From a virus, in IMG/VR virus record IMGVR_UViG_3300029267_002158, positions 1 through 64,000 of that record: a DNA stretch of 64,000 bases; one strand, 5' to 3'. The notes under the pieces are model-generated. The model made no database searches. It saw only the letters and a list, made by a program, of their open reading frames with translations, and was not told the origin of the DNA. Within the stretch, counting starts at the first letter, position 1, and each line of letters begins with the position of its first letter. The position numbers and the translations under genes were made by a program. This document shows, piece by piece, positions 1 through 64,000 of the stretch.

Positions 1-237
1 TACCTTGATAGCTTTAGCTATTGCTTTCTGAGGGACCACGCTGAGATCGGTGAACTGTACCTCAACCATGTAATTGTCATCCCAGCCCGCGCCGCTGGTG
101 TTGTTCATTTGAATGACAAGGTACTTGCCGCCATTCAAATGGCGATACCACGCCCCGTCATAGTCTTTAAAGTCTGCATCCCCGGTCAACCACGACCAGC
201 CGGCCATAAGACTTTTCTCAAGATAATGATCTTCCAT
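1..237 (-). CDS. Hypothetical protein, partial (runs off window edge); paralog of 327..947
   Basis: Not in ORF track. ATG at 237 with SD AAAAGGGG; open to base 1: MEDHYLEKSLMAGWSWLTGDADFKDYDGAWYRH..., near-identical N-terminus to 327..947. Confidence 0.8.
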   Translation of the reverse strand, partial: MEDHYLEKSLMAGWSWLTGDADFKDYDGAWYRHLNGGKYLVIQMNNTSGAGWDDNYMVEVQFTDLSVVPQKAIAKAIKV

Positions 238-274
238 TGGTTTTCCCCTTTTTGCTGTTTTTTGCTCATTAGTA

Positions 275-309
275 TCTACCATCGCCGTGCATATCACGGC
301 GATGGTAGA
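275..309. repeat. Perfect 15-bp inverted repeat (intergenic hairpin)
   Basis: TCTACCATCGCCGTG-catat-CACGGCGATGGTAGA. Confidence 0.9.
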
Positions 310-326
310 CATTGAGGGCAAAAAAC

Positions 327-947
327 CTATTCCTGTCTCATTTCATCGCCCAGTGTCTCGACAGCGCTGATCAACTCCTCACTTGCACCAAAGATCTTGG
401 CGCACAGTTTAGCAGCAGGGTCGTGGTTCATAACCCCCCGCACCATAGCGGATTTAATATCCCCACGCGCCAACTCGCGAGCCGTTGACCCAAGGGCATT
501 GACAGGTCTGCTTAACATGGTTTCTCGATATAGCGGCGATTTTTCCATTTCTCGGCTCTCTCTCTTTGCCATCCTGAGGAGCCTTCTGTAATTGTTACCC
601 TCCCAGTCCCCCATATTTGCGACGACTCCATATGAGGACAGCATTTCTACCTTGGCAATCTTTGCGGCACGACCGTCGGTTGGCATGCCTTCCCAGCCAC
701 ATGACTCCATAGCATCGTTCAGCAAACTGGTTGGTACCTCCCTCAAATTTATCTCAGATAGCAATACCCAATACGTATAGGATGAATCATCCCCGCACGC
801 ATCTTTCATGTTAACAAGCTGGACAACATGAAAGACATCGGGAGCAATCTCGCGATACCACCTGCCGCCATATTCCACAAAGCCCACGTCTCCGGTCAGC
901 CACGACCAGCCAGCCATAAGACTCTTTTCAAGATAATGATCTTTCAT
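327..947 (-). CDS. Hypothetical phage protein (206 aa)
   Basis: Long ORF, SD AAAAGGGGG before ATG, paralog next door. Confidence 0.85.
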   Translation of the reverse strand: MKDHYLEKSLMAGWSWLTGDVGFVEYGGRWYREIAPDVFHVVQLVNMKDACGDDSSYTYWVLLSEINLREVPTSLLNDAMESCGWEGMPTDGRAAKIAKVEMLSSYGVVANMGDWEGNNYRRLLRMAKRESREMEKSPLYRETMLSRPVNALGSTARELARGDIKSAMVRGVMNHDPAAKLCAKIFGASEELISAVETLGDEMRQE

Positions 948-994
948 CGATCTTCCCCCTTTTGGGCCCGCCTTGCGACAGGCCCGATACCATA

Positions 995-1165
995 CTACTC
1001 TGATAAGCCTGGCTTCTTTTTCAAGAATAAGCCGGAGTTAGCCTTGCCCCAGTATACAAGCTGAGTTAAGAACTCCTTTTTCAGCTTGTATGTCCCCGGG
1101 CCCGACCATACGAGAGGGTGATCCTTGTAGTACCCGTTCGGTTCTACCATTTCATACTCTACCAT
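995..1165 (-). CDS. Small hypothetical protein (56 aa)
   Basis: Below ORF-track cutoff; SD GAAGGGGGG, MVEYEMVEPNGYYKDHPLVWSGPGTYKL...; fills the gap between two hairpins. Confidence 0.6.
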   Translation of the reverse strand: MVEYEMVEPNGYYKDHPLVWSGPGTYKLKKEFLTQLVYWGKANSGLFLKKKPGLSE

Positions 1166-1250
1166 TCAATACCCCCCTTCATTTGGGATAAACTTGGGAT
1201 AAACTATGGTGGATGGTAGAGGGAGATTAGGTCCCCCTCTACCATTGCCC

Positions 1251-1595
1251 TTAGGAGCGGTAGTAATATTCTTCTGGGAGATCATATGCCAGCAATGGCC
1301 CATCTCCAGGGCTTTGCAAGTCCCCCGCTCCGGGGTAGCACGGGCTACACGGATAACACCATGTGGTCACTGGGGATATGACAACGGTTATATACCCTGT
1401 TTCGTGATCCCAAACGGCGCAAAATTTAGCATCGGCCATTAACGAGATCCTGCCCTTATTGTCCATCTGCCAGTCCCCAACGTACGATACCAGCATATCA
1501 TCATAGTCGTCATAGTCGCAGAACGCTGTTTCTGTTATCATCGCGTCTATATCGGCCTTGTTCTGATGCTGTACGCCATGTACGACATTACGCAT
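1251..1595 (-). CDS. Hypothetical phage protein with CxxCxPCYPGAGDL motif
   Basis: ORF, SD AAGGGGAG, Cys cluster WCYPCSPCYPGAGDL. Confidence 0.8.
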   Translation of the reverse strand: MRNVVHGVQHQNKADIDAMITETAFCDYDDYDDMLVSYVGDWQMDNKGRISLMADAKFCAVWDHETGYITVVISPVTTWCYPCSPCYPGAGDLQSPGDGPLLAYDLPEEYYYRS

Positions 1596-1643
1596 GACTA
1601 CTCCCCTTTAGTAGGGGAGGGCTCTCACCCCCCCCTTATTAAA

Positions 1644-2249
1644 CTAGTCTGCCTTCATCCAGGCGGTTTCCTGATCAATCGCATCTCTGAGCCACTTTGC
1701 TGCCAAGTGGTATTCTACACTGGAGACGAACCCTTGCTCTGATGTGGCGAGAGCGACGTATTTACTTTCTAGGCCAAATAATCTCCTTTCTTCTTCATCT
1801 ACCTCAAACACGGGTATTGGCCCCAGGATGTTGTCATAGATGGTAAAACTCTCCATACCGTTTAGAGCCATGTCGTAAAAGTATGGCGTACACTCCATTT
1901 CCCCCTCGAACATCCCAGGAGAAGTAATAATGTCCCATTCGTTGATCTGGAGCCCCTTCACGACCTCTATTAGTCTCTTTTCCTGTGGCGAAAAGGGGAG
2001 ACCGAGACCTTCTGTTATTTCTCTGGTATCAAGTGGCCCAAACGAGCCACTATCACACAATATTGATTTTCCCCCCTCTGTTTTGATTGCTACCCAAGGC
2101 CCGTCCATTCCGAAAGCATTCATTAGCTTTCTTATTGTGGGTGTTGCTATATATACCTCTACTCTCCAGTCATCGTCTGATGACATTACAAAATCTGGGA
2201 ACCTGCCGAACCTCTGTGTCTTTTCTAGTAGTATCTTGTTTTCTGACAC
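1644..2249 (-). CDS. Hypothetical protein (201 aa)
   Basis: ORF with GTG start and SD AAGGGGG, abuts the upstream gene. Confidence 0.8.
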   Translation of the reverse strand: MSENKILLEKTQRFGRFPDFVMSSDDDWRVEVYIATPTIRKLMNAFGMDGPWVAIKTEGGKSILCDSGSFGPLDTREITEGLGLPFSPQEKRLIEVVKGLQINEWDIITSPGMFEGEMECTPYFYDMALNGMESFTIYDNILGPIPVFEVDEEERRLFGLESKYVALATSEQGFVSSVEYHLAAKWLRDAIDQETAWMKAD

Positions 2250-2462
2250 TTATTCCCCCTTAGTTCGTGCTCTCTCGGCTCTATATTCCTTCATCGCTCC
2301 ATTTACTGCCGTCTTTACCAGCCAGCCAATAATCGTTACTACTCCTAGCGCAATCCGGAGTATAGGAACGACGATTAAGCAAAGAACAACATACGCCAAG
2401 ACTGCTATCACTAAATTCCCCGCCGTGGCACGTAACACATCCCCAAACTTGGCTTGCATCAT
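2250..2462 (-). CDS. Small membrane protein, first gene after the leftward promoter
   Basis: Hydrophobic stretch LVIAVLAYVVLCLIVVPIL; AGGAG SD before ATG at 2462. Confidence 0.65.
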   Translation of the reverse strand: MMQAKFGDVLRATAGNLVIAVLAYVVLCLIVVPILRIALGVVTIIGWLVKTAVNGAMKEYRAERARTKGE

Positions 2463-2605
2463 TTGAGTTCTCCTATTCAATTCTTAAGGTACTTGGTGTA
2501 CGAAAATAGCGCTTGTGTCAGAATTTAGTTAAGCCTGTTTATTGTTTTCTTCTGTCTATCTGCCCTCCCTTGTTTTCTGGTCGAACGTTTTTTCAATCTG
2601 GTAAG

Positions 2606-2634
2606 ATTATATCACAGAACTGACTTCTTGTCAA
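2606..2634 (-). promoter_or_regulatory. Consensus sigma70/SigA-type promoter (leftward)
   Basis: TTGACA-17 nt-TATAAT with TGn extended -10 on the minus strand. Confidence 0.9.
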
Positions 2635-2727
2635 TAGGTTTTTAAGAAAACGCATATAGACTTTTTTACTTTTAAGGTTTCTTATGCAAAGCCCCCCTTA
2701 CCGGGTAACAGGTAGGGTATCAACTCG

Positions 2728-2820
2728 GTCTCGTTTCGTGTAGTCAAGGGAACAGGAGAGACCTGGTCTCGTTTCGTGTAGTCAGAAAGAGGACGGCCCC
2801 AGTCTCGTTTCGTGTAGTCA
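2728..2820. repeat. Three exact 19-bp direct repeats GTCTCGTTTCGTGTAGTCA
   Basis: Copies start at 2728, 2766, 2802 (periods 38 and 36 nt) in a ~790-nt non-coding gap. Confidence 0.95.
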
Positions 2821-3257
2821 TCCCCCCTTCAGAAAATGGCGCGCGCCAGACGGGGCCTACGATCATATCGATTTTTTTTTCGCCACTTTTTTTCAATAGG
2901 GGAGAGGTAGTAATAAAATTTTTCTAATTGCCGAAGCAATACAAGAACGCGCACAGGAGCAAGCGCAAAGAAGTGCGTAGGGTACAAAGGGATATATGAG
3001 ACTAGAAACTAGCGTTAAACTGTGCTTACGGGGCAGACTGAGGTCGTTATATAGTCAGAATGTAGGGTGTTACAGGGGATATACGGGGTAGTGTATACCC
3101 CCTGTATACGAGTTAATCGGTGTACGTGATTCGCCATATGACTGCTACGGCGAAAAAGTAGCCAAGGATTCCTTTTAAGTGGTACCTCATCCTGTCGATT
3201 CTATGTACAGTGCAAGCCAGTGTTCATCGATCCCTTTGACTGATAATCGGCTAAGCA

Positions 3258-3773
3258 TCACCAATTCCTTTCCATGTCATTGATCGTCATGTTTCCGTCT
3301 ATAAGATCCTTGACAAAGCTCTTCCCTCGTCGCAGACCTTCCTTGTAGCTCCTCGCAGAGATGTCGCGTATGGCTTGCAGTAAGTTGCTTGCAGCTTGCA
3401 GCTTCTCTTCTGTCACCTTGGCTATGTATTCGTCTCCAAGCTCGTTATGCAGCCCTTTTATGTAGCCCAGACTCGCATTTGGCTTGTAACCTCCCTTTGT
3501 AGCCTCAATGAGAATGAGTACAGCCTCTTTTATCTCCCTTGAGGCATTGCTGTTCTTTGCGATTCCTGTGTAATGACCAAAATTCCAATTCCGCGCAACA
3601 GAAATTGTGATGGGGCCGTCGTCACTATCTTTCAGCAAACAGTATTCGCGGCCAGCCTTCACATCCCTTCGACACCTTGTGCAAATGTGGTCCCAATCAT
3701 ACGTCATTTGACCACATAACACGCACGGGTGCGAATCGCGCCTCCGTCTTTTTCTTCTGCTAAAGCCTGTCAT
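3258..3773 (-). CDS. Hypothetical protein with N-terminal Zn finger
   Basis: CVLC...ICTRC; SD GAGGTG. Confidence 0.75.
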   Translation of the reverse strand: MTGFSRRKRRRRDSHPCVLCGQMTYDWDHICTRCRRDVKAGREYCLLKDSDDGPITISVARNWNFGHYTGIAKNSNASREIKEAVLILIEATKGGYKPNASLGYIKGLHNELGDEYIAKVTEEKLQAASNLLQAIRDISARSYKEGLRRGKSFVKDLIDGNMTINDMERNW

Positions 3774-3781
3774 GCGTCACC

Positions 3782-3970
3782 TCAATTTTGAGTATTTAGG
3801 GTGCTTATTACATTGCTGTACGGAAGAACAGCTAACTGCATCTCGCTGCTGTGCAGGAAATAAGTTTTGTTATCGCTACATATAACCTCGTAGAGTTCTC
3901 CGACACCAATAACAAGACCCATCTCTTTCGTCTCACGGATGATTACTATGTTGCCCTCCTTAAATTCCAC
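3782..3970 (-). CDS. Small hypothetical protein (SH3/KOW-like beta pattern)
   Basis: FKEGNIVII...GLVIGV...YEV; packed in operon. Confidence 0.6.
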   Translation of the reverse strand: MEFKEGNIVIIRETKEMGLVIGVGELYEVICSDNKTYFLHSSEMQLAVLPYSNVISTLNTQN

Positions 3971-4229
3971 GCGCCCTCACAGTCGATGTGTATGTAAACA
4001 CGCTTGACAGCGAGTACACCTGGGCTTTGAGACCACTCTCTCCTTCTACTTCTTCTGCGCCCCCACTCTCGTCCCCGACAAGGAGATCGTCTGTTGGCTC
4101 GCTCAGGAGAATTACCTTGCCGTTGCTGAGACCAATTTCAGCAAGGTAGTCGTGACCATCAGTCTTCTCCACTGAAATGTATTCGATCTTTTGACCAAGG
4201 GTCATTTTTGCTACGTCATGAACGTTCAT
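3960..4229 (-). CDS. Hypothetical protein
   Basis: ORF coupled by overlaps to neighbours. Confidence 0.6.
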   Translation of the reverse strand: MNVHDVAKMTLGQKIEYISVEKTDGHDYLAEIGLSNGKVILLSEPTDDLLVGDESGGAEEVEGESGLKAQVYSLSSVFTYTSTVRARGI

Positions 4230-4537
4230 CTTATTGATGTCTCCATTTCTATCTTTTCTCGCAACTCGTCAAGACTTGCTTTTCCATCCGCAACATCACG
4301 TGCCTGAAATTCTGTGCTGACTGTAAATGCAGGAGTTGACACCTCCATCCCGACCTTGTCGAAGCACGTTCTGAACGAGAGACTGAACACGTTCGTTAGC
4401 CAAAGCACCTTGCCTATCATCTCGACTAACTTTGTCGTGAACCTCTCCCAATTCGTTAGCTCTCCATTGCGTATCTCTGATAGACTTTCTATCCGCCATC
4501 CCTCTACGCTCCTGGTCAACTTCGTTTCACTCTTCAT
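4226..4537 (-). CDS. Hypothetical protein; probable distant paralog of 5241..5603
   Basis: Shares VLWLTNVFSLSF / ILWMTDVSSLSF and SLDELREKI / ALDKLQGDI segments with 5241..5603. Confidence 0.65.
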   Translation of the reverse strand: MKSETKLTRSVEGWRIESLSEIRNGELTNWERFTTKLVEMIGKVLWLTNVFSLSFRTCFDKVGMEVSTPAFTVSTEFQARDVADGKASLDELREKIEMETSIR

Positions 4538-4784
4538 CGTACCTCAGCGTGGTGGTGGAGATGTTTTGCAATGATGGGCGCGTAGTCTCAACCACAGTGT
4601 ATCTTTGCCACGGCAAGGTACTTGTCCTCTCCACTGCCTCTGGCCCCTTGCACCGCTCAGCAGCGTATGTGATATTCGCATTACCGCCAGGACTTCCGAG
4701 ATGAATCCTGGAACCATCGTCGAAGCTGATTGCATAAACACGCTTGCCAAGAATGAACTTCTTGGCCGCCTCGTGCTGATTCAT
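4527..4784 (-). CDS. Hypothetical protein
   Basis: ORF; likely ATG at 4784 (GGGGGAG SD, ATGA overlap). Confidence 0.5.
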   Translation of the reverse strand: MNQHEAAKKFILGKRVYAISFDDGSRIHLGSPGGNANITYAAERCKGPEAVERTSTLPWQRYTVVETTRPSLQNISTTTLRYDEE

Positions 4785-5101
4785 GCTCCCCCCATTTTCT
4801 TTATTGCCATATGCGACACCCAAGGTGTCTTGGGGCTCACGATATTTGAGACATCTGACACAAACCCAACAACATCGCGCACGTTGAGTTCGATGACAAC
4901 GCGCTCACCCGCAGTGTCTATTACGCTTGTGTCGAAGTAGTGAGATGCAATGGCGGAAAGTGAGCCAAATTCACCAACGAGAGCTATCTCTTTTTCGCCG
5001 TCGTCGTAGCACACCTCGAAATACAGCAAGTGCTTGCCGAGACTATTAACCTTCCAACAGGATAGCTTCATGACCTGTCTTCTTTCTCGCCTTTTGCCCA
5101 T
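4781..5101 (-). CDS. Hypothetical protein
   Basis: ORF in tightly packed leftward operon; start uncertain. Confidence 0.55.
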   Translation of the reverse strand: MGKRRERRQVMKLSCWKVNSLGKHLLYFEVCYDDGEKEIALVGEFGSLSAIASHYFDTSVIDTAGERVVIELNVRDVVGFVSDVSNIVSPKTPWVSHMAIKKMGGA

Positions 5102-5259
5102 TTGTTCATCTGATTAATGTAATACATCGTCACCTCTCTCTCCGCTCTGATGGACGCGATGATGTATTGCCGAACAGTGTCTATGCCAGCACACTCGAAT
5201 AACCCAATCACCTCATCAGCAATCTCGGATGGCGTTTTCGTTAATGTGGGCGCTGCCAT
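5068..5259 (-). CDS. Hypothetical protein
   Basis: ORF with GAGGGAG SD. Confidence 0.6.
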   Translation of the reverse strand: MAAPTLTKTPSEIADEVIGLFECAGIDTVRQYIIASIRAEREVTMYYINQMNKWAKGEKEDRS

Positions 5260-5603
5260 ATTTCCTCCCTCTCATTTGTGATCACCGCCTTCTTTATGTC
5301 TCCCTGGAGCTTGTCGAGCGCATAGCTGCGCGATAAGATTTCTTGAACACATATCGTTTGCGTCACGCCACGCGGGCAACTGAACTTATCTGAATACACA
5401 CGGATGTTAACGTTGACTCCGTTCTCTAAGACAAACGATAAAGAGCTGACATCAGTCATCCAGAGTATATCACTTGCCATTACCATCAACTGCGCCTTGA
5501 TTTCTGCAAACTCCAAAAACCAGTTTGCCTTAATCCTGCCGATCTCGCTGACTACGTATTCCCCACCTGGGACTTTCTCGAAATTAATCTTTATTTTCAT
5601 CAC
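5241..5603 (-). CDS. Hypothetical protein; probable paralog of 4226..4537
   Basis: ORF, shared LW(L/M)TxVxSLSF motif. Confidence 0.65.
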   Translation of the reverse strand: MMKIKINFEKVPGGEYVVSEIGRIKANWFLEFAEIKAQLMVMASDILWMTDVSSLSFVLENGVNVNIRVYSDKFSCPRGVTQTICVQEILSRSYALDKLQGDIKKAVITNEREEIWQRPH

Positions 5604-5883
5604 GCGCCTCAGTATTTTTAAACACCACCTCTATGACAGGCGCGTCGAAGAAGTCAAGCTGTTCCAAGTCCCACTTGACACAATCTGAACACTTGACCTT
5701 AACAGAGCTCGCTTTCCCTTTCTTCATTCCAATCCTCCAGTACCAGCCTGATTGCATAATAGTCAAGATTTATAGGTGGGCAAATCGCGGAGCTAATTGG
5801 CAAACAGGCAAAAGTGATAATACATGCTGCCTCGATCAGCTCCGCGATTATACTTGTGGCCTCCTTGACGAATAAGATGTCCC

Positions 5884-6219
5884 TTACAGAAACAGTACTG
5901 TTTCTGCGTACACGCTGTAGTCAGCGTGTGGTTTCCCAGCATTGTCGTACCAGATATTTGGCGCGCCATCCTTGCCAGGGTCAAGACGGCCACTTACAAA
6001 TACCGCCCTGCCTTTCCTGCCCATCTCTTTGCAAATCTTAGCCAGGGACCCAACTGCCAAAACCCTGTACCATGTCACCTTCTCTACCTTCTCACCCTTT
6101 TTGTAGTAGGTGTGATTAGAAGCAGCGGAGAAGTCACAGTACGGCGTCCCATTTCTATCGTATGTCAACTTCGGATCTCTTCCTAGATTCCCCAGAAACC
6201 ACAATTGCCCAGCATGCAC
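5884..6219 (-). CDS. ssb: Single-stranded DNA-binding protein (OB fold, no acidic tail)
   Basis: LGNLGRDPKLTY..NGTP...F..A.N...TWYRV...KGRAVFVSGRL SSB signature. Confidence 0.9.
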   Translation of the reverse strand: MHAGQLWFLGNLGRDPKLTYDRNGTPYCDFSAASNHTYYKKGEKVEKVTWYRVLAVGSLAKICKEMGRKGRAVFVSGRLDPGKDGAPNIWYDNAGKPHADYSVYAETVLFL

Positions 6220-6223
6220 TTCG

Positions 6224-6496
6224 TTATCCTTTCAATAATAGTCTTTTCGCCAGGTCGTAATATCCCATTGCGCTCAATGCACCAGCAATGGAATACACAA
6301 CTAGTTCTACCCACAACACCACAGAGGGGTCAAGCAGCCCTTGCCCAATTGCTTGCGCCAACCCGACGAACGAAAAGCCCAAAACCAACGCCAGGACTTG
6401 ACTCCACTTGCCATTGAGACCAAAACTCTTTGCAGCCTCAACGATGCCGACAATGAGCAACGGGATACTTATAACACCAATTTGGATGTTATCCAT
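6224..6496 (-). CDS. Putative holin-like small membrane protein
   Basis: Three hydrophobic segments, LIVGIVEAAK...GALSAMGYYDLAK; AGGAGGTGA SD before ATG 6496. Confidence 0.6.
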   Translation of the reverse strand: MDNIQIGVISIPLLIVGIVEAAKSFGLNGKWSQVLALVLGFSFVGLAQAIGQGLLDPSVVLWVELVVYSIAGALSAMGYYDLAKRLLLKG

Positions 6497-6734
6497 GTTT
6501 ATCACCTCCTTTCTCATCTGAGAATGCTAGTACGCCAACAAAGAGACTGATAATTGCGGTAATGACGAACCAAAACCAGTCAACGTCGGCATTGATTGTT
6601 ACAAGCAAAAGCAAGAACAAGAACGTGAGCCATCCAAGCACCCCGACCACTTCTATCACAAGCTCAACTCTCCTTCCCCGTCTGATATTCTCAATACCTG
6701 ACGGGCAATCATGTGGCGCTTTGGCGGTCGCCAT
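6489..6734 (-). CDS. Small two-TM membrane protein (start uncertain)
   Basis: Two strongly hydrophobic helices. Confidence 0.55.
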   Translation of the reverse strand: MATAKAPHDCPSGIENIRRGRRVELVIEVVGVLGWLTFLFLLLLVTINADVDWFWFVITAIISLFVGVLAFSDEKGGDKHG

Positions 6735-6946
6735 GCTTTTACAACTTGTGACTTTGGGATTATAACATATCCCGAACGGTGAACAAGCTTCAGCGCCGCC
6801 TCAAGTGTCATTTCCTTCTCGATGTAATAAGTCAACATCGAGTTGCGATCCCATTCCTTGCCTGTATACCTTGCCCTTCCGTCGTTCCGTGACTCACGGT
6901 GTATCTGTCTGGCCGCAGCCTCTAAGATACTACCTACGTTTTCCAT
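6656..6946 (-). CDS. Hypothetical protein
   Basis: GGAGG SD before ATG 6946 (MENVGS...). Confidence 0.5.
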   Translation of the reverse strand: MENVGSILEAAARQIHRESRNDGRARYTGKEWDRNSMLTYYIEKEMTLEAALKLVHRSGYVIIPKSQVVKAWRPPKRHMIARQVLRISDGEGELSL

Positions 6947-7097
6947 AGGACCTCCAGTGTTTGTGAGATTTCTTTTCGTTCCTAGCAAAAGCCAGCCCAT
7001 CCCTGATTGCCTTTAGTTTTTTAGAGCGTCGCACGATCCGCATGAAGCGCCCTCGCCCAATTCTCCCCTGTGAGTATTCTAAGTAATGACTCTTCAT
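6930..7097 (-). CDS. Small basic hypothetical protein
   Basis: GAGGAG SD, ATG at 7097 (MKSHYLEY...). Confidence 0.45.
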   Translation of the reverse strand: MKSHYLEYSQGRIGRGRFMRIVRRSKKLKAIRDGLAFARNEKKSHKHWRSYGKRR

Positions 7098-7306
7098 AAC
7101 AGCTCCTCCTCTTGCTTCGTGGTAACAAACTCTATCCACCCCGTGGCCCGCATGGTTTTAGCGCCTACTGACAAGTTGTGACTGACTACAGTTGCGCTTG
7201 TCAGCCCGCGCCCGTCCAGAATACTCTTCGGTGAAACACTCGATGTGTACGGAACGTCGAATAATATTCTGTGCCTTTTCGCAAATAAAACTCGCAAGAT
7301 ATTCAT
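7094..7306 (-). CDS. Hypothetical protein
   Basis: AAGGAGGT SD, ATG at 7306 (MNILRVLF...). Confidence 0.55.
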   Translation of the reverse strand: MNILRVLFAKRHRILFDVPYTSSVSPKSILDGRGLTSATVVSHNLSVGAKTMRATGWIEFVTTKQEEELL

Positions 7307-7752
7307 TTCAACCTCCTTATCCATGTTTTTGTAGTGTCGGCTAGGCAATGCAGTGCGTCTGCCATCGCCAACCCTACAAACACCCTTGGGATTGCCCACC
7401 AGGGAAATTCTATGCGCGCCATCCATGCAAATCCAACCAGGCACAATATTGGAAGACCGAGAACAACCGTGAATCTAATTACTGTAGATATGAACGGCGT
7501 GTGTGAAACCTTGTGCCTATGCGGGATTGCATCTTTGTAAACCTCAGTGAACCCTACGTAATCGAGAATAGGGTTCATTAAACCCCTTGGATCAACTAAG
7601 TCCAGATCTGGACTAACAGTTAAACCAATCAGTGCGCCAATTGGAATAGTTGCGTCACGCCAATCACCAGTGATAAACGGCGTGACGCAAAGCATTAACG
7701 CCATTCCCAAGGTTTGATTCCTGTGTCCAAACCTACCTCTATAGCTAGGCAT
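7303..7752 (-). CDS. DUF2227-like metal-binding membrane protein
   Basis: MPS...H, SPDLDL, IPHRxxxSHTP, DALHxxAD motifs with TM helices. Confidence 0.75.
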   Translation of the reverse strand: MPSYRGRFGHRNQTLGMALMLCVTPFITGDWRDATIPIGALIGLTVSPDLDLVDPRGLMNPILDYVGFTEVYKDAIPHRHKVSHTPFISTVIRFTVVLGLPILCLVGFAWMARIEFPWWAIPRVFVGLAMADALHCLADTTKTWIRRLK

Positions 7753-8422
7753 TTTTGGACTCCAAGATGATAATGCCTTGTCCATTCCTGGACTCGATCT
7801 TCCCAACTGACTCCAACTCTCTCAAGTAATTGTAAATGGTGTTTGAAGATACACCCAAGTACTTTGAAATATCTCCTACAGGGATTAAAGGATCTTGTGC
7901 AATCATCTCCAACATACCCCCAATCCTTTCCTCCTTTGTCTCAAACCTTTGGGTGTCTTGGGAAACTACTTTCAAGTCGGTTTCACCGTCTTGTAAAAAC
8001 GTGAATAGGTCTGTGCCAATAATTTCACTCAGTGCGAAAACGATGAGAGAGATTAACGCAGTCGAGACACCGCCTATTACAGCTTGTAGCCAGTCTATTT
8101 CACGTATTGTCACAGACGTTAAACCCTTTTGGTAAAAGGTTGTGAAACCTTCACTCGCATTGGCAATTGCAGAGACAAAGACAACCGCAATCAGGACAAA
8201 GTAGAAAAACGCTCTCTTTTGATCTTCGCCCTCCCGGCCAATCCTTAACGAAAGACTCACAACCGTTAACTCGATCCCAAACGCGCATACGTAGCCCACA
8301 ACGAAAGGTTCAACATATCGTGACAAGAGACCCCCGGTATGCACAAACGTGTAAATCAACAGCGGGACGAGCGACATCAGGCCCAAGACCGCACCAACCA
8401 CCTTCTCATTCTTCATCGCCAT
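7745..8422 (-). CDS. Four-TM membrane protein with C-terminal HTH (SpdA/DUF2637-like architecture)
   Basis: TM helices incl. VSAIAN; C-terminal ISKYLGVSSNTIYNYLRELESVGKI. Confidence 0.65.
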   Translation of the reverse strand: MAMKNEKVVGAVLGLMSLVPLLIYTFVHTGGLLSRYVEPFVVGYVCAFGIELTVVSLSLRIGREGEDQKRAFFYFVLIAVVFVSAIANASEGFTTFYQKGLTSVTIREIDWLQAVIGGVSTALISLIVFALSEIIGTDLFTFLQDGETDLKVVSQDTQRFETKEERIGGMLEMIAQDPLIPVGDISKYLGVSSNTIYNYLRELESVGKIESRNGQGIIILESKNA

Positions 8423-8627
8423 TCACTTTCACACTCATCGAAAATGGCCTGCCAACAGGCTTGTTGGCGGTAGCGCAGCGACTATGCACCCATTTTCCCC
8501 CGCTCGTTGTCCTCATGCTCTCGTCACGATAAATCACATTTTTGCAAATAACGCAACGCCTCTGGTAGCAAACAGGACATCTCCCATCAAATTCCTTCCA
8601 GCTATTGCAGTACACACACTTATTCAT
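8406..8627 (-). CDS. Small Cys-rich Zn-binding protein
   Basis: CVYC, CPVC, CVIC, HSRC. Confidence 0.6.
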   Translation of the reverse strand: MNKCVYCNSWKEFDGRCPVCYQRRCVICKNVIYRDESMRTTSGGKWVHSRCATANKPVGRPFSMSVKVNGDEE

Positions 8628-8757
8628 TTCTACCCCCGTCCTATGCTATGAATGCAATTCTGTGAATTGGATACCAAATGCCATTGATTTCATCATAGAA
8701 TCCCTGCTCGTTGATTTGAATATACCTTGAAATTGTAAATTCCGTCCCATTTTTCGC

Positions 8758-10068
8758 TCATTGCCATTTGCCTTCCCCTATGTACCTTTCTATCATTGAA
8801 ACCCCTGTCCAAAAATCTACCTTTAATTTGTAGTGCTGCCCCCTTCCATGCGGCGCTTCTAGCACGCCGGCTTCAACCAAGTGCTTTTTGCCATCTTTGA
8901 TAAACACCTGACCCATTCCAGGATGCTGTTTGTACGTGGCGTGGATACCGGAGGTGTTGTCTCCAACCCGACCACCAATTGCCCATATCTTCCACAACCT
9001 CATTCTAGGGTCGCTGTCCAGCTTGCTCTCTATCTTTCTGCTGAGCACGAGATCGACCTCGCTGCTACTAACCCTCAACGTCTTTCCCCTGTAACGCTTC
9101 GCCCCGTCCTCCATGACAAATTCTCCAGGGCGCTTTGGCAAATCCCCAATGTCAGAACCAATGATCACCTTGCCCTGCTGTGCAGTCGCAACTGCTAGAC
9201 ATATTTTCCTCATCAGCATGTAAGTGATTGACTTGTCGAGGATGTCGTACCTCGGATATTGTGTCGCTATCAACAGAAAGATGCCGGCACTTCTTGACTT
9301 GCGAGCCAGTATTGACAGCAAACGAACGCCACTCTTTTCCTGTGTGATGTCTGCAATCTCGTCAATGATGACAAAAATCGGTTTGGTAACAGGCCGCCTC
9401 TGCCTGACCCGCATTTTCTCCACGAGGCTGCTCAGTAACTCAAGGGCCTCTCTTTCCTCGTCAACATATGAGCAGATAGCTCCCCATCTGTACAACCCGT
9501 CTTCTACATTGCCCTTTAGATCTATAATGTAGATCTCTGAGTTGGAATCAGTTGAGAAGAGCTGAATGAGTATCGAGTTGATTAGGTTTGTCTTACCTCC
9601 GCCAGTTGAGCCGCCAACCAATGTGTGCGCCTCTGAAAAATCGGCTTTAATTGGGTTATCGAGATTGTCGTAGCCAATTATTGCTGATAAGTCAGGGCGC
9701 AGTATCTTTGGATGAACCCTCGCCAGCTCAATGCTCTTCTTTGCAACCGGACTTCGCTGCGGTATGTCCTTCTGTATGTTCCTCATCTTTCTTGGCAGTG
9801 AAATTTTCTTCCTTGTAAAAAGGATAGCGTTATTTACGGTCACTGCCACAAGGGCAATCACTACAGCGATAAGGTGCTGAATGCTTTTCTTAAATAGCGC
9901 CCTGAATGCAATCCATGCCATTAACGCCAAGCCAACCATGTATAGAGATGTGTTCGCCCACGACGATGCTATGTTGTTCCTCAGAATGGCTCCGGCGATA
10001 ATGTACGCCGGAGCCATTGCACTCGCTACGTAACCAATGTAGGTCATTTCACTGTCTCCAGGAGCCAC
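8758..10068 (-). CDS. FtsK/SpoIIIE-family DNA translocase with N-terminal TM segments
   Basis: HTLVGGSTGGGKT (Walker A), IIDLKG, VIIDEIAD (Walker B), RKSRSAGIFLLIATQYP. Confidence 0.9.
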   Translation of the reverse strand: MAPGDSEMTYIGYVASAMAPAYIIAGAILRNNIASSWANTSLYMVGLALMAWIAFRALFKKSIQHLIAVVIALVAVTVNNAILFTRKKISLPRKMRNIQKDIPQRSPVAKKSIELARVHPKILRPDLSAIIGYDNLDNPIKADFSEAHTLVGGSTGGGKTNLINSILIQLFSTDSNSEIYIIDLKGNVEDGLYRWGAICSYVDEEREALELLSSLVEKMRVRQRRPVTKPIFVIIDEIADITQEKSGVRLLSILARKSRSAGIFLLIATQYPRYDILDKSITYMLMRKICLAVATAQQGKVIIGSDIGDLPKRPGEFVMEDGAKRYRGKTLRVSSSEVDLVLSRKIESKLDSDPRMRLWKIWAIGGRVGDNTSGIHATYKQHPGMGQVFIKDGKKHLVEAGVLEAPHGRGQHYKLKVDFWTGVSMIERYIGEGKWQ

Positions 10069-10658
10069 TTTCTAGTTACCGTCTTGGCGACATCTTCGTC
10101 AACTATATCTCTGTCCACCCAAGAAGCAACAGCCCCCTGGACAAACTGCTTACCCGTAGCGTCGTCAGGAACCTCAGGAGCTTTGACCTGAACCTTATTT
10201 ATTGCTACTAACAGCTCTTTCGGAACAAGCCTGCCCTCGATATAGCTATGAGTAGCGGTCCGGATCTGGACTCGCGCAAACCCAAGCCGCCGGCCAAGCC
10301 ACGTCGAGGTGTCCTCAAGACCAGCATTGATGTGTCCTATCTGATCACGGGTCGTCTTGATTACGAACAGCCCGTGACGCTTGAAGAAAACACCATTCCC
10401 ATTCGTGTCCCGACACACAGCAAACCATTCGTGATTCCACTTTATCAGCTCGATGATTACGTGTGCGAGCGGATACATATTTAGGAGCAACAGTGCTATC
10501 AGGCGAGGGTAGGAGAATTTGTCGATAAGCGCAAAAGTAGTTACTGTGATTATCGTCCCCCACCAGATACCGTCACTTACCTCAGGCAGTATTTCATACC
10601 AGTGGCGACGGGTGGCGTATACAGTTTTGTATCCCAGTGGCGACGGGAATCTTTTCAT
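10044..10658 (-). CDS. Membrane protein with bacterial PH (bPH_2/DUF304-like) domain
   Basis: TRRHW, two TMs, KRHGLF...LGRRLGFARVQIRTA. Confidence 0.65.
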   Translation of the reverse strand: MKRFPSPLGYKTVYATRRHWYEILPEVSDGIWWGTIITVTTFALIDKFSYPRLIALLLLNMYPLAHVIIELIKWNHEWFAVCRDTNGNGVFFKRHGLFVIKTTRDQIGHINAGLEDTSTWLGRRLGFARVQIRTATHSYIEGRLVPKELLVAINKVQVKAPEVPDDATGKQFVQGAVASWVDRDIVDEDVAKTVTRKWLLETVK

Positions 10659-10674
10659 GCTTGCTTTGCCTTTT

Positions 10675-10998
10675 CTAAAACGCCGTTAAATAAAAAAGCA
10701 CATCACTGCTCAAAGTCATCGGTGATAACCATGTTGCGCCGGGTATCAAAATCTTCCCGGCGTCGTTCAACCTTATCAGCCCTTCTTGCTCCAAAATCCT
10801 GATGTGGTACTGAACGGTCGATAAGCTGCTGACACCTATAATTCCTGCCAGCACCCGGCGTGGTGGCGAATTTCCATCATTCATTTTCTTGTACCTGATG
10901 ATTTCCGCCAGCACCCTTTGCGTCTTTTCTCCGATGCCTCGACTACCTGTCTTTTGGCACGTGCCATTTGACACCAATTGGCCTTTTTGAAAGTCCAT
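10675..10998 (-). CDS. LexA-type DNA-binding wHTH protein lacking the peptidase domain
   Basis: QRVLAEII.Y.....GNSPPRRVLAGIIGVSSLSTVQYHIRILEQEGLI matches the LexA N-domain pattern. Confidence 0.75.
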   Translation of the reverse strand: MDFQKGQLVSNGTCQKTGSRGIGEKTQRVLAEIIRYKKMNDGNSPPRRVLAGIIGVSSLSTVQYHIRILEQEGLIRLNDAGKILIPGATWLSPMTLSSDVLFYLTAF

Positions 10999-11278
10999 GA
11001 TACCCCCTAGCTAATTTTGTTATCATACCAACCCTCCATAAATTGGTCAAATTACTGATGAGAGAACTTGGGCCAAATTTGTTCCTCTTGAAGCTACTTC
11101 TCTTTATCAGCTCCGTAAGCTCGTCAATGGTGTACGGCCTGTCCTCAGTGACGGCGCGCAGCCACTCAAACATTAACTGCGAGCGTCTGGTTAACTGAAA
11201 GTTTGGTAAAGTGTCGTAATAATCCTCTGGGTAAACGACGAAGAGATCTACATCTTCGTCATCTCTAGTTTCTTCCAT
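10943..11278 (-). CDS. Hypothetical, possible wHTH protein
   Basis: YTIDELTEL...SLISNLTNLWRVGMITKLARG.Y. Confidence 0.55.
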   Translation of the reverse strand: MEETRDDEDVDLFVVYPEDYYDTLPNFQLTRRSQLMFEWLRAVTEDRPYTIDELTELIKRSSFKRNKFGPSSLISNLTNLWRVGMITKLARGYHGLSKRPIGVKWHVPKDR

Positions 11279-11754
11279 ATCGCCCTCGTTGCTAGCGCCA
11301 CTCCGATAGCATCAGCAGCGTGCTCTCCAGGACATCCAGGTGCAAGCCGCAGCGCCCATTCAAACATTGTGATTTTTCCAGCCATTCTATCATTAGTCAG
11401 AGCAACCTTCGCCTGTGCTGGAGCAACCTCTACGACCTGCAATCCCTCATCCCATACAGCGGAGTAGATTATACCGCACACTTTTGCTAACTTGATCGCC
11501 GTCTGTGGATTCCTGCCTGACCACGGCATTTCTATCCCGACCAAAACCTCATCATCAAGCGCCCTGGTGCGGGCTGCAAAATCCCTCGCCCAAATACCGA
11601 TTTTCTCCATACGATACAATAGACTCTCCGCAGCGCTTAACTTCTTTGGAATGCCTCTGGTAAAATCGACCTGGTTACAGGTGATGATTTCATGATCACT
11701 TAAGGCGGCGTACCCGATGTGAAATGTACCTGTGTCAATGCCTGCAAAAATCAT
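11248..11754 (-). CDS. ruvC: RuvC-family Holliday junction resolvase
   Basis: AGIDTG...GYA, VGIE, P.QAKVALT, HAADAIGVAL catalytic motifs. Confidence 0.9.
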   Translation of the reverse strand: MIFAGIDTGTFHIGYAALSDHEIITCNQVDFTRGIPKKLSAAESLLYRMEKIGIWARDFAARTRALDDEVLVGIEMPWSGRNPQTAIKLAKVCGIIYSAVWDEGLQVVEVAPAQAKVALTNDRMAGKITMFEWALRLAPGCPGEHAADAIGVALATRAIWKKLEMTKM

Positions 11755-11759
11755 CTCGC

Positions 11760-11963
11760 CTACTTTTCGTATGCAGGCAAGCTAGCAACGGAGTTTACCG
11801 AAAGGTGGTAGCGTTTGTAATTCTCCGCGATCTTTTCCCGATACTCAGATGCGGAAACAGTCTTTATCTTTGCGTCCTCTGCGTTCCATGCGATGATGCT
11901 TCGATGAACCTCGATCACTTCAGGACCATCCAAATCCACAACGTATACATTGTAAATGTACAT
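11760..11963 (-). CDS. Hypothetical protein
   Basis: GAGGAGG SD before ATG 11963 (MYIYNVYVVDL...). Confidence 0.55.
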   Translation of the reverse strand: MYIYNVYVVDLDGPEVIEVHRSIIAWNAEDAKIKTVSASEYREKIAENYKRYHLSVNSVASLPAYEK

Positions 11964-12182
11964 GCAGACCTCCTCTTTTTTCTTTTTCACTTCTTCAGTC
12001 GTGTTGCTATAATAGCTGCAACTTGAAAAGTCATAAAATTTTCTGTCGCTATATGCCTTAAGACGAAGCAATTTACTATCCTCCAACGTTTCAGATATTA
12101 AGGCTTTGCCGCGATGCCTCCTTTCAGAATCTTCTATGCAAACTAATGATCAGTAGAAAATACTTTCTGTGCTCATGCTAGT

Positions 12183-12211
12183 ATTATACATCAGTCGAAC
12201 GTTCTTGTCAA
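12183..12211 (-). promoter_or_regulatory. Consensus sigma70-type promoter (leftward operon)
   Basis: TTGACA-17 nt-TATAAT on the minus strand; spacer contains palindrome GAACGTTC. Confidence 0.9.
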
Positions 12212-12261
12212 TAGCAATTTTCCTTCCAACCTTAAAATTTTGTGCAAATTCGCATTTTTAC

Positions 12262-12290
12262 TTGACGCCATGCGCGATCTGTGGTAGAAT
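12262..12290 (+). promoter_or_regulatory. Sigma70-type promoter for the non-coding region
   Basis: TTGACG-17 nt-TAGAAT with TGn extended -10. Confidence 0.75.
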
Positions 12291-12295
12291 ATTGT

Positions 12296-12700
12296 CACAT
12301 CAGACATCCGGGATAGCGGCCTGGAAGAAAAAGTAAGTGAAATACAATTGGCAATAATGCTGGGGTGAAAATGTTAAGGCGGGATTCTAAGAAAAAATGA
12401 TTGAAAAAACTTTTCCACAGCGAGCTCTGCACAAAAATCAAATTCGTCGTAGTATTCAATTGCGCCCATTACGACGAGCCGTATCAGGATCATTTTTTCT
12501 GCTTTTTCCGCTTTCTGCGTTTTTGCCTAACATTGCTGCTGTGCGGATTGTATTTCACGTAGTGCTTCTGTCCGATGTGCGTCGCGTAGCGCGTATCCTG
12601 CCAGCTAGCAGTGATGCTATGCGACACGCAGGGCTCGCGGTGGAAGAGTTTTTTCAATCTGGAAGCCCGTCCTTGCTTTCTTCGCAAGGGCGGGTTTTTT
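12296..12700 (+). ncRNA. Putative ~400-nt highly structured ncRNA, family unrecognised
   Basis: Own promoter and terminator; helices 12296-306/12569-79, 12337-48/12547-58, 12390-401/12489-500, 12444-53/12468-77, 12399-430/12628-59, 12581-90/12616-25. Confidence 0.65.
12665..12700 (+). terminator. Intrinsic terminator
   Basis: GCCCGTCCTTGC-tttcttc-GCAAGGGCGGGT then T-run. Confidence 0.85.
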
Positions 12701-12722
12701 GTTTTCCTGAGGTAACTTCATA

Positions 12723-13005
12723 GCACTAATGCCCAGCCTCGTCGCTGGCCTCAGAGCGACAGGCACTAGATGGCCCGAAGGGAAGTCGCCAATAAATACC
12801 GTTGCCATCTACCCGACCCCTCTTTGCGCGGGGCAAATGCAATACCAGGCGTTCCGAGAACCGCTGCTGATTCAAGTGGAAAGCGGTGGCGATGTGCAGA
12901 TATAATCGGGAAACCGAGTGGTTATATAGGAACCGGGGCCATGTTTGCGAAACTGCATGTGAGTAGGATAACCCCATGCTGTCAGCAAGTTGTCCTTACT
13001 AGTGG
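12723..13005 (+). ncRNA. Second candidate structured RNA/ssDNA element
   Basis: Serial hairpins, TCGG-GAAA-CCGA tetraloop, possible pseudoknot TCGCCA/TGGCGA; no credible ORF. Confidence 0.4.
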
Positions 13006-13054
13006 CGGATAAAGGTCTAAATTGACTTTGGCCTTATGGTATTTTTGCGCCTAT

Positions 13055-13083
13055 TTGACAAAACTATCAATGAATGTTATAAT
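13055..13083 (+). promoter_or_regulatory. Consensus sigma70-type promoter (rightward)
   Basis: TTGACA-17 nt-TATAAT, TGn, followed by AAGGAGGT SD and ATG 13101. Confidence 0.9.
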
Positions 13084-13100
13084 AATAGAAAGGAGGTTCT

Positions 13101-13334
13101 ATGGAAACTAAACGCAATTTACTGAAAGAAACCGTTGAGTTAGTGGCGGCATTGAAAGACGACAAAACACCGGTAGGCATTCCTTACCTCATTGAGGTGT
13201 TCAGGTTGCTGGCCGCCAGAATTGTTGTTTTTGAGATGTACTTGTTGCGGATGAGCATTGAGATAGACATCGGCAACGAGAAGGAGTTCAAAGAAGTAGC
13301 ACTTGAAATGTGCAGTAAAATGAAAGGGGTATGA
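13101..13334 (+). CDS. Hypothetical protein
   Basis: Strong SD, directly after promoter. Confidence 0.8.
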   Translation: METKRNLLKETVELVAALKDDKTPVGIPYLIEVFRLLAARIVVFEMYLLRMSIEIDIGNEKEFKEVALEMCSKMKGV

Positions 13335-13529
13335 ATGACATTGAATGCGGTAACTGACTTGAAAAAGGTAAAACCAGAATCGCGTGAAACTTGCGCGACG
13401 TGCAGATGGTTCAGAGACAAGCCTGGATACTTATCGGTGTGGTGTTTAAGACCTGGTGGCCCTGGCTGGTTAAAAAAGGAGAAGGAGGAGTTTCAACACG
13501 TGTGCAGTAATTACAGGAGGAGGAAATGA
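13335..13529 (+). CDS. Small Cys-rich protein
   Basis: CATCRWF...WC...VC; SD AAGGGG. Confidence 0.7.
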   Translation: MTLNAVTDLKKVKPESRETCATCRWFRDKPGYLSVWCLRPGGPGWLKKEKEEFQHVCSNYRRRK

Positions 13530-13924
13530 TTGCAGAAGTGACTGTCAAGGCGGGGCTCAATACCCTTAACGGATTTACAGTTAAGGGAAATTTCTCAAAG
13601 ATGGTGTCAATGAACGAGCACATGAGTTCTCAAATAATCTGGCGCGCCGGCTCTGCGCCGGCAACAGTCTTTGTTGGCGGGCTGACCATAAAGGCAAATA
13701 GCGTCATCTTTTTTCGTGACGTCACAAGCAAGAAAGGGCAAATAATTGTTGATGCAAAAAGTACAAGGGGGCACTTTAACCATAGTGAGAATGTGATGTA
13801 CAAGGTGTCCTTTCCTGGATCTAGGATATGGATTGAAGGGGAAGCTGAGCCTACTATCCAGACGACATCTGGAACTGATGCGATTGTTACGTGCAGAACG
13901 GCGAATCTGGGAGGCGCGCTTTGA
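13526..13924 (+). CDS. Hypothetical protein
   Basis: AGGAGG SD, ATGA overlap. Confidence 0.7.
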   Translation: MIAEVTVKAGLNTLNGFTVKGNFSKMVSMNEHMSSQIIWRAGSAPATVFVGGLTIKANSVIFFRDVTSKKGQIIVDAKSTRGHFNHSENVMYKVSFPGSRIWIEGEAEPTIQTTSGTDAIVTCRTANLGGAL

Positions 13925-14400
13925 AAGTATACATAGCAGGCCCGTACACCGGTGATTCTGAACAAGAGACACTTGAGAATGTAGAGTTAGCAATTTTCAT
14001 TGCAGAAAGACTTCTCTTGTTAGGGCACCAACCATTCATCCCCCACCTGTACCATTACTGGCACGAAGTCTATCATCATTCTTATAGGCAATGGATGCAG
14101 TTGCGCCTTTCGTGGCTGAAAGAATGCGACGCAATGGTTTGCCCTCCAGGGGATTCACGCGAGGTCGATGAAGAGATCCAATTCGCAAAGAAGAATGACA
14201 TCAATATCATACGGGATATGAAATTTGCACTAGATCTAGATGTTGACGCCAAGACATTTGAGGAGTCCAGGCCGACGGAGTCCAGTTCTGGACAAGCCGC
14301 AGTGAATGACTTTCTTGATTTCCTCGACAAGTACCGTCACGGGTATTTTACACCGCTATTTTACGAAGAGGTTGAAAAGCTAAGGAGTTCAGTATGCTGA
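13921..14400 (+). CDS. Nucleoside deoxyribosyltransferase-like (DUF1937/DUF4406-type) protein
   Basis: KVYIAGPYT...PFIPHL...WLKECDA...PG.S...EI.FA; TTG start with GGAGG SD. Confidence 0.7.
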   Translation: MKVYIAGPYTGDSEQETLENVELAIFIAERLLLLGHQPFIPHLYHYWHEVYHHSYRQWMQLRLSWLKECDAMVCPPGDSREVDEEIQFAKKNDINIIRDMKFALDLDVDAKTFEESRPTESSSGQAAVNDFLDFLDKYRHGYFTPLFYEEVEKLRSSVC

Positions 14401-14786
14401 AGAGCTTAATCCTAATCGGAGCCGCGACATTCTACATTGGTTCATCAAGCGCGCCGTTGTATTGCGACCAATTTTTCCCCAAAGAAACGCTGACCTATGG
14501 CTCTGTGGAAGAGCCGTGGATTGCGTTAGATGTTGGCATGTATGAGGAAGGCAGCGTGCTTCCAGGAGACGAGATTCTTGTCTCGTTCAACGACAGTGGC
14601 AAGCAGGAGGTGTTCAAGGCCCTTGATGCCGGCCTGTTGTCCGGAAACAAGGTGGACCTCGATATGGATGGCAAGAGGGACACGCCAATAGTTATAGACA
14701 TCCCAGAAAGATTCAAACCAGATGAAAATATGAGCTGGGGTGTTGTAGTCGTCAACCTCTCAGCCTTGAAGAGGATGTTTGAGTGA
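14394..14786 (+). CDS. Exported protein with possible 3D/double-psi-barrel cell-wall enzyme domain
   Basis: Hydrophobic N-terminus; three spaced Asp motifs IALD...ALDAG...IDI. Confidence 0.45.
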   Translation: MLKSLILIGAATFYIGSSSAPLYCDQFFPKETLTYGSVEEPWIALDVGMYEEGSVLPGDEILVSFNDSGKQEVFKALDAGLLSGNKVDLDMDGKRDTPIVIDIPERFKPDENMSWGVVVVNLSALKRMFE

Positions 14787-15184
14787 AAAGAGTAGACCCA
14801 ACACCATTCAAAAAAGAAGGGTTAATGATGCCGGATATGAAGGTTGATTTCCACGAGTGGCGCATGGGGCTAAAGCGCCACTTGATGAGAAGGGACAAGG
14901 TGTGCAGGTCGTGCGGCGGGCCGTTCGGCAACGGTATACATATGCACGAGGGGATATTCTCTCGCGTACAAGTTGTTGGCTGGCCCAGGAAATGGAGAGT
15001 GCTCATTCACTGCGAGCTAAATTGCGTTCTCCTGCACCCAAATTGCAATCTTGGGCGGCATGGAATGTCTCCTCCGCCCAGGGAGCAAGTATGGAATGAG
15101 CACTGTGAGATGTACGGCAGTGATGTCATGATGTCGTGGGTATCGTCTTTGCCGTTCAAGTATTTTCCAGCATGGATACGATAG
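14783..15184 (+). CDS. HNH-like Zn-binding nuclease upstream of terminase
   Basis: RDKVCRSCG...HMHE...NCVLLHPNCN. Confidence 0.6.
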   Translation: MKRVDPTPFKKEGLMMPDMKVDFHEWRMGLKRHLMRRDKVCRSCGGPFGNGIHMHEGIFSRVQVVGWPRKWRVLIHCELNCVLLHPNCNLGRHGMSPPPREQVWNEHCEMYGSDVMMSWVSSLPFKYFPAWIR

Positions 15185-15224
15185 AATGAATGTTGGAGCA
15201 AAGAGTTTGCATTGTGCGCGAGCG

Positions 15225-15254
15225 TTGACAATTTGCTAATAATTGTGATATAAT
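15225..15254 (+). promoter_or_regulatory. Sigma70-type promoter for packaging genes
   Basis: TTGACA-18 nt-TATAAT with TGn; ATG 7 nt downstream. Confidence 0.8.
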
Positions 15255-15260
15255 TTGTTC

Positions 15261-15803
15261 ATGAGCAAGCTGTCAGAACAATGCAAGAAAACTTACGTCG
15301 AATTTTGCGCCAGAGAGAACCGCCTGGTACCCCTAGTGACTTTTGTCGATGCGAGCCTAAACCTAATTGGTCGGCAGCTCGAATACGACAGAGTCAAGCA
15401 CTGGTCTCTTGAAGAGGGGTGGAAAGATGCGGCCTCCCTGGCGCTTCATGGTTCTGAGGAACGCAAGGAGATCCGTTACATTTTGAACCTGGCGTTCTCG
15501 TCAGCCATGAACGCTGATGACGCAAAGGAGCTGATACAGTACGGCAAAGCGTACCAATACACCCTAGATGAGCTTGTAGATTCAGAGCTTGTTGATGAAA
15601 TAGAAAGAATGGAGGGTCTGCGTAGGCACATCAAGTCATTCATAATGGCTAGCGGGAGTGAAATGGGAGGGAATAACCTGGCCGGACTGACAAGGCTCAG
15701 CGCCATATTGCACAAGCGGTTGATGCCGCTTATTACTATGGAGGGTGAGGGCACCGTTGATCCGGACGCCTTCATTTTAGGCATTGAAGAGACGTATAAC
15801 TAA
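15261..15803 (+). CDS. Putative terminase small subunit
   Basis: Position directly before TerL; helical ~180 aa; VKHWSLEEGW HTH-like motif. Confidence 0.6.
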   Translation: MSKLSEQCKKTYVEFCARENRLVPLVTFVDASLNLIGRQLEYDRVKHWSLEEGWKDAASLALHGSEERKEIRYILNLAFSSAMNADDAKELIQYGKAYQYTLDELVDSELVDEIERMEGLRRHIKSFIMASGSEMGGNNLAGLTRLSAILHKRLMPLITMEGEGTVDPDAFILGIEETYN

Positions 15804-17430
15804 GAGTCAGCTAGAAGAACTTAAAAGGTGCAAGGCTGATGTGGTCTATATGGTCAAGAAATATGGATGGCTTCAGCATACGTCACGCGGAGAGATACGC
15901 TGGGAGCCATACGACTACCAGATTGAGATGCTAGAGTCTCTTCAGAATGGCGACAATATCATAACCCTTAAATCGAGGCAGATAGGTTGCTCATGGACAA
16001 CCGCAGCATACTTAATCTGGCTCATTATTTTCAACCCATCCATAAACTGCATTGTTCTTTCACAGAAAGAGCTTTATGCGGTCAAATTCTTGGAAAAGGC
16101 AAAATTCTTTTTCAATCGCCTTCCAAGATTCTTAAAGCCTAACGTTGTCTCTGATTCAAAGACGCAATTTACCGTGCAGTTTAGAGCAAAAAGACCAGAT
16201 GGCGATTACAAGATCGCCAATTCATCTGTTGATTCACTTACCACAACAACAGATACGGGTCGTAGTTTTTCTGCGCGGCTGGTCATTATGGACGAAGCCG
16301 CGTTTTTGCCAAATGGCGAAGACACGTGGAAGGCCGTTAAGCCAACAACGACACACGGCGGCCAGATAGCTGTAATCTCGACACCGAACCGTATAAACTG
16401 GTTTCATACACTGTGGGCAAAGGCCGAGGCTGGAGAATCACTTACCTTTAAGCCCATCATCGCCTATTACAGAGATTGCGGCTTTGACGACGAATGGTTG
16501 GCAAAAGTCACTGATGGAATGTCAGTGACAGACATTCTCCAGGAATACGAATTGCAGTTCCTGACAAGTGGCAATCCATTCTTTGATCTGAACAAACTCG
16601 CCCTTTGCTACTACGATACTGACGAGTTGGGTAAGATTGTTGACGCAGATGGCAAAAGCCTTAATGTCAAGACGTATATCAACTTCACGGGCGTGGACCC
16701 GTCAGAGGGGGCAGGAGACTATCATTCAATTGTATCTCTTAACCAGCACGGGGTGCAATTAGACGCTTGGCATTCTAAAGATACAAGCCTTGAAGATTTC
16801 TCCGGCTACACAATGACACTGCCTGATGGCAGTCGTGTGGAAGTGGAGGGAAGGACCTCTAAATGGCACAGGATGTATCCTGGATATATGGTCATCGAGC
16901 AAAATAACTCCGGTCAGACGGTGTACTCTCGTCATATAACGCCAGACGATGATAGAAGCATCACCATTTCCAGAAAAACAACCGGCGGCACAGCGGGGGC
17001 AGGTTCCAAGATGAGGATTTTAAACCTTCTGAAGTTGGCCGTTGCTGGAAGGCAGATCTACATCACCGACCTATTCACATACCGGTGTATGCAATCATTC
17101 GAGAGCAAACAAGGCGGTCAAAAGGCCGAGGCTGCTGACGGGGCGTATGACGATCCGGTTATGGCGCTTGCTCATTCGTATGCGGAGCTATATAAGTATG
17201 GCGGCTACGTCATAGAGATGCCAGAGAGGACAGTTGGCGGGCAGAGAATGGTGGCTTTGCGGAAAGAGGACGATTTATCCATAGATGAGCTAGCATCAGC
17301 GATACACGTTGATGGTGGCGTCATAGATGGACCTATATTAGATGAAAGCCCAGGTGGTAGGAGATTTGTTGATGAGCGAGATAGGCGTTTGCGCCCGCCC
17401 AGGGTGTCAGAACGAATTGAAAACTGGTAG
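15784..17430 (+). CDS. terL: Terminase large subunit
   Basis: PYDYQ, LKSRQIGCS (Walker A), VIMDEAAF (Walker B), ISTP, GVDP...GDY, DDPVMAL nuclease motifs. Confidence 0.95.
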   Translation: MKRRITKSQLEELKRCKADVVYMVKKYGWLQHTSRGEIRWEPYDYQIEMLESLQNGDNIITLKSRQIGCSWTTAAYLIWLIIFNPSINCIVLSQKELYAVKFLEKAKFFFNRLPRFLKPNVVSDSKTQFTVQFRAKRPDGDYKIANSSVDSLTTTTDTGRSFSARLVIMDEAAFLPNGEDTWKAVKPTTTHGGQIAVISTPNRINWFHTLWAKAEAGESLTFKPIIAYYRDCGFDDEWLAKVTDGMSVTDILQEYELQFLTSGNPFFDLNKLALCYYDTDELGKIVDADGKSLNVKTYINFTGVDPSEGAGDYHSIVSLNQHGVQLDAWHSKDTSLEDFSGYTMTLPDGSRVEVEGRTSKWHRMYPGYMVIEQNNSGQTVYSRHITPDDDRSITISRKTTGGTAGAGSKMRILNLLKLAVAGRQIYITDLFTYRCMQSFESKQGGQKAEAADGAYDDPVMALAHSYAELYKYGGYVIEMPERTVGGQRMVALRKEDDLSIDELASAIHVDGGVIDGPILDESPGGRRFVDERDRRLRPPRVSERIENW

Positions 17431-20400
17431 CACATATTGTTCCAGAAAATGCGCGGCTGCTGACAGGGCAAGGGTTAAGTCTTTGCGCCAGAAGTTGTCG
17501 CGTGACGCGATGAAGCTTATACCTGGAGATATTACGACTACAATGGTTGACGCCTTGGGAAACGGAGCTTACCGTGTATTGGAGGAATGGGCTACAACTC
17601 TTGCCGAGAGCAAGGAATTAGCACCTCCGTTGTTGTCATACACGAGTGAGTCAGGCGATTACTCTAATCGTTACGGCTCCATTCAAACAGATCACGCTTT
17701 GTACAGGGCGACGGATCAGTTAGGGTATGACACGATAGATGATATGATGCGTAACGGTCAGGTTGCATTTGGCGTAGAGATGAAACGCTCTTGGTTGCTG
17801 AGCGTGTTCAGGAACTCGCGTTCTTGGGACATAGAGTGCCAAGACGAGGATACAAAGAACATTGTGCGCGCCATGATGAAGCGTGTACTCACCCGCCATG
17901 CCGGAGAGTTTATGGAAGCCATTCCATACGGCAGTTACTTTGGCGAGAAAATATGGGACTTCAAGGAGGCCAGCTATTGGGGAATAGATGGTGTCCAGGA
18001 TGATGAAAAATATTACGGACTAAAATCGATAGAGGCCATTCACCCAAGGTCCATAAACCGCATTGTGTTTGATGATTCCGGACATCACTTTGACGGCTTC
18101 GTGCAGAACCAGGCGTTCGGTGAACAGAAGATTCCTGTTGCCCAGTCACTTATTTTGACGTACAACAAGCATTTCCGCAATTTGTGGGGTACACCAGCGC
18201 TAGATCCGGTGTATCCTTTTTGGTTTTGGTACGAGGTGTGCATGCGCTCCTTCGTGCGATATATGGAGCGCATGGGCACGCCAGTGACAGTGTGTCGCGC
18301 CCCGTCGAGAGGCCAGATTCGCGTCCCTGATGGAGCGCTGATGAAGTCCATGAAGTACGCTTTTCTCGTGGCGGGCAATGTCGCAGAGTCAAATGCAGTT
18401 GCCTTGCCCAGTGATGTCGATCCTGACACTGGACAGAAGCTTTGGGAGCTTGAATACCTCGCTGACGACAAGCGCGGCACGCAGTTCAAGGACGCGCTAG
18501 AACTTCTTGGCACGCTTATTATCAGATCGTTAGTAATAAGCGACAGAGCTATTACCCAGGGCCCAACAGGGAGCTATGCTGCTGCGGCGAAACACTTCGC
18601 CGTGACAATGTTGCACAACGAACATGTTTTGACACAATTCATCAATCAGCTAAATTCATATGTCATACCACAGATTGTCGAGTACAACATCGGGGCGAAT
18701 GCTAAGCCGGCTACTCTTGTCACAGAAGGATTGGACCCGGAGGAGAAAGAGAGGTTATTCAAACTCCTCTCGACGATGGGCAATCAGGCCGGCCAGACCA
18801 CAATGAACTGGATAGACTGGAAGAAGATCTTTGCTGTAGAAAACATTCCAGTTCTTAACCAGGAAGACTACGACGCCCTCAAAGAGGAGAAACAGGCTGC
18901 CGCCGACGAAGCTATGGAGCGGCAACGGAAAACAGGTGGGCAGTTCCCAGAGAACGGAGAGGAAGAAGAGCCGGAAGAAAAGGACGAGTCAATTAGCGAG
19001 AAGGTAGAGCAATCTGCCGACTGGGCTCTAATGCACATCGCAAGCGGAGCTAGATTTCCGGTTGTGTTAACAGCCGAGGGGGCGAATGCTATTTTTGACA
19101 GGCTTGGAAAGAGAAAATTCCAACTCGCTAATCCGTATCATGATCCATTTGGCAGATTCACATCAAAGGCCGGCTCGTCTGTGGCTTCTGGCGCGCAAGC
19201 GATTGCCGATAACACATTCAGGGATCCAAATTGGGTTGCTGCCGCCGCTGTTGTTCATAGCGGCAAGGCCAGAGAGATCATGCGTAGCCCTGAAGAGAAG
19301 GCAAGGATAGAAAAGGAGACGAAGCTCGCCCTTGATGCAGTTCCAGAAGAATTGCGACGCAAGGATCTGCGTGTGAGGCACCACGCAGGCATAGGCACGT
19401 ATGTGAGCGAGGCGGCAAGCATAGAGTCGATGGGCAATACAAACCCGATGGTCGCAATGTCTGCGGGGTACGTAAAACGAACCGGGGATCGCACGATTCA
19501 TCTCTCACCATCGGTTGTGAGGGAGCTCTCCAGTGACAACGAGGTTCAACGCGCCTTTGCCCGCCACGCTATTATTCACGAATCGCTCCATGCTCGCAAG
19601 AGAGAATTTGGCGCAGAGCAAATATTGAAGCGCATCCCGATCGTATCTGGTGTTTATGGCAATCTCTCCACGCCGATTGAGGAGGGATTGACAGACCTAA
19701 TGGCAAGTCAGATTAGCGGCGTGGCTGGTGCGGGGCCATACTCCAAGTACCGTGACAGAATGGCAAAGATTGCTATGTCCGTCTCTGGTAACAACAAAGA
19801 GAGGGCTAATCAATGGATAAAAGATTCACACAAACGGGCAACAGGCCCGATGGATTTGACACGCCAGTTAAACATGGCGGGTTACAAGACAAACCTCGTA
19901 GAGACCATAAAATATCTTAGCGGAGGCAAGGGGTCTCTTGTAGATCAGATTGGTACCGCTAAGGGGTACGGAAACACGTTTACCCGCCCCACCAGGAAAT
20001 ACAAGGGGCAATGGGAAACAGACACAAACCTTAAAAGGTTGGCGACTGGTGCAGCCGAGGCGCTGTCAGCCTCGTATTATAGAAAGGGGATTGCAACTGG
20101 TATTGGCGAAGCGCTAAAGGAGGCGATGAAGACGTGGCGGGAGATGGAAGGTGTGGATTTGGAGTATGAGGAATTTGCCCCTGAGGAGTGGGACTGGGAT
20201 TTGTCTGTCATTGCCTCAGCAGCCGGCAGCGAGATGAGTGACATCATTGCCGATGTGCCAGACGAGTACAAAGACGCGATAGTTACATACTTTGGCCTCG
20301 GCTACGATTTCGTACCTCGTATGCTTGGCGATTTCCCGAAGCAACAAGAGAAGTTGCTTGAGGCGCATTACCTGTTCAACCCATACCATGATAAAGATGG

Positions 20401-22138
20401 CGAGTTTACGTCAAAGAAGGATGCAACTGTAGTTACAAGAACCACGACGAAGCAGACGGCAAAGAAAACAAGCAAGAAGAATGGTAAGGAAGGATTCTTT
20501 CAAAAAGCTTATTCAGCCATGAGTGCGGGGGCGCAAAAAGCATTACTAGCCCCCGCTGAATATATGTCTAGGAAGAGCGGTCTTGGCCCCAGGCTTGCTA
20601 AAATGGGCGTCGAGATAGGGTCTGATATGCTCATAGAGAAACTTGTTGGCGCTGCCGTCCTTGCCAAGGCGTCGGTGGCCGGCGCTGCTTTGACGCAGAT
20701 AGCCGCAACGGCAATCATGGGAGCCGCAATGCCCGCTGCGCTGCCCGCTGTTGGTGGTGTACTGCTTGGCATTGGGGCGTCGTGGGCGATCACGACAGGG
20801 ATTGACTACCTCCAGACAAGGAGTTTGAACGCCTATGTGAACAGATACTCACCAAAGGACGATCAGCACGTTACGCTGACCATGCCCAAGATGGGAAAGT
20901 TCAAGAAGGCGAGAATGCTATTCTCGTTTGCCCCAAAAGCAATTGTCGGGACAGGAAACATAATGGATATGATTAACGGTGGCGAGCTTGCATCAGGCAT
21001 GGGGATGGAGGAATGGGATGCGGTAGTCCTCGAAAGTGACGACAAGCCGCCTAGTGAAACGCAAAAGTTTGTTGCCTCCATATGGCCGCTCGTCAGCCTC
21101 GTGCTTAGTGATGAGAAAACTGACGGTATGAGGTTGCCATACCTGGAAACACTAGACGGGTTTCCAGGCTTTGAGAAGAGCGGGGAATACCTCGTGATGA
21201 ACAAGGCAGGCGCGGAGAAATTCGCAGAGCATTACTCGGAAGCAGATTTCCCTGAGATAGAAAAGGTCTCGTTTGGAAACCCTGATGGCATGTGGAAGAC
21301 ATTGGAAGAAGAAGGGGCGCTGACACCAAAGGGATCAGAAAAGAAACTGGAAGCCTACCAGTTATTTAATCCGTTTCACGACAAAAAGGGACAGTTTGCC
21401 TCCAAGGGATCTAAGGCTATCAGCAAGGTTGGCACAAGATTGTCAAACATGCCTGATAATCTGGATATTGTATCTCATGATAGCAACAAGAGTGTGGAAA
21501 AGGCGCTTGGTGATTTCAGCAAAAATGGCTTGGCCGCCTACGATAACGGAAAGATTCACGTAACCCCCAGGGGAGTAGAGGTATTTGCCAAGAATACAAA
21601 GCTGAGGGATCACGTGTACACTCACGAGGCTGTTCATGGCCGGCTGCGGGCCAATGGCAAGCCAATGGTCGCTAGAAACGTGAAACAAGCGCAGTTCGAG
21701 GAGGGGGCAACGGACTTGATGGCTGCGGCTATCAACGGTTCTCCAAACCTCATAGCGTACAAGGGGTATGCGGCCTCCATCGCCACGATGGCAAGGGAAT
21801 CATCCAAAAATCAGGACGGCGCGTGGCGGTTTGTATCGGAGTCTCATTACAAGAATAGCGATCCTGGCTTCGCCCCTAGTCTGAAGCCTGGAAAATGGGA
21901 GGATGTGGAATGGTTGATGTCAAGTGCGCCACAGAAGCTAGAGGACGTGTCAACGGAGGGTCTTGATGAGTGGAAAAAATCAGAAGAGGCAAAGTGGAGA
22001 CACATCTACAATATTACTGAGGGGGGTCCGGATTCCGAAGAGAGTAATAGAGGAAATGGAGATGGAGCACGGAAAGCTGGTAACGGACACCGGGCTAACG
22101 ATGTGGTTGGAAAGAGTTCTGGCGATAAAGAAAGCTGA
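17372..22138 (+). CDS. Portal protein (DUF935/Mu gp29-like) with N-terminal Zn finger and ~1000-aa C-terminal cargo extension
   Basis: Follows TerL; AIPYGSYFGEKIW, NLWGTPAL.PVY..WFW, YMERMGTP, GSYAAA..H motifs; extension has two HExxH modules and a hydrophobic module; start at ATG 17372 inferred. Confidence 0.85.
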   Translation: MSEIGVCARPGCQNELKTGSTYCSRKCAAADRARVKSLRQKLSRDAMKLIPGDITTTMVDALGNGAYRVLEEWATTLAESKELAPPLLSYTSESGDYSNRYGSIQTDHALYRATDQLGYDTIDDMMRNGQVAFGVEMKRSWLLSVFRNSRSWDIECQDEDTKNIVRAMMKRVLTRHAGEFMEAIPYGSYFGEKIWDFKEASYWGIDGVQDDEKYYGLKSIEAIHPRSINRIVFDDSGHHFDGFVQNQAFGEQKIPVAQSLILTYNKHFRNLWGTPALDPVYPFWFWYEVCMRSFVRYMERMGTPVTVCRAPSRGQIRVPDGALMKSMKYAFLVAGNVAESNAVALPSDVDPDTGQKLWELEYLADDKRGTQFKDALELLGTLIIRSLVISDRAITQGPTGSYAAAAKHFAVTMLHNEHVLTQFINQLNSYVIPQIVEYNIGANAKPATLVTEGLDPEEKERLFKLLSTMGNQAGQTTMNWIDWKKIFAVENIPVLNQEDYDALKEEKQAAADEAMERQRKTGGQFPENGEEEEPEEKDESISEKVEQSADWALMHIASGARFPVVLTAEGANAIFDRLGKRKFQLANPYHDPFGRFTSKAGSSVASGAQAIADNTFRDPNWVAAAAVVHSGKAREIMRSPEEKARIEKETKLALDAVPEELRRKDLRVRHHAGIGTYVSEAASIESMGNTNPMVAMSAGYVKRTGDRTIHLSPSVVRELSSDNEVQRAFARHAIIHESLHARKREFGAEQILKRIPIVSGVYGNLSTPIEEGLTDLMASQISGVAGAGPYSKYRDRMAKIAMSVSGNNKERANQWIKDSHKRATGPMDLTRQLNMAGYKTNLVETIKYLSGGKGSLVDQIGTAKGYGNTFTRPTRKYKGQWETDTNLKRLATGAAEALSASYYRKGIATGIGEALKEAMKTWREMEGVDLEYEEFAPEEWDWDLSVIASAAGSEMSDIIADVPDEYKDAIVTYFGLGYDFVPRMLGDFPKQQEKLLEAHYLFNPYHDKDGEFTSKKDATVVTRTTTKQTAKKTSKKNGKEGFFQKAYSAMSAGAQKALLAPAEYMSRKSGLGPRLAKMGVEIGSDMLIEKLVGAAVLAKASVAGAALTQIAATAIMGAAMPAALPAVGGVLLGIGASWAITTGIDYLQTRSLNAYVNRYSPKDDQHVTLTMPKMGKFKKARMLFSFAPKAIVGTGNIMDMINGGELASGMGMEEWDAVVLESDDKPPSETQKFVASIWPLVSLVLSDEKTDGMRLPYLETLDGFPGFEKSGEYLVMNKAGAEKFAEHYSEADFPEIEKVSFGNPDGMWKTLEEEGALTPKGSEKKLEAYQLFNPFHDKKGQFASKGSKAISKVGTRLSNMPDNLDIVSHDSNKSVEKALGDFSKNGLAAYDNGKIHVTPRGVEVFAKNTKLRDHVYTHEAVHGRLRANGKPMVARNVKQAQFEEGATDLMAAAINGSPNLIAYKGYAASIATMARESSKNQDGAWRFVSESHYKNSDPGFAPSLKPGKWEDVEWLMSSAPQKLEDVSTEGLDEWKKSEEAKWRHIYNITEGGPDSEESNRGNGDGARKAGNGHRANDVVGKSSGDKES

Positions 22139-22289
22139 GAATCCCAGTCTCAGGATCAAATTGCTTCGCCATCCGCTCATTGCTGGGGTTGAATTTATCC
22201 CGGCGGAGATCAAGGTGGGCAACTTTCTTGGAATGAAGGACATCAAGACAGGGTTTCACATATTCTTTAAAAGAAAGAGGGTGTACTAG
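22056..22289 (+). CDS. Hypothetical protein (start uncertain)
   Basis: Fills the gap to the next gene; GAGG SD before ATG 22056. Confidence 0.45.
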   Translation: MEMEHGKLVTDTGLTMWLERVLAIKKAENPSLRIKLLRHPLIAGVEFIPAEIKVGNFLGMKDIKTGFHIFFKRKRVY

Positions 22290-22877
22290 ATGAACAAAGA
22301 GGGATTTACAAAGGTTCCAGTTGGCTTACGATTAAGCGATGGGCGGACCGAGTATAAACACAGAAGATTTAAAGATGTCCTTGCGTTTCTTCATGACAGA
22401 TACGGCGACAAGTATTTAAAGCTAGAACTTGGGCCGGGCAGGAAACAATCTTTGTTGACGCACCCGTCAATAGGATTGAATCCATCGGCTGACCCGGTGG
22501 CTGATATATTCTGGGATCTTAATAATGGCATTCCGCTACCCGGCGATTGTATCGACGAGATCTACTCGAATCAGACATTGGAGCATATCAAGCGAGAGAA
22601 TTTTATCTTCTTGATGAATGAAATGTGGAGCGTAATGAAGGTTGGCGGTGTCATGGAGCACTGTGTACCGGAGTACACCTCCTCCGCCGCAGTCGGGGAC
22701 CCGACGCACTACAATATGTTTTCACGCGATTCTTTCAGATATTTTTGCATCCGCAACGACGGCACGATGTTTACTGACCGATTTTCTGACTACGGGATAA
22801 CGTGCAGATTCATGATGGAGTCTCAGGAGGTCAGGCCGGGACTTGACATCACTGTCAGAATGGTGAAGCTCAAGTGA
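22290..22877 (+). CDS. Class I SAM-dependent methyltransferase
   Basis: LELGPG, DLNNGIPLP...DEIYSNQTLEHI, MKVGG, DPTH. Confidence 0.85.
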   Translation: MNKEGFTKVPVGLRLSDGRTEYKHRRFKDVLAFLHDRYGDKYLKLELGPGRKQSLLTHPSIGLNPSADPVADIFWDLNNGIPLPGDCIDEIYSNQTLEHIKRENFIFLMNEMWSVMKVGGVMEHCVPEYTSSAAVGDPTHYNMFSRDSFRYFCIRNDGTMFTDRFSDYGITCRFMMESQEVRPGLDITVRMVKLK

Positions 22878-23407
22878 GAAAATATTGGAAATGCTTCCTC
22901 TCAACACTAAAGCACAAGTTCTATGTCTTGATTGCTGGCATGTGGCTTGGCGTTCCGCTGTGGCAATTGTTGGCACACGACATTAGCAAGTTTTCCGTTG
23001 CCGAGTTTCCGAGGTATGCAAGATATTATTTTGGGCAAGAAAAGGACAGAGGGGAATGGGCAAAGGCTTGGCACCATCACCAGCGGTTGAATGCACATCA
23101 CCCAGAGTATTGGCTGCTGTCCTGGCGGTTCTGTGGAGGGGTGGGGCAGCCTGTTGCTGATAATGTTGTCGTCCTCCCTATGCCAGAGATGTATGTTCGC
23201 GAGATGGTTGCTGACTGGTTTGCGGCGTCCAAGATTTATACTGGCAGGTGGGACATAGCGACGTGGCTGAACAAGAATGGCCCAAAGATGATAATGCACA
23301 AGGGCACCGTGCGGCTCGTTGGGGATATTATGGTCGAGATGGGATACTACCTTACTGATAACTGCTCCTGGTCATGGATGGCGGGCGAAAGGTTTTTGAG
23401 AAAATGA
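22874..23407 (+). CDS. DUF5662-like HD-type metal-binding protein
   Basis: HK..V, HDISKF..EF, AWHHH...NAHHPEYW, MP..Y..EMVADW. Confidence 0.75.
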   Translation: MRKYWKCFLSTLKHKFYVLIAGMWLGVPLWQLLAHDISKFSVAEFPRYARYYFGQEKDRGEWAKAWHHHQRLNAHHPEYWLLSWRFCGGVGQPVADNVVVLPMPEMYVREMVADWFAASKIYTGRWDIATWLNKNGPKMIMHKGTVRLVGDIMVEMGYYLTDNCSWSWMAGERFLRK

Positions 23408-24003
23408 ATTATCTTATCGAGGAGTTGGTAAGAAGGCAAAACCTTACGGTGAGGGGGCAAGACTGGGATACAAACCACGAGCGTCTTACAAAAAATGTGG
23501 TTGATCAATTTGCTCCTCTTATTCCAAAGGGGAAGGTAGTTGATGTTGGTTGCGGGAAAGGACTTGCGAGGAAGCACTGGGTGCGTCACGGCTTTGATTG
23601 GGTTGGTGTGACAATTGGCCCTGACTGGGAGTATATGAAGCACAAAGAGTGCGTGCGGGGTGATATGCACATCCTGTCAAGAATCGTTGACGCTGATGTT
23701 GTATACGCAAGGCATGTGCTAGAACATTCACCAATGCCGGTTGTGGCTCTGCGTCGGTGGATGGATATATCGACGCGCATTATTGTCGTTGTTCCAAAAC
23801 CAACACCTCGCGCCATAGATGACACAGCGCACTTAAGCGTGTTGCCCAGAGTAAACTGGATTAAGTATTTCAACTTTCTTGGGTTGAGAATTGCGCTACA
23901 ATCAGAAGTGGAGTACAGTAACCCAGCGCCGTGGCCGCAAACCGGTGGCGAGTTCAGATTTCTTCTATCACACAATCAAAAAAAGCTATTTTGCAGGAGG
24001 TAA
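23404..24003 (+). CDS. Class I SAM-dependent methyltransferase
   Basis: VVDVGCGKG, GDMH, YARHVLEHSPMP; ATGA overlap. Confidence 0.85.
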   Translation: MNYLIEELVRRQNLTVRGQDWDTNHERLTKNVVDQFAPLIPKGKVVDVGCGKGLARKHWVRHGFDWVGVTIGPDWEYMKHKECVRGDMHILSRIVDADVVYARHVLEHSPMPVVALRRWMDISTRIIVVVPKPTPRAIDDTAHLSVLPRVNWIKYFNFLGLRIALQSEVEYSNPAPWPQTGGEFRFLLSHNQKKLFCRR

Positions 24004-24006
24004 GGG

Positions 24007-24795
24007 GTGAGGCCCATTTTCTTTATTGGAAACAAGCGATCAGGCACGTCGCACGTGGTAAGACTACTCAATGCTCATCCGAATGTCCATGTGTGTTACG
24101 AGCAAGACTTAGCATGGATTCTATATCAGTGCGAAAAGGGATGGTGGCCTGATTTGGTGGGGTATAAATATGACACGCCTTATGGAATGTGGGGCGCTTT
24201 GTGGCGATGCAAGAACTATAATCACTTTGGAGGAATAAATATTGCGAATGACAAGCACGAAGCCATCAGGAATGCTTACTTTAAAGCATCCCTGGCATTG
24301 ATGGAGGATTCTCCTTCTGGCAAGTTTCGTGACGCAATAAAGTGGATAGGCGATAAAAAGCCTGTCCAAAACGCAGATCCGGAGGTATTCGATTTCATAC
24401 GAAGGCATTTCCCCGATGCAAAGTTTATACATCTCATTCGCCATGTGGCAGACTTCGCTGAGAGCACCAATTCCAGGATTGCGTGCTACAAGCACGGTCC
24501 AAAATTCTGGTATTATGAAAGAGATCACCTATTCAGAATGTGGGCAATAATTGAGGGGTGGGTCCTGAGAGACAAGGAGCAAGCGCCGGATTGCATAATT
24601 GATGTACGATACGAGGATTTGTGCAGCTCTCCCGTCGAGGAAATGGAAAGGGTGTTCAGTTTTCTCGATCTGGAGATGGATTCGCGCGTTGAAAGGATAG
24701 TCAGCGAGACCACTACCCCCATCCCCAAGTACGATAGATCTGTTTCTGATTTCGGATCTGCGAGAGAGATAATGAGGGCGTACTCCTATGCGTAA
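24007..24795 (+). CDS. PAPS-dependent sulfotransferase
   Basis: FFIGNKRSGTS (5'-PSB loop), GDKKP, FPDAKFIHLIR, VRYEDL. Confidence 0.9.
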   Translation: MRPIFFIGNKRSGTSHVVRLLNAHPNVHVCYEQDLAWILYQCEKGWWPDLVGYKYDTPYGMWGALWRCKNYNHFGGINIANDKHEAIRNAYFKASLALMEDSPSGKFRDAIKWIGDKKPVQNADPEVFDFIRRHFPDAKFIHLIRHVADFAESTNSRIACYKHGPKFWYYERDHLFRMWAIIEGWVLRDKEQAPDCIIDVRYEDLCSSPVEEMERVFSFLDLEMDSRVERIVSETTTPIPKYDRSVSDFGSAREIMRAYSYA

Positions 24796-25297
24796 GGCGT
24801 CATTTTTATTTTGCAGGGTCTTGTTTACTAAATTCGGCGTTGACCCGGCGGCGGGCAGGGCAATTGATGTTGGCGGGGCGGACAGGATTGTATATCTCAA
24901 AAAGAAGATGCCAAACCCCCTACTGGAGTGCAGTCCAGATCTGGACTTCTTCGACAATGGATTTCTTGGTTCTGATAATCGCGATTTCCTGAATGAGGAT
25001 GACGTTGCTCCCCTGGAGGGCAAATACAACATTGTTTACAGCTTCGACACCTTGGAGCACGTCAAGGACCCGTGGTTGTTTTACAAAAACATGGTTCGTG
25101 TTTCAAAGAAGGGAGGGCATATATTTATAGCAGCGCCATTCAGGCGGCCTTACCATCCGTCCCCTGGTGATTATTGGAGGTTTACGCCGGAGGGGCTTAA
25201 GTTGCTTTTCGAGAAGATGGACAACGTCAAGGTTCTGGCCGCTGAGTGGGACATTGATCTTGTCGGTTCCGTTTTATTAGTCAGGAGGACAGAATGA
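24788..25297 (+). CDS. Class I SAM-dependent methyltransferase
   Basis: AIDVGG, DTLEHVKDPW, KKGG, YHPSPGDYWRFTPEGL. Confidence 0.85.
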   Translation: MRKASFLFCRVLFTKFGVDPAAGRAIDVGGADRIVYLKKKMPNPLLECSPDLDFFDNGFLGSDNRDFLNEDDVAPLEGKYNIVYSFDTLEHVKDPWLFYKNMVRVSKKGGHIFIAAPFRRPYHPSPGDYWRFTPEGLKLLFEKMDNVKVLAAEWDIDLVGSVLLVRRTE

Positions 25298-26334
25298 AAA
25301 GAAATATCTTACTGGTGATCATTGATTGCTTGCGTTTCGACAAAGTCAATGAGGATCTCATGCCGTTTACACGGCGATGGGGAATGGAGAATGTGTGGTT
25401 TAGCAATCACCGGGTTGTTAGCCATTGCACCGACCCATCTATCACAATGATGCTAAGCGGCGTTCATCCTGATGTAATTGGATTGTACTCAATGATGTAC
25501 GAACACCGAGATTACACTATTCCCAATGACATTAAAATGATCTCGGAGGTCGCTCGTGGGTATGGATACTTCACCGGCCTGGTATCTAACCTTGCGAGGT
25601 GGTATAGGCGGGGGCAGAATGTGTACCTTGATTGTCGCGGGTGGGCCGGAAGCAAAATCTTTGACGAATCTGTGCGGCTTGTCAAGAGTTTCAATCTTCC
25701 ATGGTTCCTCATTGTTCACGACGATTCCTGTCACCGTGAATACGAACGCGGCAGCTATGATAACGCTTGCCGCGCAGTGGATACCTATATCAAAAAGCTG
25801 CTCGATTCTGTTGACCAAGAAAACACAGACATCATTATCACGGCGGACCATGGCGAGGGACTGGGGCAGGAGAGCGTGACAGGGAGAAAGATTATCCAGC
25901 ACGGATTTGGCCTCGATCCGTTTCTCACACACGTCCCTTTGCTGGTGAAGAGGGGGGCGGGCGATATGTTTCCCAAGAAATGTGTAATAGACCAGGTGAC
26001 GGACAATATGTATATTTACCAGGCGCTTAGATATAGAATTTGCGGCGCGAATGCCATTCCGGCGTTTGGCAGGCCGGTGTTTCAGGCTGGCGATACCCCG
26101 CCAAACATTCGACATAGGGGCATTGTCCTCCCCGACCAGAAACAGTTCATTATCGAATCGCAGGGCGGAAAGGTGAATGGAAGGTATTATATAGGCCAAT
26201 TCACAGAAGGGGAAAAGCGCAGCGCCGAGGAGATGTTGGCCGGCCACTGTTCCAGACATGGCATTGATTACTGGGCGGAGAGTATGGAGCCGGAGGCGGA
26301 ATCAAGGCTAAGGGGGTTAGGATACTTTGGATAG
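25294..26334 (+). CDS. Alkaline-phosphatase/sulfatase-superfamily enzyme (Thr at nucleophile position)
   Basis: NILLVIIDCLRFD, CTDPS..MLSG.HP, IIITADHGE, HG, HVPL, RLRGLGY. Confidence 0.85.
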   Translation: MKRNILLVIIDCLRFDKVNEDLMPFTRRWGMENVWFSNHRVVSHCTDPSITMMLSGVHPDVIGLYSMMYEHRDYTIPNDIKMISEVARGYGYFTGLVSNLARWYRRGQNVYLDCRGWAGSKIFDESVRLVKSFNLPWFLIVHDDSCHREYERGSYDNACRAVDTYIKKLLDSVDQENTDIIITADHGEGLGQESVTGRKIIQHGFGLDPFLTHVPLLVKRGAGDMFPKKCVIDQVTDNMYIYQALRYRICGANAIPAFGRPVFQAGDTPPNIRHRGIVLPDQKQFIIESQGGKVNGRYYIGQFTEGEKRSAEEMLAGHCSRHGIDYWAESMEPEAESRLRGLGYFG

Positions 26335-26448
26335 GATAAACGAGGACAGATTTAGTCTAATTCAAAGCAAGGAACTTGGTTACTGGAAGAACACGCATTG
26401 CGATCCTAGGGGCCGTGGTATCATTACGACAGAAGGTTCATCAGTCAC

Positions 26449-26937
26449 ATGAGGAGGTTTGATACTGTTGTTGATGTCGGGAGTGGCCCTGTCCCGTATT
26501 TCTGCAATCACAACGTAAGGTTCGGGCGAGCGGTTGCCGTAGATCCCCTTGCTGTACCTTATTCCAAGATAGACAAATACCAACCATTCGTCAGCAAGTG
26601 CGAGTACTCGACGGCGAGCGGAACCGTCGAGTTATTAAGCGGCTTTGCTGATGCTGTGTTTTGCATGAATACATTGGACCACTGCCAAGATCCAGCGTTT
26701 GTTCTGGGTGAGCTGAAGAGGATTGCAAGGCCAGTAAGTAAATTGTTTTTTCAGTGCGATGTTGGCAAGAAGCCAGACCACCTGCACCCGCACACCATTG
26801 ATGCAGACTGGGTATCAAGTGTGCTTTTGAAATGGTTTTCTCCTATTGTGAATTATACCTCAAAGAGTTGGAAATTTGATTGCGATGTCTTATGGTTTGT
26901 GGGAGATATGAAAAATGAAAATAGTCCACGTCAGTAA
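26449..26937 (+). CDS. Class I SAM-dependent methyltransferase (possibly split from 26327..26452)
   Basis: VVDVGSGP, AVDPL, VFCMNTLDH..DP. Confidence 0.8.
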   Translation: MRRFDTVVDVGSGPVPYFCNHNVRFGRAVAVDPLAVPYSKIDKYQPFVSKCEYSTASGTVELLSGFADAVFCMNTLDHCQDPAFVLGELKRIARPVSKLFFQCDVGKKPDHLHPHTIDADWVSSVLLKWFSPIVNYTSKSWKFDCDVLWFVGDMKNENSPRQ

Positions 26938-27865
26938 ACGAAAGAAGCATGACAAAGACGGTTTGCACCTTGGTGGAGTCGAGGCGTTTTCAAGCTACCT
27001 GAAGGAGGTGATTCCTGAAATGGAATTGTTCTCCTGGCTCGATTTCAATGATTGGCTCGCGACCCCGGACATACCAGACTTCGAGAGGGCCTCGATGCTA
27101 AACACTTACCTCTTGGAAGTTGGCGGGATTGACGAAGAAACAATTGTCATAGTCGATGGGTACTGGGGGCTCGGCCTAGAGGGGAAGGTAGCGCGATTAA
27201 TATCCGTTTGTCACGGCAGCTTGTATGGCCGGTTTATTCAGTCCCAGATTTATCCTTGGGGCGGAGTGGTCGATATGGAAGAGGTTGAGGCTCAGCTATA
27301 CATGTTTAAAAACTCAGAGGTAGTAAGTGTATCGTCCGAGTCTCATTTAGAGTTGCTCAAAGCCGGCGTACCAGGGTCAACTGTTATTCGTCACGGCGTA
27401 CCGCTAGACAAGTTCATGCCGTATCAAAAGAAGAGAGATGTGTGGATGCACGCTGCAACATCAGCGCGCAAGGGCGCGGATCTCTTGCATCATATTGCAG
27501 CCGAGGTCGGAGAGGGGTTCAGCATCGAAGCCATGAATGAGCGCAGTGGCATACCAAAGAAAAAGTCTATGAGACTGTCCCAAGCCAAGGCTCTTATTGC
27601 TCCTACAAGGCACGAGGGAAATTCCTATTTGCTCCTCGAAGCACTTGCTAGCGGAACACCGTTGCTGACATATCAAACGGGTCTCGCTTGTGAGATGGAT
27701 GAGAGATGTGGTATTATCACAGACGATTTATCTCCAGCGAACTTTGGGAGGCATATCAGGCATTGGGATGAATACACCTTTGCCCCACGAGAATGGGCAG
27801 AAGAGAATTTCTGTTTTGCAGATTTCGAGAGAGATTGGAGAGATTACCTTGACTATCCTGATTGA
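26915..27865 (+). CDS. Glycosyltransferase, GT-B (GT4-like)
   Basis: GGVE, VI.HGV, RKG, HEGNSYLLLEALASGTP. Confidence 0.85.
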   Translation: MKIVHVSKRKKHDKDGLHLGGVEAFSSYLKEVIPEMELFSWLDFNDWLATPDIPDFERASMLNTYLLEVGGIDEETIVIVDGYWGLGLEGKVARLISVCHGSLYGRFIQSQIYPWGGVVDMEEVEAQLYMFKNSEVVSVSSESHLELLKAGVPGSTVIRHGVPLDKFMPYQKKRDVWMHAATSARKGADLLHHIAAEVGEGFSIEAMNERSGIPKKKSMRLSQAKALIAPTRHEGNSYLLLEALASGTPLLTYQTGLACEMDERCGIITDDLSPANFGRHIRHWDEYTFAPREWAEENFCFADFERDWRDYLDYPD

Positions 27866-30800
27866 GATACCAACAAAGGGCAGGGATTCAACACTGGGTC
27901 GTTGCCTTGCGGCCCTGTACAATCAGTCGTGTCAGGGCTTCGATGTGCTAATTCTGAATGATGGCTACCATCCCGTCGGTGATACAAAGACAACGGAGTT
28001 TATCATTTCAGAGATGGCGAGGCACCATGACATCTCTGTCCGGGATGGCTCACGCATCAGTCAAGCGCACAATCACAACATGCCGCTTTATGATCGTGAG
28101 CTTCTGGATTACGAGTACATTCTTCGCCTCGACGACGACATTCTACTTGATCGTACAGCACTGGCAAGGATGGTTGCTTTTATGGACAAGCACCCCAATG
28201 TCGGCGCTGTCTCCGGTTTGTGGTTTGAGATGGAGTGGAAGGACAAAGAGTGGCATGACCGCGCAGAGATGAGCTTTAGCCCTGAAACTAAGCAAGAGAC
28301 AAGCGGCGACGTCGGGGCTGTCAACTCTAATTGGCAGCAGAGGATGTACCATCCGTCCAACGAGCCACAGGCTGTAAACCACCTTTATGGGCCGTGCATG
28401 TATCGAGCCGGCGCAATGCGTCATGCGGGCGGCTGGCCGGAGGTATACAGCAAGGGGGTGGCTCACGGCGAGGAAACAGATGGTACCTTTCGTCTGTGTA
28501 TAGACGGGTTCGATCTTTTTGTGCTACCTGACGTCACTGGGCAACATCTAAAGACCAGCGGTGGTATTAGGGCCGACAAGGACGTTGGAAAGAAGCAGTT
28601 TACCGACTGTATAAAATGGAGAAACAGGCTTCCGCTGATAGAGGGTATAAATTTCAACCCCACTGTCGCAGTGTGGTGCCAGCATTCATTTGGAGTCGGC
28701 GGTGCCCAGAGACAGTTTTATCAAACAGTTAGCTTGTTGCAATCCAAGTCTGGGCTCAGAGTAGATCCCGTCTTTACGTCCCAGTATATGCAGCCCGAAG
28801 AGTGCGAAGAAGTCTTCGGCGTCTCCTACGAGGAGCGCGATCCACTGGATGAATACGATGTGTGCATTGTCATGGGGCATGAGCCATTTGTGCCCGTGAA
28901 AGCGAAGCACTACATTTTGTACGTCTTCTTTCCCGAACCAAAGGCGGTGTTGCAAAGTAATTTTGACAGCAGAATAAGAGCGATAGTGGGCAACAGCAAG
29001 TATACCGCTCAATGGATAGAGAACAGGTGGCGTTACAAAGCAAGTCACATATATCCCGCAGTGGACATGATAGGCGTGGACGATGCAGAGAAAGATGACC
29101 TTATCCTCTGTGTCAGCCGAGGAGATCCGCACAAAGCGCCTATGTGGCTGATGGAGAGATTCAAGGAAATTGATCTCCCTGGCTGGGAATTTCATCTAGT
29201 TATGGCTACCACTGGCGGCGTCTACACGTCATACGAGGAACAACTGCGGGAATTTGCAAGCAAGAACGACGATATTTTCATTCATGAGAATGTCAGCGAT
29301 GACGACCTGGTTAAAATGTATCGCAGGTCAAAGATTCTCTGGTCCGCAAATGGCATTCACGGTTCTGAGAACCCGCAAAACGCAGAGCATTTTGGGTTGA
29401 CACCAATTGAATCGTGGTCTGCAAAGTGTCTGCCGATTGTGTTTGACTGGGGCGGGCACAAGGAAACGGTGGACAAGTGCTTCAGGTGGAGCGACGCAGA
29501 TTCTCTAAAGAAGCTGACCGTCAAGGTTGCGCAAGAGGGGTACGGAGTGTTTGGTTGTGGCGAGCCAGTGGCTCTTTCTCTGTACAACGAGGGGGATTAT
29601 GCCTGGGAATTTGAGCAACTTATCAGGAGGGTAAACGCCCTGGCTTTGAATGTCGAGAGAGTGGAAGTAACAGAGGTGAAAGCGCCAAAGATTCGTGTTG
29701 GAGCCTGGACGGATTCCCCAAGACTGACAACCGGCTTTGGGACTGTTGCGAGCCAGATTTACAACCTTCTGGGGAAGCAAAATGATATTGAGCTTTGCGT
29801 CTTCGGCATGATGGATTCTATGCACGCTAGGCCAGATGAGGAGATGCCATTCCATTTTATGCCATCGCCATTGTCAGATCCGGAGGGCTGCGGAAACAAA
29901 ACAATGCCCCACTTTTTCAACTGGGCTAGGCCAGACGTAATGTTTTGGCTTTACGATCCGGGAGGTATGAACTCTCAAATATCCACTGCGAAAATCACCG
30001 GCTGGTCAGGGCCGAACGTCGCTTATTTTCCCATTGAGGGATTGCCCGCCCCAAGGCCTGTTGGTCAGCTTGTGTCAAATATTGAATATCCCGTGACCTA
30101 TTGCAAGTCAGCAGCGGAGCACATCAAGCTGCTGACTGGCACAGATGTTGATTTTGCGTATCACGGTATAGATCATGCCCCGTTTGAACCGCTGAATGAT
30201 AGAGACAGGAATCAGATTAGAAATTTAGTTGGGTGGGGCGATAAGTTTGTGATCATTAACGTGGGCACAAACAAGAGGGTAAAGCAACAGCCCTATCTCA
30301 TAGAAATGATGAGGCACATTCTTAAGATGGGGCATGACGACATCTATCTGTATATGCACACCAAGGCATTTGACAATCACGTCCTGCAAGGATGGGTTTT
30401 GGACTATATCAGGGACCTGTACTCTGCGATTGACGGCAGCGATTTAAAGAAGCATATTCTGTTTCCGAGAGATCATGCAAAGTGGGCAGGCCCGCCATAC
30501 AAATTCCATGAAGATATACCGGTGTGGAAAATGACAAAGCCTCCCCTTCCAAGCATGAGGGGTGCAATATTCGAGGCACTGGACTTGATAACAAGGTACC
30601 AGATTGCCGACCTGTACGTTGATACGTCATCCGTAGAGGGATGGGGATTGCCCACTCTTGAATCTGTGGCTTGCGGCACACCAGCAATAACCGTTGACGA
30701 CGGGCATGTCAGGAGCGAGGTTCATTCAAAATATTGCTACACCGTAAGTCCAAAGCACTGGACAACATGGCATACTGGCGCAAGGTTGCAGCTTATTGAT

Positions 30801-30962
30801 CCTGAAGAGATGGCGCAGAAGGTTATCGACGTTCGCAAATTCTGTCGATTCGAGGCGGAATACAAGTCAAAGATGGTGCGTGACGATCTCCCTTGGGAGC
30901 CAACGTGTGAAAAGTTCCTGGGGCTTATAAGGACCGCCTATGGAAAACTCGAAAGGCAATAA
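27849..30962 (+). CDS. Three-domain glycosyltransferase (GT2 + GT4 + GT4)
   Basis: IPTKGR...LDDD...GEETD; GGAQR...EHFGLTPIES; TGFG...EGWGLPTLESVACGTP; TTG start inferred. Confidence 0.9.
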   Translation: MTILIEIPTKGRDSTLGRCLAALYNQSCQGFDVLILNDGYHPVGDTKTTEFIISEMARHHDISVRDGSRISQAHNHNMPLYDRELLDYEYILRLDDDILLDRTALARMVAFMDKHPNVGAVSGLWFEMEWKDKEWHDRAEMSFSPETKQETSGDVGAVNSNWQQRMYHPSNEPQAVNHLYGPCMYRAGAMRHAGGWPEVYSKGVAHGEETDGTFRLCIDGFDLFVLPDVTGQHLKTSGGIRADKDVGKKQFTDCIKWRNRLPLIEGINFNPTVAVWCQHSFGVGGAQRQFYQTVSLLQSKSGLRVDPVFTSQYMQPEECEEVFGVSYEERDPLDEYDVCIVMGHEPFVPVKAKHYILYVFFPEPKAVLQSNFDSRIRAIVGNSKYTAQWIENRWRYKASHIYPAVDMIGVDDAEKDDLILCVSRGDPHKAPMWLMERFKEIDLPGWEFHLVMATTGGVYTSYEEQLREFASKNDDIFIHENVSDDDLVKMYRRSKILWSANGIHGSENPQNAEHFGLTPIESWSAKCLPIVFDWGGHKETVDKCFRWSDADSLKKLTVKVAQEGYGVFGCGEPVALSLYNEGDYAWEFEQLIRRVNALALNVERVEVTEVKAPKIRVGAWTDSPRLTTGFGTVASQIYNLLGKQNDIELCVFGMMDSMHARPDEEMPFHFMPSPLSDPEGCGNKTMPHFFNWARPDVMFWLYDPGGMNSQISTAKITGWSGPNVAYFPIEGLPAPRPVGQLVSNIEYPVTYCKSAAEHIKLLTGTDVDFAYHGIDHAPFEPLNDRDRNQIRNLVGWGDKFVIINVGTNKRVKQQPYLIEMMRHILKMGHDDIYLYMHTKAFDNHVLQGWVLDYIRDLYSAIDGSDLKKHILFPRDHAKWAGPPYKFHEDIPVWKMTKPPLPSMRGAIFEALDLITRYQIADLYVDTSSVEGWGLPTLESVACGTPAITVDDGHVRSEVHSKYCYTVSPKHWTTWHTGARLQLIDPEEMAQKVIDVRKFCRFEAEYKSKMVRDDLPWEPTCEKFLGLIRTAYGKLERQ

Positions 30963-31149
30963 CTACGACTACACCATAGCAGTTGATTATCAAGGCGACT
31001 GGGTGCGCTGCAATTGTGGCAGGGCCTTGTTTTGGGTTAGCATAGCATACGGCGTAGTGAATATCAAATGCCCCTCTTGTGGCAAGGTTGTTCGCGTTGT
31101 TCTAGGAGTGATGATAAAGGAACGACTTGACAATGTAGAGCAAACGTGA
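30940..31149 (+). CDS. Mu Com-like Zn-ribbon regulator
   Basis: VRCNCGRALF...VNIKCPSCGKV. Confidence 0.7.
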   Translation: MENSKGNNYDYTIAVDYQGDWVRCNCGRALFWVSIAYGVVNIKCPSCGKVVRVVLGVMIKERLDNVEQT

Positions 31150-31155
31150 TATAAT
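31127..31155 (+). promoter_or_regulatory. Consensus sigma70-type promoter for head genes
   Basis: TTGACA-17 nt-TATAAT with TGn. Confidence 0.85.
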
Positions 31156-31196
31156 AACAGATAATTACGTAATTGAGCCCATCAGACCGTTGAGTC

Positions 31197-31235
31197 AACA
31201 GGGCCGCGTGAAACTTGCGCGGCCCTGTTTTTTTT
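31197..31235 (+). terminator. Intrinsic terminator-like hairpin in the head-operon leader
   Basis: AACAGGGCCGCG...CGCGGCCCTGTT then T8, abutting GGAGG SD. Confidence 0.8.
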
Positions 31236-31245
31236 GGAGGTTCTT

Positions 31246-32400
31246 ATGCCAGCAGCGTTAGATAGTTGCGTGGAATCACTTTTGACAAAATGGGACAAGG
31301 ACCCGTCCAGCAGGCCAACTCCAAAGAAGGACGAGGAAGGGAAGCCACAGGACGCAAAGTCTCAGGCAACCGCCATTTGCCAGTCTTCGCAAAAGAAAGA
31401 TGAGCCGAAGAAGGAAACCCCGCCGTCCACTTCAAAGAAAGAAGAGCTGGAGTGGAACAACCCCACTATCACCGGAATGGCTCTGACAAACAGGCCGCAT
31501 ATCAAGGGGCTAGATCCTATTTCCTGGATTCAGGAGGGTGGCAAGAAGCTGTTAAAGGTCCCGTTGCTCATTCTGGGGAAGTGGTCTCACCCAACAGGCG
31601 TGTTGAATTTCAGCAAAGAAACCATTGATAGAATGGTAGCCAACTTCAAGGACAGGCTCGTCGGTCACGACATATCAATTGACGCTAAGCATCTGCCAGA
31701 GATTGGGGCAGTCGGGTGGACGGAGAGGTTTGATTCCGAGGTCCGCGCCGACGGAAAAACGCAATTCTTTGCCGTAGCCGAAGCAACCGCCGCCGGAGCA
31801 AAGATTGTTGACGAGAAGCGATACCGTTACGCCTCTCTGGAGTTCCACACGAATTGGGAACACCCTCTTCGGGCAGCTTTGTCAACAGATGAGTTAGCAC
31901 CGTTTACAGAGGAGGCTATTATGCCTAACGAGAACGTCATCAGTCTTGAAGCTCAGTTGGATGAGGCTAACAAGTCTCAGCGCGATCTTCAAGAGGCTTT
32001 GAGGCTGGAGGAGGAAAAGCGCAGCAAGCTGGAGGAGCGGCTTGTCGTGCTGGAGAAGCAGAATTATCGCCAGAGCGTCGATAGCATCTTGCTTAAAGCT
32101 GAGGCGTATCGAGACGAGAAAAACAGGGGGCACAGCAAGACCATTCTTGACTGGGCTCGCGATGTTTTTCTTGAGGAGTCTATTGGCGAGGACGACACAG
32201 CAATAGAGCTGGAAGACAGGATGGATACTGGGCAAGTACGCTCCTATTATCGTCGCGCAATTGCACGCTTGCTGGAAATACTACCTGGCGCGGTTCCGAT
32301 GAGCGCCGGGGTCAGCGACCCGGACAAAAAGCGTTTTCTCTCTGATGACATTGATGAGGAATCCATGGCCGACGCTGTGAAGCAGATGTGGGAAGCATAA
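31246..32400 (+). CDS. Mu gpI-like prohead protease / scaffold
   Basis: MVANF, IDAKH, AVGW, YRYASLEF, ALTNRP; coiled-coil C-half. Confidence 0.85.
   Translation: MPAALDSCVESLLTKWDKDPSSRPTPKKDEEGKPQDAKSQATAICQSSQKKDEPKKETPPSTSKKEELEWNNPTITGMALTNRPHIKGLDPISWIQEGGKKLLKVPLLILGKWSHPTGVLNFSKETIDRMVANFKDRLVGHDISIDAKHLPEIGAVGWTERFDSEVRADGKTQFFAVAEATAAGAKIVDEKRYRYASLEFHTNWEHPLRAALSTDELAPFTEEAIMPNENVISLEAQLDEANKSQRDLQEALRLEEEKRSKLEERLVVLEKQNYRQSVDSILLKAEAYRDEKNRGHSKTILDWARDVFLEESIGEDDTAIELEDRMDTGQVRSYYRRAIARLLEILPGAVPMSAGVSDPDKKRFLSDDIDEESMADAVKQMWEA
31921..32400 (+). CDS. Nested in-frame scaffolding protein (Mu gpZ-like)
   Basis: Internal GAGGAGG SD then in-frame ATG 31921, followed by coiled coil. 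Confidence 0.65.
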   Translation: MPNENVISLEAQLDEANKSQRDLQEALRLEEEKRSKLEERLVVLEKQNYRQSVDSILLKAEAYRDEKNRGHSKTILDWARDVFLEESIGEDDTAIELEDRMDTGQVRSYYRRAIARLLEILPGAVPMSAGVSDPDKKRFLSDDIDEESMADAVKQMWEA

Positions 32401-32410
32401 GGAGGACAAC

Positions 32411-32800
32411 ATGCCTTTCCGAACAGAGCGCACGCACCGTCAGGTGTACGATGTCCTCCGGGACAATCATTTTAGCGTCCACAAGTCACGGGTGTTCGAT
32501 AGCTCGTACATCGCCGCTGACACTTATCAGAATAAGTACTTGTACCCTGGCATGATCCTTGCCAAGGACAGCTCGACGAACAAGTACGTTCCATACAATG
32601 CCGCTGCCAGCTACGGAACCGGCTCCAATACGGCTGTAGGCGTCCTTGTTGATTTTTGGGATATGACCTACGGCGACAAAATCGTCGCGCCGGTTTGGCA
32701 CGCTGCCGTCAGGGAGGATTACTGCTTCGTTTACGGTGGAGCGCTTGGCACTGTGCCCGCTGCGGTAAAAACGGCCCTTGACGATATTGAGTGGGTCTAA
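32411..32800 (+). CDS. Head decoration protein (lambda gpD-like)
   Basis: Between scaffold and MCP; PGMILAK....KYVPY...AVGVL. Confidence 0.75.
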   Translation: MPFRTERTHRQVYDVLRDNHFSVHKSRVFDSSYIAADTYQNKYLYPGMILAKDSSTNKYVPYNAAASYGTGSNTAVGVLVDFWDMTYGDKIVAPVWHAAVREDYCFVYGGALGTVPAAVKTALDDIEWV

Positions 32801-32815
32801 GGAGGCAATTGAGAG

Positions 32816-33970
32816 ATGGCAACTTATCCTAATCCGCTTACAACCACGTTTATGGACAAAGCGATCAAAGAACGGCCCACCAAAGAGGCTATCAAGCAGA
32901 GTTACATCGGGCTTAGTATTCTACCAATGAAAGATGTCCCGGACTACGAATTGACCTGGGATATTATCAAGCACCAGAACCATCTTGCCGGCGTGTATTC
33001 TCACACCGGTGTTCCGATTCCTGGTGATGACCCAGACTTCAAGCAAGTAATGGCTGATGTGATCAATATCATGGCCGCGAGGGTTATGGACGATCAGTCA
33101 GTCATGGTGTTGAGGGACCCTGGTGAGCCGTCGCTCCGCAGCAACATCGTAAATTCAGCGAAGCAAAAGGCGATGAAGCAATTAGCCAATAAGATTGCCA
33201 GCGCTGACGATGAGGTAGAGGCCGTTATCGAATACCTCATTATGCAGTCATTGCAGGGTAGCATTACCTGGCCGCCAAAGGACGACGACGGTAACGCGAT
33301 TGCCAATACGCCGGCTTATTGGGGCGACGTGTCATTTACGCTCTCGCTTGGGTTTCGCTCTGCGTACACCCAGAATATCTCCACGCTGGCCGGATGGGAT
33401 GGCAGATCTGGTGGAGGGTACAACTGGAAGCACGCCAACGCCGATCCGATGCTTGACCTTGAGGTTTTGGACGGGTTATTCACAAAGACCTCCGGCCTGA
33501 GTATGGACGGAGCAAAGATAATTATGTCCCGGTCGGTGTTGAGCTATATGGCGACCCGCCCGAACGTGATTAACTGGTTCAAGGGAACTGATTCCGGAAT
33601 CAAGTATATTCCCGTTCACGAGCTAAAGGACTACATCAAGCTCAAAACCGGCTTCAACATCCAGACATACGATGCTAGGTGGACGTATGCTACTCCCACC
33701 AAGAGCGCTTCTGGTCAGACGGAGAACCTTGTACACTTTCTAAAGGAAGGAAAGATGCTGGTTATCCCGAAAGGCGCACTTGGTCGTGACATCGCGTACT
33801 TTGCCACTGCCCCAACGAGTGGCGCGGACGATAGTTACAAGCCTGGCAAGTACACTTGGGCCGAGAAGCTGAAAAAGCCCCCCTGGAAATGGGAGGTTGG
33901 TGTCGGGATCAAGGGTTTCCCGATTCTGAAGTCAGTTCGGGAAATTGGCGTCTTTGATGTTTTCAACTAG
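32816..33970 (+). CDS. Major capsid protein (lambda gpE-like)
   Basis: 384 aa, position, IEYLIMQSLQGSI, W...NADPMLDL, C-terminal GFP. Confidence 0.85.
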   Translation: MATYPNPLTTTFMDKAIKERPTKEAIKQSYIGLSILPMKDVPDYELTWDIIKHQNHLAGVYSHTGVPIPGDDPDFKQVMADVINIMAARVMDDQSVMVLRDPGEPSLRSNIVNSAKQKAMKQLANKIASADDEVEAVIEYLIMQSLQGSITWPPKDDDGNAIANTPAYWGDVSFTLSLGFRSAYTQNISTLAGWDGRSGGGYNWKHANADPMLDLEVLDGLFTKTSGLSMDGAKIIMSRSVLSYMATRPNVINWFKGTDSGIKYIPVHELKDYIKLKTGFNIQTYDARWTYATPTKSASGQTENLVHFLKEGKMLVIPKGALGRDIAYFATAPTSGADDSYKPGKYTWAEKLKKPPWKWEVGVGIKGFPILKSVREIGVFDVFN

Positions 33971-34570
33971 ATGACAGCGCCTACAAGGCCGTATTCGACA
34001 CCGTCGCAGGTTTCATATCTGCTACAAAACAGGTTCTACGGGCAGTCTCCGTCCGCACTGACTGTCCCGTCAAGCACCGTTATAACGCAGTTGATCGTAT
34101 GGGCCGACGGCGTGATTGAGATGGAATTTCACGCCGTTGGTTACAAGATGCCGTTCGCTGAGATCTCAGGCGAGACGTGGCCTACGCCGCAAACGACGCT
34201 ACTCTCTTACATGAGTGCAATCGGTGCTGCCGCGATGGCTGGCGGACACATCTTGAAGCCTGCACCCGCTATGTCTCCTGGAAACAAAGGTAGTCAGGGA
34301 AGTGTATATGGAAAGGCGTTCGAGGCGATGCAGGCGCACATAAAAGAGGACGGGTATCGTTTCAGGTCGCAGTACTACTCTGCCTCGAAGGCTGAGAAAT
34401 GGATTGCGGAGTCGTATGGACCAAGGATGGACTTCCTGGAGGACTATTACGATCCGACCCGGTATATGCTACTCAAGGAGTATACCGAGGAGATGCAAGG
34501 TGTTTTCCAGGACATAACAGAGTTTAACATCGACTGGGATTATTTGTACAGGCTCAGGAGTGCAAACTAG
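33971..34570 (+). CDS. Head-tail adaptor (putative)
   Basis: Position after MCP; PYST..QV, A...I.......GY.MP. Confidence 0.6.
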   Translation: MTAPTRPYSTPSQVSYLLQNRFYGQSPSALTVPSSTVITQLIVWADGVIEMEFHAVGYKMPFAEISGETWPTPQTTLLSYMSAIGAAAMAGGHILKPAPAMSPGNKGSQGSVYGKAFEAMQAHIKEDGYRFRSQYYSASKAEKWIAESYGPRMDFLEDYYDPTRYMLLKEYTEEMQGVFQDITEFNIDWDYLYRLRSAN

Positions 34571-35183
34571 CGTGCCAGTAATAAGGAATCTGTTTGGAAA
34601 ACTTAAACACGCAGCGCGAGATGCGGGCAAAGATCGCGGGCAACTGGCTGAAGGCGCAGCCAAGAAGGTGAACAAAATCTTCTTCGCAGCCGTTGTTGAT
34701 AAGCAGCCGGTGGCCGAGGCTGACAGTTGGGATCAATCAACTACATCTAGCGAGCGTCAGGGGCACGTTGAAATAAGACGTGGGTGGGGAGAGGGGCCGA
34801 TAGTCATTTACAAGAGCATAGGTGACGTATCAATATCCCTGAGAAACGTTTCTGAACACACAAAGTACCTTGTGTGGAGTATTGGCGGAATAGTGAATCC
34901 CAAACTCGGCACAAGGAAGCACGATATTCCTCCGAGCGGCACGGCAAAGACGGTTTACGGACACCCGCTTGCATTCTGGTGGAAAAAAGAGATACGGCCA
35001 GAAGTCAGGTGGAGTATGGTTGGTCATCCTGGCACGGAGGGCACGCTAGCGGATCGCCACGAAGGAATGGACTTTGTTCAGGCCGCTTGGTCAGATGTCA
35101 AGGATGAAGCAGAAGCAATTATTTACAACGAGATCGAGAAGGCTGCCTTTGGCTGGCTGCGCCGCTTCGGTGATTCGTTGTGA
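34560..35183 (+). CDS. Neck / tail completion protein (putative)
   Basis: GTRKHDI...LAFWW...V.HPGT...FV..AW. Confidence 0.6.
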   Translation: MQTSVPVIRNLFGKLKHAARDAGKDRGQLAEGAAKKVNKIFFAAVVDKQPVAEADSWDQSTTSSERQGHVEIRRGWGEGPIVIYKSIGDVSISLRNVSEHTKYLVWSIGGIVNPKLGTRKHDIPPSGTAKTVYGHPLAFWWKKEIRPEVRWSMVGHPGTEGTLADRHEGMDFVQAAWSDVKDEAEAIIYNEIEKAAFGWLRRFGDSL

Positions 35184-35734
35184 ATGAGCGCGCAGCCGTA
35201 CAGGCGGTTTACACAGTCCTGGATAGCGCCAGAGCGTCACTTGTCACGGGCATTACGCACAATGGTGTCGCCAGAACAATAAAGCATCTATCAACTACAA
35301 ACCTTGCTGCCCCTGTTGAGTACTACGCGGTGAGTGTGGAATGCACAAGCTGCAAGGAGTTCTCGATGCAGGGTGCAAACTCGGTAGCCGGTGTTCCATG
35401 GGCTGTATATGAGATGGTCATTCAGCTTGGCGACGTGGCGAACATTCAGCCGTCAAGTGACACGAACCCGTACGAAACAGCGCACGCAGACTTCAGAAAG
35501 TTAAGAGACAGAGTGGTTAAGCTGATTAGGGAAACGGTGAAGTGGATGCCGGCCTCTTCGGCTAATCCAAGGTTCAGGCTGGCGGTTGGCAACGGCGAGT
35601 ACGACCGGCCTGTCAGTGTGGAGAATCAGAATTTTACCTTTTCTGACATAGAGGACGTGGAGTACGCAATGCTTTTTAGTAGAATTTCTTTCAGTTTGCA
35701 AGATCATTGTTCTGATAGCTCGTTGCTTTATTAG
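35180..35734 (+). CDS. Tail terminator-like protein (putative)
   Basis: Size, position and alpha/beta pattern. Confidence 0.5.
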   Translation: MNERAAVQAVYTVLDSARASLVTGITHNGVARTIKHLSTTNLAAPVEYYAVSVECTSCKEFSMQGANSVAGVPWAVYEMVIQLGDVANIQPSSDTNPYETAHADFRKLRDRVVKLIRETVKWMPASSANPRFRLAVGNGEYDRPVSVENQNFTFSDIEDVEYAMLFSRISFSLQDHCSDSSLLY

Positions 35735-35743
35735 GAGTAAATT

Positions 35744-36451
35744 ATGCTGCCTAGCGCTGCGATAAAAGAGTACTCTATGATGTGGGGGCGGAGCCTGGCC
35801 GCAGAAGAGCAAGAGAAGTTTATCGCCCTTGGAGAAGCATTGAATAGCGGTGATTACAGCAATGCAGTCACGCTGTTCAACCCGGACCACGAATCTTCAT
35901 CCGGGCGGTTTGCGACGAGCAAAGGAGGCAGTTCGTCTTCTAGCTCAAAGTCTTCAGATAATAGGTCTGAACAGGATAAAATTGACGACGAGTATTCCGC
36001 CAAACTGGATAAAGATCCTGATTTTCAGCGCAGCGTAAAGGCTGCAAAAAGGACCGCGCGCGCCGGCGCTGCAATCGGATTACTTTATGGAATTAGCGCG
36101 TGGAAGCCTTTGTCTGGCGAGAGCTTTGCAACTGGCGTGGTTAAAGCTGCTGGTAGCGCTGCCGTCGGCTACGGGGTAGGATGGGTATCAGGTGCGATTG
36201 TCTCAAACGCCAAGGCCGGCACGCTGGAAGAATATTGCTTTGCAGACGATGGGGCTAAAAAGTGGGCAACAAATCTCCGTAAGTTTTTGGAGATTATGGT
36301 AGAAAACGGCAAGAGCGATCCGGTAGAAATCGGTCCAACTAATGTCGATATGAAAAAGCTAGGCTTCTCAAAATCGGGGAAAAAGGGATGGTCCATTTCC
36401 CAGAAGCGCGCAGGCACGCTCGTCAAAATTCTCATAAAGGCCGGCTTTTAG
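35744..36451 (+). CDS. Virion-associated protein with NPxH..GRF motif and Gly/Ala-rich hydrophobic segment
   Basis: LFNPDHESSSGRFATSK; same motif as the portal cargo modules. Confidence 0.7.
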   Translation: MLPSAAIKEYSMMWGRSLAAEEQEKFIALGEALNSGDYSNAVTLFNPDHESSSGRFATSKGGSSSSSSKSSDNRSEQDKIDDEYSAKLDKDPDFQRSVKAAKRTARAGAAIGLLYGISAWKPLSGESFATGVVKAAGSAAVGYGVGWVSGAIVSNAKAGTLEEYCFADDGAKKWATNLRKFLEIMVENGKSDPVEIGPTNVDMKKLGFSKSGKKGWSISQKRAGTLVKILIKAGF

Positions 36452-36565
36452 CAAGGCTGGGCCGGGAAAGATAGTATTTTGTAGGAAATACAACACGGGA
36501 TTAGATGGCTTCACGCCCATGACGTAAGCCTTTATCCCAGTCCATTTCTGGACAGGAGGTTTAGC

Positions 36566-37207
36566 ATGGCAGGGACTTATTACACGGTTTCCGCGCCTAC
36601 GGTAACGGCTGGTTTCTTTGTGAAGCCGGAGTCTCAAATGCGGATTGGAACAACGAGCTTGTACGGCTCGTTAGACGTTACCTCGTGGGCCTATAGCACT
36701 TATGAGGCTTCCATTGGATTGCAGGCCGGAACAAGTTTCGACGTTGGTCAGGTCGCGGATCTCTCCTGGTCTCACAAGCCGGACTTTGCTGCTGTCGAGG
36801 GCTTCAACGTGGGCGACGACAGCATTTGGGAAGTCCAGGGTGAAGAGACTATGTGCAGCGTCGAGATACAGCAGCTTGATCCACGCTTGTTTGAACTGGC
36901 TGTTGGAACGGGTAGTTATTACTCGCTTGGCCTTGAGAGGTTGATCACGTTTGGTGGCGGTTGCCAGATGAAGAACCGCCCCCTCTCCATCGAGTGGGTC
37001 AACGATTCGTGCAACGCGCCTTCGTCACAGGACGCAAGTTCTGGTATCTCTGGCGGCGTCGTGACGCTTTATGACTGCTTTATCTCTAGCGGCTTAGAGT
37101 GGAGCATGAACGCTAAAGAGAACAACACTATTTCTCTTGAGTTCCAGGCTAGGCCGGTGCTGGCGAGGTCTCGTGGGAATCGGCTTGGGTCTTATTACAT
37201 CTATTAG
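36566..37207 (+). CDS. Major tail (tube) protein
   Basis: AGGAGGT SD, beta-rich 213 aa ending LEWSMNAKENNTISLEFQA, precedes the chaperone pair. Confidence 0.75.
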   Translation: MAGTYYTVSAPTVTAGFFVKPESQMRIGTTSLYGSLDVTSWAYSTYEASIGLQAGTSFDVGQVADLSWSHKPDFAAVEGFNVGDDSIWEVQGEETMCSVEIQQLDPRLFELAVGTGSYYSLGLERLITFGGGCQMKNRPLSIEWVNDSCNAPSSQDASSGISGGVVTLYDCFISSGLEWSMNAKENNTISLEFQARPVLARSRGNRLGSYYIY

Positions 37208-37216
37208 GAGATAATT

Positions 37217-37663
37217 ATGCCCAAGAAATGTGAAGTGGAAGTTGGTGGCCGCAGGTGGGAGATCATTCCTCTGAGGGGACTCAAGTCCATCAAGCTCATG
37301 CCAAAGGTCATCTCTATTGGTAGCGAGCTTTTGTGGGCAGCCAACAATGCAGGTTTCCCACTTGCTGAACTGTTCACCGAGGAACAAGATCTTACCGCTT
37401 CTTTTGGTGATGTTATCAAGGCGGTCAAGTTTGTTTCCGACACGCTAGGTACGCGGTTCGATGAAATACGCATCGAGATCATTCCGTTTCTCCTGCAACA
37501 GGAAACGCAATGGTTGCAAGATAACGGGACGCCAAGAGAGATCTTTCTGTCTTTGTGGAAGGCTATCAAGTTTCATGCAGAGACCTCGTTTGGCGAAGAG
37601 GTTGTAGAAGCTCTAAAAAAATCTCTAGCCGCCGAGGAGGGGGAGTCCGAGGCGGAGGACTAG
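37217..37663 (+). CDS. Tail assembly chaperone (gpG-like)
   Basis: Between tube and tape measure; slippery site near the 3' end. Confidence 0.75.
   Translation: MPKKCEVEVGGRRWEIIPLRGLKSIKLMPKVISIGSELLWAANNAGFPLAELFTEEQDLTASFGDVIKAVKFVSDTLGTRFDEIRIEIIPFLLQQETQWLQDNGTPREIFLSLWKAIKFHAETSFGEEVVEALKKSLAAEEGESEAED
37615..37621 (+). other. Programmed -1 frameshift site A-AAA-AAA
   Basis: CTA AAA AAA in the gpG frame; the -1 frame stays open to 38136; GC-rich structure follows. Confidence 0.75.
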
Positions 37664-38136
37664 GGACAGAGCGAAGCATAGCCCTTGTATGTAAGCACTT
37701 CAACATGTCAGCGGCTTACATAGAGAACGAGCTTCCTTGGTCACGTTGGTTGCCATACCTGGTAACAGCCCTTGATTTGGAAGAGCTGTCGAACTACAGG
37801 GATTGGTGGATGGCGGGCCAGGACCCAAAGAAGTTTACGTGGTTGTCTGATGATAAAGCTGGCACGACATCAAGTAGCGTTAATCACCTTGAGCGCAAGA
37901 TTATGAAATTTGCTGCGGAGAAGTTAAAAGCTGCTCCGATAAAGGGTGACATATGGACGCTTGCTAAGCAAAAAGGAATGACGCCAGTATATCGCGTCGA
38001 GGATGGAGGCAAGGTGTTCTATGTCGATGAAACTGGCAAAGAGATTGCGCCCTCGAAGGGTAGCGGATTTATTGGTTCGGCGTCGCTGAAAGAGGCGCAC
38101 AAAAACAAAGGTTTCTATATCAGGAAGAGCGGCTAG
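37615..38136 (+). CDS. gpT-like frameshift extension of the tail chaperone
   Basis: Open -1 frame, no good SD/start of its own. Confidence 0.7.
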   Translation, partial: KKISSRRGGGVRGGGLGTERSIALVCKHFNMSAAYIENELPWSRWLPYLVTALDLEELSNYRDWWMAGQDPKKFTWLSDDKAGTTSSSVNHLERKIMKFAAEKLKAAPIKGDIWTLAKQKGMTPVYRVEDGGKVFYVDETGKEIAPSKGSGFIGSASLKEAHKNKGFYIRKSG

Positions 38137-38222
38137 CTCTTCCTCTTTCTTATCTCGCTCTCAACGGGATGTAAGATCCTGGGCGCGTCTCTGCGAGGGC
38201 GAGATAAGAAAAAGGGATCTCA

Positions 38223-41200
38223 ATGGCTGAATCGAATGAGGTTTTTCGTTATTCAATTAAGGGTGATGTTGAAGGTGCTGACAAGACTGTTAACACCCTA
38301 AACTATGTTGAGCAAGAAGCAATTGGCTCTGCACAAAACATAGATGAAGGGTTTAGCCGTATTGGTGGCACCTTTGATCGGTTGGATGCAAAGAGTCGAA
38401 AAGTGTTGAGCGGCACACTTGTTGCCAGTTTGAGAAAGGTTAGCAAGAGCGTCGCCGACGTTGTTCTTGGGACGAAAAATTTCAGCACTGAGGTAGAGAC
38501 GTTCGCTGACGCCGCAGATCTAATGATGGAGCGCCCTAAGCGCGGCATTATTGATTTTCTGTCAATATTCAGGGTTGGGATGGAGGAGATCAAGACCGAG
38601 GGCGGTAACGCAGCCGGGGCAATCAAGGTCATGGCCTCCGCTGCAAGTGACACTATCGGGCAGATCGACAGACTAAAGGGCGTGGCCTCTGTCTTTGACA
38701 AGGTTTCAAGTTTTGCGAATATCTTTTCTGGTGCATTTGGTCGTATGTCTGGTAGTGCGAATCAGCTTGGGCAGGACCTTAATCGCCTCGTAAGGGTCAA
38801 TATCCAACTGACACAGACCTTTAACCGGCAAGCCGCTGGCTGGAGAATGACGCGACAGGTTGAAAGGCAGGCTATTAGCGGCGCACTGAGAGACATAGAA
38901 GAGCTTGGGGAAGCTGCGGATCTCAAGGACGTGATAGCCGTCTTTGGCAAAATTCCAGAGGCGATCAGGCCAAGTGTAGATGGAATAAGGAATGTAGATG
39001 AGGCTATCAAGCGGGTAAGAACGCAAATTGGTCTGCTTGGCGCGCAGGACAAGCAAATTTCACGCATCACGCAGAAGATGAACACATTTGCCCATTCAGT
39101 TGCAGAGACCAGCACGACCTTGCAATCAACTGGGAAATGGTCTGACAGGCTCGCAGAGAGAAGCCGGCGACACGCAAGGGCAATTGAGGCCGAGTTTAGG
39201 GCTGTTCAAAAGATGGGGGTTCAGATACCTCCTGAGTTGGCAAAGACTTTTGAACAGGTGAGGGATCAATTCGCCCTGGCAGAAAGCAAAGCTAAGAGAC
39301 TTGGAGTAGAAGGCAAAAAGACAGGCAACATATTGAAGGATGCTGGAGAAAAAGGGGCTCGCGGATTCAAGGGTCTGAATAAGGTCGTTGATACGACATC
39401 GAGTAAGGTGAAAAACTACTCGCAGTCTACGAGTCAGGCTGCGGACGCCAACAGGATGCTGATGCAGTACGTTCAGCCGCAAGGCATGATGAACACTGGG
39501 CTGCAAAGAGTTGGCTCGAATGTCACAAAAACCTCATCCGCCGCGACTAACCTGTCAGTGTCATTCGGGTCCCTTGTTGGCATGGCGGGTATGCTTGGCG
39601 GGACACTGGGGCAAATGAACCCCGCCTTCTCCGCTGTACTGGTCGGTGTTTCACAGATGGCTGACCAGTTTGTCCGCTCTTTCACCGCTATGATGTCTAT
39701 CTCCGGCACCGGCGCGCAAAAAGTCAAAGCGGCTATGGGCGTCATCTCCAGTTCCTTTATGGGTTTTGGAATGATGGCAATGGGCGCTATGGTCAAGATG
39801 GGGATGGCCGGCGCTGAGGTGAAAACACTTGAGATCACGCTCAGGCAGATAGCAAAGAACCTAGGTAAGGAAGCCGGCGTGAACATAGACAAGTTCTCGG
39901 ATCATGTAATGGGTTTGCGTGACGAGATTGTCGCCACTGGTATTACAACGCGAGAGGCAACAAACGCTCTCTCGCAATTCTTGCGCGCCAAGTTGCCCAT
40001 TGGCCGCGTCAGCGAGCTCGCTGACGCGGCAAAGAACTTGGGCGTGACTGTTGCCAACATGAGTTCTTCTGAGGTTTTTGGTCGATTTATTCAGTTTATT
40101 CAGACTGGAAACTCCGCGCTACTTGACGCCATTGGTGTTGCCAAAAACGCATCAGTTATGATGCGAGAGTATGGCAAGGAGATTGGCAAGGGTGCAAACC
40201 AACTAACAACAATGGAGAAACAGCAAGCGCTTATCAATGGCATTATTGCAGAGACGGCCACAGTGCAGGGTGTTTACAACGAGTCGATGAAAACAGCCGG
40301 CAAGCAATTGTCGTCTATGAAGCGTCTGTTCGAGGAGTCTATTCTGACACTTGGCCGGCGATTCGAGCCCACGCTGGCCTTGATTATCACGGCGATGAAC
40401 AAGGTGCTCAAAGCGTTTACTAACCTCGCCCCGGAGGTTCATGACAGCATCGCTAATTTCATAAAGTGGACTGCCGTTGTCGGTATCAGCACCGGAGCCG
40501 CACTGAAGCTGGTGCCCGCACTGAAGTCATTGATGACGCTTTTCGTAAAGATGGGCACAAAGATGCTAACGGCGTCGCCGCAAATATTAGCAATCGCCCT
40601 GGCGATAGGGGCAATCGTCGCTGTTGTCAAGGGGTTTAAAACGCTCTGGGATCAGAACTTTGGCGGCATAAAAGATTCCGTAATGGAGTTGGTTAATGTC
40701 GTCAAGCTAGGGCTTGGTCCTATTATTGCCGATATTCGTTATTGGATTGGTCAGATAGGCGATAGGTTCAAGATTATCGTGCGCGAGATCACGGATGGTC
40801 TCAAGGTTGTCGTGGGGTTCATAGCCGGAGCCCTGGACGGAACAAAGTCCAAGTTCGGGAGCGTATTTAGCAACATACGCGACCTCGTGAATGGATTCAT
40901 GAGGGTAGTTCACGGCGCTGTCACTATTATCACGCAGCTTCTCCAGGGCGACGCTGACGCAGCGTTTCGCACCCTGGAAAGAGTTGTCTCTGACGTCTTA
41001 ACACAGGTAGGCTTCTTTTTTGAGAACTTTGTTGCCAAAGCTGCTACCTGGGGATGGAATCTAATCGTAGGCTTTGCAAACAACATGCAAAGGGCGGCAA
41101 GCTCAGTTGTTGCAAAGGTTATGAGTTATATCGGCAGTCTCATTGGCCGATTCATCAAGCCTGGCTCGCCGCCAAAGGAAGGCCCTCTTTCGCACATTGC

Positions 41201-43115
41201 GGAATGGGGACAGGGTGTTATGGACACCTATTTGCGAGCATTTGGAACGGCAGACTTTGGCATGCTACGCGATATTATGGCTCCCATTCAAAAATCTCTA
41301 CAGGACGCCTTTGCCGCCGGCACAATTGGAGAAAAAGAAATTGTGCCTCGCGTCAAGGCTGTGCGCGAGAACGTGGCAGCTCTTCTTGCAGATCTTCGCA
41401 AGACGGGAGAGCTGAACGAGGGAATCATGGATTCCATCTCCGAGAAGCTTGGGGTCGGCGGCAAGGACATTGTAGAGTATATTCGTCGCCTGGGTGCTCA
41501 CCAGAGGGCGATGAAAAACCTAAGTGAGGCACAAGGCGAATATGCCGAGGCCGAGGCCACAGGCTTTGTGACGAAAGAGGTAAAGGACAGGTTAGCGGCT
41601 GCTGAGGAAGAGGTAGACGCGACAAAGGACGCTGTGAGTTGGCAAAAAGAATACATGGCCGCCCAGCAAGACACGATGGATCTGCAAGTCAAGCAGCTCA
41701 AACTCTTAGAGCGCATGGCAAAGGCCCTGGAGAGCGCTGCTAAAGCGGCTGCTGACGGGCTTGTACCAGAGACGGAATACGAGCTTGACTTCGAGGAGAA
41801 GGGGGAGGAGGAAAAGAAGAGCCTCTTTGATGACCTGGTTGGTGAAAAAGAGGTGCTGGGCGGAGTATCAAAAGAGTGGTCTGATATGAAGGCCAAAGTT
41901 GATGACGCCATCGCCTCGGTGAAAGAGTGGTTTGAGCTCCCCTGGAGGGATAAGCTAATATCCATTTCCGGCTGGATCAAGGACATCACCGGCATAGATC
42001 TTGAACAGTGGTGGAAAGACAACAAGCAGGCAGTCGAGGATTTTATTGAAGCCAATTTCGTGCAGTGGTGGGAAGATTTTAAGGATCAGATTAACGAGTC
42101 TTGGGAGAACGTTAAGCCGTCTTTCGACAAAATGAAGGAAATGTTTGAGGAGATTAAGAAAGCGTTTGGCGACGCTACGGGCAGAGGAATTGACTTCAAG
42201 GCTATACTTGATGTAGTATTCAAGGCTGTAAACACCGTCTTTATGGTCATATGGAAAGTCATAAGCGGCATTTTGATGGGTGTCGCCAAAGCTTTTGACA
42301 ATGTGATTGCCGCAATTGCCAACATCTGGACAGTATTTCAGAGCGGTATTCAGATGATAATTCTCCTGTTCCAGGGAGACATGGACGGAGCAAGGGAAAA
42401 AGCAGAAGAAGTCTTGACGGCTCTTAAAGACTACTTCGTGAATATGTTTACTGCAATAGCGGACCTGATCACAGGGTTCCTGGATGAGACGTTCCCCGGA
42501 TTAACGGATGCTATCTCGCAATTTTTCGTCGATCTCGTAATATGGTGGAACGATACAAAGGAGACTGTCACTGAAGCATGGGTTCTGTTTTGGGACGAGT
42601 TGATTACAAAGGCGGTCACGACAGTGACTTCCATTGTCGATACTGTGACAGGCGTCACGGACACATTGACTGAGTGGGTCGGTGGTCTAGTTGACGTTGG
42701 AACCGCGATTGTAGACAACATATGGAAGGGTGTTACCGATGCTTGGGAAGGATTCAAGTCCAACCTCTCTGGCAAATGGGAAGAGGTCAAGGCTATGCTT
42801 CCTTTCTCTGAGCCACACGATAAGTCTTCACCCCTGTACGGTCTTGGCAAGTCCGGTGCCGCTATCTTGCAGAATATCATGGACGGCATGGGTGATGTTG
42901 ACTTAACCGGCCAGTTCTCTGCTCAGTTAGAGAGCATGAGAGCGCAGATTGCAGGTTCGTCCATCACGAACACTTACGGAAGAACGATGAATTTCAATAA
43001 CGGTGCGTTTTCTGGCGCATTCCCAAATGTAACACAGCAGCAAGACGCGGCAGGGTTAATGGAAACGTTTCGTTCGTATATTGATGACGCAGATACAATG
43101 AGGAGAGGGCGTTAA
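38223..43115 (+). CDS. Tape measure protein (1630 aa)
   Basis: Long Ala/Gly-rich helical protein, periodic W/F, PGSPPKEGPLS and PFSEP...SPL motifs. Confidence 0.95.
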   Translation: MAESNEVFRYSIKGDVEGADKTVNTLNYVEQEAIGSAQNIDEGFSRIGGTFDRLDAKSRKVLSGTLVASLRKVSKSVADVVLGTKNFSTEVETFADAADLMMERPKRGIIDFLSIFRVGMEEIKTEGGNAAGAIKVMASAASDTIGQIDRLKGVASVFDKVSSFANIFSGAFGRMSGSANQLGQDLNRLVRVNIQLTQTFNRQAAGWRMTRQVERQAISGALRDIEELGEAADLKDVIAVFGKIPEAIRPSVDGIRNVDEAIKRVRTQIGLLGAQDKQISRITQKMNTFAHSVAETSTTLQSTGKWSDRLAERSRRHARAIEAEFRAVQKMGVQIPPELAKTFEQVRDQFALAESKAKRLGVEGKKTGNILKDAGEKGARGFKGLNKVVDTTSSKVKNYSQSTSQAADANRMLMQYVQPQGMMNTGLQRVGSNVTKTSSAATNLSVSFGSLVGMAGMLGGTLGQMNPAFSAVLVGVSQMADQFVRSFTAMMSISGTGAQKVKAAMGVISSSFMGFGMMAMGAMVKMGMAGAEVKTLEITLRQIAKNLGKEAGVNIDKFSDHVMGLRDEIVATGITTREATNALSQFLRAKLPIGRVSELADAAKNLGVTVANMSSSEVFGRFIQFIQTGNSALLDAIGVAKNASVMMREYGKEIGKGANQLTTMEKQQALINGIIAETATVQGVYNESMKTAGKQLSSMKRLFEESILTLGRRFEPTLALIITAMNKVLKAFTNLAPEVHDSIANFIKWTAVVGISTGAALKLVPALKSLMTLFVKMGTKMLTASPQILAIALAIGAIVAVVKGFKTLWDQNFGGIKDSVMELVNVVKLGLGPIIADIRYWIGQIGDRFKIIVREITDGLKVVVGFIAGALDGTKSKFGSVFSNIRDLVNGFMRVVHGAVTIITQLLQGDADAAFRTLERVVSDVLTQVGFFFENFVAKAATWGWNLIVGFANNMQRAASSVVAKVMSYIGSLIGRFIKPGSPPKEGPLSHIAEWGQGVMDTYLRAFGTADFGMLRDIMAPIQKSLQDAFAAGTIGEKEIVPRVKAVRENVAALLADLRKTGELNEGIMDSISEKLGVGGKDIVEYIRRLGAHQRAMKNLSEAQGEYAEAEATGFVTKEVKDRLAAAEEEVDATKDAVSWQKEYMAAQQDTMDLQVKQLKLLERMAKALESAAKAAADGLVPETEYELDFEEKGEEEKKSLFDDLVGEKEVLGGVSKEWSDMKAKVDDAIASVKEWFELPWRDKLISISGWIKDITGIDLEQWWKDNKQAVEDFIEANFVQWWEDFKDQINESWENVKPSFDKMKEMFEEIKKAFGDATGRGIDFKAILDVVFKAVNTVFMVIWKVISGILMGVAKAFDNVIAAIANIWTVFQSGIQMIILLFQGDMDGAREKAEEVLTALKDYFVNMFTAIADLITGFLDETFPGLTDAISQFFVDLVIWWNDTKETVTEAWVLFWDELITKAVTTVTSIVDTVTGVTDTLTEWVGGLVDVGTAIVDNIWKGVTDAWEGFKSNLSGKWEEVKAMLPFSEPHDKSSPLYGLGKSGAAILQNIMDGMGDVDLTGQFSAQLESMRAQIAGSSITNTYGRTMNFNNGAFSGAFPNVTQQQDAAGLMETFRSYIDDADTMRRGR

Positions 43116-45610
43116 TGGCTACAACGTTTGAGCTTCAACCGGACGATTACGCGAATATAACTTTCTACGCAATCACGCCGGAGGGGCCGGAGAGCACATC
43201 TCTGAATAACTACGAGTACTCTCTGGCGTCCTTGACGTTTAACGAGGAACAGCGTGTTCAGGTTGAATACGCTCAGTATCAATATCGAGAGGGCGGGGAA
43301 GCCAAGAGGCTTCGCTATCCCCTCGTTCCTGTTACGTTTACCGGTCGCGTCATCGGTCTTGGCGCAACTGCTGAATTGCGACACCAGGATCTTCTCGCTA
43401 AAAGCAGCGCCTTGATGCGAGCGGTGTACAATTCAGACGGCTACATCAGATATAAGCCTGACGGCCTGGCGGCTGGTGTTCGGGACACGTACTATCACTA
43501 CATTCAATCAAGTCCGCCAAAACCAGCGCCGGGGGAGTATTGGTGCCGCCCAAAGGCTTCGTTCTCATCCACAAGCTATATTGATGGCATTCCAACCAGG
43601 TCGTTCAGTATCTCTCTGATGACTAAGCCGATTGCTACGTCAGATCCCACCTCTCCCATTCAGGTCTTGTCAGCGACAACACTGGACAACATCAATGACG
43701 GGACAGGTGATTACGTGACGATAACAAACGCGACAATCGATGGTGATATGCCCGCCCTGACGCGCATTGTGGCGCAGCCTCTGACCTCTGATATTGGCAA
43801 GCTGTGGTTGGCAAAAAGAACAAGCGGGCTGGCAAATTTTACTGCAACGTACCTCACATCCGCAGCGCAATCGCCCAGTGCTGTGTGGGGCACTGAGGTT
43901 GACGCCGGCAGGTGTGGCGGATCTTATTACCGTTGCACGCCAATACTTAACAATGTGATGTATGCTCGTCGATACACCATATCTAATTGGCAAGACCACA
44001 AAGGTCGCGCCGCAGTTATGGTTATCGCAAGAAGCAATGAGGCTCAGGCTGGTGATTTTTATGTATACTACCGGTGGCCGATTGCCAACTATCCATTAAC
44101 TGGCGAGGCGAAACAACTTACCCAGGAGAATGCTTGGGAGCCCCTTATACTAGGCGAGATCGATCTCCCTGAAACGGAAATATCTAGTCAAGAAGACCTT
44201 GATCTGTACATTGACATTTGCGTGGAGAGAAAGGCTGGTTCTGGAACTCTGGATTTGGATTGCATGAAGCTGTTGTTTACCGACGAGGCTGCTATTCAAG
44301 TTAGTGTTCCAGGGACGGACGGGGCAGAGACAACGCATGAGTTTTTCCTTGAGAACTTTAACGAAGAGATAGCGCATATCAACACCCACGCAGACGACAA
44401 GTTGGCATATATCGGCAATGCGTATGGTGATTTTTTGACCCTTGAACCTGATTCTGACAATCGTATTGACGTAGTCTGGCAGAGGTCGTACACGTATTTC
44501 TACGACGACTTCACAGGGCACGGGGATTATTGGGAAGGGATAGCGGCGTGCGAGAGCGACGAGGCGTGGACAGGTGATGTGTCTTTTGGTTCAGGGTATC
44601 AGGTCATGGAGGGGGACCACAATCTTGAGATAGGCACAGCGACGTCGTCGTTAACATTCGCCTCCGCTTTGGACCTGTCCAGATTCTCAACGGGTGATTT
44701 TCTAAGATTCTACACATCATACTTTGGAGCAGGGACAATACGGCTGTACTCATCTGACGCTAATTATTATGAGCACTCTTGGAATGATGGCGACGATGAT
44801 TCAAGATATAGATATGTCAAAATAAGCGATATGTCCGCAGTTGGCTCTCCGAGTCTAGGAGGTATAACGAAGGTTGAGGTTGTTGGCGACGGGATCTCAG
44901 CAACAATAGACGACATACGAATTGTGTCTACCGACCCAAATGCTGCCACAAAGCCAAATGGCACAGGTGGTGCGTGGAGATACTTTGACGCGATGTGGGC
45001 CGTCCTGGACCAGGGCGCCGTAGCGAAGAGGTTCAGGGCTGAAGTAAAAAATGATGGTGTTGCCTTGATAAACCAGTCTCTAGGAACGGATGTGCAAGTA
45101 AAGGTCAAGGTGAGCGGCCTTGGAGTGTCACGGTCAAAGGTGGGTATTGTTTTCAGGTCGCGGTTTGTTGCGACACAGGATGAAGCCGATTACTATTTGT
45201 TCTCAACGGATCAATTTGCTGGTTCGGGGAACCACGGGCAATATGCCCTGACGGCATATGCTCTTGGAGTACCTGATGTAAGGGCTACACTGGATAGAAC
45301 AAGGGACATTTCAGGTGATTTGTGGATGGGTGTAAAGACGTCCGGAACAAACATTCAGTGCTTTGCAAGTGCTGAAGAAACAAGTTTGTGGGAAGAGGCT
45401 AATAGGATTTTTAACGCAACTAATCTAACGCACTTGGTTGGAACAAGGGTGGGGCTGTATAATAGGGTTTATCATACCGCAAGGACGAATGACGAGGCAT
45501 TTGATTCCATCGAAGTGATTGGCAACTCAGATCTTCATGTTCCGACTGATGAGATTCAGTTATCAGCATACGCATTATTCCGCACAATCTATCCATTCCA
45601 CGAGGCTTAA
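43115..45610 (+). CDS. Distal tail (Dit-like) protein with inserted beta-sandwich domains
   Basis: Follows TMP; V.I....IDGDMPA motif; beta-rich C-half. Confidence 0.65.
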   Translation: MATTFELQPDDYANITFYAITPEGPESTSLNNYEYSLASLTFNEEQRVQVEYAQYQYREGGEAKRLRYPLVPVTFTGRVIGLGATAELRHQDLLAKSSALMRAVYNSDGYIRYKPDGLAAGVRDTYYHYIQSSPPKPAPGEYWCRPKASFSSTSYIDGIPTRSFSISLMTKPIATSDPTSPIQVLSATTLDNINDGTGDYVTITNATIDGDMPALTRIVAQPLTSDIGKLWLAKRTSGLANFTATYLTSAAQSPSAVWGTEVDAGRCGGSYYRCTPILNNVMYARRYTISNWQDHKGRAAVMVIARSNEAQAGDFYVYYRWPIANYPLTGEAKQLTQENAWEPLILGEIDLPETEISSQEDLDLYIDICVERKAGSGTLDLDCMKLLFTDEAAIQVSVPGTDGAETTHEFFLENFNEEIAHINTHADDKLAYIGNAYGDFLTLEPDSDNRIDVVWQRSYTYFYDDFTGHGDYWEGIAACESDEAWTGDVSFGSGYQVMEGDHNLEIGTATSSLTFASALDLSRFSTGDFLRFYTSYFGAGTIRLYSSDANYYEHSWNDGDDDSRYRYVKISDMSAVGSPSLGGITKVEVVGDGISATIDDIRIVSTDPNAATKPNGTGGAWRYFDAMWAVLDQGAVAKRFRAEVKNDGVALINQSLGTDVQVKVKVSGLGVSRSKVGIVFRSRFVATQDEADYYLFSTDQFAGSGNHGQYALTAYALGVPDVRATLDRTRDISGDLWMGVKTSGTNIQCFASAEETSLWEEANRIFNATNLTHLVGTRVGLYNRVYHTARTNDEAFDSIEVIGNSDLHVPTDEIQLSAYALFRTIYPFHEA

Positions 45611-45611
45611 A

Positions 45612-45884
45612 ATGGGAAAACCAGAAGACAACCAACGTAGGATCTCAGAGCTTGAAGCCGAGATGCAGCGCCTTCGCAAGCGTATAGAACAAATGCTGTC
45701 TCGCAAAGGCGGGCGCGTAGAAGGCCAGGTTCACCTGGAGGGATGGCTTCAATTCGAGTCGCAGAGCCAGGCGACAGATCCGTCTGGCGGCTCTGTCAGG
45801 TTACAGGTTATTACCACTGGCAGCAAGTTACAGCTTGTTGCTATTTACCCGTCCGGTTTAACAGAAATAATCAGTCAAGGATGA
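45612..45884 (+). CDS. Small tail-associated coiled-coil protein
   Basis: GAGG SD, RISELEAEMQRLRKRIE. Confidence 0.55.
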   Translation: MGKPEDNQRRISELEAEMQRLRKRIEQMLSRKGGRVEGQVHLEGWLQFESQSQATDPSGGSVRLQVITTGSKLQLVAIYPSGLTEIISQG

Positions 45885-45887
45885 TTT

Positions 45888-46427
45888 ATGGAAATCATAA
45901 TGGAGCTTGCTGATAAATACGGATGGATCATTGCAACATCCATATTTATTATTTACTCACAGAGGGAAAGAGTTGGGTTTGCGATAGAGAGGTGGTTTGG
46001 CATTAGCATTAAGGCCAAAGAGTCAGAAGATAGGTTTGAAAACGCATTGCGCGAGAAGGCTCTGCAAAACGGGGATTACAGCAAGGAGCTAGTTAGGAAG
46101 CTGTTCGCCAAAGCCGAAGACGAGACCGCTGAGAGGCGGACAAAAGACAAAATGCTATATGACCAAACACGAAGCACGGAGGTCCTTGCGTCGAAGGCCA
46201 TAGAAGTGATGCAGGACTTCGCCAGCGTTGCCAGGAGCCAGGCGGACAGAAACGCATTACAATGGAAAGAGGTGTCAAGTGCAATATCAAAATTAAATAG
46301 CACGATGGAGGGAATTGGATTCCTTCTTGCCCAGGACAGTATCATGAAAAAGCAAGGACTTAACTTTGATGTAGTGAGTCAAGCCATCGGAAAAGGAGCC
46401 CAAGATGGAGATATACATACTGACTGA
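45888..46427 (+). CDS. Single-TM coiled-coil protein (possible holin/lysis component)
   Basis: N-terminal KYGWIIATSIFIIY then helical region. Confidence 0.5.
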   Translation: MEIIMELADKYGWIIATSIFIIYSQRERVGFAIERWFGISIKAKESEDRFENALREKALQNGDYSKELVRKLFAKAEDETAERRTKDKMLYDQTRSTEVLASKAIEVMQDFASVARSQADRNALQWKEVSSAISKLNSTMEGIGFLLAQDSIMKKQGLNFDVVSQAIGKGAQDGDIHTD

Positions 46428-47649
46428 CTTTTATTCTCTAGACGAGGCGTACTCGTTATGCGGCGTCGTGTCGGAGCAATTATCAATGCTTCGAGAGTAC
46501 AATCCCATTCTCATTGTGGACGAGGCATTCCCCAAAAGCGGAACCCCGTGGCATGAATTTAAAATGCAAAAAATTCCCGGTATACCTAGGAGTAATTCGT
46601 TCAAGCCGCCCGTAGAAAAGGACGTGGAACGGATGCGCGCCGCGATGAGCGACATACTAAAAAGTGGCGTTGTTATAACCCACGATATGATATACCAGCC
46701 CAGTATGGTCGGACACCACGCCGCCGCCAGAAAGGTGGCGGCGGAAAACCCCAATTTGAGATGGCTGCACTGGATTCATTCCGCTACTCCGTGCTTTGCC
46801 AGGCAACACTCTCAATATTTCAAGGGAGTGTTTCCGAACTCAAAGATTGTGTTTCCCAATGAATACGATCAGTCAAGGGTGGCGGCAAACTACAATGTTC
46901 CAGAAAGCGATGTTGTCTTTGTACCTCATTCTACAGACCCGGTAGAGTTTCTAATGCAGCACGAGTTATCAAAGCAACTGGCAAGAGAAATTAATTTGCT
47001 GGAGGCTGATGTCATAGGGTGCTACCCCGCTAGACTGGACAGGGGAAAGCAAGTTGAAATTGGTATAGAGATTTTTGCTGGCATAAAGAATACCGGTAAG
47101 TCGGTGCGGTATATCATATTTGACTTTCATTCAACAGGCGGAGACAAAGTAAGCTATCGAAGAAGTCTTGAAAGCAAGTGCGCCGAGCTTGGCTTGGCGG
47201 TTGGTCGCGAGGTCGTGTTCGTTTCAGAATGGCGCAAAGAGACAAAGTATTCGTCCCCCAGACAAATGGTCAAGGATTTTATGACGGTAGGGGATCTATT
47301 GATCCTCCCTAGTCGCTCAGAGACTTATTCTTTAGTCGCGCAAGAAGCGGCCTTGTGCAAGAACTTATTGGTGTTGAACTTTGATTTTCCTCCTATGCGG
47401 TCGATATATGGACGCGACGCTTTGTATGAAAAGTTTTCATCGGACATAGACGCTCTATCAGGAGCGAATGGTAGAACGGAAACAAAATACGAAAATCGAC
47501 AAGACTACATGAACAGGGTAGCGCTGCGAGCAGTGAGTTATCTCGAAGAATCAATGACGCTTCGACAATTCAGGCTTTTAAGAAAGACGCGCAACCCGAA
47601 AGCTGTGTTGAGAGATTACTTGGAGCCGCTCATCTGGAGGGGATCATGA
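46405..47649 (+). CDS. Glycosyltransferase, GT-B (GT4-like)
   Basis: YPARLDRGKQ, LPSRSETYSLVAQEAAL. Confidence 0.85.
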   Translation: MEIYILTDFYSLDEAYSLCGVVSEQLSMLREYNPILIVDEAFPKSGTPWHEFKMQKIPGIPRSNSFKPPVEKDVERMRAAMSDILKSGVVITHDMIYQPSMVGHHAAARKVAAENPNLRWLHWIHSATPCFARQHSQYFKGVFPNSKIVFPNEYDQSRVAANYNVPESDVVFVPHSTDPVEFLMQHELSKQLAREINLLEADVIGCYPARLDRGKQVEIGIEIFAGIKNTGKSVRYIIFDFHSTGGDKVSYRRSLESKCAELGLAVGREVVFVSEWRKETKYSSPRQMVKDFMTVGDLLILPSRSETYSLVAQEAALCKNLLVLNFDFPPMRSIYGRDALYEKFSSDIDALSGANGRTETKYENRQDYMNRVALRAVSYLEESMTLRQFRLLRKTRNPKAVLRDYLEPLIWRGS

Positions 47650-48362
47650 CAAAGTTCTCAATAATCATACCTGTGAGAAACAGACTGGGTGAGCTGTGCA
47701 GGGCACTAAAGAGCGTGGACTCCCAAACATTCCAGGATTTTGAATGCGTCGTGGTTGATGATGAATCAAGATTACCGATAGGGCCGGTTGTCTTTCAGAA
47801 TTACGGGCCGTGGTTCACCGGTATTCGCCTTGACGATCGCAGCGAGCGCGTCGTGGCGTGGACAAAAGGTATTGAGGCGACCAGTGGAGAGTGGCTTTGC
47901 CGACTGGACAGCGACGATGAGTTTGCGTCGCATTATCTAGAGGCAGTCAACGGCGCTATCTTACAACACCCTGAAGCAAGGTGCTTTAACTTCGGGGCAG
48001 TTATCCATCACCGAAAACGATCCGACAACGGCCCTGTGTACACTAGAACAAGTATCAGGCCGACGTTCAGGCCGAAGTGGCTCGGTGATAAGCACGTGGA
48101 GTTCAAAAGCGGGAAAATAGGAACGGGACACTTTGTGTTCCATCGAAGCGTGCTCGATGAAATAGAGTGGTTGCCACAAGTCAGGAGCCCGTACAAATTT
48201 CATGAGATGGCAACAGATGTGCATCACCTGTACCCGTTCCCAGGGACTACTTTGGGGAATCCTTGGGGTGATGACTATCTCGCATTCTACCGCATCACAA
48301 GAAAGTTTCAATCAATCCCTATCGAGCCGGCGCTGTATATTCAACACACGAGGACAGGATGA
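47646..48362 (+). CDS. Glycosyltransferase, GT-A (GT2)
   Basis: FSIIIPVRNR, VVVDDES, LDSDD, WGDD. Confidence 0.9.
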   Translation: MTKFSIIIPVRNRLGELCRALKSVDSQTFQDFECVVVDDESRLPIGPVVFQNYGPWFTGIRLDDRSERVVAWTKGIEATSGEWLCRLDSDDEFASHYLEAVNGAILQHPEARCFNFGAVIHHRKRSDNGPVYTRTSIRPTFRPKWLGDKHVEFKSGKIGTGHFVFHRSVLDEIEWLPQVRSPYKFHEMATDVHHLYPFPGTTLGNPWGDDYLAFYRITRKFQSIPIEPALYIQHTRTG

Positions 48363-49078
48363 TAGATATTTGCATTGTTACATTCAATAGACTTAACTTT
48401 TCAACCGAGTGCATAGAAAAGATTGCTCTCAGGACAAGAACGCCGCACCGTATTATCGTTGTAGACAACGGCTCGACGGACGGAACGGCTGAGTGGATAG
48501 CAGACACAGGGATCATTGATAAGAAAATCTTGCTCAGAGAGAACAAGGGCATACACTACGCCTGGAACCTTGCTTTGCTGCATGTCAAGTCAGATTACTT
48601 TGTCTGCTGTGACAACGACATACTTTGCCCTGATTTGCGACCGGTTGATTGGCTAGGCCAGCTATGGGACTTGATTGAGAATTATCCTCAATACGCTGCT
48701 ATATCAGCGAGGCCACAAGTGCTTGTTGGGGAACCTGGTGATATGTTCGATGTTGATAAACCAATTGTTGACAGACCGCACGTCGGCGCATCTTTGAGGA
48801 TTATGCGCGCCGACGCTGTCCGTAGGGCTGGTGGGTGGGAGAAGACCACCAGGCCAGAGAGGAATCACGAAGAGAGGTGGATTTGCTCCCGGCTGAAGAA
48901 ATTGAATTTCTCGGTTGGTTACGCAAAAGATATTCGCTGCTGGCATTTGTTCGGAGATAGCAATTGGGGGTACAAGAACGTACCTCACGGCCACAGGGAT
49001 GTTTGGCCGCCGGTCGAAGTGTGGGATTCTGAGAATTTCAGAGCAAAATTCGACCCGATGACATTCGAGGAGATGTGA
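48359..49078 (+). CDS. Glycosyltransferase, GT-A (GT2)
   Basis: ICIVTFNR, VVDNGSTDGT, CDND. Confidence 0.9.
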   Translation: MIDICIVTFNRLNFSTECIEKIALRTRTPHRIIVVDNGSTDGTAEWIADTGIIDKKILLRENKGIHYAWNLALLHVKSDYFVCCDNDILCPDLRPVDWLGQLWDLIENYPQYAAISARPQVLVGEPGDMFDVDKPIVDRPHVGASLRIMRADAVRRAGGWEKTTRPERNHEERWICSRLKKLNFSVGYAKDIRCWHLFGDSNWGYKNVPHGHRDVWPPVEVWDSENFRAKFDPMTFEEM

Positions 49079-49761
49079 TAATGGACATGTCATTTTTGGT
49101 TACAGGGCACGGACGTTCAGGAACAAAGTGGTTATCTAGGTTGCTGAACCAAGATCCAAGTGTTTCTGTGCATCACGAGCCGCTGGCGCAGGCTGACAGG
49201 GCTGCCTATGCCAAGATATATTACGGCAAAATGCGTGCTGACGAGTACCTTATGGCGCGCAAAATTGGAATGACAACCATTTGGAACAGAGCTAGCAGCA
49301 AGGGATTCGCAGAGGTAAACTCATACATGCGCTATTGCGCTAATGAATACAGACTTGTCTTTAATGTCCCTGTGGCCGCCATCGTCAGGGACGGACGATG
49401 TGTTGTAAGATCTATGATGGCGCGTGGGGTGTATCAAAAGCCAGGCTATCCTGAGATACTTGGGCACGGTATGACCCCATTCGAGAAATGCTGCTGGTAT
49501 TGGGCCGATACATATAGGCGTTTATCCAACATAGAGACTTTTCGCCTTGAGGATCTGAATAGTAATTACGATGAGTTTTGCCGATTGTGCTACATGCTCG
49601 ATGTAAAAGTCAGTGCTCGCGTGTGGGAAAAGCACAGACGCACCCTTGTTAATGCAGATGTAGGATTGAGGACACCGCCATACTGGGGGAGGAAGCAGAA
49701 ACTTGCCTTCGACGACGTTGCCGGAGACATATACTATAAATTCTACGGAGGAATATTGTGA
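49075..49761 (+). CDS. PAPS-dependent sulfotransferase
   Basis: FLVTGHGRSGTKWL, HEP, IVRDGR.VVRS, RLEDL. Confidence 0.85.
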   Translation: MIMDMSFLVTGHGRSGTKWLSRLLNQDPSVSVHHEPLAQADRAAYAKIYYGKMRADEYLMARKIGMTTIWNRASSKGFAEVNSYMRYCANEYRLVFNVPVAAIVRDGRCVVRSMMARGVYQKPGYPEILGHGMTPFEKCCWYWADTYRRLSNIETFRLEDLNSNYDEFCRLCYMLDVKVSARVWEKHRRTLVNADVGLRTPPYWGRKQKLAFDDVAGDIYYKFYGGIL

Positions 49762-50003
49762 GTGATAGTGATATGATGGACAAATTACTTCGCGGATGGA
49801 TAAGGACCGCGAGACTTAACATTGCAATGCTAGATGTGGTGAGATCTAATGCAATAGACCTTGTAACCGTGCTGGAAGGCAGAGACATCTTTAAGAATGT
49901 TGATGGATACCCAGGGGAGCTTGACGATCAAGTGAGCGGGATAATCTCAAGTTTAAAAGCTATAGTTCTGGAAACGAGTAAGATCATGGTTAAGCTGAAA
50001 TGA
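49758..50003 (+). CDS. Hypothetical protein
   Basis: GGAGG SD, overlaps both neighbours. Confidence 0.65.
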   Translation: MSDSDMMDKLLRGWIRTARLNIAMLDVVRSNAIDLVTVLEGRDIFKNVDGYPGELDDQVSGIISSLKAIVLETSKIMVKLK

Positions 50004-50917
50004 GAATAGCTATAACAGATACGAACCAGGGAAAATTCACAAGAGATATGATGAGGCATTGGCAGTCGCAGGGCCATCACGTAAAACTCTTTGGCACTTG
50101 CCGGCGACCGCATATGGAGTGGGCCGACGTGCTCTGGTTCGACTGCGTGGATGGCAATCTTGTAGCCGCCACAAAAAAAGCCCCTGAGTTAACCGAAGGC
50201 AAGTTTGTTATTGCCAGGGCTATTGATATTGATGTGTGGGCCTGTCATTTCAATGCTGTTAATTGGTCAAGGGTAAACCATATTATATTCATTGCGAAGC
50301 ACATCAAGGATTACATGCTCGAAGAGAAGAACATGCGCCACAAGGTGCATTGCCCTGTTCATCTCATACCGTGCGGGGTCGATACGAATAGATTTACTAT
50401 GCGAAGAAACCCCGTGAGAAACAATAATGTCGCTGTAGTGATGAGGTTGTGGCACGGGAAGGGCATAGCCTTGCTGTTACAGCTTATTGCCGATATGCCA
50501 GATTATCATTTCCATATTTGTGGGAAATGGGGGATGTCCGGCATAGAGAAAGGGTGGTTCAAACACTATATCGACGACTACCTGAGCCGGCACGACAACT
50601 GGACACATGTCGCTCAGGTCGATGATATGAATGAGTGGCTGGAGGATAAGGCGTACGCCCTCATTCCGTCGATGAAGGAAGCTTTTAGCTATGCAGCCGC
50701 CGAGGCGATGGCTAAGGGGATCAAGCCCGCCATCCATAATTTCTACGGCGCTAGCACTCTGTGGCCGGAGGAGTACAGGTGGTCCACAATCGGACAAGTG
50801 AGAGAAATATTCAGTGAGGAGTACAAGCCTGAAAGATACAGAGGGTATATCGAGGGGGCCTACCCCTTATCAAAAATGATGAACGCATTTGACAAAATTC
50901 TGGAGGAGGCATCTTGA
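50000..50917 (+). CDS. Glycosyltransferase, GT-B (GT4-like)
   Basis: IPCGVD, KG, SMKEAFSYAAAEAMAKGIKP. Confidence 0.85.
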   Translation: MRIAITDTNQGKFTRDMMRHWQSQGHHVKLFGTCRRPHMEWADVLWFDCVDGNLVAATKKAPELTEGKFVIARAIDIDVWACHFNAVNWSRVNHIIFIAKHIKDYMLEEKNMRHKVHCPVHLIPCGVDTNRFTMRRNPVRNNNVAVVMRLWHGKGIALLLQLIADMPDYHFHICGKWGMSGIEKGWFKHYIDDYLSRHDNWTHVAQVDDMNEWLEDKAYALIPSMKEAFSYAAAEAMAKGIKPAIHNFYGASTLWPEEYRWSTIGQVREIFSEEYKPERYRGYIEGAYPLSKMMNAFDKILEEAS

Positions 50918-51723
50918 ATACCATTGTTTTTCCGGTTGTCCGCACAGACTTGATTAAACATGCTCTTGGGTCATTTTGGCAACACAATGACAGAGAGCTG
51001 CACAGGGTTATCGTCATCGATCAGTCCAGAACTGGACTTGACGACCTGGTTAACGCCGGCTTGGCGCACGCCCACCTTCGAGTACACAGGAATCTAGGAT
51101 TTGCCGGCGCATCCAATAGAGGGATACGCCTTGCTGACACCAGATACGTTACCGTGTCAAATGACGACGTGATCTGGTTTGATCCTCGGTGGTGGGAAGG
51201 TGTAATGAAAATATTTAACCGTGATGAGAAAATGGTCGCGGTTAACCCCTCTTGCCCCAAGCTGCCAGGATGGAGCTTCGGAGACAAGGTTGATAGGTAC
51301 ATCGCTGGTGCCGATTCTCCAGAGAAATGCGACTGGGATACGCTGAAGAAGGAGACCCCATTGCGCGGCCTCGTGCACGGAATCTGTATGTGGTGTACGA
51401 CGTTTGATATGAGTAGGCTCAGCGACATTGGCGTCATTGGTGATAGGGGGCACTTGTTCGACGAGCGGTTCTACCCCGGAGGATCTGAGGATTACGATCT
51501 GAACGCCAGGATATTCAGGGCCGGCGGGCTGGCGGTAGGAACTCATGAGAGCTGGTTGTGGCATTATTGGGGGAAATCAAAGGATGAAAAGGGGCATGAT
51601 GGCATGGCTCCGATAGCGGAGAAGCCAGCGTGGAACAGAATGGGTGATTTGTGGGAAAAGGGATTCACTGTGCAAGGTGGGTCCGCCAGAAAGACAGATG
51701 AGGTCTACACAGATTCTCTCTAG
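50914..51723 (+). CDS. Glycosyltransferase, GT-A (GT2)
   Basis: NLGFAGASNRGI, SNDDV, FDERFYPGGSEDYD. Confidence 0.9.
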   Translation: MNTIVFPVVRTDLIKHALGSFWQHNDRELHRVIVIDQSRTGLDDLVNAGLAHAHLRVHRNLGFAGASNRGIRLADTRYVTVSNDDVIWFDPRWWEGVMKIFNRDEKMVAVNPSCPKLPGWSFGDKVDRYIAGADSPEKCDWDTLKKETPLRGLVHGICMWCTTFDMSRLSDIGVIGDRGHLFDERFYPGGSEDYDLNARIFRAGGLAVGTHESWLWHYWGKSKDEKGHDGMAPIAEKPAWNRMGDLWEKGFTVQGGSARKTDEVYTDSL

Positions 51724-51733
51724 GTGGTGAATT

Positions 51734-54700
51734 ATGGCCGAAGTCTTTAACATTACGCATGATGCAGGAAACTTAAACGAATATGATTCGTTGCAAACCG
51801 GTGACGATCTCGCAGCGACAGAGGCAGCAGCACTTGGGAATACGAGCTATGGGCTTGCTGTAACCATAGACTCCACGACAAGCAGATGGGGAGCGATAGG
51901 CTTTGCAGAGCTATCTAATGGCGGCTATCGCTATAGATTCTATGTTGATCCAAACGGCCTGACGATGGACGGCGGCGACGAGTTTCGCCTCTTTGAGGTA
52001 AACGATGGCGGCCAAATTCGCCAATTCGTAGATATGGAATACTCCAGCAGCGCTTACCATATTCGCGCCCAGATAAGAGATGACGGCGGTAGTTGGTATT
52101 CAACAAGTAGCTCAACAACAATCACTGACGCAGAGCACTACATCGAGGTATGTGTCGAGTATGCTGCAACTAGCAGTTCAGAGGACGGTATTCTCACGCT
52201 GTGGATCGACGGTGTCCAGGAAGACACCATCGAGGATCTTGATTTGCACAGCCTTGGCGAACCAGACGGTGCAAGAGTTGGTGCTACAAATGGCCTTGAA
52301 TCCGGCACGTCTGGAACCCTGTATCTCGACGAGATTGTTTTGCGTGATGACGATACCGAGATAGGCCCTGTTACCAGCGCCTCCACCTCAACCTCGACTA
52401 CTACATCAACCACCACTACAACCACCACATCAACGTCAACCTCGACAACCTCCACTAGTACAAGTACCACAACCACATCAACGTCAACATCAACTACAAC
52501 AACTCTTTGGACAGATGTTGACGTTGACCACGAAAGCTGCGCCTTCAACGAGTATGACAGGCTTGTAAACAGCAGCGATCTCGCAATAACACAAGCCGCA
52601 GGGCTCGCTGACACAAACTGCGGTTTGGCAGTAACTATTGATTCAACATCACCAGCGTATGGCGAGATTGATCTCGGTGTCTTATCGGACCATACTTACA
52701 GCTTCAGATTCTATGTTGATCCAAACGGCCTGACGATGGACGGCGGCGACGAGTTCAGGCTTGTTGAGATGGTAGATAGTGTAGTTGGTGTACTCTCCTT
52801 TGTGGACATAGAGTATTCTAGTAGCGCTTACCATATTCGCGCCCAAGCAAGGGACAAAAATGGAGATTGGTCTTCGTCTGGCAATTACACAATAGATGAT
52901 GACGAGCACTGCATAGAAGTTAATGCGCTTACTGACATTGCCGGCGAAACTCATAGCGCAACTTTCACTTTAAGGATAGACGGTGAGCAGAAAACCAGCG
53001 TAGGCTCCCTTGATGTTACTGGCCTGAGCGTACCAGACTCGATCCGTATTGGAGCCACAGCAGGTATTGAATCCGGCACATCAGGTACATTTTATCTTGA
53101 CGAGCTTATAGCCACAGACTCGTCGAGTGAAATCGGGACGAAGCTCGGTCCGTACTTTATGCAGCCCAATGGAGACAGAACGTCCAACTGGTCAGCCGGC
53201 GGCTCCGGCTCAGGGCACTGGGATAGAGTTGCAAAAGACAGGCAAGCCAGCGATGTGCCTGACAAAACGAGCTATATCTACACAAGCAGCGAATCGCCTA
53301 TAATAGACAGTTTCACTATGACCAACGTTGACATCGCGGGCGGCAATGCTGAAGATATAGCGGTGTGGTTATATTGCGAGGTTGAGAACGTAGGAAGCTC
53401 AGCGTATGTCGATGTAAGTCTCTGGAATAGCGACGAGACAGCCCAATATGGTGCTACAAAACAGATAACTCCAATTTCTACCCCGTCATGGCCGTCGGTA
53501 AAATTCGAGAATAGAAATCTCTCGCAAGCACAAATGAACGATCTTGTGGTGAGAATTTCATACGTCAACGATCCTGATCCACCAGAGGAAATAAAGGTCT
53601 ATGCGCTTTACGCTGAGGTAACTAGACTCTCTGGCACTACCTCGACAAGCACAAGTACTACAAGTACGACGTCCACCTCGACCTCCACAACCTCGACATC
53701 GACATCGACAAGTACTACGTCAACAAGTACTTCAAGCACAACCTCGACATCGACATCGACATCGACATCGACTACTTCAACAAGCACCAGTACTAGCACC
53801 AGTACCAGCACGACCTCGACCTCGACAAGTACAACTTCCACAAGTACATCGACAACCTCAACCACCTCCTCTACTTCAACGGGTACGACTACGACGCTTG
53901 CTTGCGACACGTGGTCGTGTGACGCGGTTGTTGGAGATCATGGATCGAGCGATAACATTGGTGATATGCTCATCTTGCAACGTGTCCGTGCCCTTGCCAG
54001 CGGACACGTGACTAGCGTAAGGTTCTACGCCAATTCTGTTACAATGGACGCGAACGTTCACGCAGCTTTGTACACAGATAATAGTGGCCTGCCAGACAGC
54101 AGACTAGCTAACGGCGAGGCGACTGTTACCTCGACCGGTCACTTTAGTGTTAACTTGACGGTTAATCCTGCCGTTTCCGCAGGCAGCTATTACTGGATCG
54201 CAATTTTCTACCTGCAAGGCACGGGACTTACTGTCACTGTTGATGACACAGCGCCATACGTGGCCGACGAAGCAAGGTATACTGATTATGTTAGTGTGTC
54301 ATATCCGTTCCCGTCAAAGATCACAGAGAGTTACGAGGCAAGCGAGTGTGTATATACCTGCATGTACATTGCTTGCAGCGCGACAACTACTTCCACCTCG
54401 ACCACGACAAGCACCACTACTTCCACCTCGACCACCAGTACCAGTACCAGTACGACCTCAACCAGTACCAGTACCTCTACCTCGACAACCTTAACAAGTA
54501 CATCGACTAGTACAACATCGACTAGTACCAGTACCTCTACAACATCGACAAGTACAAGTACCTCGACCTCTACCTCGACAACCTTAACAAGTACAAGCAC
54601 ATCTACCTCCACCTCCACCTCCACCACGACGACTGCGACCTCCACTTCTACCTCGACAACAACACTGGCCTTCTCTACTTACAGGAAGCGCAAGCCTGTC

Positions 54701-56248
54701 AAGCCGCATATCGAGATCAAGACTGGCGAGAGAGTATATCGGCCAAAGGCGACCGCTATGAAATGGGGAGCGGTGTACTCTCCGTCCGGCAGCGGCTTTG
54801 GCTATTTGTCCTTCACCGTGCTTCGTGACGCGGGAAAAGACTACCCGGATATTGGGTACGGAATGGAAGTTACATTAAGAAAAGGACTGACGAAGATCCT
54901 GTTTCACGGCGTCATCACAAAGATTCAAGAAGAGAGAGGTGACGCCAGCAAAATCTCTGTTGGCTGTACGGGGTGGAAGGTGGTGTTTGAAAACGACCGA
55001 CTTAACAGAATATATACTGATTCAAGAACGGAAAGCGGGGCGTGGATCGTGGATGAGGAGCCAAGTGGATTGTTTCAGCCAAGCAAGTTCGACATCCGCC
55101 TTGGTTCAGAGATAGAGGTGCGCCCAAGGGAGCGGATCGACTTCACCGCCGATGAATATAGCGAGGCGGTGTACTCTATGCCTAGTGGGCAAAATGTAAA
55201 ATGGGTCGAGTTCTCTTGGGCGACTGTATTCCCTAGCGGGTACCCATTCAAATTCGAGATCCTGAGCAATGACAATACTTTGTTGACAACCACGACAACC
55301 GGCGAGCAATCCGGCAGTTCCAGGGCCGTTATCTCTGGTGACGCAACCACTGTGTCAATCCGCCTTACCATCACAGACGCGGGAGAGAGCACGGCTGCGG
55401 ATGATGCTGCATATGCCAAGATCACGGCTGTCTCAATATCAGCCAAGGACACGTACCCTGTTGATATGGCGGTGGTGTTAAAGGACATTGTGGACTATCT
55501 TTATGACGCAGGGCACGGAATTTCTAACGATAAGACTAAGATAGAATCAACAAACCGCACCTTACATCCAGCATATTTCCTCTCTGACCAAACACCAAGG
55601 GAGATTCTGGAATGGTGCGCCAACAGAGGGAATAGTAACGGCAAGCCTGTGTGTTGGGGAATGGAGCTGAATGATAGGAGGAGGGTCTTTCTAAAAGAGC
55701 AAGACCTGGAGACCGTTGGTTATTACTTGCCACACGACGAGGCAAAAACAAACGTGACTGGCGACGCACAAAACTCTCATCAAAAACTGTATGCCACGTA
55801 CAAGGGGATTGACGGAGAGGAATATCGCACAGCCGATACCACTGATCAGGATACCATAGACGATATGAATGGTTATTTCAGAAGGGACGTGATGGGACTT
55901 GACGGGGAAATGAGTAGTGGCCTGGCGAACTTCGCAGTGGCCTTGAATCTGTCAGAAAACAAGAAGCCCACGACCTCATCTAGTTGGGAGGTCAAGGGCT
56001 CCATTCTTAGCAACACGGGCAAGCGCGTCCCTTTTGACGAGATCCTGCCTGGCGTGATGGTAACAGATCGGAATTTCAAGTCCCGTGAAGCGATCTTGCA
56101 AGGAGGAGATGACTTTAGAGACAGGGCCACCACATTCTTTCTTATAGGAACGGAGATTGATTATGACTCAGGTGTCTGTCAGTTGATAAACGGGAGGGAC
56201 GACAAGACCCTAAGTCGATATATGATGGCTATTGCAGATATGCCCTAG
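51734..56248 (+). CDS. Tail protein: lectin-like beta domains separated by three Ser/Thr tracts, C-terminal baseplate hub-like region
   Basis: Duplicated LamG-like domain (H.IEV...LWIDG...YLDE), DUF4082-like domain, ~227 residues of S/T tracts, C-terminal GFGYLSF...LFHGVI...CTGW. Confidence 0.75.
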   Translation: MAEVFNITHDAGNLNEYDSLQTGDDLAATEAAALGNTSYGLAVTIDSTTSRWGAIGFAELSNGGYRYRFYVDPNGLTMDGGDEFRLFEVNDGGQIRQFVDMEYSSSAYHIRAQIRDDGGSWYSTSSSTTITDAEHYIEVCVEYAATSSSEDGILTLWIDGVQEDTIEDLDLHSLGEPDGARVGATNGLESGTSGTLYLDEIVLRDDDTEIGPVTSASTSTSTTTSTTTTTTTSTSTSTTSTSTSTTTTSTSTSTTTTLWTDVDVDHESCAFNEYDRLVNSSDLAITQAAGLADTNCGLAVTIDSTSPAYGEIDLGVLSDHTYSFRFYVDPNGLTMDGGDEFRLVEMVDSVVGVLSFVDIEYSSSAYHIRAQARDKNGDWSSSGNYTIDDDEHCIEVNALTDIAGETHSATFTLRIDGEQKTSVGSLDVTGLSVPDSIRIGATAGIESGTSGTFYLDELIATDSSSEIGTKLGPYFMQPNGDRTSNWSAGGSGSGHWDRVAKDRQASDVPDKTSYIYTSSESPIIDSFTMTNVDIAGGNAEDIAVWLYCEVENVGSSAYVDVSLWNSDETAQYGATKQITPISTPSWPSVKFENRNLSQAQMNDLVVRISYVNDPDPPEEIKVYALYAEVTRLSGTTSTSTSTTSTTSTSTSTTSTSTSTSTTSTSTSSTTSTSTSTSTSTTSTSTSTSTSTSTTSTSTSTTSTSTSTTSTTSSTSTGTTTTLACDTWSCDAVVGDHGSSDNIGDMLILQRVRALASGHVTSVRFYANSVTMDANVHAALYTDNSGLPDSRLANGEATVTSTGHFSVNLTVNPAVSAGSYYWIAIFYLQGTGLTVTVDDTAPYVADEARYTDYVSVSYPFPSKITESYEASECVYTCMYIACSATTTSTSTTTSTTTSTSTTSTSTSTTSTSTSTSTSTTLTSTSTSTTSTSTSTSTTSTSTSTSTSTSTTLTSTSTSTSTSTSTTTTATSTSTSTTTLAFSTYRKRKPVKPHIEIKTGERVYRPKATAMKWGAVYSPSGSGFGYLSFTVLRDAGKDYPDIGYGMEVTLRKGLTKILFHGVITKIQEERGDASKISVGCTGWKVVFENDRLNRIYTDSRTESGAWIVDEEPSGLFQPSKFDIRLGSEIEVRPRERIDFTADEYSEAVYSMPSGQNVKWVEFSWATVFPSGYPFKFEILSNDNTLLTTTTTGEQSGSSRAVISGDATTVSIRLTITDAGESTAADDAAYAKITAVSISAKDTYPVDMAVVLKDIVDYLYDAGHGISNDKTKIESTNRTLHPAYFLSDQTPREILEWCANRGNSNGKPVCWGMELNDRRRVFLKEQDLETVGYYLPHDEAKTNVTGDAQNSHQKLYATYKGIDGEEYRTADTTDQDTIDDMNGYFRRDVMGLDGEMSSGLANFAVALNLSENKKPTTSSSWEVKGSILSNTGKRVPFDEILPGVMVTDRNFKSREAILQGGDDFRDRATTFFLIGTEIDYDSGVCQLINGRDDKTLSRYMMAIADMP
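52373..52504 (+). repeat. Ser/Thr low-complexity tract 1 (44 codons)
   Basis: ACN/TCN/AGY codon run. Confidence 0.95.
53636..53896 (+). repeat. Ser/Thr low-complexity tract 2 (87 codons)
   Basis: ACN/TCN/AGY codon run. Confidence 0.95.
54377..54664 (+). repeat. Ser/Thr low-complexity tract 3 (96 codons)
   Basis: ACN/TCN/AGY codon run. Confidence 0.95.
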
Positions 56249-56652
56249 CGGGCGATTGTGAAAACCGCCTTGCCGCCTGGCAATATTGCCCACAAGATGC
56301 GCCCTACCAGGCGCATATGCGTGGACAAATAGGGGACGCCGCGATTTTTGGCACAATCTTCGCACAGGTACTCAGGGCCTAGGACGTCGTTAACAATGTA
56401 GGTAGCACACGACCCGCACTCGTCGCACGCCAAATTGTGCCATTCGCCCTCTCCCGTGTTATCTGACAGGTACAGGCACTCCTTGCACAACCGGAGACCC
56501 CTGGTTTCGTAATCTTCCGCCGGACCAATGGATGAATCTTGCCAGCTAAACGGTGCCCCGCAAAGCGTCTTTCTCAAATGCGGGGCACTGTTGTGATTTT
56601 CAGCGTGCGTAAGATGGTATACAAGAGAATTATTGAACAATACTCCCTTCAT
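56245..56652 (-). CDS. Cys-rich Zn-binding hypothetical protein
   Basis: TLCG, CKEC, CDEC, LCEDC; AGGAGG SD; stop overlaps the tail-gene stop (CTAG). Confidence 0.7.
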   Translation of the reverse strand: MKGVLFNNSLVYHLTHAENHNSAPHLRKTLCGAPFSWQDSSIGPAEDYETRGLRLCKECLYLSDNTGEGEWHNLACDECGSCATYIVNDVLGPEYLCEDCAKNRGVPYLSTHMRLVGRILWAILPGGKAVFTIAR

Positions 56653-56666
56653 GGTGCCTCCTTCTT

Positions 56667-57479
56667 TTAAAACATATTCTTTTGTCTAGATTTAATTGCC
56701 TGCCACGCACGGGGAGAGATCCATAACACCTCTGTCTTTCTCGATCCTTTGTTGGCGAATGTCTCCCTTTTCTCCACGTGCCAGCCGGCGTACAACTCAT
56801 TGTACAATGAGCATTCGTACCCACTGACAATTACATGACTCTCGCAATCCCTCAAAGCGACGGCGGCGCTCTTGTGAAATTCCGTGTCGGCGTCCACACT
56901 GTACCTGCTACTCGATCTCTTTTCATGGACATATGGCGGGTCGAAGTAGATCAATGTGTGCGGGGCATCGTATCTCTTGATGACGCTAATGGCGTCATCA
57001 TTCTCTATTTGCACCTGTTTGAATCTTCGCGCCACAGCGTACAGGTACGACATATCACTGTATACTCTACACGCTGCCTTGTACGGAATCGTTTTTCCGG
57101 TGAAGTTTATACCACTGCTGGTATATGGCAAGTTTGATATTGACATAGCGCATCCCGTCCAAAATCTACGGGCATTCTCCACTGGGTCTTCCGTTCTCTC
57201 GTAATGAGAGTAGTACTCCTCCCTACTCCAAGGCGTGAGCTGTAACGCTCTCTCTAGTGCTTCGGTGTTGTCCCGAAGCACCTTGAAAAAATTCACAATG
57301 TCGCTGTTTAGATCGTTTATCGTCTCCACCTCTGACGGCTCCTTGGTCAGGAGTACAGAGGCCGCACCGCAGCATGGCTCAACATACATGCGGTGCGGTG
57401 GGAAAAAGCTTATTATCCAGGGAGCGAGCACGAACTTTCCCCCGTAGTACTTGAACGCTGGCCTCATTAGCGGCTTCAA
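56667..57479 (-). CDS. DNA adenine methyltransferase (Dam/D12 class)
   Basis: FKYYGGK, YVEPCCGAASV, INDLN, YFDPPY. Confidence 0.92.
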   Translation of the reverse strand: MKPLMRPAFKYYGGKFVLAPWIISFFPPHRMYVEPCCGAASVLLTKEPSEVETINDLNSDIVNFFKVLRDNTEALERALQLTPWSREEYYSHYERTEDPVENARRFWTGCAMSISNLPYTSSGINFTGKTIPYKAACRVYSDMSYLYAVARRFKQVQIENDDAISVIKRYDAPHTLIYFDPPYVHEKRSSSRYSVDADTEFHKSAAVALRDCESHVIVSGYECSLYNELYAGWHVEKRETFANKGSRKTEVLWISPRAWQAIKSRQKNMF

Positions 57480-57661
57480 AACATCACCTCCTGCTGACGG
57501 GCTATCCGCTCAATGACTGCCCACAAGTCTCGTCTTGCACCATCGGCGGTCGCTTTTGTATTATACGTGGCGACGAGCAACCCCTTTTCTTCATCGCGCC
57601 ACGCAACGAGGTGGAAGCCGCTTTTATCAGCGGCCTCCACAATAGAGAGGTATTTATTCAT
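57476..57661 (-). CDS. Hypothetical protein
   Basis: Overlap-coupled ORF. Confidence 0.55.
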   Translation of the reverse strand: MNKYLSIVEAADKSGFHLVAWRDEEKGLLVATYNTKATADGARRDLWAVIERIARQQEVMF

Positions 57662-57924
57662 TCTAGATGTCCAACGAAAAAATGGTTGAGTAATGTATGA
57701 GTATCCCTCACTACTTTTACCCTGCCATTGGCAACATCAATGGTAAAATCTTCCTCGCACGCACTGGGATGCACGTAGCAGTGCGTGGGCGGCTTTTTGT
57801 ACCTGTGAATAAGTTTAACGTACTTATCAATCGCCCTCTTAACTTTTACTTCTATGTCGTCTTTGGATGTGTCGCACCACATCCATCCCTCCGTCATCAC
57901 TTTTGTTTTTCTTTTTTTACTCAT
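57658..57924 (-). CDS. Hypothetical phage protein
   Basis: GWMW.D...RA...Y......P.HCYVHP...HFFVG. Confidence 0.7.
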   Translation of the reverse strand: MSKKRKTKVMTEGWMWCDTSKDDIEVKVKRAIDKYVKLIHRYKKPPTHCYVHPSACEEDFTIDVANGRVKVVRDTHTLLNHFFVGHLE

Positions 57925-58558
57925 CTCTCACGACCTTTACGATTCTTGCATTGTCTCCCAGTGCCTTTTTCAAGGCCCTTGCTCTCCCTGGAATATTTTC
58001 TGCATCGTCAATTACCAGGTCAAAGTGAGTTGGCTTAAAGACCGTGAACACTCCCTGTTCTTGCACGAAGGCGTTCTCAGCCACCTCCCTTCTGACCGCC
58101 TGGAGGTGGGCCAGGTACACATAGTGTTTTCCAACCTCAAAGCCGCGAGGTACACTAGCCATTCTTTTTGATATGCCCATCTCCAGGGCCTCGGCTACAA
58201 AATTACTTGTGGTATAATTGTTCTGACCAACCCATAGCAAGCCGGCCTTGTCCCCTGCCACCTCTCTGGGGTTACACATCGGACAGCCCTGATGGTTGTG
58301 CCCCGGATACCCAGGGTCACAGGCTGGCTCATTATCCGGATGAAACATTTCGGACGGGTCGATCCATGTCCATCCTCTAGAGAACTTTATCCCGTGTCCG
58401 CAGCATGGGCACGCAGCCAACGGGAACGGAAGCCTCTCGCAATAACTCAGTCCGCATTCTGGCCCCATCATGTAGATCCCGACGCCGTCCTTTCCGGATC
58501 TTCTATAGCCACACCTTCTCTTTTTTTCTCGCAGTGTAACAACTTTTATTTCACCCAT
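57917..58558 (-). CDS. Cys-rich conserved-type phage protein
   Basis: KRRCGYR..G.Y, CPCCG.GIKFSRGWTWI, LLWVG..Y...F..EA..MGISKR; ATG 58558 inferred. Confidence 0.75.
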   Translation of the reverse strand: MGEIKVVTLREKKRRCGYRRSGKDGVGIYMMGPECGLSYCERLPFPLAACPCCGHGIKFSRGWTWIDPSEMFHPDNEPACDPGYPGHNHQGCPMCNPREVAGDKAGLLWVGQNNYTTSNFVAEALEMGISKRMASVPRGFEVGKHYVYLAHLQAVRREVAENAFVQEQGVFTVFKPTHFDLVIDDAENIPGRARALKKALGDNARIVKVVRDE

Positions 58559-59280
58559 CACATTATTATCCTTCCTTGCCGAGATAGCCGTAGCGCTACG
58601 TGCTCTGGCATTTCCCTGATGCTGTACCCTTCCTCCGATTTTCCGTTTGGATAAATCACCCACCAGCGAATGTTGACTTTGTGTCCCTCGCTGTTGTACA
58701 CCCATCCAAATCCGTATTCAGCCTCGGTTGGCAACTCCGCCTTTAGCAAGTTTTTTACCGTTGCGGATGACTCATCGCTGGCAATCCGCTTCCTTACAAA
58801 GCTTGCCAGCTTCTCTCCCGGCTCGTCCCCGCCATTTAGCTTTTCCTCAACACCGGGCACCAACTGTCTAATCTCTCCAGTGACACGGTTATAATCCTGG
58901 ACAAGATTCGTCACAGGCTTAATCGCGTCTATCCCATAGTTGAGCAACTCTTGAGGGGACAATCCCATTCCGCCCATCGCCAGGCGGGCGACCTTGAGAT
59001 ATTCATATGCCCAGGAGCGAGACAGTCCATATTGGTCGAGGAAGTCCCTGAGGTACGAGCCCCAGTCATCGTACCCGTTGTAACTGTATAGAGAATGCTC
59101 TCTGATTGCGTCCAGGCACAGAATACTCCTGGTCAACGCCTCAGAACTCACTCTTATATGAGACACGGCGTGCCTCTCCAAATCAAGGAGGAGGGACTGG
59201 CCCTCCTCCTCGCTCTTGATCACTGATGGAATACTTGGTATCATAAGGTCATTCACAGGCTCATCTCCAATTGTATGCAC
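58558..59280 (-). CDS. Hypothetical protein with HTH-like segment
   Basis: GYDDWGSYL....GLSRSWAYEYLKVA. Confidence 0.7.
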   Translation of the reverse strand: MHTIGDEPVNDLMIPSIPSVIKSEEEGQSLLLDLERHAVSHIRVSSEALTRSILCLDAIREHSLYSYNGYDDWGSYLRDFLDQYGLSRSWAYEYLKVARLAMGGMGLSPQELLNYGIDAIKPVTNLVQDYNRVTGEIRQLVPGVEEKLNGGDEPGEKLASFVRKRIASDESSATVKNLLKAELPTEAEYGFGWVYNSEGHKVNIRWWVIYPNGKSEEGYSIREMPEHVALRLSRQGRIIM

Positions 59281-60536
59281 TCATCAGATCTCGCGGGCAA
59301 CCTCTTCTCACTGCGGCACTTGATCACTACATCTCTCAAGTGCTCCCTGGACTTGTTCACCTCTGACCTTGGAGTGTCAGCTTTCCATTCCTTAACGTGG
59401 TCGAGGAAGTACGCAATCAAGGCGGCTTCTCCGTCAGCGATATTGCCAAACTTGATCGCGTCGTCTTTGAACAACCACTTGGTAAAGCCCTCCGCGTCGG
59501 CGTACCCCAGTTCCTTGGCGTACTTAATGATCTCAATTTTTCTTTCCAGGGAGGCAAGCTCGCTAAAGCCATTGTCCGCCACACTGGCATCTACCACACT
59601 GGCATCTACCACGTCATTAACATCGCTGACCGTGAACGGGTCTTCGTTCGTGTCAAATAACTCGTTCATCGCCTCGTCCGGGGTGACAGAGGACGGGTCG
59701 AGAATCTTGCGCCCAATGTCTGCCATCTCGTCTTCGCCAGATGGCGAAGACAGCAAGCCGGCAACCTCTTTGCCAGTCAATCCGAGGGCCTTGATCGCCA
59801 TGGCCGCCTCGATCTTTTTGGTCTGGTCCTCGCCCAGGTATTCTCGCATTGCTTTGCGGTCAATTCTAGACCGCATGACGATAAAGTCTTCTTCTAACTC
59901 CTTCATGGTATACGTTCTTATGTGAAAGAATGCGCGGAGGGCTCGGAGGATTGCGCCAGTCTGCGCCTTCTCCCTGCCAAATTTAGAGGCTTGATCTACA
60001 AACCTTGTGGCCGCCATTCTCGCCAACCGGTCGAACTTAGCCTCCACTGCCTCCGGAAGCTCCACTCTATACAAGTCAAGGTGTTCTGACTTCAGCCATT
60101 CCCCGTCACACTTTACACCTCGGCCAACTCTCTGGAATGTTCCATCTTTCAAGGCGCTCTTTTTCAAGAGGTTGTCCATTGCCACACCGTATCTCTCCGT
60201 CCATCGCGTGCCGCCAACACGGAGATCTATTTCTTTTTCCCCGCTTAGATTCACACAGGTTCCATCAACTTGTGTGAACTTCCCATCCCATTCCCCATGC
60301 CAGAGCCTTGACTCCAGCAGCGACGTCTTTGAGGAAATTTCTTCAATGCCAGCAGCAAGCATCAGTCGCATCAATGCCGGCTTAGCCAGAGCGTATCGCT
60401 TTGCATCGCCATAGCCGGAGACGTAATAGATGTCCCCCTTTTCAATGTCGTTCGAGACGCTGACACGAACCTCACTGATTGAATGAAACATGCTTGCTGA
60501 AATTGGAGCTGTAGTTGCTGATATTCTGTGCGTCAT
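59253..60536 (-). CDS. Hypothetical protein, possible single-strand annealing recombinase
   Basis: LAKPAL..L..AAGI, KAQTGAILRALR, YT.KEL; acidic linker; replication context. Confidence 0.45.
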   Translation of the reverse strand: MTHRISATTAPISASMFHSISEVRVSVSNDIEKGDIYYVSGYGDAKRYALAKPALMRLMLAAGIEEISSKTSLLESRLWHGEWDGKFTQVDGTCVNLSGEKEIDLRVGGTRWTERYGVAMDNLLKKSALKDGTFQRVGRGVKCDGEWLKSEHLDLYRVELPEAVEAKFDRLARMAATRFVDQASKFGREKAQTGAILRALRAFFHIRTYTMKELEEDFIVMRSRIDRKAMREYLGEDQTKKIEAAMAIKALGLTGKEVAGLLSSPSGEDEMADIGRKILDPSSVTPDEAMNELFDTNEDPFTVSDVNDVVDASVVDASVADNGFSELASLERKIEIIKYAKELGYADAEGFTKWLFKDDAIKFGNIADGEAALIAYFLDHVKEWKADTPRSEVNKSREHLRDVVIKCRSEKRLPARSDECIQLEMSL

Positions 60537-60805
60537 TATACCCCCCCTCTACTTCTTGCATCTTTTACTGCCTTAAATAGAGCGGCTAGGCCACCAAGCC
60601 AAGGTGAAACATTCTCCTTTTTTGTGTCACACAGCCCCATCCCGCTCAGCATTTTGCCGCTGGCGTCCAGTCCCGCCCACGTGGCGGCCCACTTGGAATA
60701 GCTTTGTGTTATTGACGAGCCAATACTTTCGAGGTCATGCTTGTCGATGTATTCCTTGATTGCCATTTCAAGGCTTTCACTACAAACCTTTTCAGAATAA
60801 ATCAT
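60536..60805 (-). CDS. Hypothetical protein
   Basis: GGGAGG SD, overlap-coupled. Confidence 0.6.
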   Translation of the reverse strand: MIYSEKVCSESLEMAIKEYIDKHDLESIGSSITQSYSKWAATWAGLDASGKMLSGMGLCDTKKENVSPWLGGLAALFKAVKDARSRGGV

Positions 60806-61199
60806 TGCCAGCCTCCCGTGCCGCTATCTCTTGTGCGCCCGTGAACGCACGGGCGCTGTGCTCTGACCGTCGGTGAAGCTCCTCAGCCGTGCGGGCGTAA
60901 ATTTCATGCCTGTACTCAGTGAAAGCATCATGGTTCTTTTCCATCTCCGCCTTCAAGATCTCTAGCTTGTCTCTGTATCCATTGACAAGCCGGCGCAGGC
61001 TTAGCCATTCCTCGTTCTGCCTGAGCGCATTCTGGAATTTTGCCTCTCGGATCTCATTGTTCGATCCGAGGGCTTTGTAATCTGTCTCTGCCTTGAGGAG
61101 ATAGTTCAAGTCCTCAAACTCTTCCTCTGCCCCCCGCAGGTCGAGCTTTACCCTGATGTACTCGTCCCTCGCGTCGGCAATCAACTTTGCGTAGCCCAT
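60792..61199 (-). CDS. Coiled-coil hypothetical protein
   Basis: GGAGGT SD, heptad pattern. Confidence 0.7.
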   Translation of the reverse strand: MGYAKLIADARDEYIRVKLDLRGAEEEFEDLNYLLKAETDYKALGSNNEIREAKFQNALRQNEEWLSLRRLVNGYRDKLEILKAEMEKNHDAFTEYRHEIYARTAEELHRRSEHSARAFTGAQEIAAREAGNDLF

Positions 61200-62273
61200 T
61201 TATTTACCTCCCATCTTTCCTTGTGGGGACACAAAGTGGAAAGTATCCCCATTGTGAATCCTAGCATGAAGCACGCCTCCGTGCTCATACATCTCGACTT
61301 TAATTCTCTCTGCGACGTGCTTTACTGCATCTCGCCAAAATTCAGCATTGGCGGTAAAGCTAAAATCGCCGTCTGATATAATGTCAATCTCGGCTGTATG
61401 TGAACCAGCGGCCACGCCATCTGAGGATAGCGTTAGTACGTTGTCCTTGGCTGAGAATCCAGTTCTGTGCCCATCCCCGGAGAGGCGGATGCACAGATCC
61501 AGTTCTGTCATCAAATCGTATTCCACCCTTGGTCGCCAGTTTATAACCGTCGGAATAGACAGCCATTCCTCAAGGATCTCAGCTGGCACACTCGCGCCAG
61601 CTTCCAACGGGATAACAATTTTTCTATCGTCGCCATCCATCACTGCTGTCGTCGAGAGGAGTGTTATTGGCACCGCCCAATCAACAACCCGTCGGGCGAG
61701 AGTAAGATGCTTATCCCTGATTATGTACTGCCCTTTGAACGGCAGAACTCTAGCTATTGTTAACCTGCCGGCGCCTCGCGGAAGGGCAGCAATATGCCCA
61801 TCCACAAAGTGGATACTTCTGAACCAGTGGACTGGCCCGCTGTCGTCCAGGGCCAATGACACGCCCTGTGATATGTCTTTGGGAACAAGGACGCTTTCCG
61901 CATCCTCGCCTACCTCTAATCGCGGGATCGGGAAGTTTTGCGGGTCGGCAGTGGACATATTCCCCTTCAATTTCCTTCCATCCACCAGAAGGGAGCCCTT
62001 CTTAGTTCTTAGCTTGACATTTCCGCTCCGCTTACTCACAACGTGCTTAAGAAAAGGATCGACAAGCACCTCCCCTTGTTCTTGTACCTCTGCCTGACAG
62101 GTGGCAATTGAGAAAAACCCACTACCGTCGCACCCCGTAACAGTCAGTCCGTCTTCGTCTGCACGAAGCAGAACCTTCGCTACGGCTGAAATGGTGGCGT
62201 GGTTCTTTGGCGTCGCCACGCTTGCATCTTCTATGGCGCAACCCAGATCTCTTTGATTAACAGTCAGCCTCAT
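61200..62273 (-). CDS. dnaN: DNA polymerase III beta sliding clamp homolog
   Basis: 357 aa; MRLTVNQRDL, VLLRA....LTVTGCD, V.EQGEVLV, DPQNFP, F.ANAEF..DAV. Confidence 0.8.
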   Translation of the reverse strand: MRLTVNQRDLGCAIEDASVATPKNHATISAVAKVLLRADEDGLTVTGCDGSGFFSIATCQAEVQEQGEVLVDPFLKHVVSKRSGNVKLRTKKGSLLVDGRKLKGNMSTADPQNFPIPRLEVGEDAESVLVPKDISQGVSLALDDSGPVHWFRSIHFVDGHIAALPRGAGRLTIARVLPFKGQYIIRDKHLTLARRVVDWAVPITLLSTTAVMDGDDRKIVIPLEAGASVPAEILEEWLSIPTVINWRPRVEYDLMTELDLCIRLSGDGHRTGFSAKDNVLTLSSDGVAAGSHTAEIDIISDGDFSFTANAEFWRDAVKHVAERIKVEMYEHGGVLHARIHNGDTFHFVSPQGKMGGK

Positions 62274-62685
62274 GTTATCCTCCTTAGCAATGACACTACT
62301 AGGAGTGTCAAGCTTTCTTCAAGAAGTCCTTCAATGGATGACCTTTTGCCCATTGAGACATTGCTGCGCCGTTTTCTTTTTCTAATACTGCGGCGCATAT
62401 TCTTAACCACAACGACACAGGACAAAGTGTTTCCTTTACCTCGCCGTCCCGATCTACCAAGGCAACCATTTTGTGATCCCCTCCGCATACGCATTGCCCT
62501 TCAACATATCTGATTTTTGATGTCCACACCATCCCTATCCGATCAAGCCACGCAGAGCGGCTCTGTCCCTTCCTGGTGCGATAGAAGCCTTTGTCAAGAT
62601 CTTCGGGTCGAGGCGACAAGTTTCTTACCTCTTTGTAGATGTGCCTTAGGCCATCTACAATTTTATCGCTCCCGTTCATTACCAC
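62270..62685 (-). CDS. Hypothetical protein (62308..62685; a short ORF end may extend to 62270)
   Basis: ORF with AAGGAG SD, CVCG...LCP. Confidence 0.55.
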
Positions 62686-63683
62686 TCTCCTTCAGCCAGC
62701 CTAGCCGGCCTCAGAAACACCCCACTGTTTGGCTCTATTTCCTGCACAACAGCCGGAGGTGGCCGCCGGCGCGTTTCCGTAACCTCGATAGTTACCTCGT
62801 GCGGGGCGGCAACTCTATCGTAACGTGTTGTGAACAGCACATTGCATTCCGCCCCAAGTTTGTCTCCGCCTTTGGCCGTCATTTTGCCAAAGCCTTGACG
62901 AGCCTCACGCGCTGATGTGAGACTTACTTGCGAGATTGCAATCACGATTGTCCCTGGATGAGACGTAACGAACTCACTATATACGTTAACCACCTCTTCC
63001 AGCTTTTTGTAGTCGCTCTCTCCCGGATATTGCTGGAGGTGGTCAGCCGTGAACAGTCTGACCAGGCACCCTTTTGCCTGAGGGTGATCCCCATTGTACA
63101 ACATGTCCCACCTTTGCATGGACAATTTAAGGTTCCTTGCTTTGCCTTGCGTGGGGCTTGCTCCAAACAAAAGGATGGGCAACTTGGATAAATTTGTTTT
63201 GGCCCACTCAATGGCGTCGTGCTGACGACGTGTCCGTTTGTTATACAGTAAAAACTCTTTGGAGATCCCTATCTCGTTCTCGATGTCTGGATGATTAACA
63301 AGATCGTGGTAGGGCGGCCAGTTCTTTCTGTCTTTGCCAAAGACATCTGCAATGAGCTTGCGAGTGGCGCTCATTGCTATCATTACATCCCGGTATGCTT
63401 CTGGTGGCATACCAGATTCCATTGTGTCGGCGCAGAGCCACACTCCCCTTTTCCTAAATTGTAAAGCCACGTTGTAAAGGATGTTTATTGCACACGTGGT
63501 TTTCCTATTCTTCTTCATAGCCTGAATTGCAATTATCTCGCCCCTCCTTGTATTCATCCCGTAGAGGGCATTGTCTATGCGAGGTATTCCGTAATAAACA
63601 ATTCCCTTTTGGTTTTCCTCTGGGTCTCCCCACTCCTCGTCCGTCGAGGCTACTAGATCAGAAATACGAGGGCTATATCCCAA
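62679..63683 (-). CDS. DnaB-like / RecA-fold helicase with atypical Walker A
   Basis: YGIPRID...G...GEIIAIQAMKKNRKTT, TMES, DHLQ, ISQ. Confidence 0.75.
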   Translation of the reverse strand: MGYSPRISDLVASTDEEWGDPEENQKGIVYYGIPRIDNALYGMNTRRGEIIAIQAMKKNRKTTCAINILYNVALQFRKRGVWLCADTMESGMPPEAYRDVMIAMSATRKLIADVFGKDRKNWPPYHDLVNHPDIENEIGISKEFLLYNKRTRRQHDAIEWAKTNLSKLPILLFGASPTQGKARNLKLSMQRWDMLYNGDHPQAKGCLVRLFTADHLQQYPGESDYKKLEEVVNVYSEFVTSHPGTIVIAISQVSLTSAREARQGFGKMTAKGGDKLGAECNVLFTTRYDRVAAPHEVTIEVTETRRRPPPAVVQEIEPNSGVFLRPARLAEGEW

Positions 63684-64000
63684 GGTACACCTCCAGGGGA
63701 TTCATCGAGGAATTAGCCATACGGCGCTGCGATTCTCTCTCTTTGTCCTCCTCTTCAATTGTGTGCTTGGCGATTGCAAGCGCCATGTCGAATTGCTTGC
63801 CTATCACTCCAAACATGTTTCTTGGAGGGTACAATTTTTGAGACCCGTCACAGTATGTACTGATCACCTCTTCAGCCAATCCTTGGTCCCACTCGCAACG
63901 ACGCAGAAGCGTCGTTGCCGCGCCTGCTTGCGCCATGCGGGGCTTGCTGCCCGCCGGACCAAAGGTGAAATGCCGCAGGCCTGGTCGCCGGATGATGTAC
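63673..64000 (-). CDS. Hypothetical replication-region protein, partial (5' end outside window)
   Basis: Frame remains open upstream of ATG 63936 to the window edge. Confidence 0.6.
   Translation of the reverse strand, partial: YIIRRPGLRHFTFGPAGSKPRMAQAGAATTLLRRCEWDQGLAEEVISTYCDGSQKLYPPRNMFGVIGKQFDMALAIAKHTIEEEDKERESQRRMANSSMNPLEVYLGI

What the first reader, a model, noticed from the sequence alone, without database searches (positions are those of the whole stretch)
12262..12700. ~400-nt promoter-to-terminator ncRNA with two crossing long-range folds at the genome's divergence point
Seen: promoter at 12262-90 and terminator at 12665-700 bracket a region with no SD-supported ORF. Fold A is a nested rod: 12296-306/12569-79, 12337-48/12547-58 (12/12 WC), 12370-80/12525-34, 12390-401/12489-500 (12/12), apical 12444-53/12468-77. 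Fold B is a 32-bp helix 12399-430/12628-59 (29 WC, 2 G-U, 1 mismatch) that crosses fold A. Two of its three deviations are G-U wobbles on the + strand, which favours RNA-level pairing. Inference: a co-transcriptional two-state switch, or an oligomerising RNA, located where temperate phages usually keep a repressor gene. I do not recognise the family.
Basis: partly seen in the sequence, partly recalled or inferred. Interest (0 to 1): 0.85.

Follow-up and report, generated by a model that had tools for sequence, protein, structure and literature searches.

The report
Orphan 400-nt structured phage RNA gene
An uncultured 74-kb marine phage carries, between its two divergent gene blocks, a promoter-to-terminator unit that most likely makes a ~405-nt non-coding RNA with two competing very stable folds. 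It matches no known RNA family, and with no relatives or expression data its function is only an inference.

Summary
All claimed helices are in the sequence. The 32-nt inverted repeat (29 WC, 2 G-U, 1 mismatch) is the longest in the 64-kb window. A sigma-70-type promoter with an extended -10 lies 6 nt before the base of the rod. The strongest intrinsic terminator of the first 20 kb starts 1 nt after the 3' arm.

As RNA, the + strand folds far better than shuffles (z -6.3; minus strand -3 to -4). The rod (fold A, -154.4 kcal/mol) and the structure closed by the 32-bp helix (fold B, -149.2) are nearly isoenergetic.

The 108-aa ORF looks like noise. Its codon usage is non-coding, it has no relatives, and its stop lies beyond the terminator.

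No Rfam family matches and no homolog was found. The nearest phages (terminase 46-61% identical) lack the element or their contigs stop short of it. So there is no covariation test and no expression test.

The phage has no integrase, so the "repressor slot of a temperate phage" framing is unsupported.

Best reading (about 0.4): a stand-alone regulatory RNA. Its exposed 3' segment can pair with its own apical loop, or with the 5' end of an early leftward transcript 10 kb away. That lead came from an earlier scan note (15-nt match, p about 0.03).

The parts
12183..12211 (-). Neighbouring perfect-consensus promoter of the leftward early operon. It lies back to back with the RNA's promoter, with the -35 boxes 50 bp apart.
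   Evidence: TTGACA-17-TATAAT, 12/12.
12262..12290 (+). Promoter of the RNA, TTGACG-17-(TG)TAGAAT. The inferred start is near 12297.
   Evidence: 10/12 with an extended -10 TG. The rod's basal helix begins at 12296.
12296..12579 (+). Fold A, a 284-nt interrupted rod. Core helices are 12337-49/12546-58, 12363-74/12517-28, 12376-84/12506-14 and 12390-401/12489-500. A side hairpin lies at 12307-25.
   Evidence: The rod alone gives -97.4 kcal/mol and z -6.31, with MFE close to the centroid. Pair probabilities are above 0.98.
12371..12400 (+). A 9-codon mini-ORF with a GGGGTGA SD-like site. Its TGA overlaps the ATG of the 108-aa frame. Both the SD-like site and the start are buried in the rod.
   Evidence: SD duplex -8.0 kcal/mol. 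There is no evidence that it is translated.
12399..12430 (+). 5' arm of fold B. It lies in the loosely paired apical domain of the rod (12402-12488). Its first 12 nt are GATTGAAAAAAC.
   Evidence: The opening cost in the rod state is 4.1 kcal/mol.
12443..12478 (+). Apical hairpin: 11 bp with a 14-nt loop.
12570..12634 (+). Second-domain hairpin, with its core at 12581-90/12616-25.
12628..12659 (+). 3' arm of fold B. It is complementary to 12399-12430 and is mostly unpaired in the rod state.
   Evidence: Duplex -50.8 kcal/mol; opening cost 8.4 kcal/mol.
12661..12705 (+). Intrinsic terminator: 15-16 bp stem, 7-nt loop and a T-run.
   Evidence: It is the strongest terminator-like site in window 1-20000.
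2587..2601 (-). Candidate trans target: the +1 region of the perfect-consensus leftward promoter at 2634-2606. The minus-strand transcript would begin about AGAUUGAAAAAAC, which is complementary to 12648-12662 of the RNA.
   Evidence: 15/15 identity, BLAST E 0.023; 2 of 60 shuffles reach 15 nt; duplex -18.5 to -24.8 kcal/mol.

Best explanation
A stand-alone non-coding RNA gene of the phage, giving an RNA of about 405 nt. Host-type RNA polymerase starts near 12297 and stops at the intrinsic terminator near 12700.

As it is made, the first 284 nt zip up into a long interrupted rod whose base includes the 5' end. That makes a stable scaffold. A 32-nt segment just before the terminator stays single-stranded. 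This segment is the working part and has two possible partners:
- The rod's own apical loop (fold B). In cis this refolds the molecule; between two molecules it makes a dimer. Either way the segment is masked.
- The first 12-14 nt of the early leftward transcript from the promoter at 2634, through its last 13-15 nt. The RNA would then act as an antisense regulator of that operon.

The apical loop thus carries an internal copy of the target (GATTGAAAAAAC) that can switch the regulator off.

Shown: the sequence anatomy, the fold statistics, the non-coding character and the complementarities. Inferred: that the RNA is made, that either pairing happens in the cell, and what the effect on the target is.
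For: - The promoter sits 6 nt ahead of the rod's base, and the window's strongest terminator starts 1 nt after the 3' arm.
- The + strand RNA fold has z -6.3 with a well-defined ensemble. The minus strand has z -3 to -4.
- Stepwise folding forms the rod as soon as its 3' strand appears.
- Folds A and B lie within 5 kcal/mol of each other.
- The arms open for 12.5 kcal/mol in total, against -45.9 for the duplex.
- The region is non-coding. The codon score of the 108-aa frame is -0.10, inside the spurious-ORF range, while neighbouring genes score 0.09-0.24. The frame ends at 12723, past the terminator. It has no Pfam or PHROG hit. It finds only itself among 1.84 billion representatives.
- GATTGAAAAAAC occurs three times in the window: both arms and the +1 region of one of only four 12/12 promoters found in the first 20 kb scanned.
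- The 15-nt match is the longest between the RNA and the rest of the genome. Only 2 of 60 shuffles equal it.
Against: - There is no transcript evidence and no homolog, so no covariation.
- The nearest complete relative (G001, terminase 46% identical, RuvC-like protein 35% by tblastn, 41%) has only about 130 bp between its divergent promoters and no rod. The element is therefore not core to the lineage.
- The G-U against A-C asymmetry is weak.
- The trans match is short and A/U-rich. Taken alone it is only p about 0.03. It could equally be a shared DNA site.
- The promoter is a 10/12 match, in an AT-rich region that holds several such matches.
Confidence: 0.4

Rival explanations
1. A hok-like type I toxin mRNA. 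This would be a very stable, translationally locked mRNA. Long-range folds bury the ribosome site, a 9-codon leader ORF is coupled to a downstream small ORF (53 codons, TTG at 12401), and an antisense RNA is made from the minus strand.
For: The size is about 400 nt, the 5' end is paired, and there are two alternative long-range folds. The mini-ORF has an SD-like site, and its stop abuts or overlaps two starts. A weak minus-strand promoter lies at 12574-12547. The apical hairpin read on the minus strand is followed by a U-rich run (sequence).
Against: No ORF matches any Pfam family. The 53-aa product has no clean transmembrane helix. The language-model recognition score is low and gave no hit. 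The antisense promoter is a 9/12 match, at chance level. The 108-aa frame runs past the terminator.
Confidence: 0.12
2. A protein-sequestering or decoy RNA. The rod would be the functional part. It could mimic an open promoter as 6S or Ms1 RNA do, to hold host RNA polymerase. Or it could offer long double-stranded RNA to a host nuclease or sensor.
For: The element is a long interrupted rod with paired ends and a large asymmetric open region before a terminal hairpin. It sits in the phage's early control region.
Against: No 6S, Ms1 or other family appears even at E up to 10. The closing stem is about four times longer than in 6S RNA. This reading leaves the 32-nt tail-to-loop complementarity unexplained.
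Confidence: 0.12
3. A DNA-level element. The 32-bp inverted repeats and nested palindromes would act as DNA: an invertible segment (inverton) of 197 bp, paired protein-binding sites, or part of a replication origin at the skew switch.
For: The repeat is sharply bounded, 32 bp at 91%, flanking 197 bp, which is typical inverton geometry. With DNA parameters fold B dominates. GC skew flips here. The 5' arm holds TTTTCCACA, which fits the relaxed DnaA-box consensus (sequence). A third motif copy lies at another promoter.
Against: The complete genome has no tyrosine or serine recombinase. An inverted segment would only aim a weak promoter at the terminator. The + strand RNA fold is clearly better than the minus strand. 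The promoter and terminator bracket the structure exactly. Iteron-like repeats lie elsewhere, at 2728-2850.
Confidence: 0.12
4. A leader or insulator transcript. This would be a short terminated RNA like lambda's PR'-tR' 6S transcript. It would be extended into the rightward structural genes only under antitermination, or it would exist only to absorb divergent transcription.
For: It points toward the rightward terminase and structural block and ends at a strong terminator.
Against: A perfect-consensus promoter at 13055 already serves that block. The 350 nt between terminator and promoter show no structure (z about 0). A by-product would not need a rod with z -6.
Confidence: 0.08
5. Not functional. 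These would be decaying palindromic DNA left by template-switch or duplication events, lying by chance between promoter-like and terminator-like sequences.
For: It is a singleton with no relatives. It is absent from the nearest complete relative, G001, and no equivalent was seen in the L087 fragment. The wobble asymmetry is weak.
Against: Several things coincide: two of the four best inverted repeats in 64 kb, a promoter at the rod's base, and the strongest terminator abutting the 3' arm.
Confidence: 0.08

Closest known systems
hok mRNA of the hok/sok type I toxin-antitoxin system (plasmid R1)
   Same: It is a promoter-to-terminator RNA of about 400 nt. Its 5' end is locked by long-range pairing. 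It has two alternative long-range folds, one using a 3'-proximal element, and an overlapping leader ORF (own knowledge of the Gerdes-laboratory work).
   Different: No recognisable toxin ORF and no convincing antisense gene. The helices here are far longer (32 bp). The 3' end is protected by a strong terminator hairpin rather than trimmed.
Phage immunity RNAs: P4 CI RNA (seqA/seqB/seqC) and P1/P7 c4 RNA
   Same: A phage control-region RNA in which one segment is complementary to repeated copies of a short sequence. These copies lie both within its own transcript and in a target transcript (own knowledge).
   Different: Those RNAs are 70-80 nt products processed from an operon leader in temperate elements. 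Here the RNA is a separate 405-nt unit in a phage without an integrase. The candidate target is the 5' end of an mRNA 10 kb away.
6S RNA and mycobacterial Ms1
   Same: A rod-like RNA with paired ends and an open internal region. Ms1 is about 300 nt.
   Different: No covariance-model match. There is no symmetric central bubble, and there is an extra 120-nt 3' domain.
ROOL, GOLLD and OLE, large bacterial and phage RNAs that self-assemble (bioRxiv 10.1101/2024.12.08.627333)
   Same: A large, phage-associated, protein-free candidate with built-in self-complementarity that could join molecules.
   Different: No Rfam match. It is much smaller, rod-like rather than ornate, and would use a 32-bp duplex rather than short tertiary contacts. 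It is also a single sequence without covariation.
Invertible promoter switches (fimS, Clostridioides difficile cwpV and flgB, Bacteroides invertons)
   Same: Inverted repeats of tens of bp flank about 150-300 bp in a regulatory region.
   Different: No recombinase in the genome. The segment holds no credible promoter.

Membership tests
Any Rfam 15 family (4227 models, including 6S, Ms1, Y RNA, HEARO, ROOL, GOLLD, OLE, riboswitches and type I antitoxins) | Covariance-model score at or above the family's gathering threshold | tested here: not met
   no match in the whole window; at E up to 10 there were only three chance hits (13.7-14.9 bits against thresholds of 40-50). Two lie on the terminator hairpin; the third (IS1222 frameshift element) lies at 12866-12977, outside the RNA.
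Type I toxin-antitoxin (hok/sok-like) | A small hydrophobic toxin ORF with a ribosome site, lying within the terminated transcript | tested here: inconclusive
   only a 9-codon and a 53-codon frame end inside the RNA; no family or look-alike for either.
Type I toxin-antitoxin (hok/sok-like) | An antisense RNA gene overlapping the toxin mRNA | tested here: inconclusive
   only a 9/12 minus-strand promoter at 12574-12547. A hairpin followed by a U-run is seen by eye. No expression data.
Inverton (phase-variable invertible segment) | A site-specific recombinase is available | tested here: not met
   no Phage_integrase or Resolvase match in six frames of the complete 73.8-kb genome. A host enzyme cannot be excluded.
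Inverton (phase-variable invertible segment) | Both orientations are present in the population | not testable with these tools
   Only assembled contigs of the runs could be laid, and these cannot show minor variants. Raw reads are needed.
Retron or defence reverse-transcriptase ncRNA | An adjacent reverse transcriptase gene | tested here: not met
   no RVT_1 match in the genome.
Riboswitch or attenuator (cis two-state switch) | An expression platform: the alternative folds include or exclude the terminator or the ribosome site of a downstream gene | tested here: not met
   the terminator hairpin forms in both folds. The next gene is 400 nt away, behind its own 12/12 promoter.
Protein-coding gene (108-aa ORF, 12397-12723) | Coding-type codon usage, homologs, and a stop codon inside the transcript | tested here: not met
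   score -0.10, against a spurious-ORF mean of -0.065 and real genes at 0.09-0.24; only itself, plus one E 1.4e-4 hit to one short stretch of a 1693-aa protein; the stop lies at 12721-23, after the terminator.

The most novel reading that the evidence does not exclude
The RNA is a self-assembling molecule. In the rod state the 3' tail of one molecule anneals over 29-32 bp to the apical loop of another. This gives antiparallel homodimers or head-to-tail filaments of rods, a new, duplex-swapped way for a phage RNA to build a higher-order particle. The same tail also recognises the 5' end of an early mRNA.

Forming both folds within one molecule looks sterically impossible. The 48-nt linker would have to span roughly 330 angstroms (my own geometric estimate). 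The trans form is strongly favoured thermodynamically, by about -33 kcal/mol per joint.
Probability: 0.12. Interest if true: 0.8.

Novelty: new variant of a known kind. Interest (0 to 1): 0.45.

Why it matters
Phage control regions are normally explained by repressors and promoters. Here a lytic-looking, uncultured marine phage gives that position to a large, exceptionally stable RNA that can adopt two exclusive folds or pair with itself.

If the RNA is real and regulatory, it would be a self-masking antisense regulator: a regulator that carries a decoy of its own target. If it dimerises, it would be a new kind of RNA assembly.

It is also a compact, well-bounded test object. It has one promoter, one terminator and two 32-nt arms, so the two-state or dimer question can be settled with a few in vitro experiments.

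The caveat is serious. This is one sequence from one phage population, with no conservation and no expression evidence.

Tried and rejected
**Homolog searches, all empty**
- blastn against 50,697 phage records and 72,556 plasmids.
- Exact and gapped arm patterns in IMG/VR.
- blastn and nhmmer against the roughly 100 loci of terminase relatives fetched up to then.
- Single-protein locus searches in IMG/VR with the RuvC-like protein and the terminase.
- Earlier scan notes, by sequence and by relatives.

**Relatives**
- An alignment-based terminase search gave only distant or short relatives in viral, metagenome and genome collections.
- L004 and L085 (57-61% identity) stop before the region.
- L005/G001 and L087 (46%) have short divergent regions without a rod.
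- L086 (51%) showed no comparable repeat or fold in the part held.
- Closer terminase relatives exist on long contigs (P0002, P0007, P0008, 54-58%).
- The adjacent gene 11760-12086 is an ORFan.
- Cultured phages reach only 26% terminase identity.

**Sequencing runs**
- No RNA holder is listed. Four DNA runs hold the stretch and may be the source samples.
- Their contigs are identical over 3 kb, with no joints and no variants. Contigs cannot show rare inversions or SNPs, so this says nothing about inversion or covariation.

**Other checks**
- No phage RNase III.
- The 53-aa frame has no look-alike in the protein atlas.
- RNAduplex scans of the whole RNA against promoter-proximal leaders were uninformative, because long sequences always score high.
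- No covariance model was built. A single-sequence model of this length would exceed the calibration limit and would add little.
- A MITE reading was dropped. There is no target-site duplication at 12398/12660 and no other copy in the genome.

Full report
**What the window is.** The window is the first 64 kb of a complete 73,811-bp IMG/VR virus record whose ends repeat over 144 bp. Near-identical contigs occur in marine sediment and seawater metagenomes. Genes run leftward from about 12.1 kb and rightward from 13.1 kb, where the terminase and structural genes lie, and GC skew changes sign there. Left of the gap lie a RuvC-like resolvase, a small LexA-type winged-helix protein and an FtsK-like ATPase. 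The genome has no tyrosine or serine recombinase and no reverse transcriptase. Nothing therefore marks it as temperate.

**The observation.** The 32-nt inverted repeat 12399-12430/12628-12659 has 29 Watson-Crick pairs, 2 G-U pairs and 1 mismatch. It is the best inverted repeat in the 64-kb window, and the rod's 28-nt repeat is fourth. A promoter, TTGACG-17-TAGAAT with an extended -10 TG, ends at 12290, so the predicted start is near 12297. The rod's basal helix begins at 12296. The terminator at 12661-12699 is the strongest terminator-like site in the first 20 kb, and it starts one base after the 3' arm. The structural modules therefore fill the promoter-to-terminator interval exactly. I take that as the main argument that the unit works as an RNA.

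**Fold statistics.**
- The + strand of 12290-12700 folds to -154.4 kcal/mol (z -6.27). The minus strand gives -122 (z -3.96).
- The rod alone (12296-12579) gives z -6.31 on + with an MFE almost equal to the centroid. On the minus strand z is -3.04.
- The strand difference comes from wobble pairs: 9-12 G-U on + against 5-7 positions that would be G-U on the minus strand. That bias is not significant by itself.

**Two states.**
- Forcing fold B gives -149.2 kcal/mol, against -154.4 for the rod.
- In stepwise folding the rod forms as soon as its 3' strand is made. The minimum-energy structure switches to B when the RNA ends at 12680 and back to A once the terminator is complete.
- In the rod state, the 5' arm lies in a loosely paired 87-nt apical domain and the 3' arm is largely open. 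Opening both costs 12.5 kcal/mol, and the duplex yields -45.9.
- By my own geometric estimate, the full rod and the 32-bp helix cannot coexist in one molecule, because the 48-nt linker is too short. The realistic options are refolding, partial unzipping of the rod, or pairing between molecules.
- The terminator hairpin is untouched in both states, and no gene follows closely. So there is no riboswitch-like expression platform.

**Coding potential.**
- The 108-aa frame scores like spurious ORFs on the phage's own codon usage: -0.10, against neighbouring genes at 0.09-0.24.
- It has no Pfam or PHROG match.
- Among 1.84 billion representatives it finds only itself and one marginal hit (E 1.4e-4) to a short stretch of a much longer protein.
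- It ends at 12723, after the terminator.
- A 9-codon frame at 12371-12400 does have a fair Shine-Dalgarno-like site. Its stop overlaps or abuts two starts. That keeps a hok-like reading alive at low odds.
- The 350 nt between the terminator and the next promoter are non-coding and show no excess structure.

**Known families and relatives.** No Rfam family matches at gathering thresholds or at E up to 10. No homologous DNA was found in phage, plasmid or IMG/VR collections. None was found in the roughly 100 loci around terminase relatives fetched up to then. The lineage is isolated: cultured phages reach 26% terminase identity, and the flanking gene is an ORFan. The only complete relative (G001) has about 130 bp between its divergent promoters. 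A fragment (L087) has about 455 bp, with a 17-bp perfect repeat containing GAAC-N4-GTTC over both -35 boxes. Neither has a rod. So there is no covariation test, and the element is at best lineage-specific.

**A candidate target.** An earlier scan note pointed out that 12648-12662 is identical to 2587-2601. I confirmed this.
- It is the longest match between the RNA and the rest of the genome (15/15, E 0.023).
- It is reached by 2 of 60 shuffles.
- By duplex energy it sits at about the 4th percentile of random 162-nt stretches.
- It covers the +1 region of one of only four 12/12 promoters seen in the first 20 kb. The minus-strand transcript would therefore start about AGAUUGAAAAAAC and could pair with the RNA's exposed 3' segment (-18.5 to -24.8 kcal/mol).
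- The same 12-mer opens the 5' arm, so the RNA carries an internal copy of this target.

The position makes the coincidence notable. But it was found post hoc, and a shared DNA site would explain it equally well.

**Verdict.** The structure and the transcription-unit signals are real and far beyond chance. That it is a non-coding RNA gene I rate at about 0.7. The specific mechanism, a rod scaffold plus a self-maskable antisense tail, I rate at about 0.4. Rivals are:
- a hok-like locked mRNA;
- a protein-sequestering rod;
- a DNA-level repeat (inverton, origin or binding sites);
- a leader or insulator transcript;
- non-functional palindromic debris.

The most novel reading the evidence leaves open is an RNA that dimerises or polymerises through a 32-bp tail-to-loop swap. 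It belongs to no described family, so it is new. As a singleton without expression or conservation evidence, it earns moderate interest.

Noticed in passing
window 2606-2634 (-), 12183-12211 (-), 13055-13083 (+), 15225-15254 (+): Four perfect 12/12 sigma-70 consensus promoters lie in the first 20 kb. The two leftward ones share CTATTGACAAGAA around the -35 box and the 10-mer AACGTTCGAC (in the spacer at 12211, at about +10 to +20 at 2634). That suggests a common operator.
   Followed up: partly
window 2728-2850: GACTACACGAAACGAGAC occurs three times in direct repeat, beside the palindrome TGGCGCGCGCCA. This lies in a 600-bp non-coding gap upstream of the 2634 promoter. It looks like iterons and is a better origin or packaging-site candidate than the RNA locus.
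   Followed up: no
window 12701-13054: 350 nt of non-coding DNA lie between the RNA's terminator and the next promoter. Its fold energy is no better than shuffles on either strand (z 0.12 and -0.31).
   Followed up: yes
L112:1598-2107 (-), that is genome 64598-65107: The phage encodes an RNase H (PHROG 531, E 8.7e-58). A DNA methyltransferase lies at window 56667-57479.
   Followed up: no
window 14901-15200: A 300-nt stretch inside the 133-aa gene, just upstream of the 15225 promoter, folds much better on + (-109 kcal/mol) than on - (-79). It is the only other outlier in the 9-16 kb scan.
   Followed up: no
L087:4380-4396 and 4836-4852: In a 46%-terminase relative, a perfect 17-bp inverted repeat containing GAAC-N4-GTTC (a LexA or Cheo-type box) overlaps the -35 of both divergent promoters.
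   Followed up: no
window 259-325, 1204-1254, 38142-38215: Long hairpin-type inverted repeats (21-31 nt arms, 5-32 nt loops) occur elsewhere in the genome. They are likely operon-end terminators; the one at 259-325 has T- and A-runs on both sides.
   Followed up: no

Follow-up and report, generated by a model that had tools for sequence, protein, structure and literature searches.

A conserved glycosyltransferase cassette beside a tail-tip protein with serine/threonine tracts suggests virion glycosylation in an uncultured marine phage

The complete genome of an uncultured marine phage (73.8 kb) carries two blocks of enzyme genes within its morphogenesis genes, and one of them, a glycosyltransferase (GT) cassette ending just upstream of the tail-tip protein gene, appears to be dedicated to glycosylating that protein. 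Both blocks lie in the window, the stretch of 64,000 nucleotides analyzed here. We consider it rather likely that they are two separate units, in which block 2 and the tail-tip gene would form a unit of enzymes and substrate, and block 1 would be a separate module. Since Ser/Thr (S/T) tracts like those of the tail-tip protein co-occur with GT414, the leading GT of the cassette, in other uncultured phages, virion glycosylation is very probable. Phages with the cassette very probably sugar-coat parts of their own particle, and the window phage perhaps also sulfates its own.

The flanking genes encode a terminase, a Mu-type portal, a protease, a decoration protein and the major capsid protein (MCP), as well as a tape measure protein, and Pfam and PHROG maps place the GT genes in or next to the structural genes. 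Block 1 (22290-30962) is located between the portal and protease genes, and its genes overlap or are 3 nt apart, with the single exception of a 114-nt gap. In the tail module, the tape measure gene (38223-43115) is followed by three ORFs, the cassette (block 2, 46405-51723), and the hub gene; relatives show the same order minus the cassette. The genes of block 2 overlap by 4 nt (the first overlap is 23 nt), and 10 nt lie between its end at 51723 and the start of a 1504-aa ORF at 51734. All genes of both blocks are on the plus strand. Together they encode seven GT genes with four GT-A and five GT-B domains (Pfam and the fold of GT414), two sulfotransferase-like proteins, four small methyltransferases, and one AlkP-superfamily enzyme. 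No block enzyme reaches the transmembrane threshold; the DUF5662 protein of block 1 alone does so, barely. The other 60 ORFs of the genome were found to contain neither export genes (SecA2/SecY2/Asp included) nor lipid-carrier genes. The 1504-aa ORF has the following features.

51734..56248, plus strand: 1504-aa tail-tip protein; domains A, A', B, and C with three S/T tracts between them, then the baseplate hub
52382..52504, plus strand: S/T tract 1 (aa 217-257; 41 aa, 41 S/T), proposed O-glycan acceptor
53636..53896, plus strand: S/T tract 2 (aa 635-721; 87 aa, 86 S/T), proposed acceptor
54383..54664, plus strand: S/T tract 3 (aa 884-977; 94 aa, 91 S/T), proposed acceptor
54665..56245, plus strand: baseplate hub domain of the gp27/Mu gp44/T5 pb3 type (AlphaFold model, pLDDT 89.4)

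On the basis of its modeled C-terminal fold, the 1504-aa protein is the tail-tip (baseplate hub) protein: Foldseek matched the hub domain with a probability of 1.0 to Mu gp44 (1wru), the T5 tail tip (7zhj_b), 9ki1_G, and T4 gp27 (1k28_D). Relatives of this domain (142 representatives) are mostly stand-alone proteins of about 520 aa. Domain A has a homologous counterpart within the tract protein of the related genome G001. As a lead only, an atlas search pointed to ConA-like and polysaccharide-lyase-like folds in the 1504-aa protein. The three tracts together comprise 222 aa, of which 218 are Ser or Thr, and draw on each of the four Thr codons and on Ser codons from both families (mixed ACN, TCN, and AGY). 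Across lineages, tracts likewise use every Ser and Thr codon family and their sequences diverge (TS repeats versus poly-Ser); mixed codons and divergent sequences thus indicate selection on hydroxyl-residue composition. Public assemblies from four runs in three studies cover the entire tail gene with zero differences, and a single public contig bridges tracts 2 and 3. A search of all frames across the 73.8-kb genome turned up no further such tract. The preliminary description of this DNA had listed the same set of enzymes, their co-orientation and overlap coupling up to the 10-nt gap, about 227 residues of near-pure S/T tracts with mixed codons, and a tail-protein identity for the 1504-aa product. 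Pfam, PHROG, and fold analyses, the gene layout, the tract counts, and the hub fold bear it out on these points, and the absence of PAPS and NDP-sugar synthesis genes, noted there for the window, extends to the remainder of the genome.

Block 2 contains the following genes.

46405..47649, plus strand: GT414, a GT4-type retaining GT-B enzyme leading the cassette (predicted fold, motifs); candidate initiating peptide O-GT
47646..48362, plus strand: GT2 (GT-A), cassette position 2 (Pfam PF00535, 1.3e-18); homologue directly 3' of GT414 in 50/80 IMG/VR loci
48359..49078, plus strand: GT2 (GT-A), cassette position 3 (PF00535, 4e-19); homologue with order kept in 44/80 IMG/VR loci
49075..49761, plus strand: sulfotransferase-like protein, variable slot (Sulfotransfer_3, 26.3 bits against a cut-off of 27, N-terminal PAPS-loop region only)
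49758..50003, plus strand: 81-aa ORF, variable slot; neither Pfam nor PHROG match
50000..50917, plus strand: GT4-type GT-B, cassette position 4 (PF00534, 1.8e-8); homologue with order kept in 23/80 IMG/VR loci
50914..51723, plus strand: GT2 (GT-A), final cassette gene (PF00535, 2.5e-8); homologue with order kept in 18/80 IMG/VR loci

Block 2 is a conserved, mobile five-GT cassette with GT414 in the lead. GT414 was recognized weakly as GT-B by Pfam and clearly by fold comparison. Its model (pLDDT 94) has the two-Rossmann GT-B fold and resembles MshA, BshA, BA1558, and other GT4 enzymes (Foldseek probability 1; VIA Z 16-18 over 330-350 residues). E306 and E314 (E-x7-E in the C-terminal domain) and a WLHW-HS motif are invariant in 47 sequences. 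There are 125 relatives in IMG/VR, and the family comprises at least 1265 proteins. Its similarity is restricted to generic GT4 enzymes and bears no mark of a peptide O-GT, and the top structural matches listed do not include GtfA. Given the gene neighborhoods described below, the tracts would most likely be the acceptor and GT414 most likely the initiator. Sequence reading of the sulfotransferase-like protein revealed a GRSGTK loop and an RDGR...S motif, and a homologue adjoins GT414 in locus L050. GT414 cassettes of other phages contain block-1-type methyltransferase fragments and a sulfotransferase.

The association of GT414 with tracts was evaluated in loci anchored on GT414. S/T tracts 20 aa or longer were present in 62 of the 79 GT414-anchored IMG/VR loci versus 1 of 43 TerL-anchored controls (p=1.7e-17), a comparison in which many GT414 loci are related, hence dependent events, and which as a gene-neighborhood statistic is evidence of linkage, not chemistry. 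Among the full-length loci, 30 of 33 had tracts. After dereplication, tracts remained in 51/66 clusters at 90% identity, 32/43 at 70%, and 7/9 at 50%. The tract was on the GT strand in 136 of 137 cases, at a median distance of 1 kb from the GT, and reached about 600 aa in other phages. Two seeming exceptions had giant tract proteins at the opposite contig end; 17 of the 79 loci had no tract within the examined locus DNA.

A similar relationship was observed among the hub relatives, in which tail-module GTs were present in 3/3 tract-bearing forms with known context versus 0/5 tract-less forms. GTs lie just upstream of the tract-bearing hub in the window, G001, and L021. In G001, an 812-aa multi-GT gene ends 1 nt 5' of the gene for a 1717-aa tract protein, and a GT414 homologue is also present; in L021, a GT414 homologue and a GT2 lie upstream of the hub. 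On the hub tree, hubs with tracts occupy scattered positions, which requires five changes, and L021 is the sister of the tract-less L007, L006, and L004.

Block 1 contains the following genes.

22290..22877, plus strand: small methyltransferase-like protein (weak Pfam; PHROG methyltransferase family, 5e-7)
22874..23407, plus strand: DUF5662 protein (Pfam 5.7e-33; phage-wide family)
23374..24003, plus strand: class I SAM methyltransferase (Pfam Methyltransf_23, Methyltransf_11; homologue in G053)
24007..24795, plus strand: PAPS-type sulfotransferase (Sulfotransfer_3 8e-24, 85.5 bits against a cut-off of 27; KRSGTS loop)
24788..25297, plus strand: class I SAM methyltransferase (Pfam; homologues in G001 and L163)
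25294..26334, plus strand: soluble AlkP-superfamily enzyme (Pfam Sulfatase, Phosphodiest, Metalloenzyme)
26449..26937, plus strand: class I SAM methyltransferase (Pfam Methyltransf_11; homologues in G001 and L163)
26915..27865, plus strand: GT-B-like GT (weak Pfam GT1; 35-49% identical homologues in G001, G053, and G054)
27690..30962, plus strand: three-domain GT, GT-A then two GT-B (Pfam run on protein thirds)

G053, the closest complete relative (MCP 59% identical), keeps block 1 in full (45-54% identical enzymes) and has no tract, block 2, or GT414; the tract-less G002 retains part of block 1. Block 1 therefore varies independently of the tracts, an outcome that the preliminary description had set as speaking against its own reading. 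This distribution indicates that it is a lineage-conserved module, whose acceptor would be something other than the tracts. Homologues of the first gene product (54% identical) occupy the equivalent site in G001 and G053. The three-domain GT has full-length homologues (35-49% identical) in G001, G053, and G054, and its last domain alone is found in G002; the actual start of this gene is probably near 27860. The DUF5662 protein, which the preliminary description called "HD-like", also has a homologue in G002 and is probably outside any glycosylation pathway. Among PDB entries, the sulfotransferase is closest to a protein-tyrosine sulfotransferase (2e-5) and may therefore act on a protein instead of a sugar. 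A homologue was not found in G001 (Pfam), nor in G053 or the G054 locus L163 (tblastn); among block-1 bearers, only the window phage has this gene. The AlkP-superfamily enzyme is conserved in G001, G053, and G054 and weakly matches sulfatases, PEtN transferases, and NPPs in the PDB. The C/S-x-P-x-R signature of formylglycine-dependent sulfatases is absent from it (C-T-D-P-S-I is present instead, with no Arg and a different spacing), and we therefore class it just as an AlkP-superfamily enzyme.

In the two-unit reading, soluble GT414 would most likely put the first sugar on Ser/Thr residues of the tracts in the host cytoplasm late in infection, and the four subsequent GTs (two GT2, one GT4, and one GT2) would most likely lengthen the chain from host nucleotide sugars. 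Enzymes of the variable slot would then decorate the chain, a sulfotransferase-like protein here and methyltransferases or sulfotransferases elsewhere, so that the glycan may be sulfated or methylated. The outcome would be three mucin-like stalks per hub subunit, heavily O-glycosylated and possibly sulfated, which would hold putative lectin- or lyase-like domains away from the tail tip. Shielding, stiffening, and mimicry are conceivable functions. Block 1 may contribute to the same glycan in the window phage but would not be required.

The preliminary description had instead assigned both blocks to a single pathway, in which the tail tracts and perhaps the head would receive one complex O-glycan with sulfate and methyl groups. 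The window and G001, the lineage's two complete genomes with tracts, each have both blocks, and block-1-type methyltransferase fragments and a sulfotransferase do occur within GT414 cassettes of other phages. However, G053 and G002 carry block 1, in full or in part, without tracts, and the MCP, the decoration protein, and tube-like proteins were found to lack any S/T-rich end or tag, which speaks against the head as an acceptor; we regard a single pathway as unlikely. The co-occurrence test proposed there is strongly positive for block 2 GTs and tracts; block 1 is present or absent independently of them. The proposed pairing of GTs with sulfotransferases recurs in or beside the cassette of G004, G005, and G017 but is absent from most tract-bearing phages (3/50 records have it). 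That scarcity, including the lack of a sulfotransferase in G001, also weakens the idea of a direct modification of the tracts, in place of sugars or besides them, by O-sulfation and/or a phospho-form added by the AlkP-type enzyme to give polyanionic stalks. The protein-tyrosine sulfotransferase relationship and the existence of phospho-form transferases in the AlkP superfamily, with the weak PEtN transferase matches, would fit this idea, but the AlkP-type enzyme is retained in the tract-less G053 and the universally linked component is the GTs. Direct modification is thus quite improbable.

Two further alternatives place the GT substrate outside the virion. The enzymes might remodel O-antigen, EPS, or capsule intermediates at the inner leaflet of the host envelope, against superinfection or for release, with the tracts as bare flexible linkers. 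O-antigen and EPS assembly, too, typically employs membrane-segment-free GT2 and GT4 enzymes, the weak best NCBIfam matches are EPS or LPS GTs, and serotype conversion by phage genes is well established. Envelope remodeling nevertheless leaves unexplained the strand-specific association of cassette and tracts at about 1 kb in very different phages, as well as their joint gain and loss; moreover, the genes are overlap-coupled in late structural operons, and the genome was found to lack integrase, flippase, polymerase, and Gtr-type genes. We judge it very unlikely. Even less credible is that the GTs act on hypermodified bases of phage DNA and lie among structural genes incidentally. Phage GTs for DNA hypermodification are known and diverse, but genes for a hydroxymethylase, a TET/5mYOX-type enzyme, or other base modification are missing from the remainder of this genome, a Dam-type methylase being the only DNA-modifying enzyme seen; nine GT domains far exceed the need, and the tract association would go unexplained.

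The closest parallel to the two-unit reading is virion glycosylation in the mycobacteriophages Che8, Corndog, and Myrna (Freeman et al. 2023, Cell Host Microbe 31:1216; as cited in PMC12619734 and PMC11256854). In these phages, phage-encoded GTs reportedly act in the cytoplasm on S/T-containing tags of the phage's capsid and tail proteins, with host donors. The acceptor there is reportedly the short C-terminal tail that capsid or tail-tube subunits carry, whereas here it would be S/T tracts of 41-94 aa inside the hub. GT414 had no detectable homologue in 50,697 GenBank phage records, theirs included (tblastn, E<=1e-3), and the present systems combine between five and nine GT domains with genes for sulfotransferases and methyltransferases. 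Their hosts are uncultured marine or sediment bacteria. In Gram-positive SRRP systems (Fap1, GspB, SraP; GtfA/B, Gtf3, dGT1; PMC5207161, PMC6973325), as in Staphylococcus SdgA/SdgB, the gene for a long substrate with Ser-rich repeats adjoins genes for soluble GT-B/GT-A enzymes, and glycosylation is stepwise and cytoplasmic. The phage shows a like gene arrangement, and the two-unit reading follows the same mechanistic principle. Unlike SRRP systems, the phage has no accessory Sec export genes, and its putative substrate belongs to the virion, whereas theirs is a cell-wall adhesin; matches to the NCBIfam SdgA/SdgB models stay far below the cut-off (about 18-20 bits versus 800).

Mimivirus and its relatives bear fibrils glycosylated by virus-encoded machinery. 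There, too, a virus-encoded multi-enzyme glycan pathway including sugar-modifying enzymes coats a virion appendage, but Mimivirus is a eukaryotic virus that makes its own nucleotide sugars, whereas the phage has no genes for these and the proteins are unrelated. Modular glycoside hydrolases and CBM proteins have O-glycosylated S/T/P linkers, whose glycans extend the linkers and shield them from proteases. They resemble the tail-tip protein in that globular carbohydrate-active or -binding modules are strung on hydroxyl-rich linkers; their linkers are glycosylated by general cell machinery during secretion, whereas here a dedicated cassette travels with its putative substrate.

The window covers the initial 64 kb of a single contig of 73,811 bp, the first ~145 bases of which are repeated at its end; the contig therefore represents a complete phage genome with a terminal repeat. 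The morphogenesis arm occupies the + strand from 13.5 to 56.2 kb in the order large terminase, 1598-aa Mu-type portal fusion, block 1, Mu-like protease, decoration protein, major capsid protein (MCP), neck and tail genes, 1630-aa tape measure, three tail ORFs, block 2, and the gene for a 1504-aa protein. The features considered here are as follows:

22290-30962, + strand, block 1, enzyme genes between portal and protease
24788-25297, + strand, methyltransferase (MT) gene
46405-51723, + strand, block 2, enzyme cassette before the tail-tip gene
46405-47649, + strand, GT414, the GT4-type lead enzyme of block 2
49075-49761, + strand, sulfotransferase-like gene
51734-56248, + strand, gene for the 1504-aa protein

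No GenBank phage matched the MCP, scanning 38000-57500 for promoters and terminators gave no excess over shuffles, and no RNA run carrying the window phage was found among the public runs listed.

Pfam bore out the preliminary description in its count of seven glycosyltransferase (GT) genes with four GT-A and five GT-B domains, and in its single AlkP-superfamily enzyme. Of the two sulfotransferases that it had listed, one was strong and the other borderline in Pfam; of the four small SAM-dependent MTs, three were clear and one was weak. The protein called HD-like was DUF5662, a phage-wide family, for which a PDB sequence search gave nothing useful. The NCBIfam search returned only matches far below the cut-off. 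The gene layout agreed with the overlap-coupling described for the block genes, with 10 nt between the end of block 2 and the gene for the 1504-aa protein. Apart from the DUF5662 protein, which barely did so, no block enzyme had hydrophobic stretches reaching the transmembrane threshold. As had been noted, PAPS and NDP-sugar synthesis genes were absent from the window, and the remaining genome had no genes for nucleotide-sugar or PAPS synthesis, export, an integrase, or base hydroxymethylation. In block 1, the three-domain GT as listed overlaps the previous gene by 176 nt (27690-27865); the true start is probably near 27860 because homologues align only from residue ~56-62.

The last 527 residues of the 1504-aa protein gave a confident model (pLDDT 89) with a baseplate hub fold of the gp27/Mu gp44/T5 pb3 type, and what had been described as a tail protein is therefore the tail-tip hub. 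Its Ser/Thr (S/T) tracts lie at aa 217-257, 635-721, and 884-977 and comprise 222 aa, 218 of which are S/T. Every Thr codon and both Ser codon families are in use, in line with the mixed codons reported earlier, and DNA periodicity in the tracts is short and imperfect only. Across all frames of the genome, this was the sole ORF with tracts of this kind. The segment 46405-56300 was identical, with zero differences, in public assemblies from four runs of three studies (sediment and seawater metagenomes), and one public contig spanned both tracts 2 and 3. The N-terminal extension of the hub is unusual, with four globular domains predicted to stand on S/T stalks. Domains A (aa 1-216) and A′ (aa 258-470), encoded within 51734-53140, are paralogous repeats, and this duplication is probably why unitig assembly breaks at 51955-51964 and 52706-52755. 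Look-alikes of domain A in the structure atlas were polysaccharide-lyase and ConA-like folds, which we treat as a lead only. PDB sequence searches with the hub and with the N-terminal half gave nothing useful.

We collected hub-domain relatives by an exhaustive HMMER search, which gave 142 representatives, mostly stand-alone proteins of about 520 aa. Five have S/T tracts N-terminal to the hub: the window protein, L003, the hub of genome G001 (locus L001), L021, and P0003 (2043 aa); the hub of another homologue, P0002 (513 aa), is 61% identical. Single-protein IMG/VR scans with the hub, P0002, and P0003 found nothing, and an alignment of 12 hub sequences showed too much divergence to serve as a query. 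In the readable contexts of tract-bearing hubs, GTs lie directly upstream. In G001, 1 nt separates the gene for the 1717-aa hub protein, which carries three poly-Ser tracts and a Laminin_G_3 domain, from the upstream gene for an 812-aa protein containing a GT-B domain and three GT2 stretches; the same block also encodes a 499-aa ORF and a homologue of GT414. The tract-bearing hub of L021 is preceded by two enzyme genes, one for a GT414 homologue and one for a GT2. In contrast, the tail modules of five tract-less relatives (L002 of genome G002, L006, L007, L008, and L009) have no GT, and no GT, sulfotransferase, or sugar-type MT family was found among the 55 scanned ORFs of the tract-less hub relatives. 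Tail-module GTs are thus present in 3/3 tract-bearing and 0/5 tract-less relatives with readable contexts (Fisher p=0.018), and GT414 itself is present in all three readable tract-bearing loci. The maximum-likelihood hub-domain tree needs five changes for the five tract-bearing rows, with L021 as sister to the tract-less L007, L006, and L004. Since tract-bearing hubs are scattered on the tree, the extension and its GTs have been gained and lost together.

The 499-aa ORF of G001 (L001:2152-3651), located between a beta-helix protein and the 812-aa multi-GT, has about 400 aa of nearly pure serine using all six Ser codons and looks like a stand-alone mucin-like substrate. Right-handed beta-helix proteins (PF13229; L001:775-2151 and L021:3944-5332) occur within the GT blocks of two tract-bearing relatives and have no counterpart in the window; a role as tailspike- or depolymerase-like partners is possible. 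L021 (CAYNKU010000086.1), an 8.7-kb contig carrying the GT414 homologue, GT2, beta-helix protein, and tract-bearing hub, is binned to an uncultured Pirellulales MAG. It is a weak hint, and the sole one, of a Planctomycetota host for this phage group and is insufficient to name the host.

GT414 was modelled (pLDDT 94) as a GT-B enzyme of the GT4 type, and its E-x7-E motif is invariant. Its structural matches were generic GT4 enzymes with no specific peptide O-GT at the top, and a PDB sequence search gave nothing useful. In the wider protein collection, at least 1265 homologues were found at E≤1e-10, all on contigs of at most 138 kb and with absent or generic names, and none was found in 50,697 GenBank phage records. 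An IMG/VR profile scan with GT414 gave 125 relatives, and we examined 80 loci, whose cassette neighbours were typed by tblastn with window proteins only. The window order GT414, GT2, GT2, variable slot, GT4, and GT2 recurs in these loci at 30-48% identity. The tail genes of these loci show no homology to those of the window phage, and block 2 is therefore a mobile cassette.

S/T tracts of at least 20 aa were found in 62 of 79 GT414 loci (G001 left out) and in 30 of the 33 with full flanks. All but one of 137 tracts lie on the GT strand, and their median distance upstream of GT414 is 1 kb. As a control, 43 terminase-anchored loci (557 kb) gave one marginal tract (p=1.7e-17). Co-occurrence across relatives, the check that the preliminary description had proposed for blocks of GTs and sulfotransferases and S/T-tract tail proteins, was thus positive for GT cassettes and S/T tracts both here (62/79 vs 1/43) and among the hub relatives (3/3 vs 0/5). 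Tracts were retained in 51/66, 32/43, and 7/9 GT414 clusters at 90, 70, and 50% identity, respectively. Two seemingly tract-negative loci, those of G017 and G005, have giant tract proteins at the other contig end, a position adjacent to the GT414 cassette if these genomes are circularly permuted. Long tracts reach about 600 aa (L092), 420 aa (L094), and 300 and 418 aa (L061). AGY and TCN Ser codons are mixed in the tracts of all lineages and tract sequence varies by lineage, which points to selection on composition. Taken together, the comparative evidence supports well a putative tract-linked glycosylation cassette, which we regard as probable. The principle of such virion self-glycosylation is already known; the cassette itself is different.

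In the commonest layout of the GT414 loci, between one and three small genes stand after a major head gene of Mu gpT-like type (PF10124) and before the cassette. The small genes (L042:8541-9583, L053:8350-9311, and about 40 similar IMG/VR loci) are in tandem and encode an N-terminal domain of ~60 aa with a G-D-x-Y...W motif and a C-terminal S/T tail of 45-100 aa; their products are candidates for glycosylated head fibres or decoration proteins. The giant-tract ORFs (L092:13680-17279, L094:12200-14956, L061:18515-21295, and L154:391-10827) have tracts of 300 to >600 residues, e.g. (SSSST)n over about 600 aa, with globular domains on the flanks and GT414 cassettes nearby.

The preliminary description had joined both blocks in a single pathway building one sulfated and methylated O-glycan on the tail protein and perhaps on the head. 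A scan with the AlkP-type enzyme gave two further relatives, and G001, G053, and G054 have a common core between portal and protease, consisting of an MT-like protein, one to three MTs, the AlkP-type enzyme, a GT-B, and the three-domain GT. Of the relatives found, G053, a complete 77-kb genome with a DTR, is the closest (MCP 59%, TerL 45%, and TMP 40% identical). Its structural strand is free of S/T tracts, and the genome lacks GT414 and every other block 2 gene; its 749-aa hub directly follows a homologue of p831. In tract-less G002, the corresponding place is occupied by DUF5662 and by a protein homologous to the last GT-B domain. Block 1 is inherited with the lineage, with or without tracts, and therefore the tracts cannot be its sole acceptor. 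Since tract-less G053 retains block 1 without block 2, the single two-block pathway is unsupported; so is glycosylation of the head as proposed, no head protein of the window phage bearing an S/T tag. The tract-linked cassette is now separated from an independent, head-proximal block 1, which becomes a second question; its location, flanked by portal and protease, hints at an acceptor related to the head. The C-x-P-x-R signature of sulfatases is missing from the AlkP-type enzyme, whose weak relatives are sulfatases, phosphoethanolamine transferases, and nucleotide pyrophosphatases. The T-D-P-S...L-S-G stretch of this enzyme resembles the Thr-nucleophile motif of NPP enzymes, a lead only.

Two other genes were observed between portal and protease. 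G001 (IMGVR_UViG_2708742752_000007) has, within its block 1 homologue, a 157-aa ORF with a Sortase domain (L014:13758-14231; PF04203, 2.5e-12), unusual among phage morphogenesis genes. G002 has a protein with an Rv2179c-like 3′-5′ exoribonuclease domain (L017:4317-4907) adjoining DUF5662 and the single GT-B.

Sulfotransfer_3 genes were found in 3 of 50 other GT414-bearing records (G004, G005, and G017), each within or right beside the cassette. The G017 cassette contains a homologue of the window MT 24788-25297, and a homologue of the sulfotransferase-like 49075-49761 lies just upstream of its GT414. These positions indirectly support decoration of the cassette product by such enzymes. On the other hand, sulfotransferases are absent from most tract-bearing phages, including G001, and direct protein sulfation is possible because, among solved structures, a protein-tyrosine sulfotransferase is the best relative of the block 1 enzyme. 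Sulfation and methylation of the putative glycan in the window phage are plausible.

Late in infection, GT414 would start O-glycosylation on tract Ser/Thr in the cytoplasm, the four downstream GTs would lengthen the chain, and slot enzymes, in the window the sulfotransferase-like protein, would decorate it. This assignment of initiating and extending roles is inferred from the constant adjoining of GT414 to tract genes. Donors would be host UDP/GDP-sugars, PAPS, and SAM, because synthesis genes are absent from the phage. As a result, the hub trimer would bear glycosylated, extended, protease-resistant stalks presenting ConA-like or lyase-like domains (Laminin_G_3 in G001 and, for domain A, the atlas lead). 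Glycosylated linkers and SRRP adhesins suggest, by analogy, that the stalks may provide reach and stiffness for receptor-binding modules, shielding, and adhesion. Read jointly, the data would describe a large, unnamed family of mobile phage "mucin cassettes" together with sulfated, mucin-like tail-tip stalks in this phage. Each cassette would be a five-GT module with exchangeable sulfo- and methyltransferase slots that travels with genes encoding pure S/T tracts, which are 20 to >600 aa long and lie in tail or head-associated proteins of many uncultured phages from aquatic and sediment habitats. This joint reading is possible but, as a whole, rather doubtful. If true, it would give the first sulfated glycoprotein of any bacterial virus, and the sulfated polysaccharides found on host surfaces and marine particles might be mimicked by such stalks or be bound by them.

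To our knowledge, experimental proof that phage enzymes glycosylate the virion exists for a few mycobacteriophages only. The present cassette is a different one; its unnamed homologues lie on phage-sized contigs and in no cultured phage, and its statistical tie to mucin-like virion tracts implies that self-glycosylation may be common among environmental phages. Confirmation would mean correcting the predicted masses and surfaces of virion proteins, would matter for adsorption, for the stability of particles, and for their adherence to mucus or marine snow, and would make compact soluble substrate-linked O-glycosylation toolkits, possibly including O-glycan sulfation, available for glyco-engineering. 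The finding is directly testable because substrate and enzymes are encoded side by side. In an incomplete literature collection, in which absence is not proof, no paper describing the GT414 cassette or sulfotransferases in phage glycosylation was found. Among demonstrated systems, the glycosylation of mycobacteriophage virions (Freeman et al. 2023), as described by citing papers, comes nearest; it has the principle in common with the window cassette but differs in its non-homologous enzymes, acceptor type, enzyme number, and sulfotransferases. The nearest mechanistic analogue is the serine-rich repeat adhesins, which are glycosylated in the cytoplasm by adjacent soluble GTs; the window phage has neither aSec genes nor a match above threshold to the GTs of such adhesin systems.
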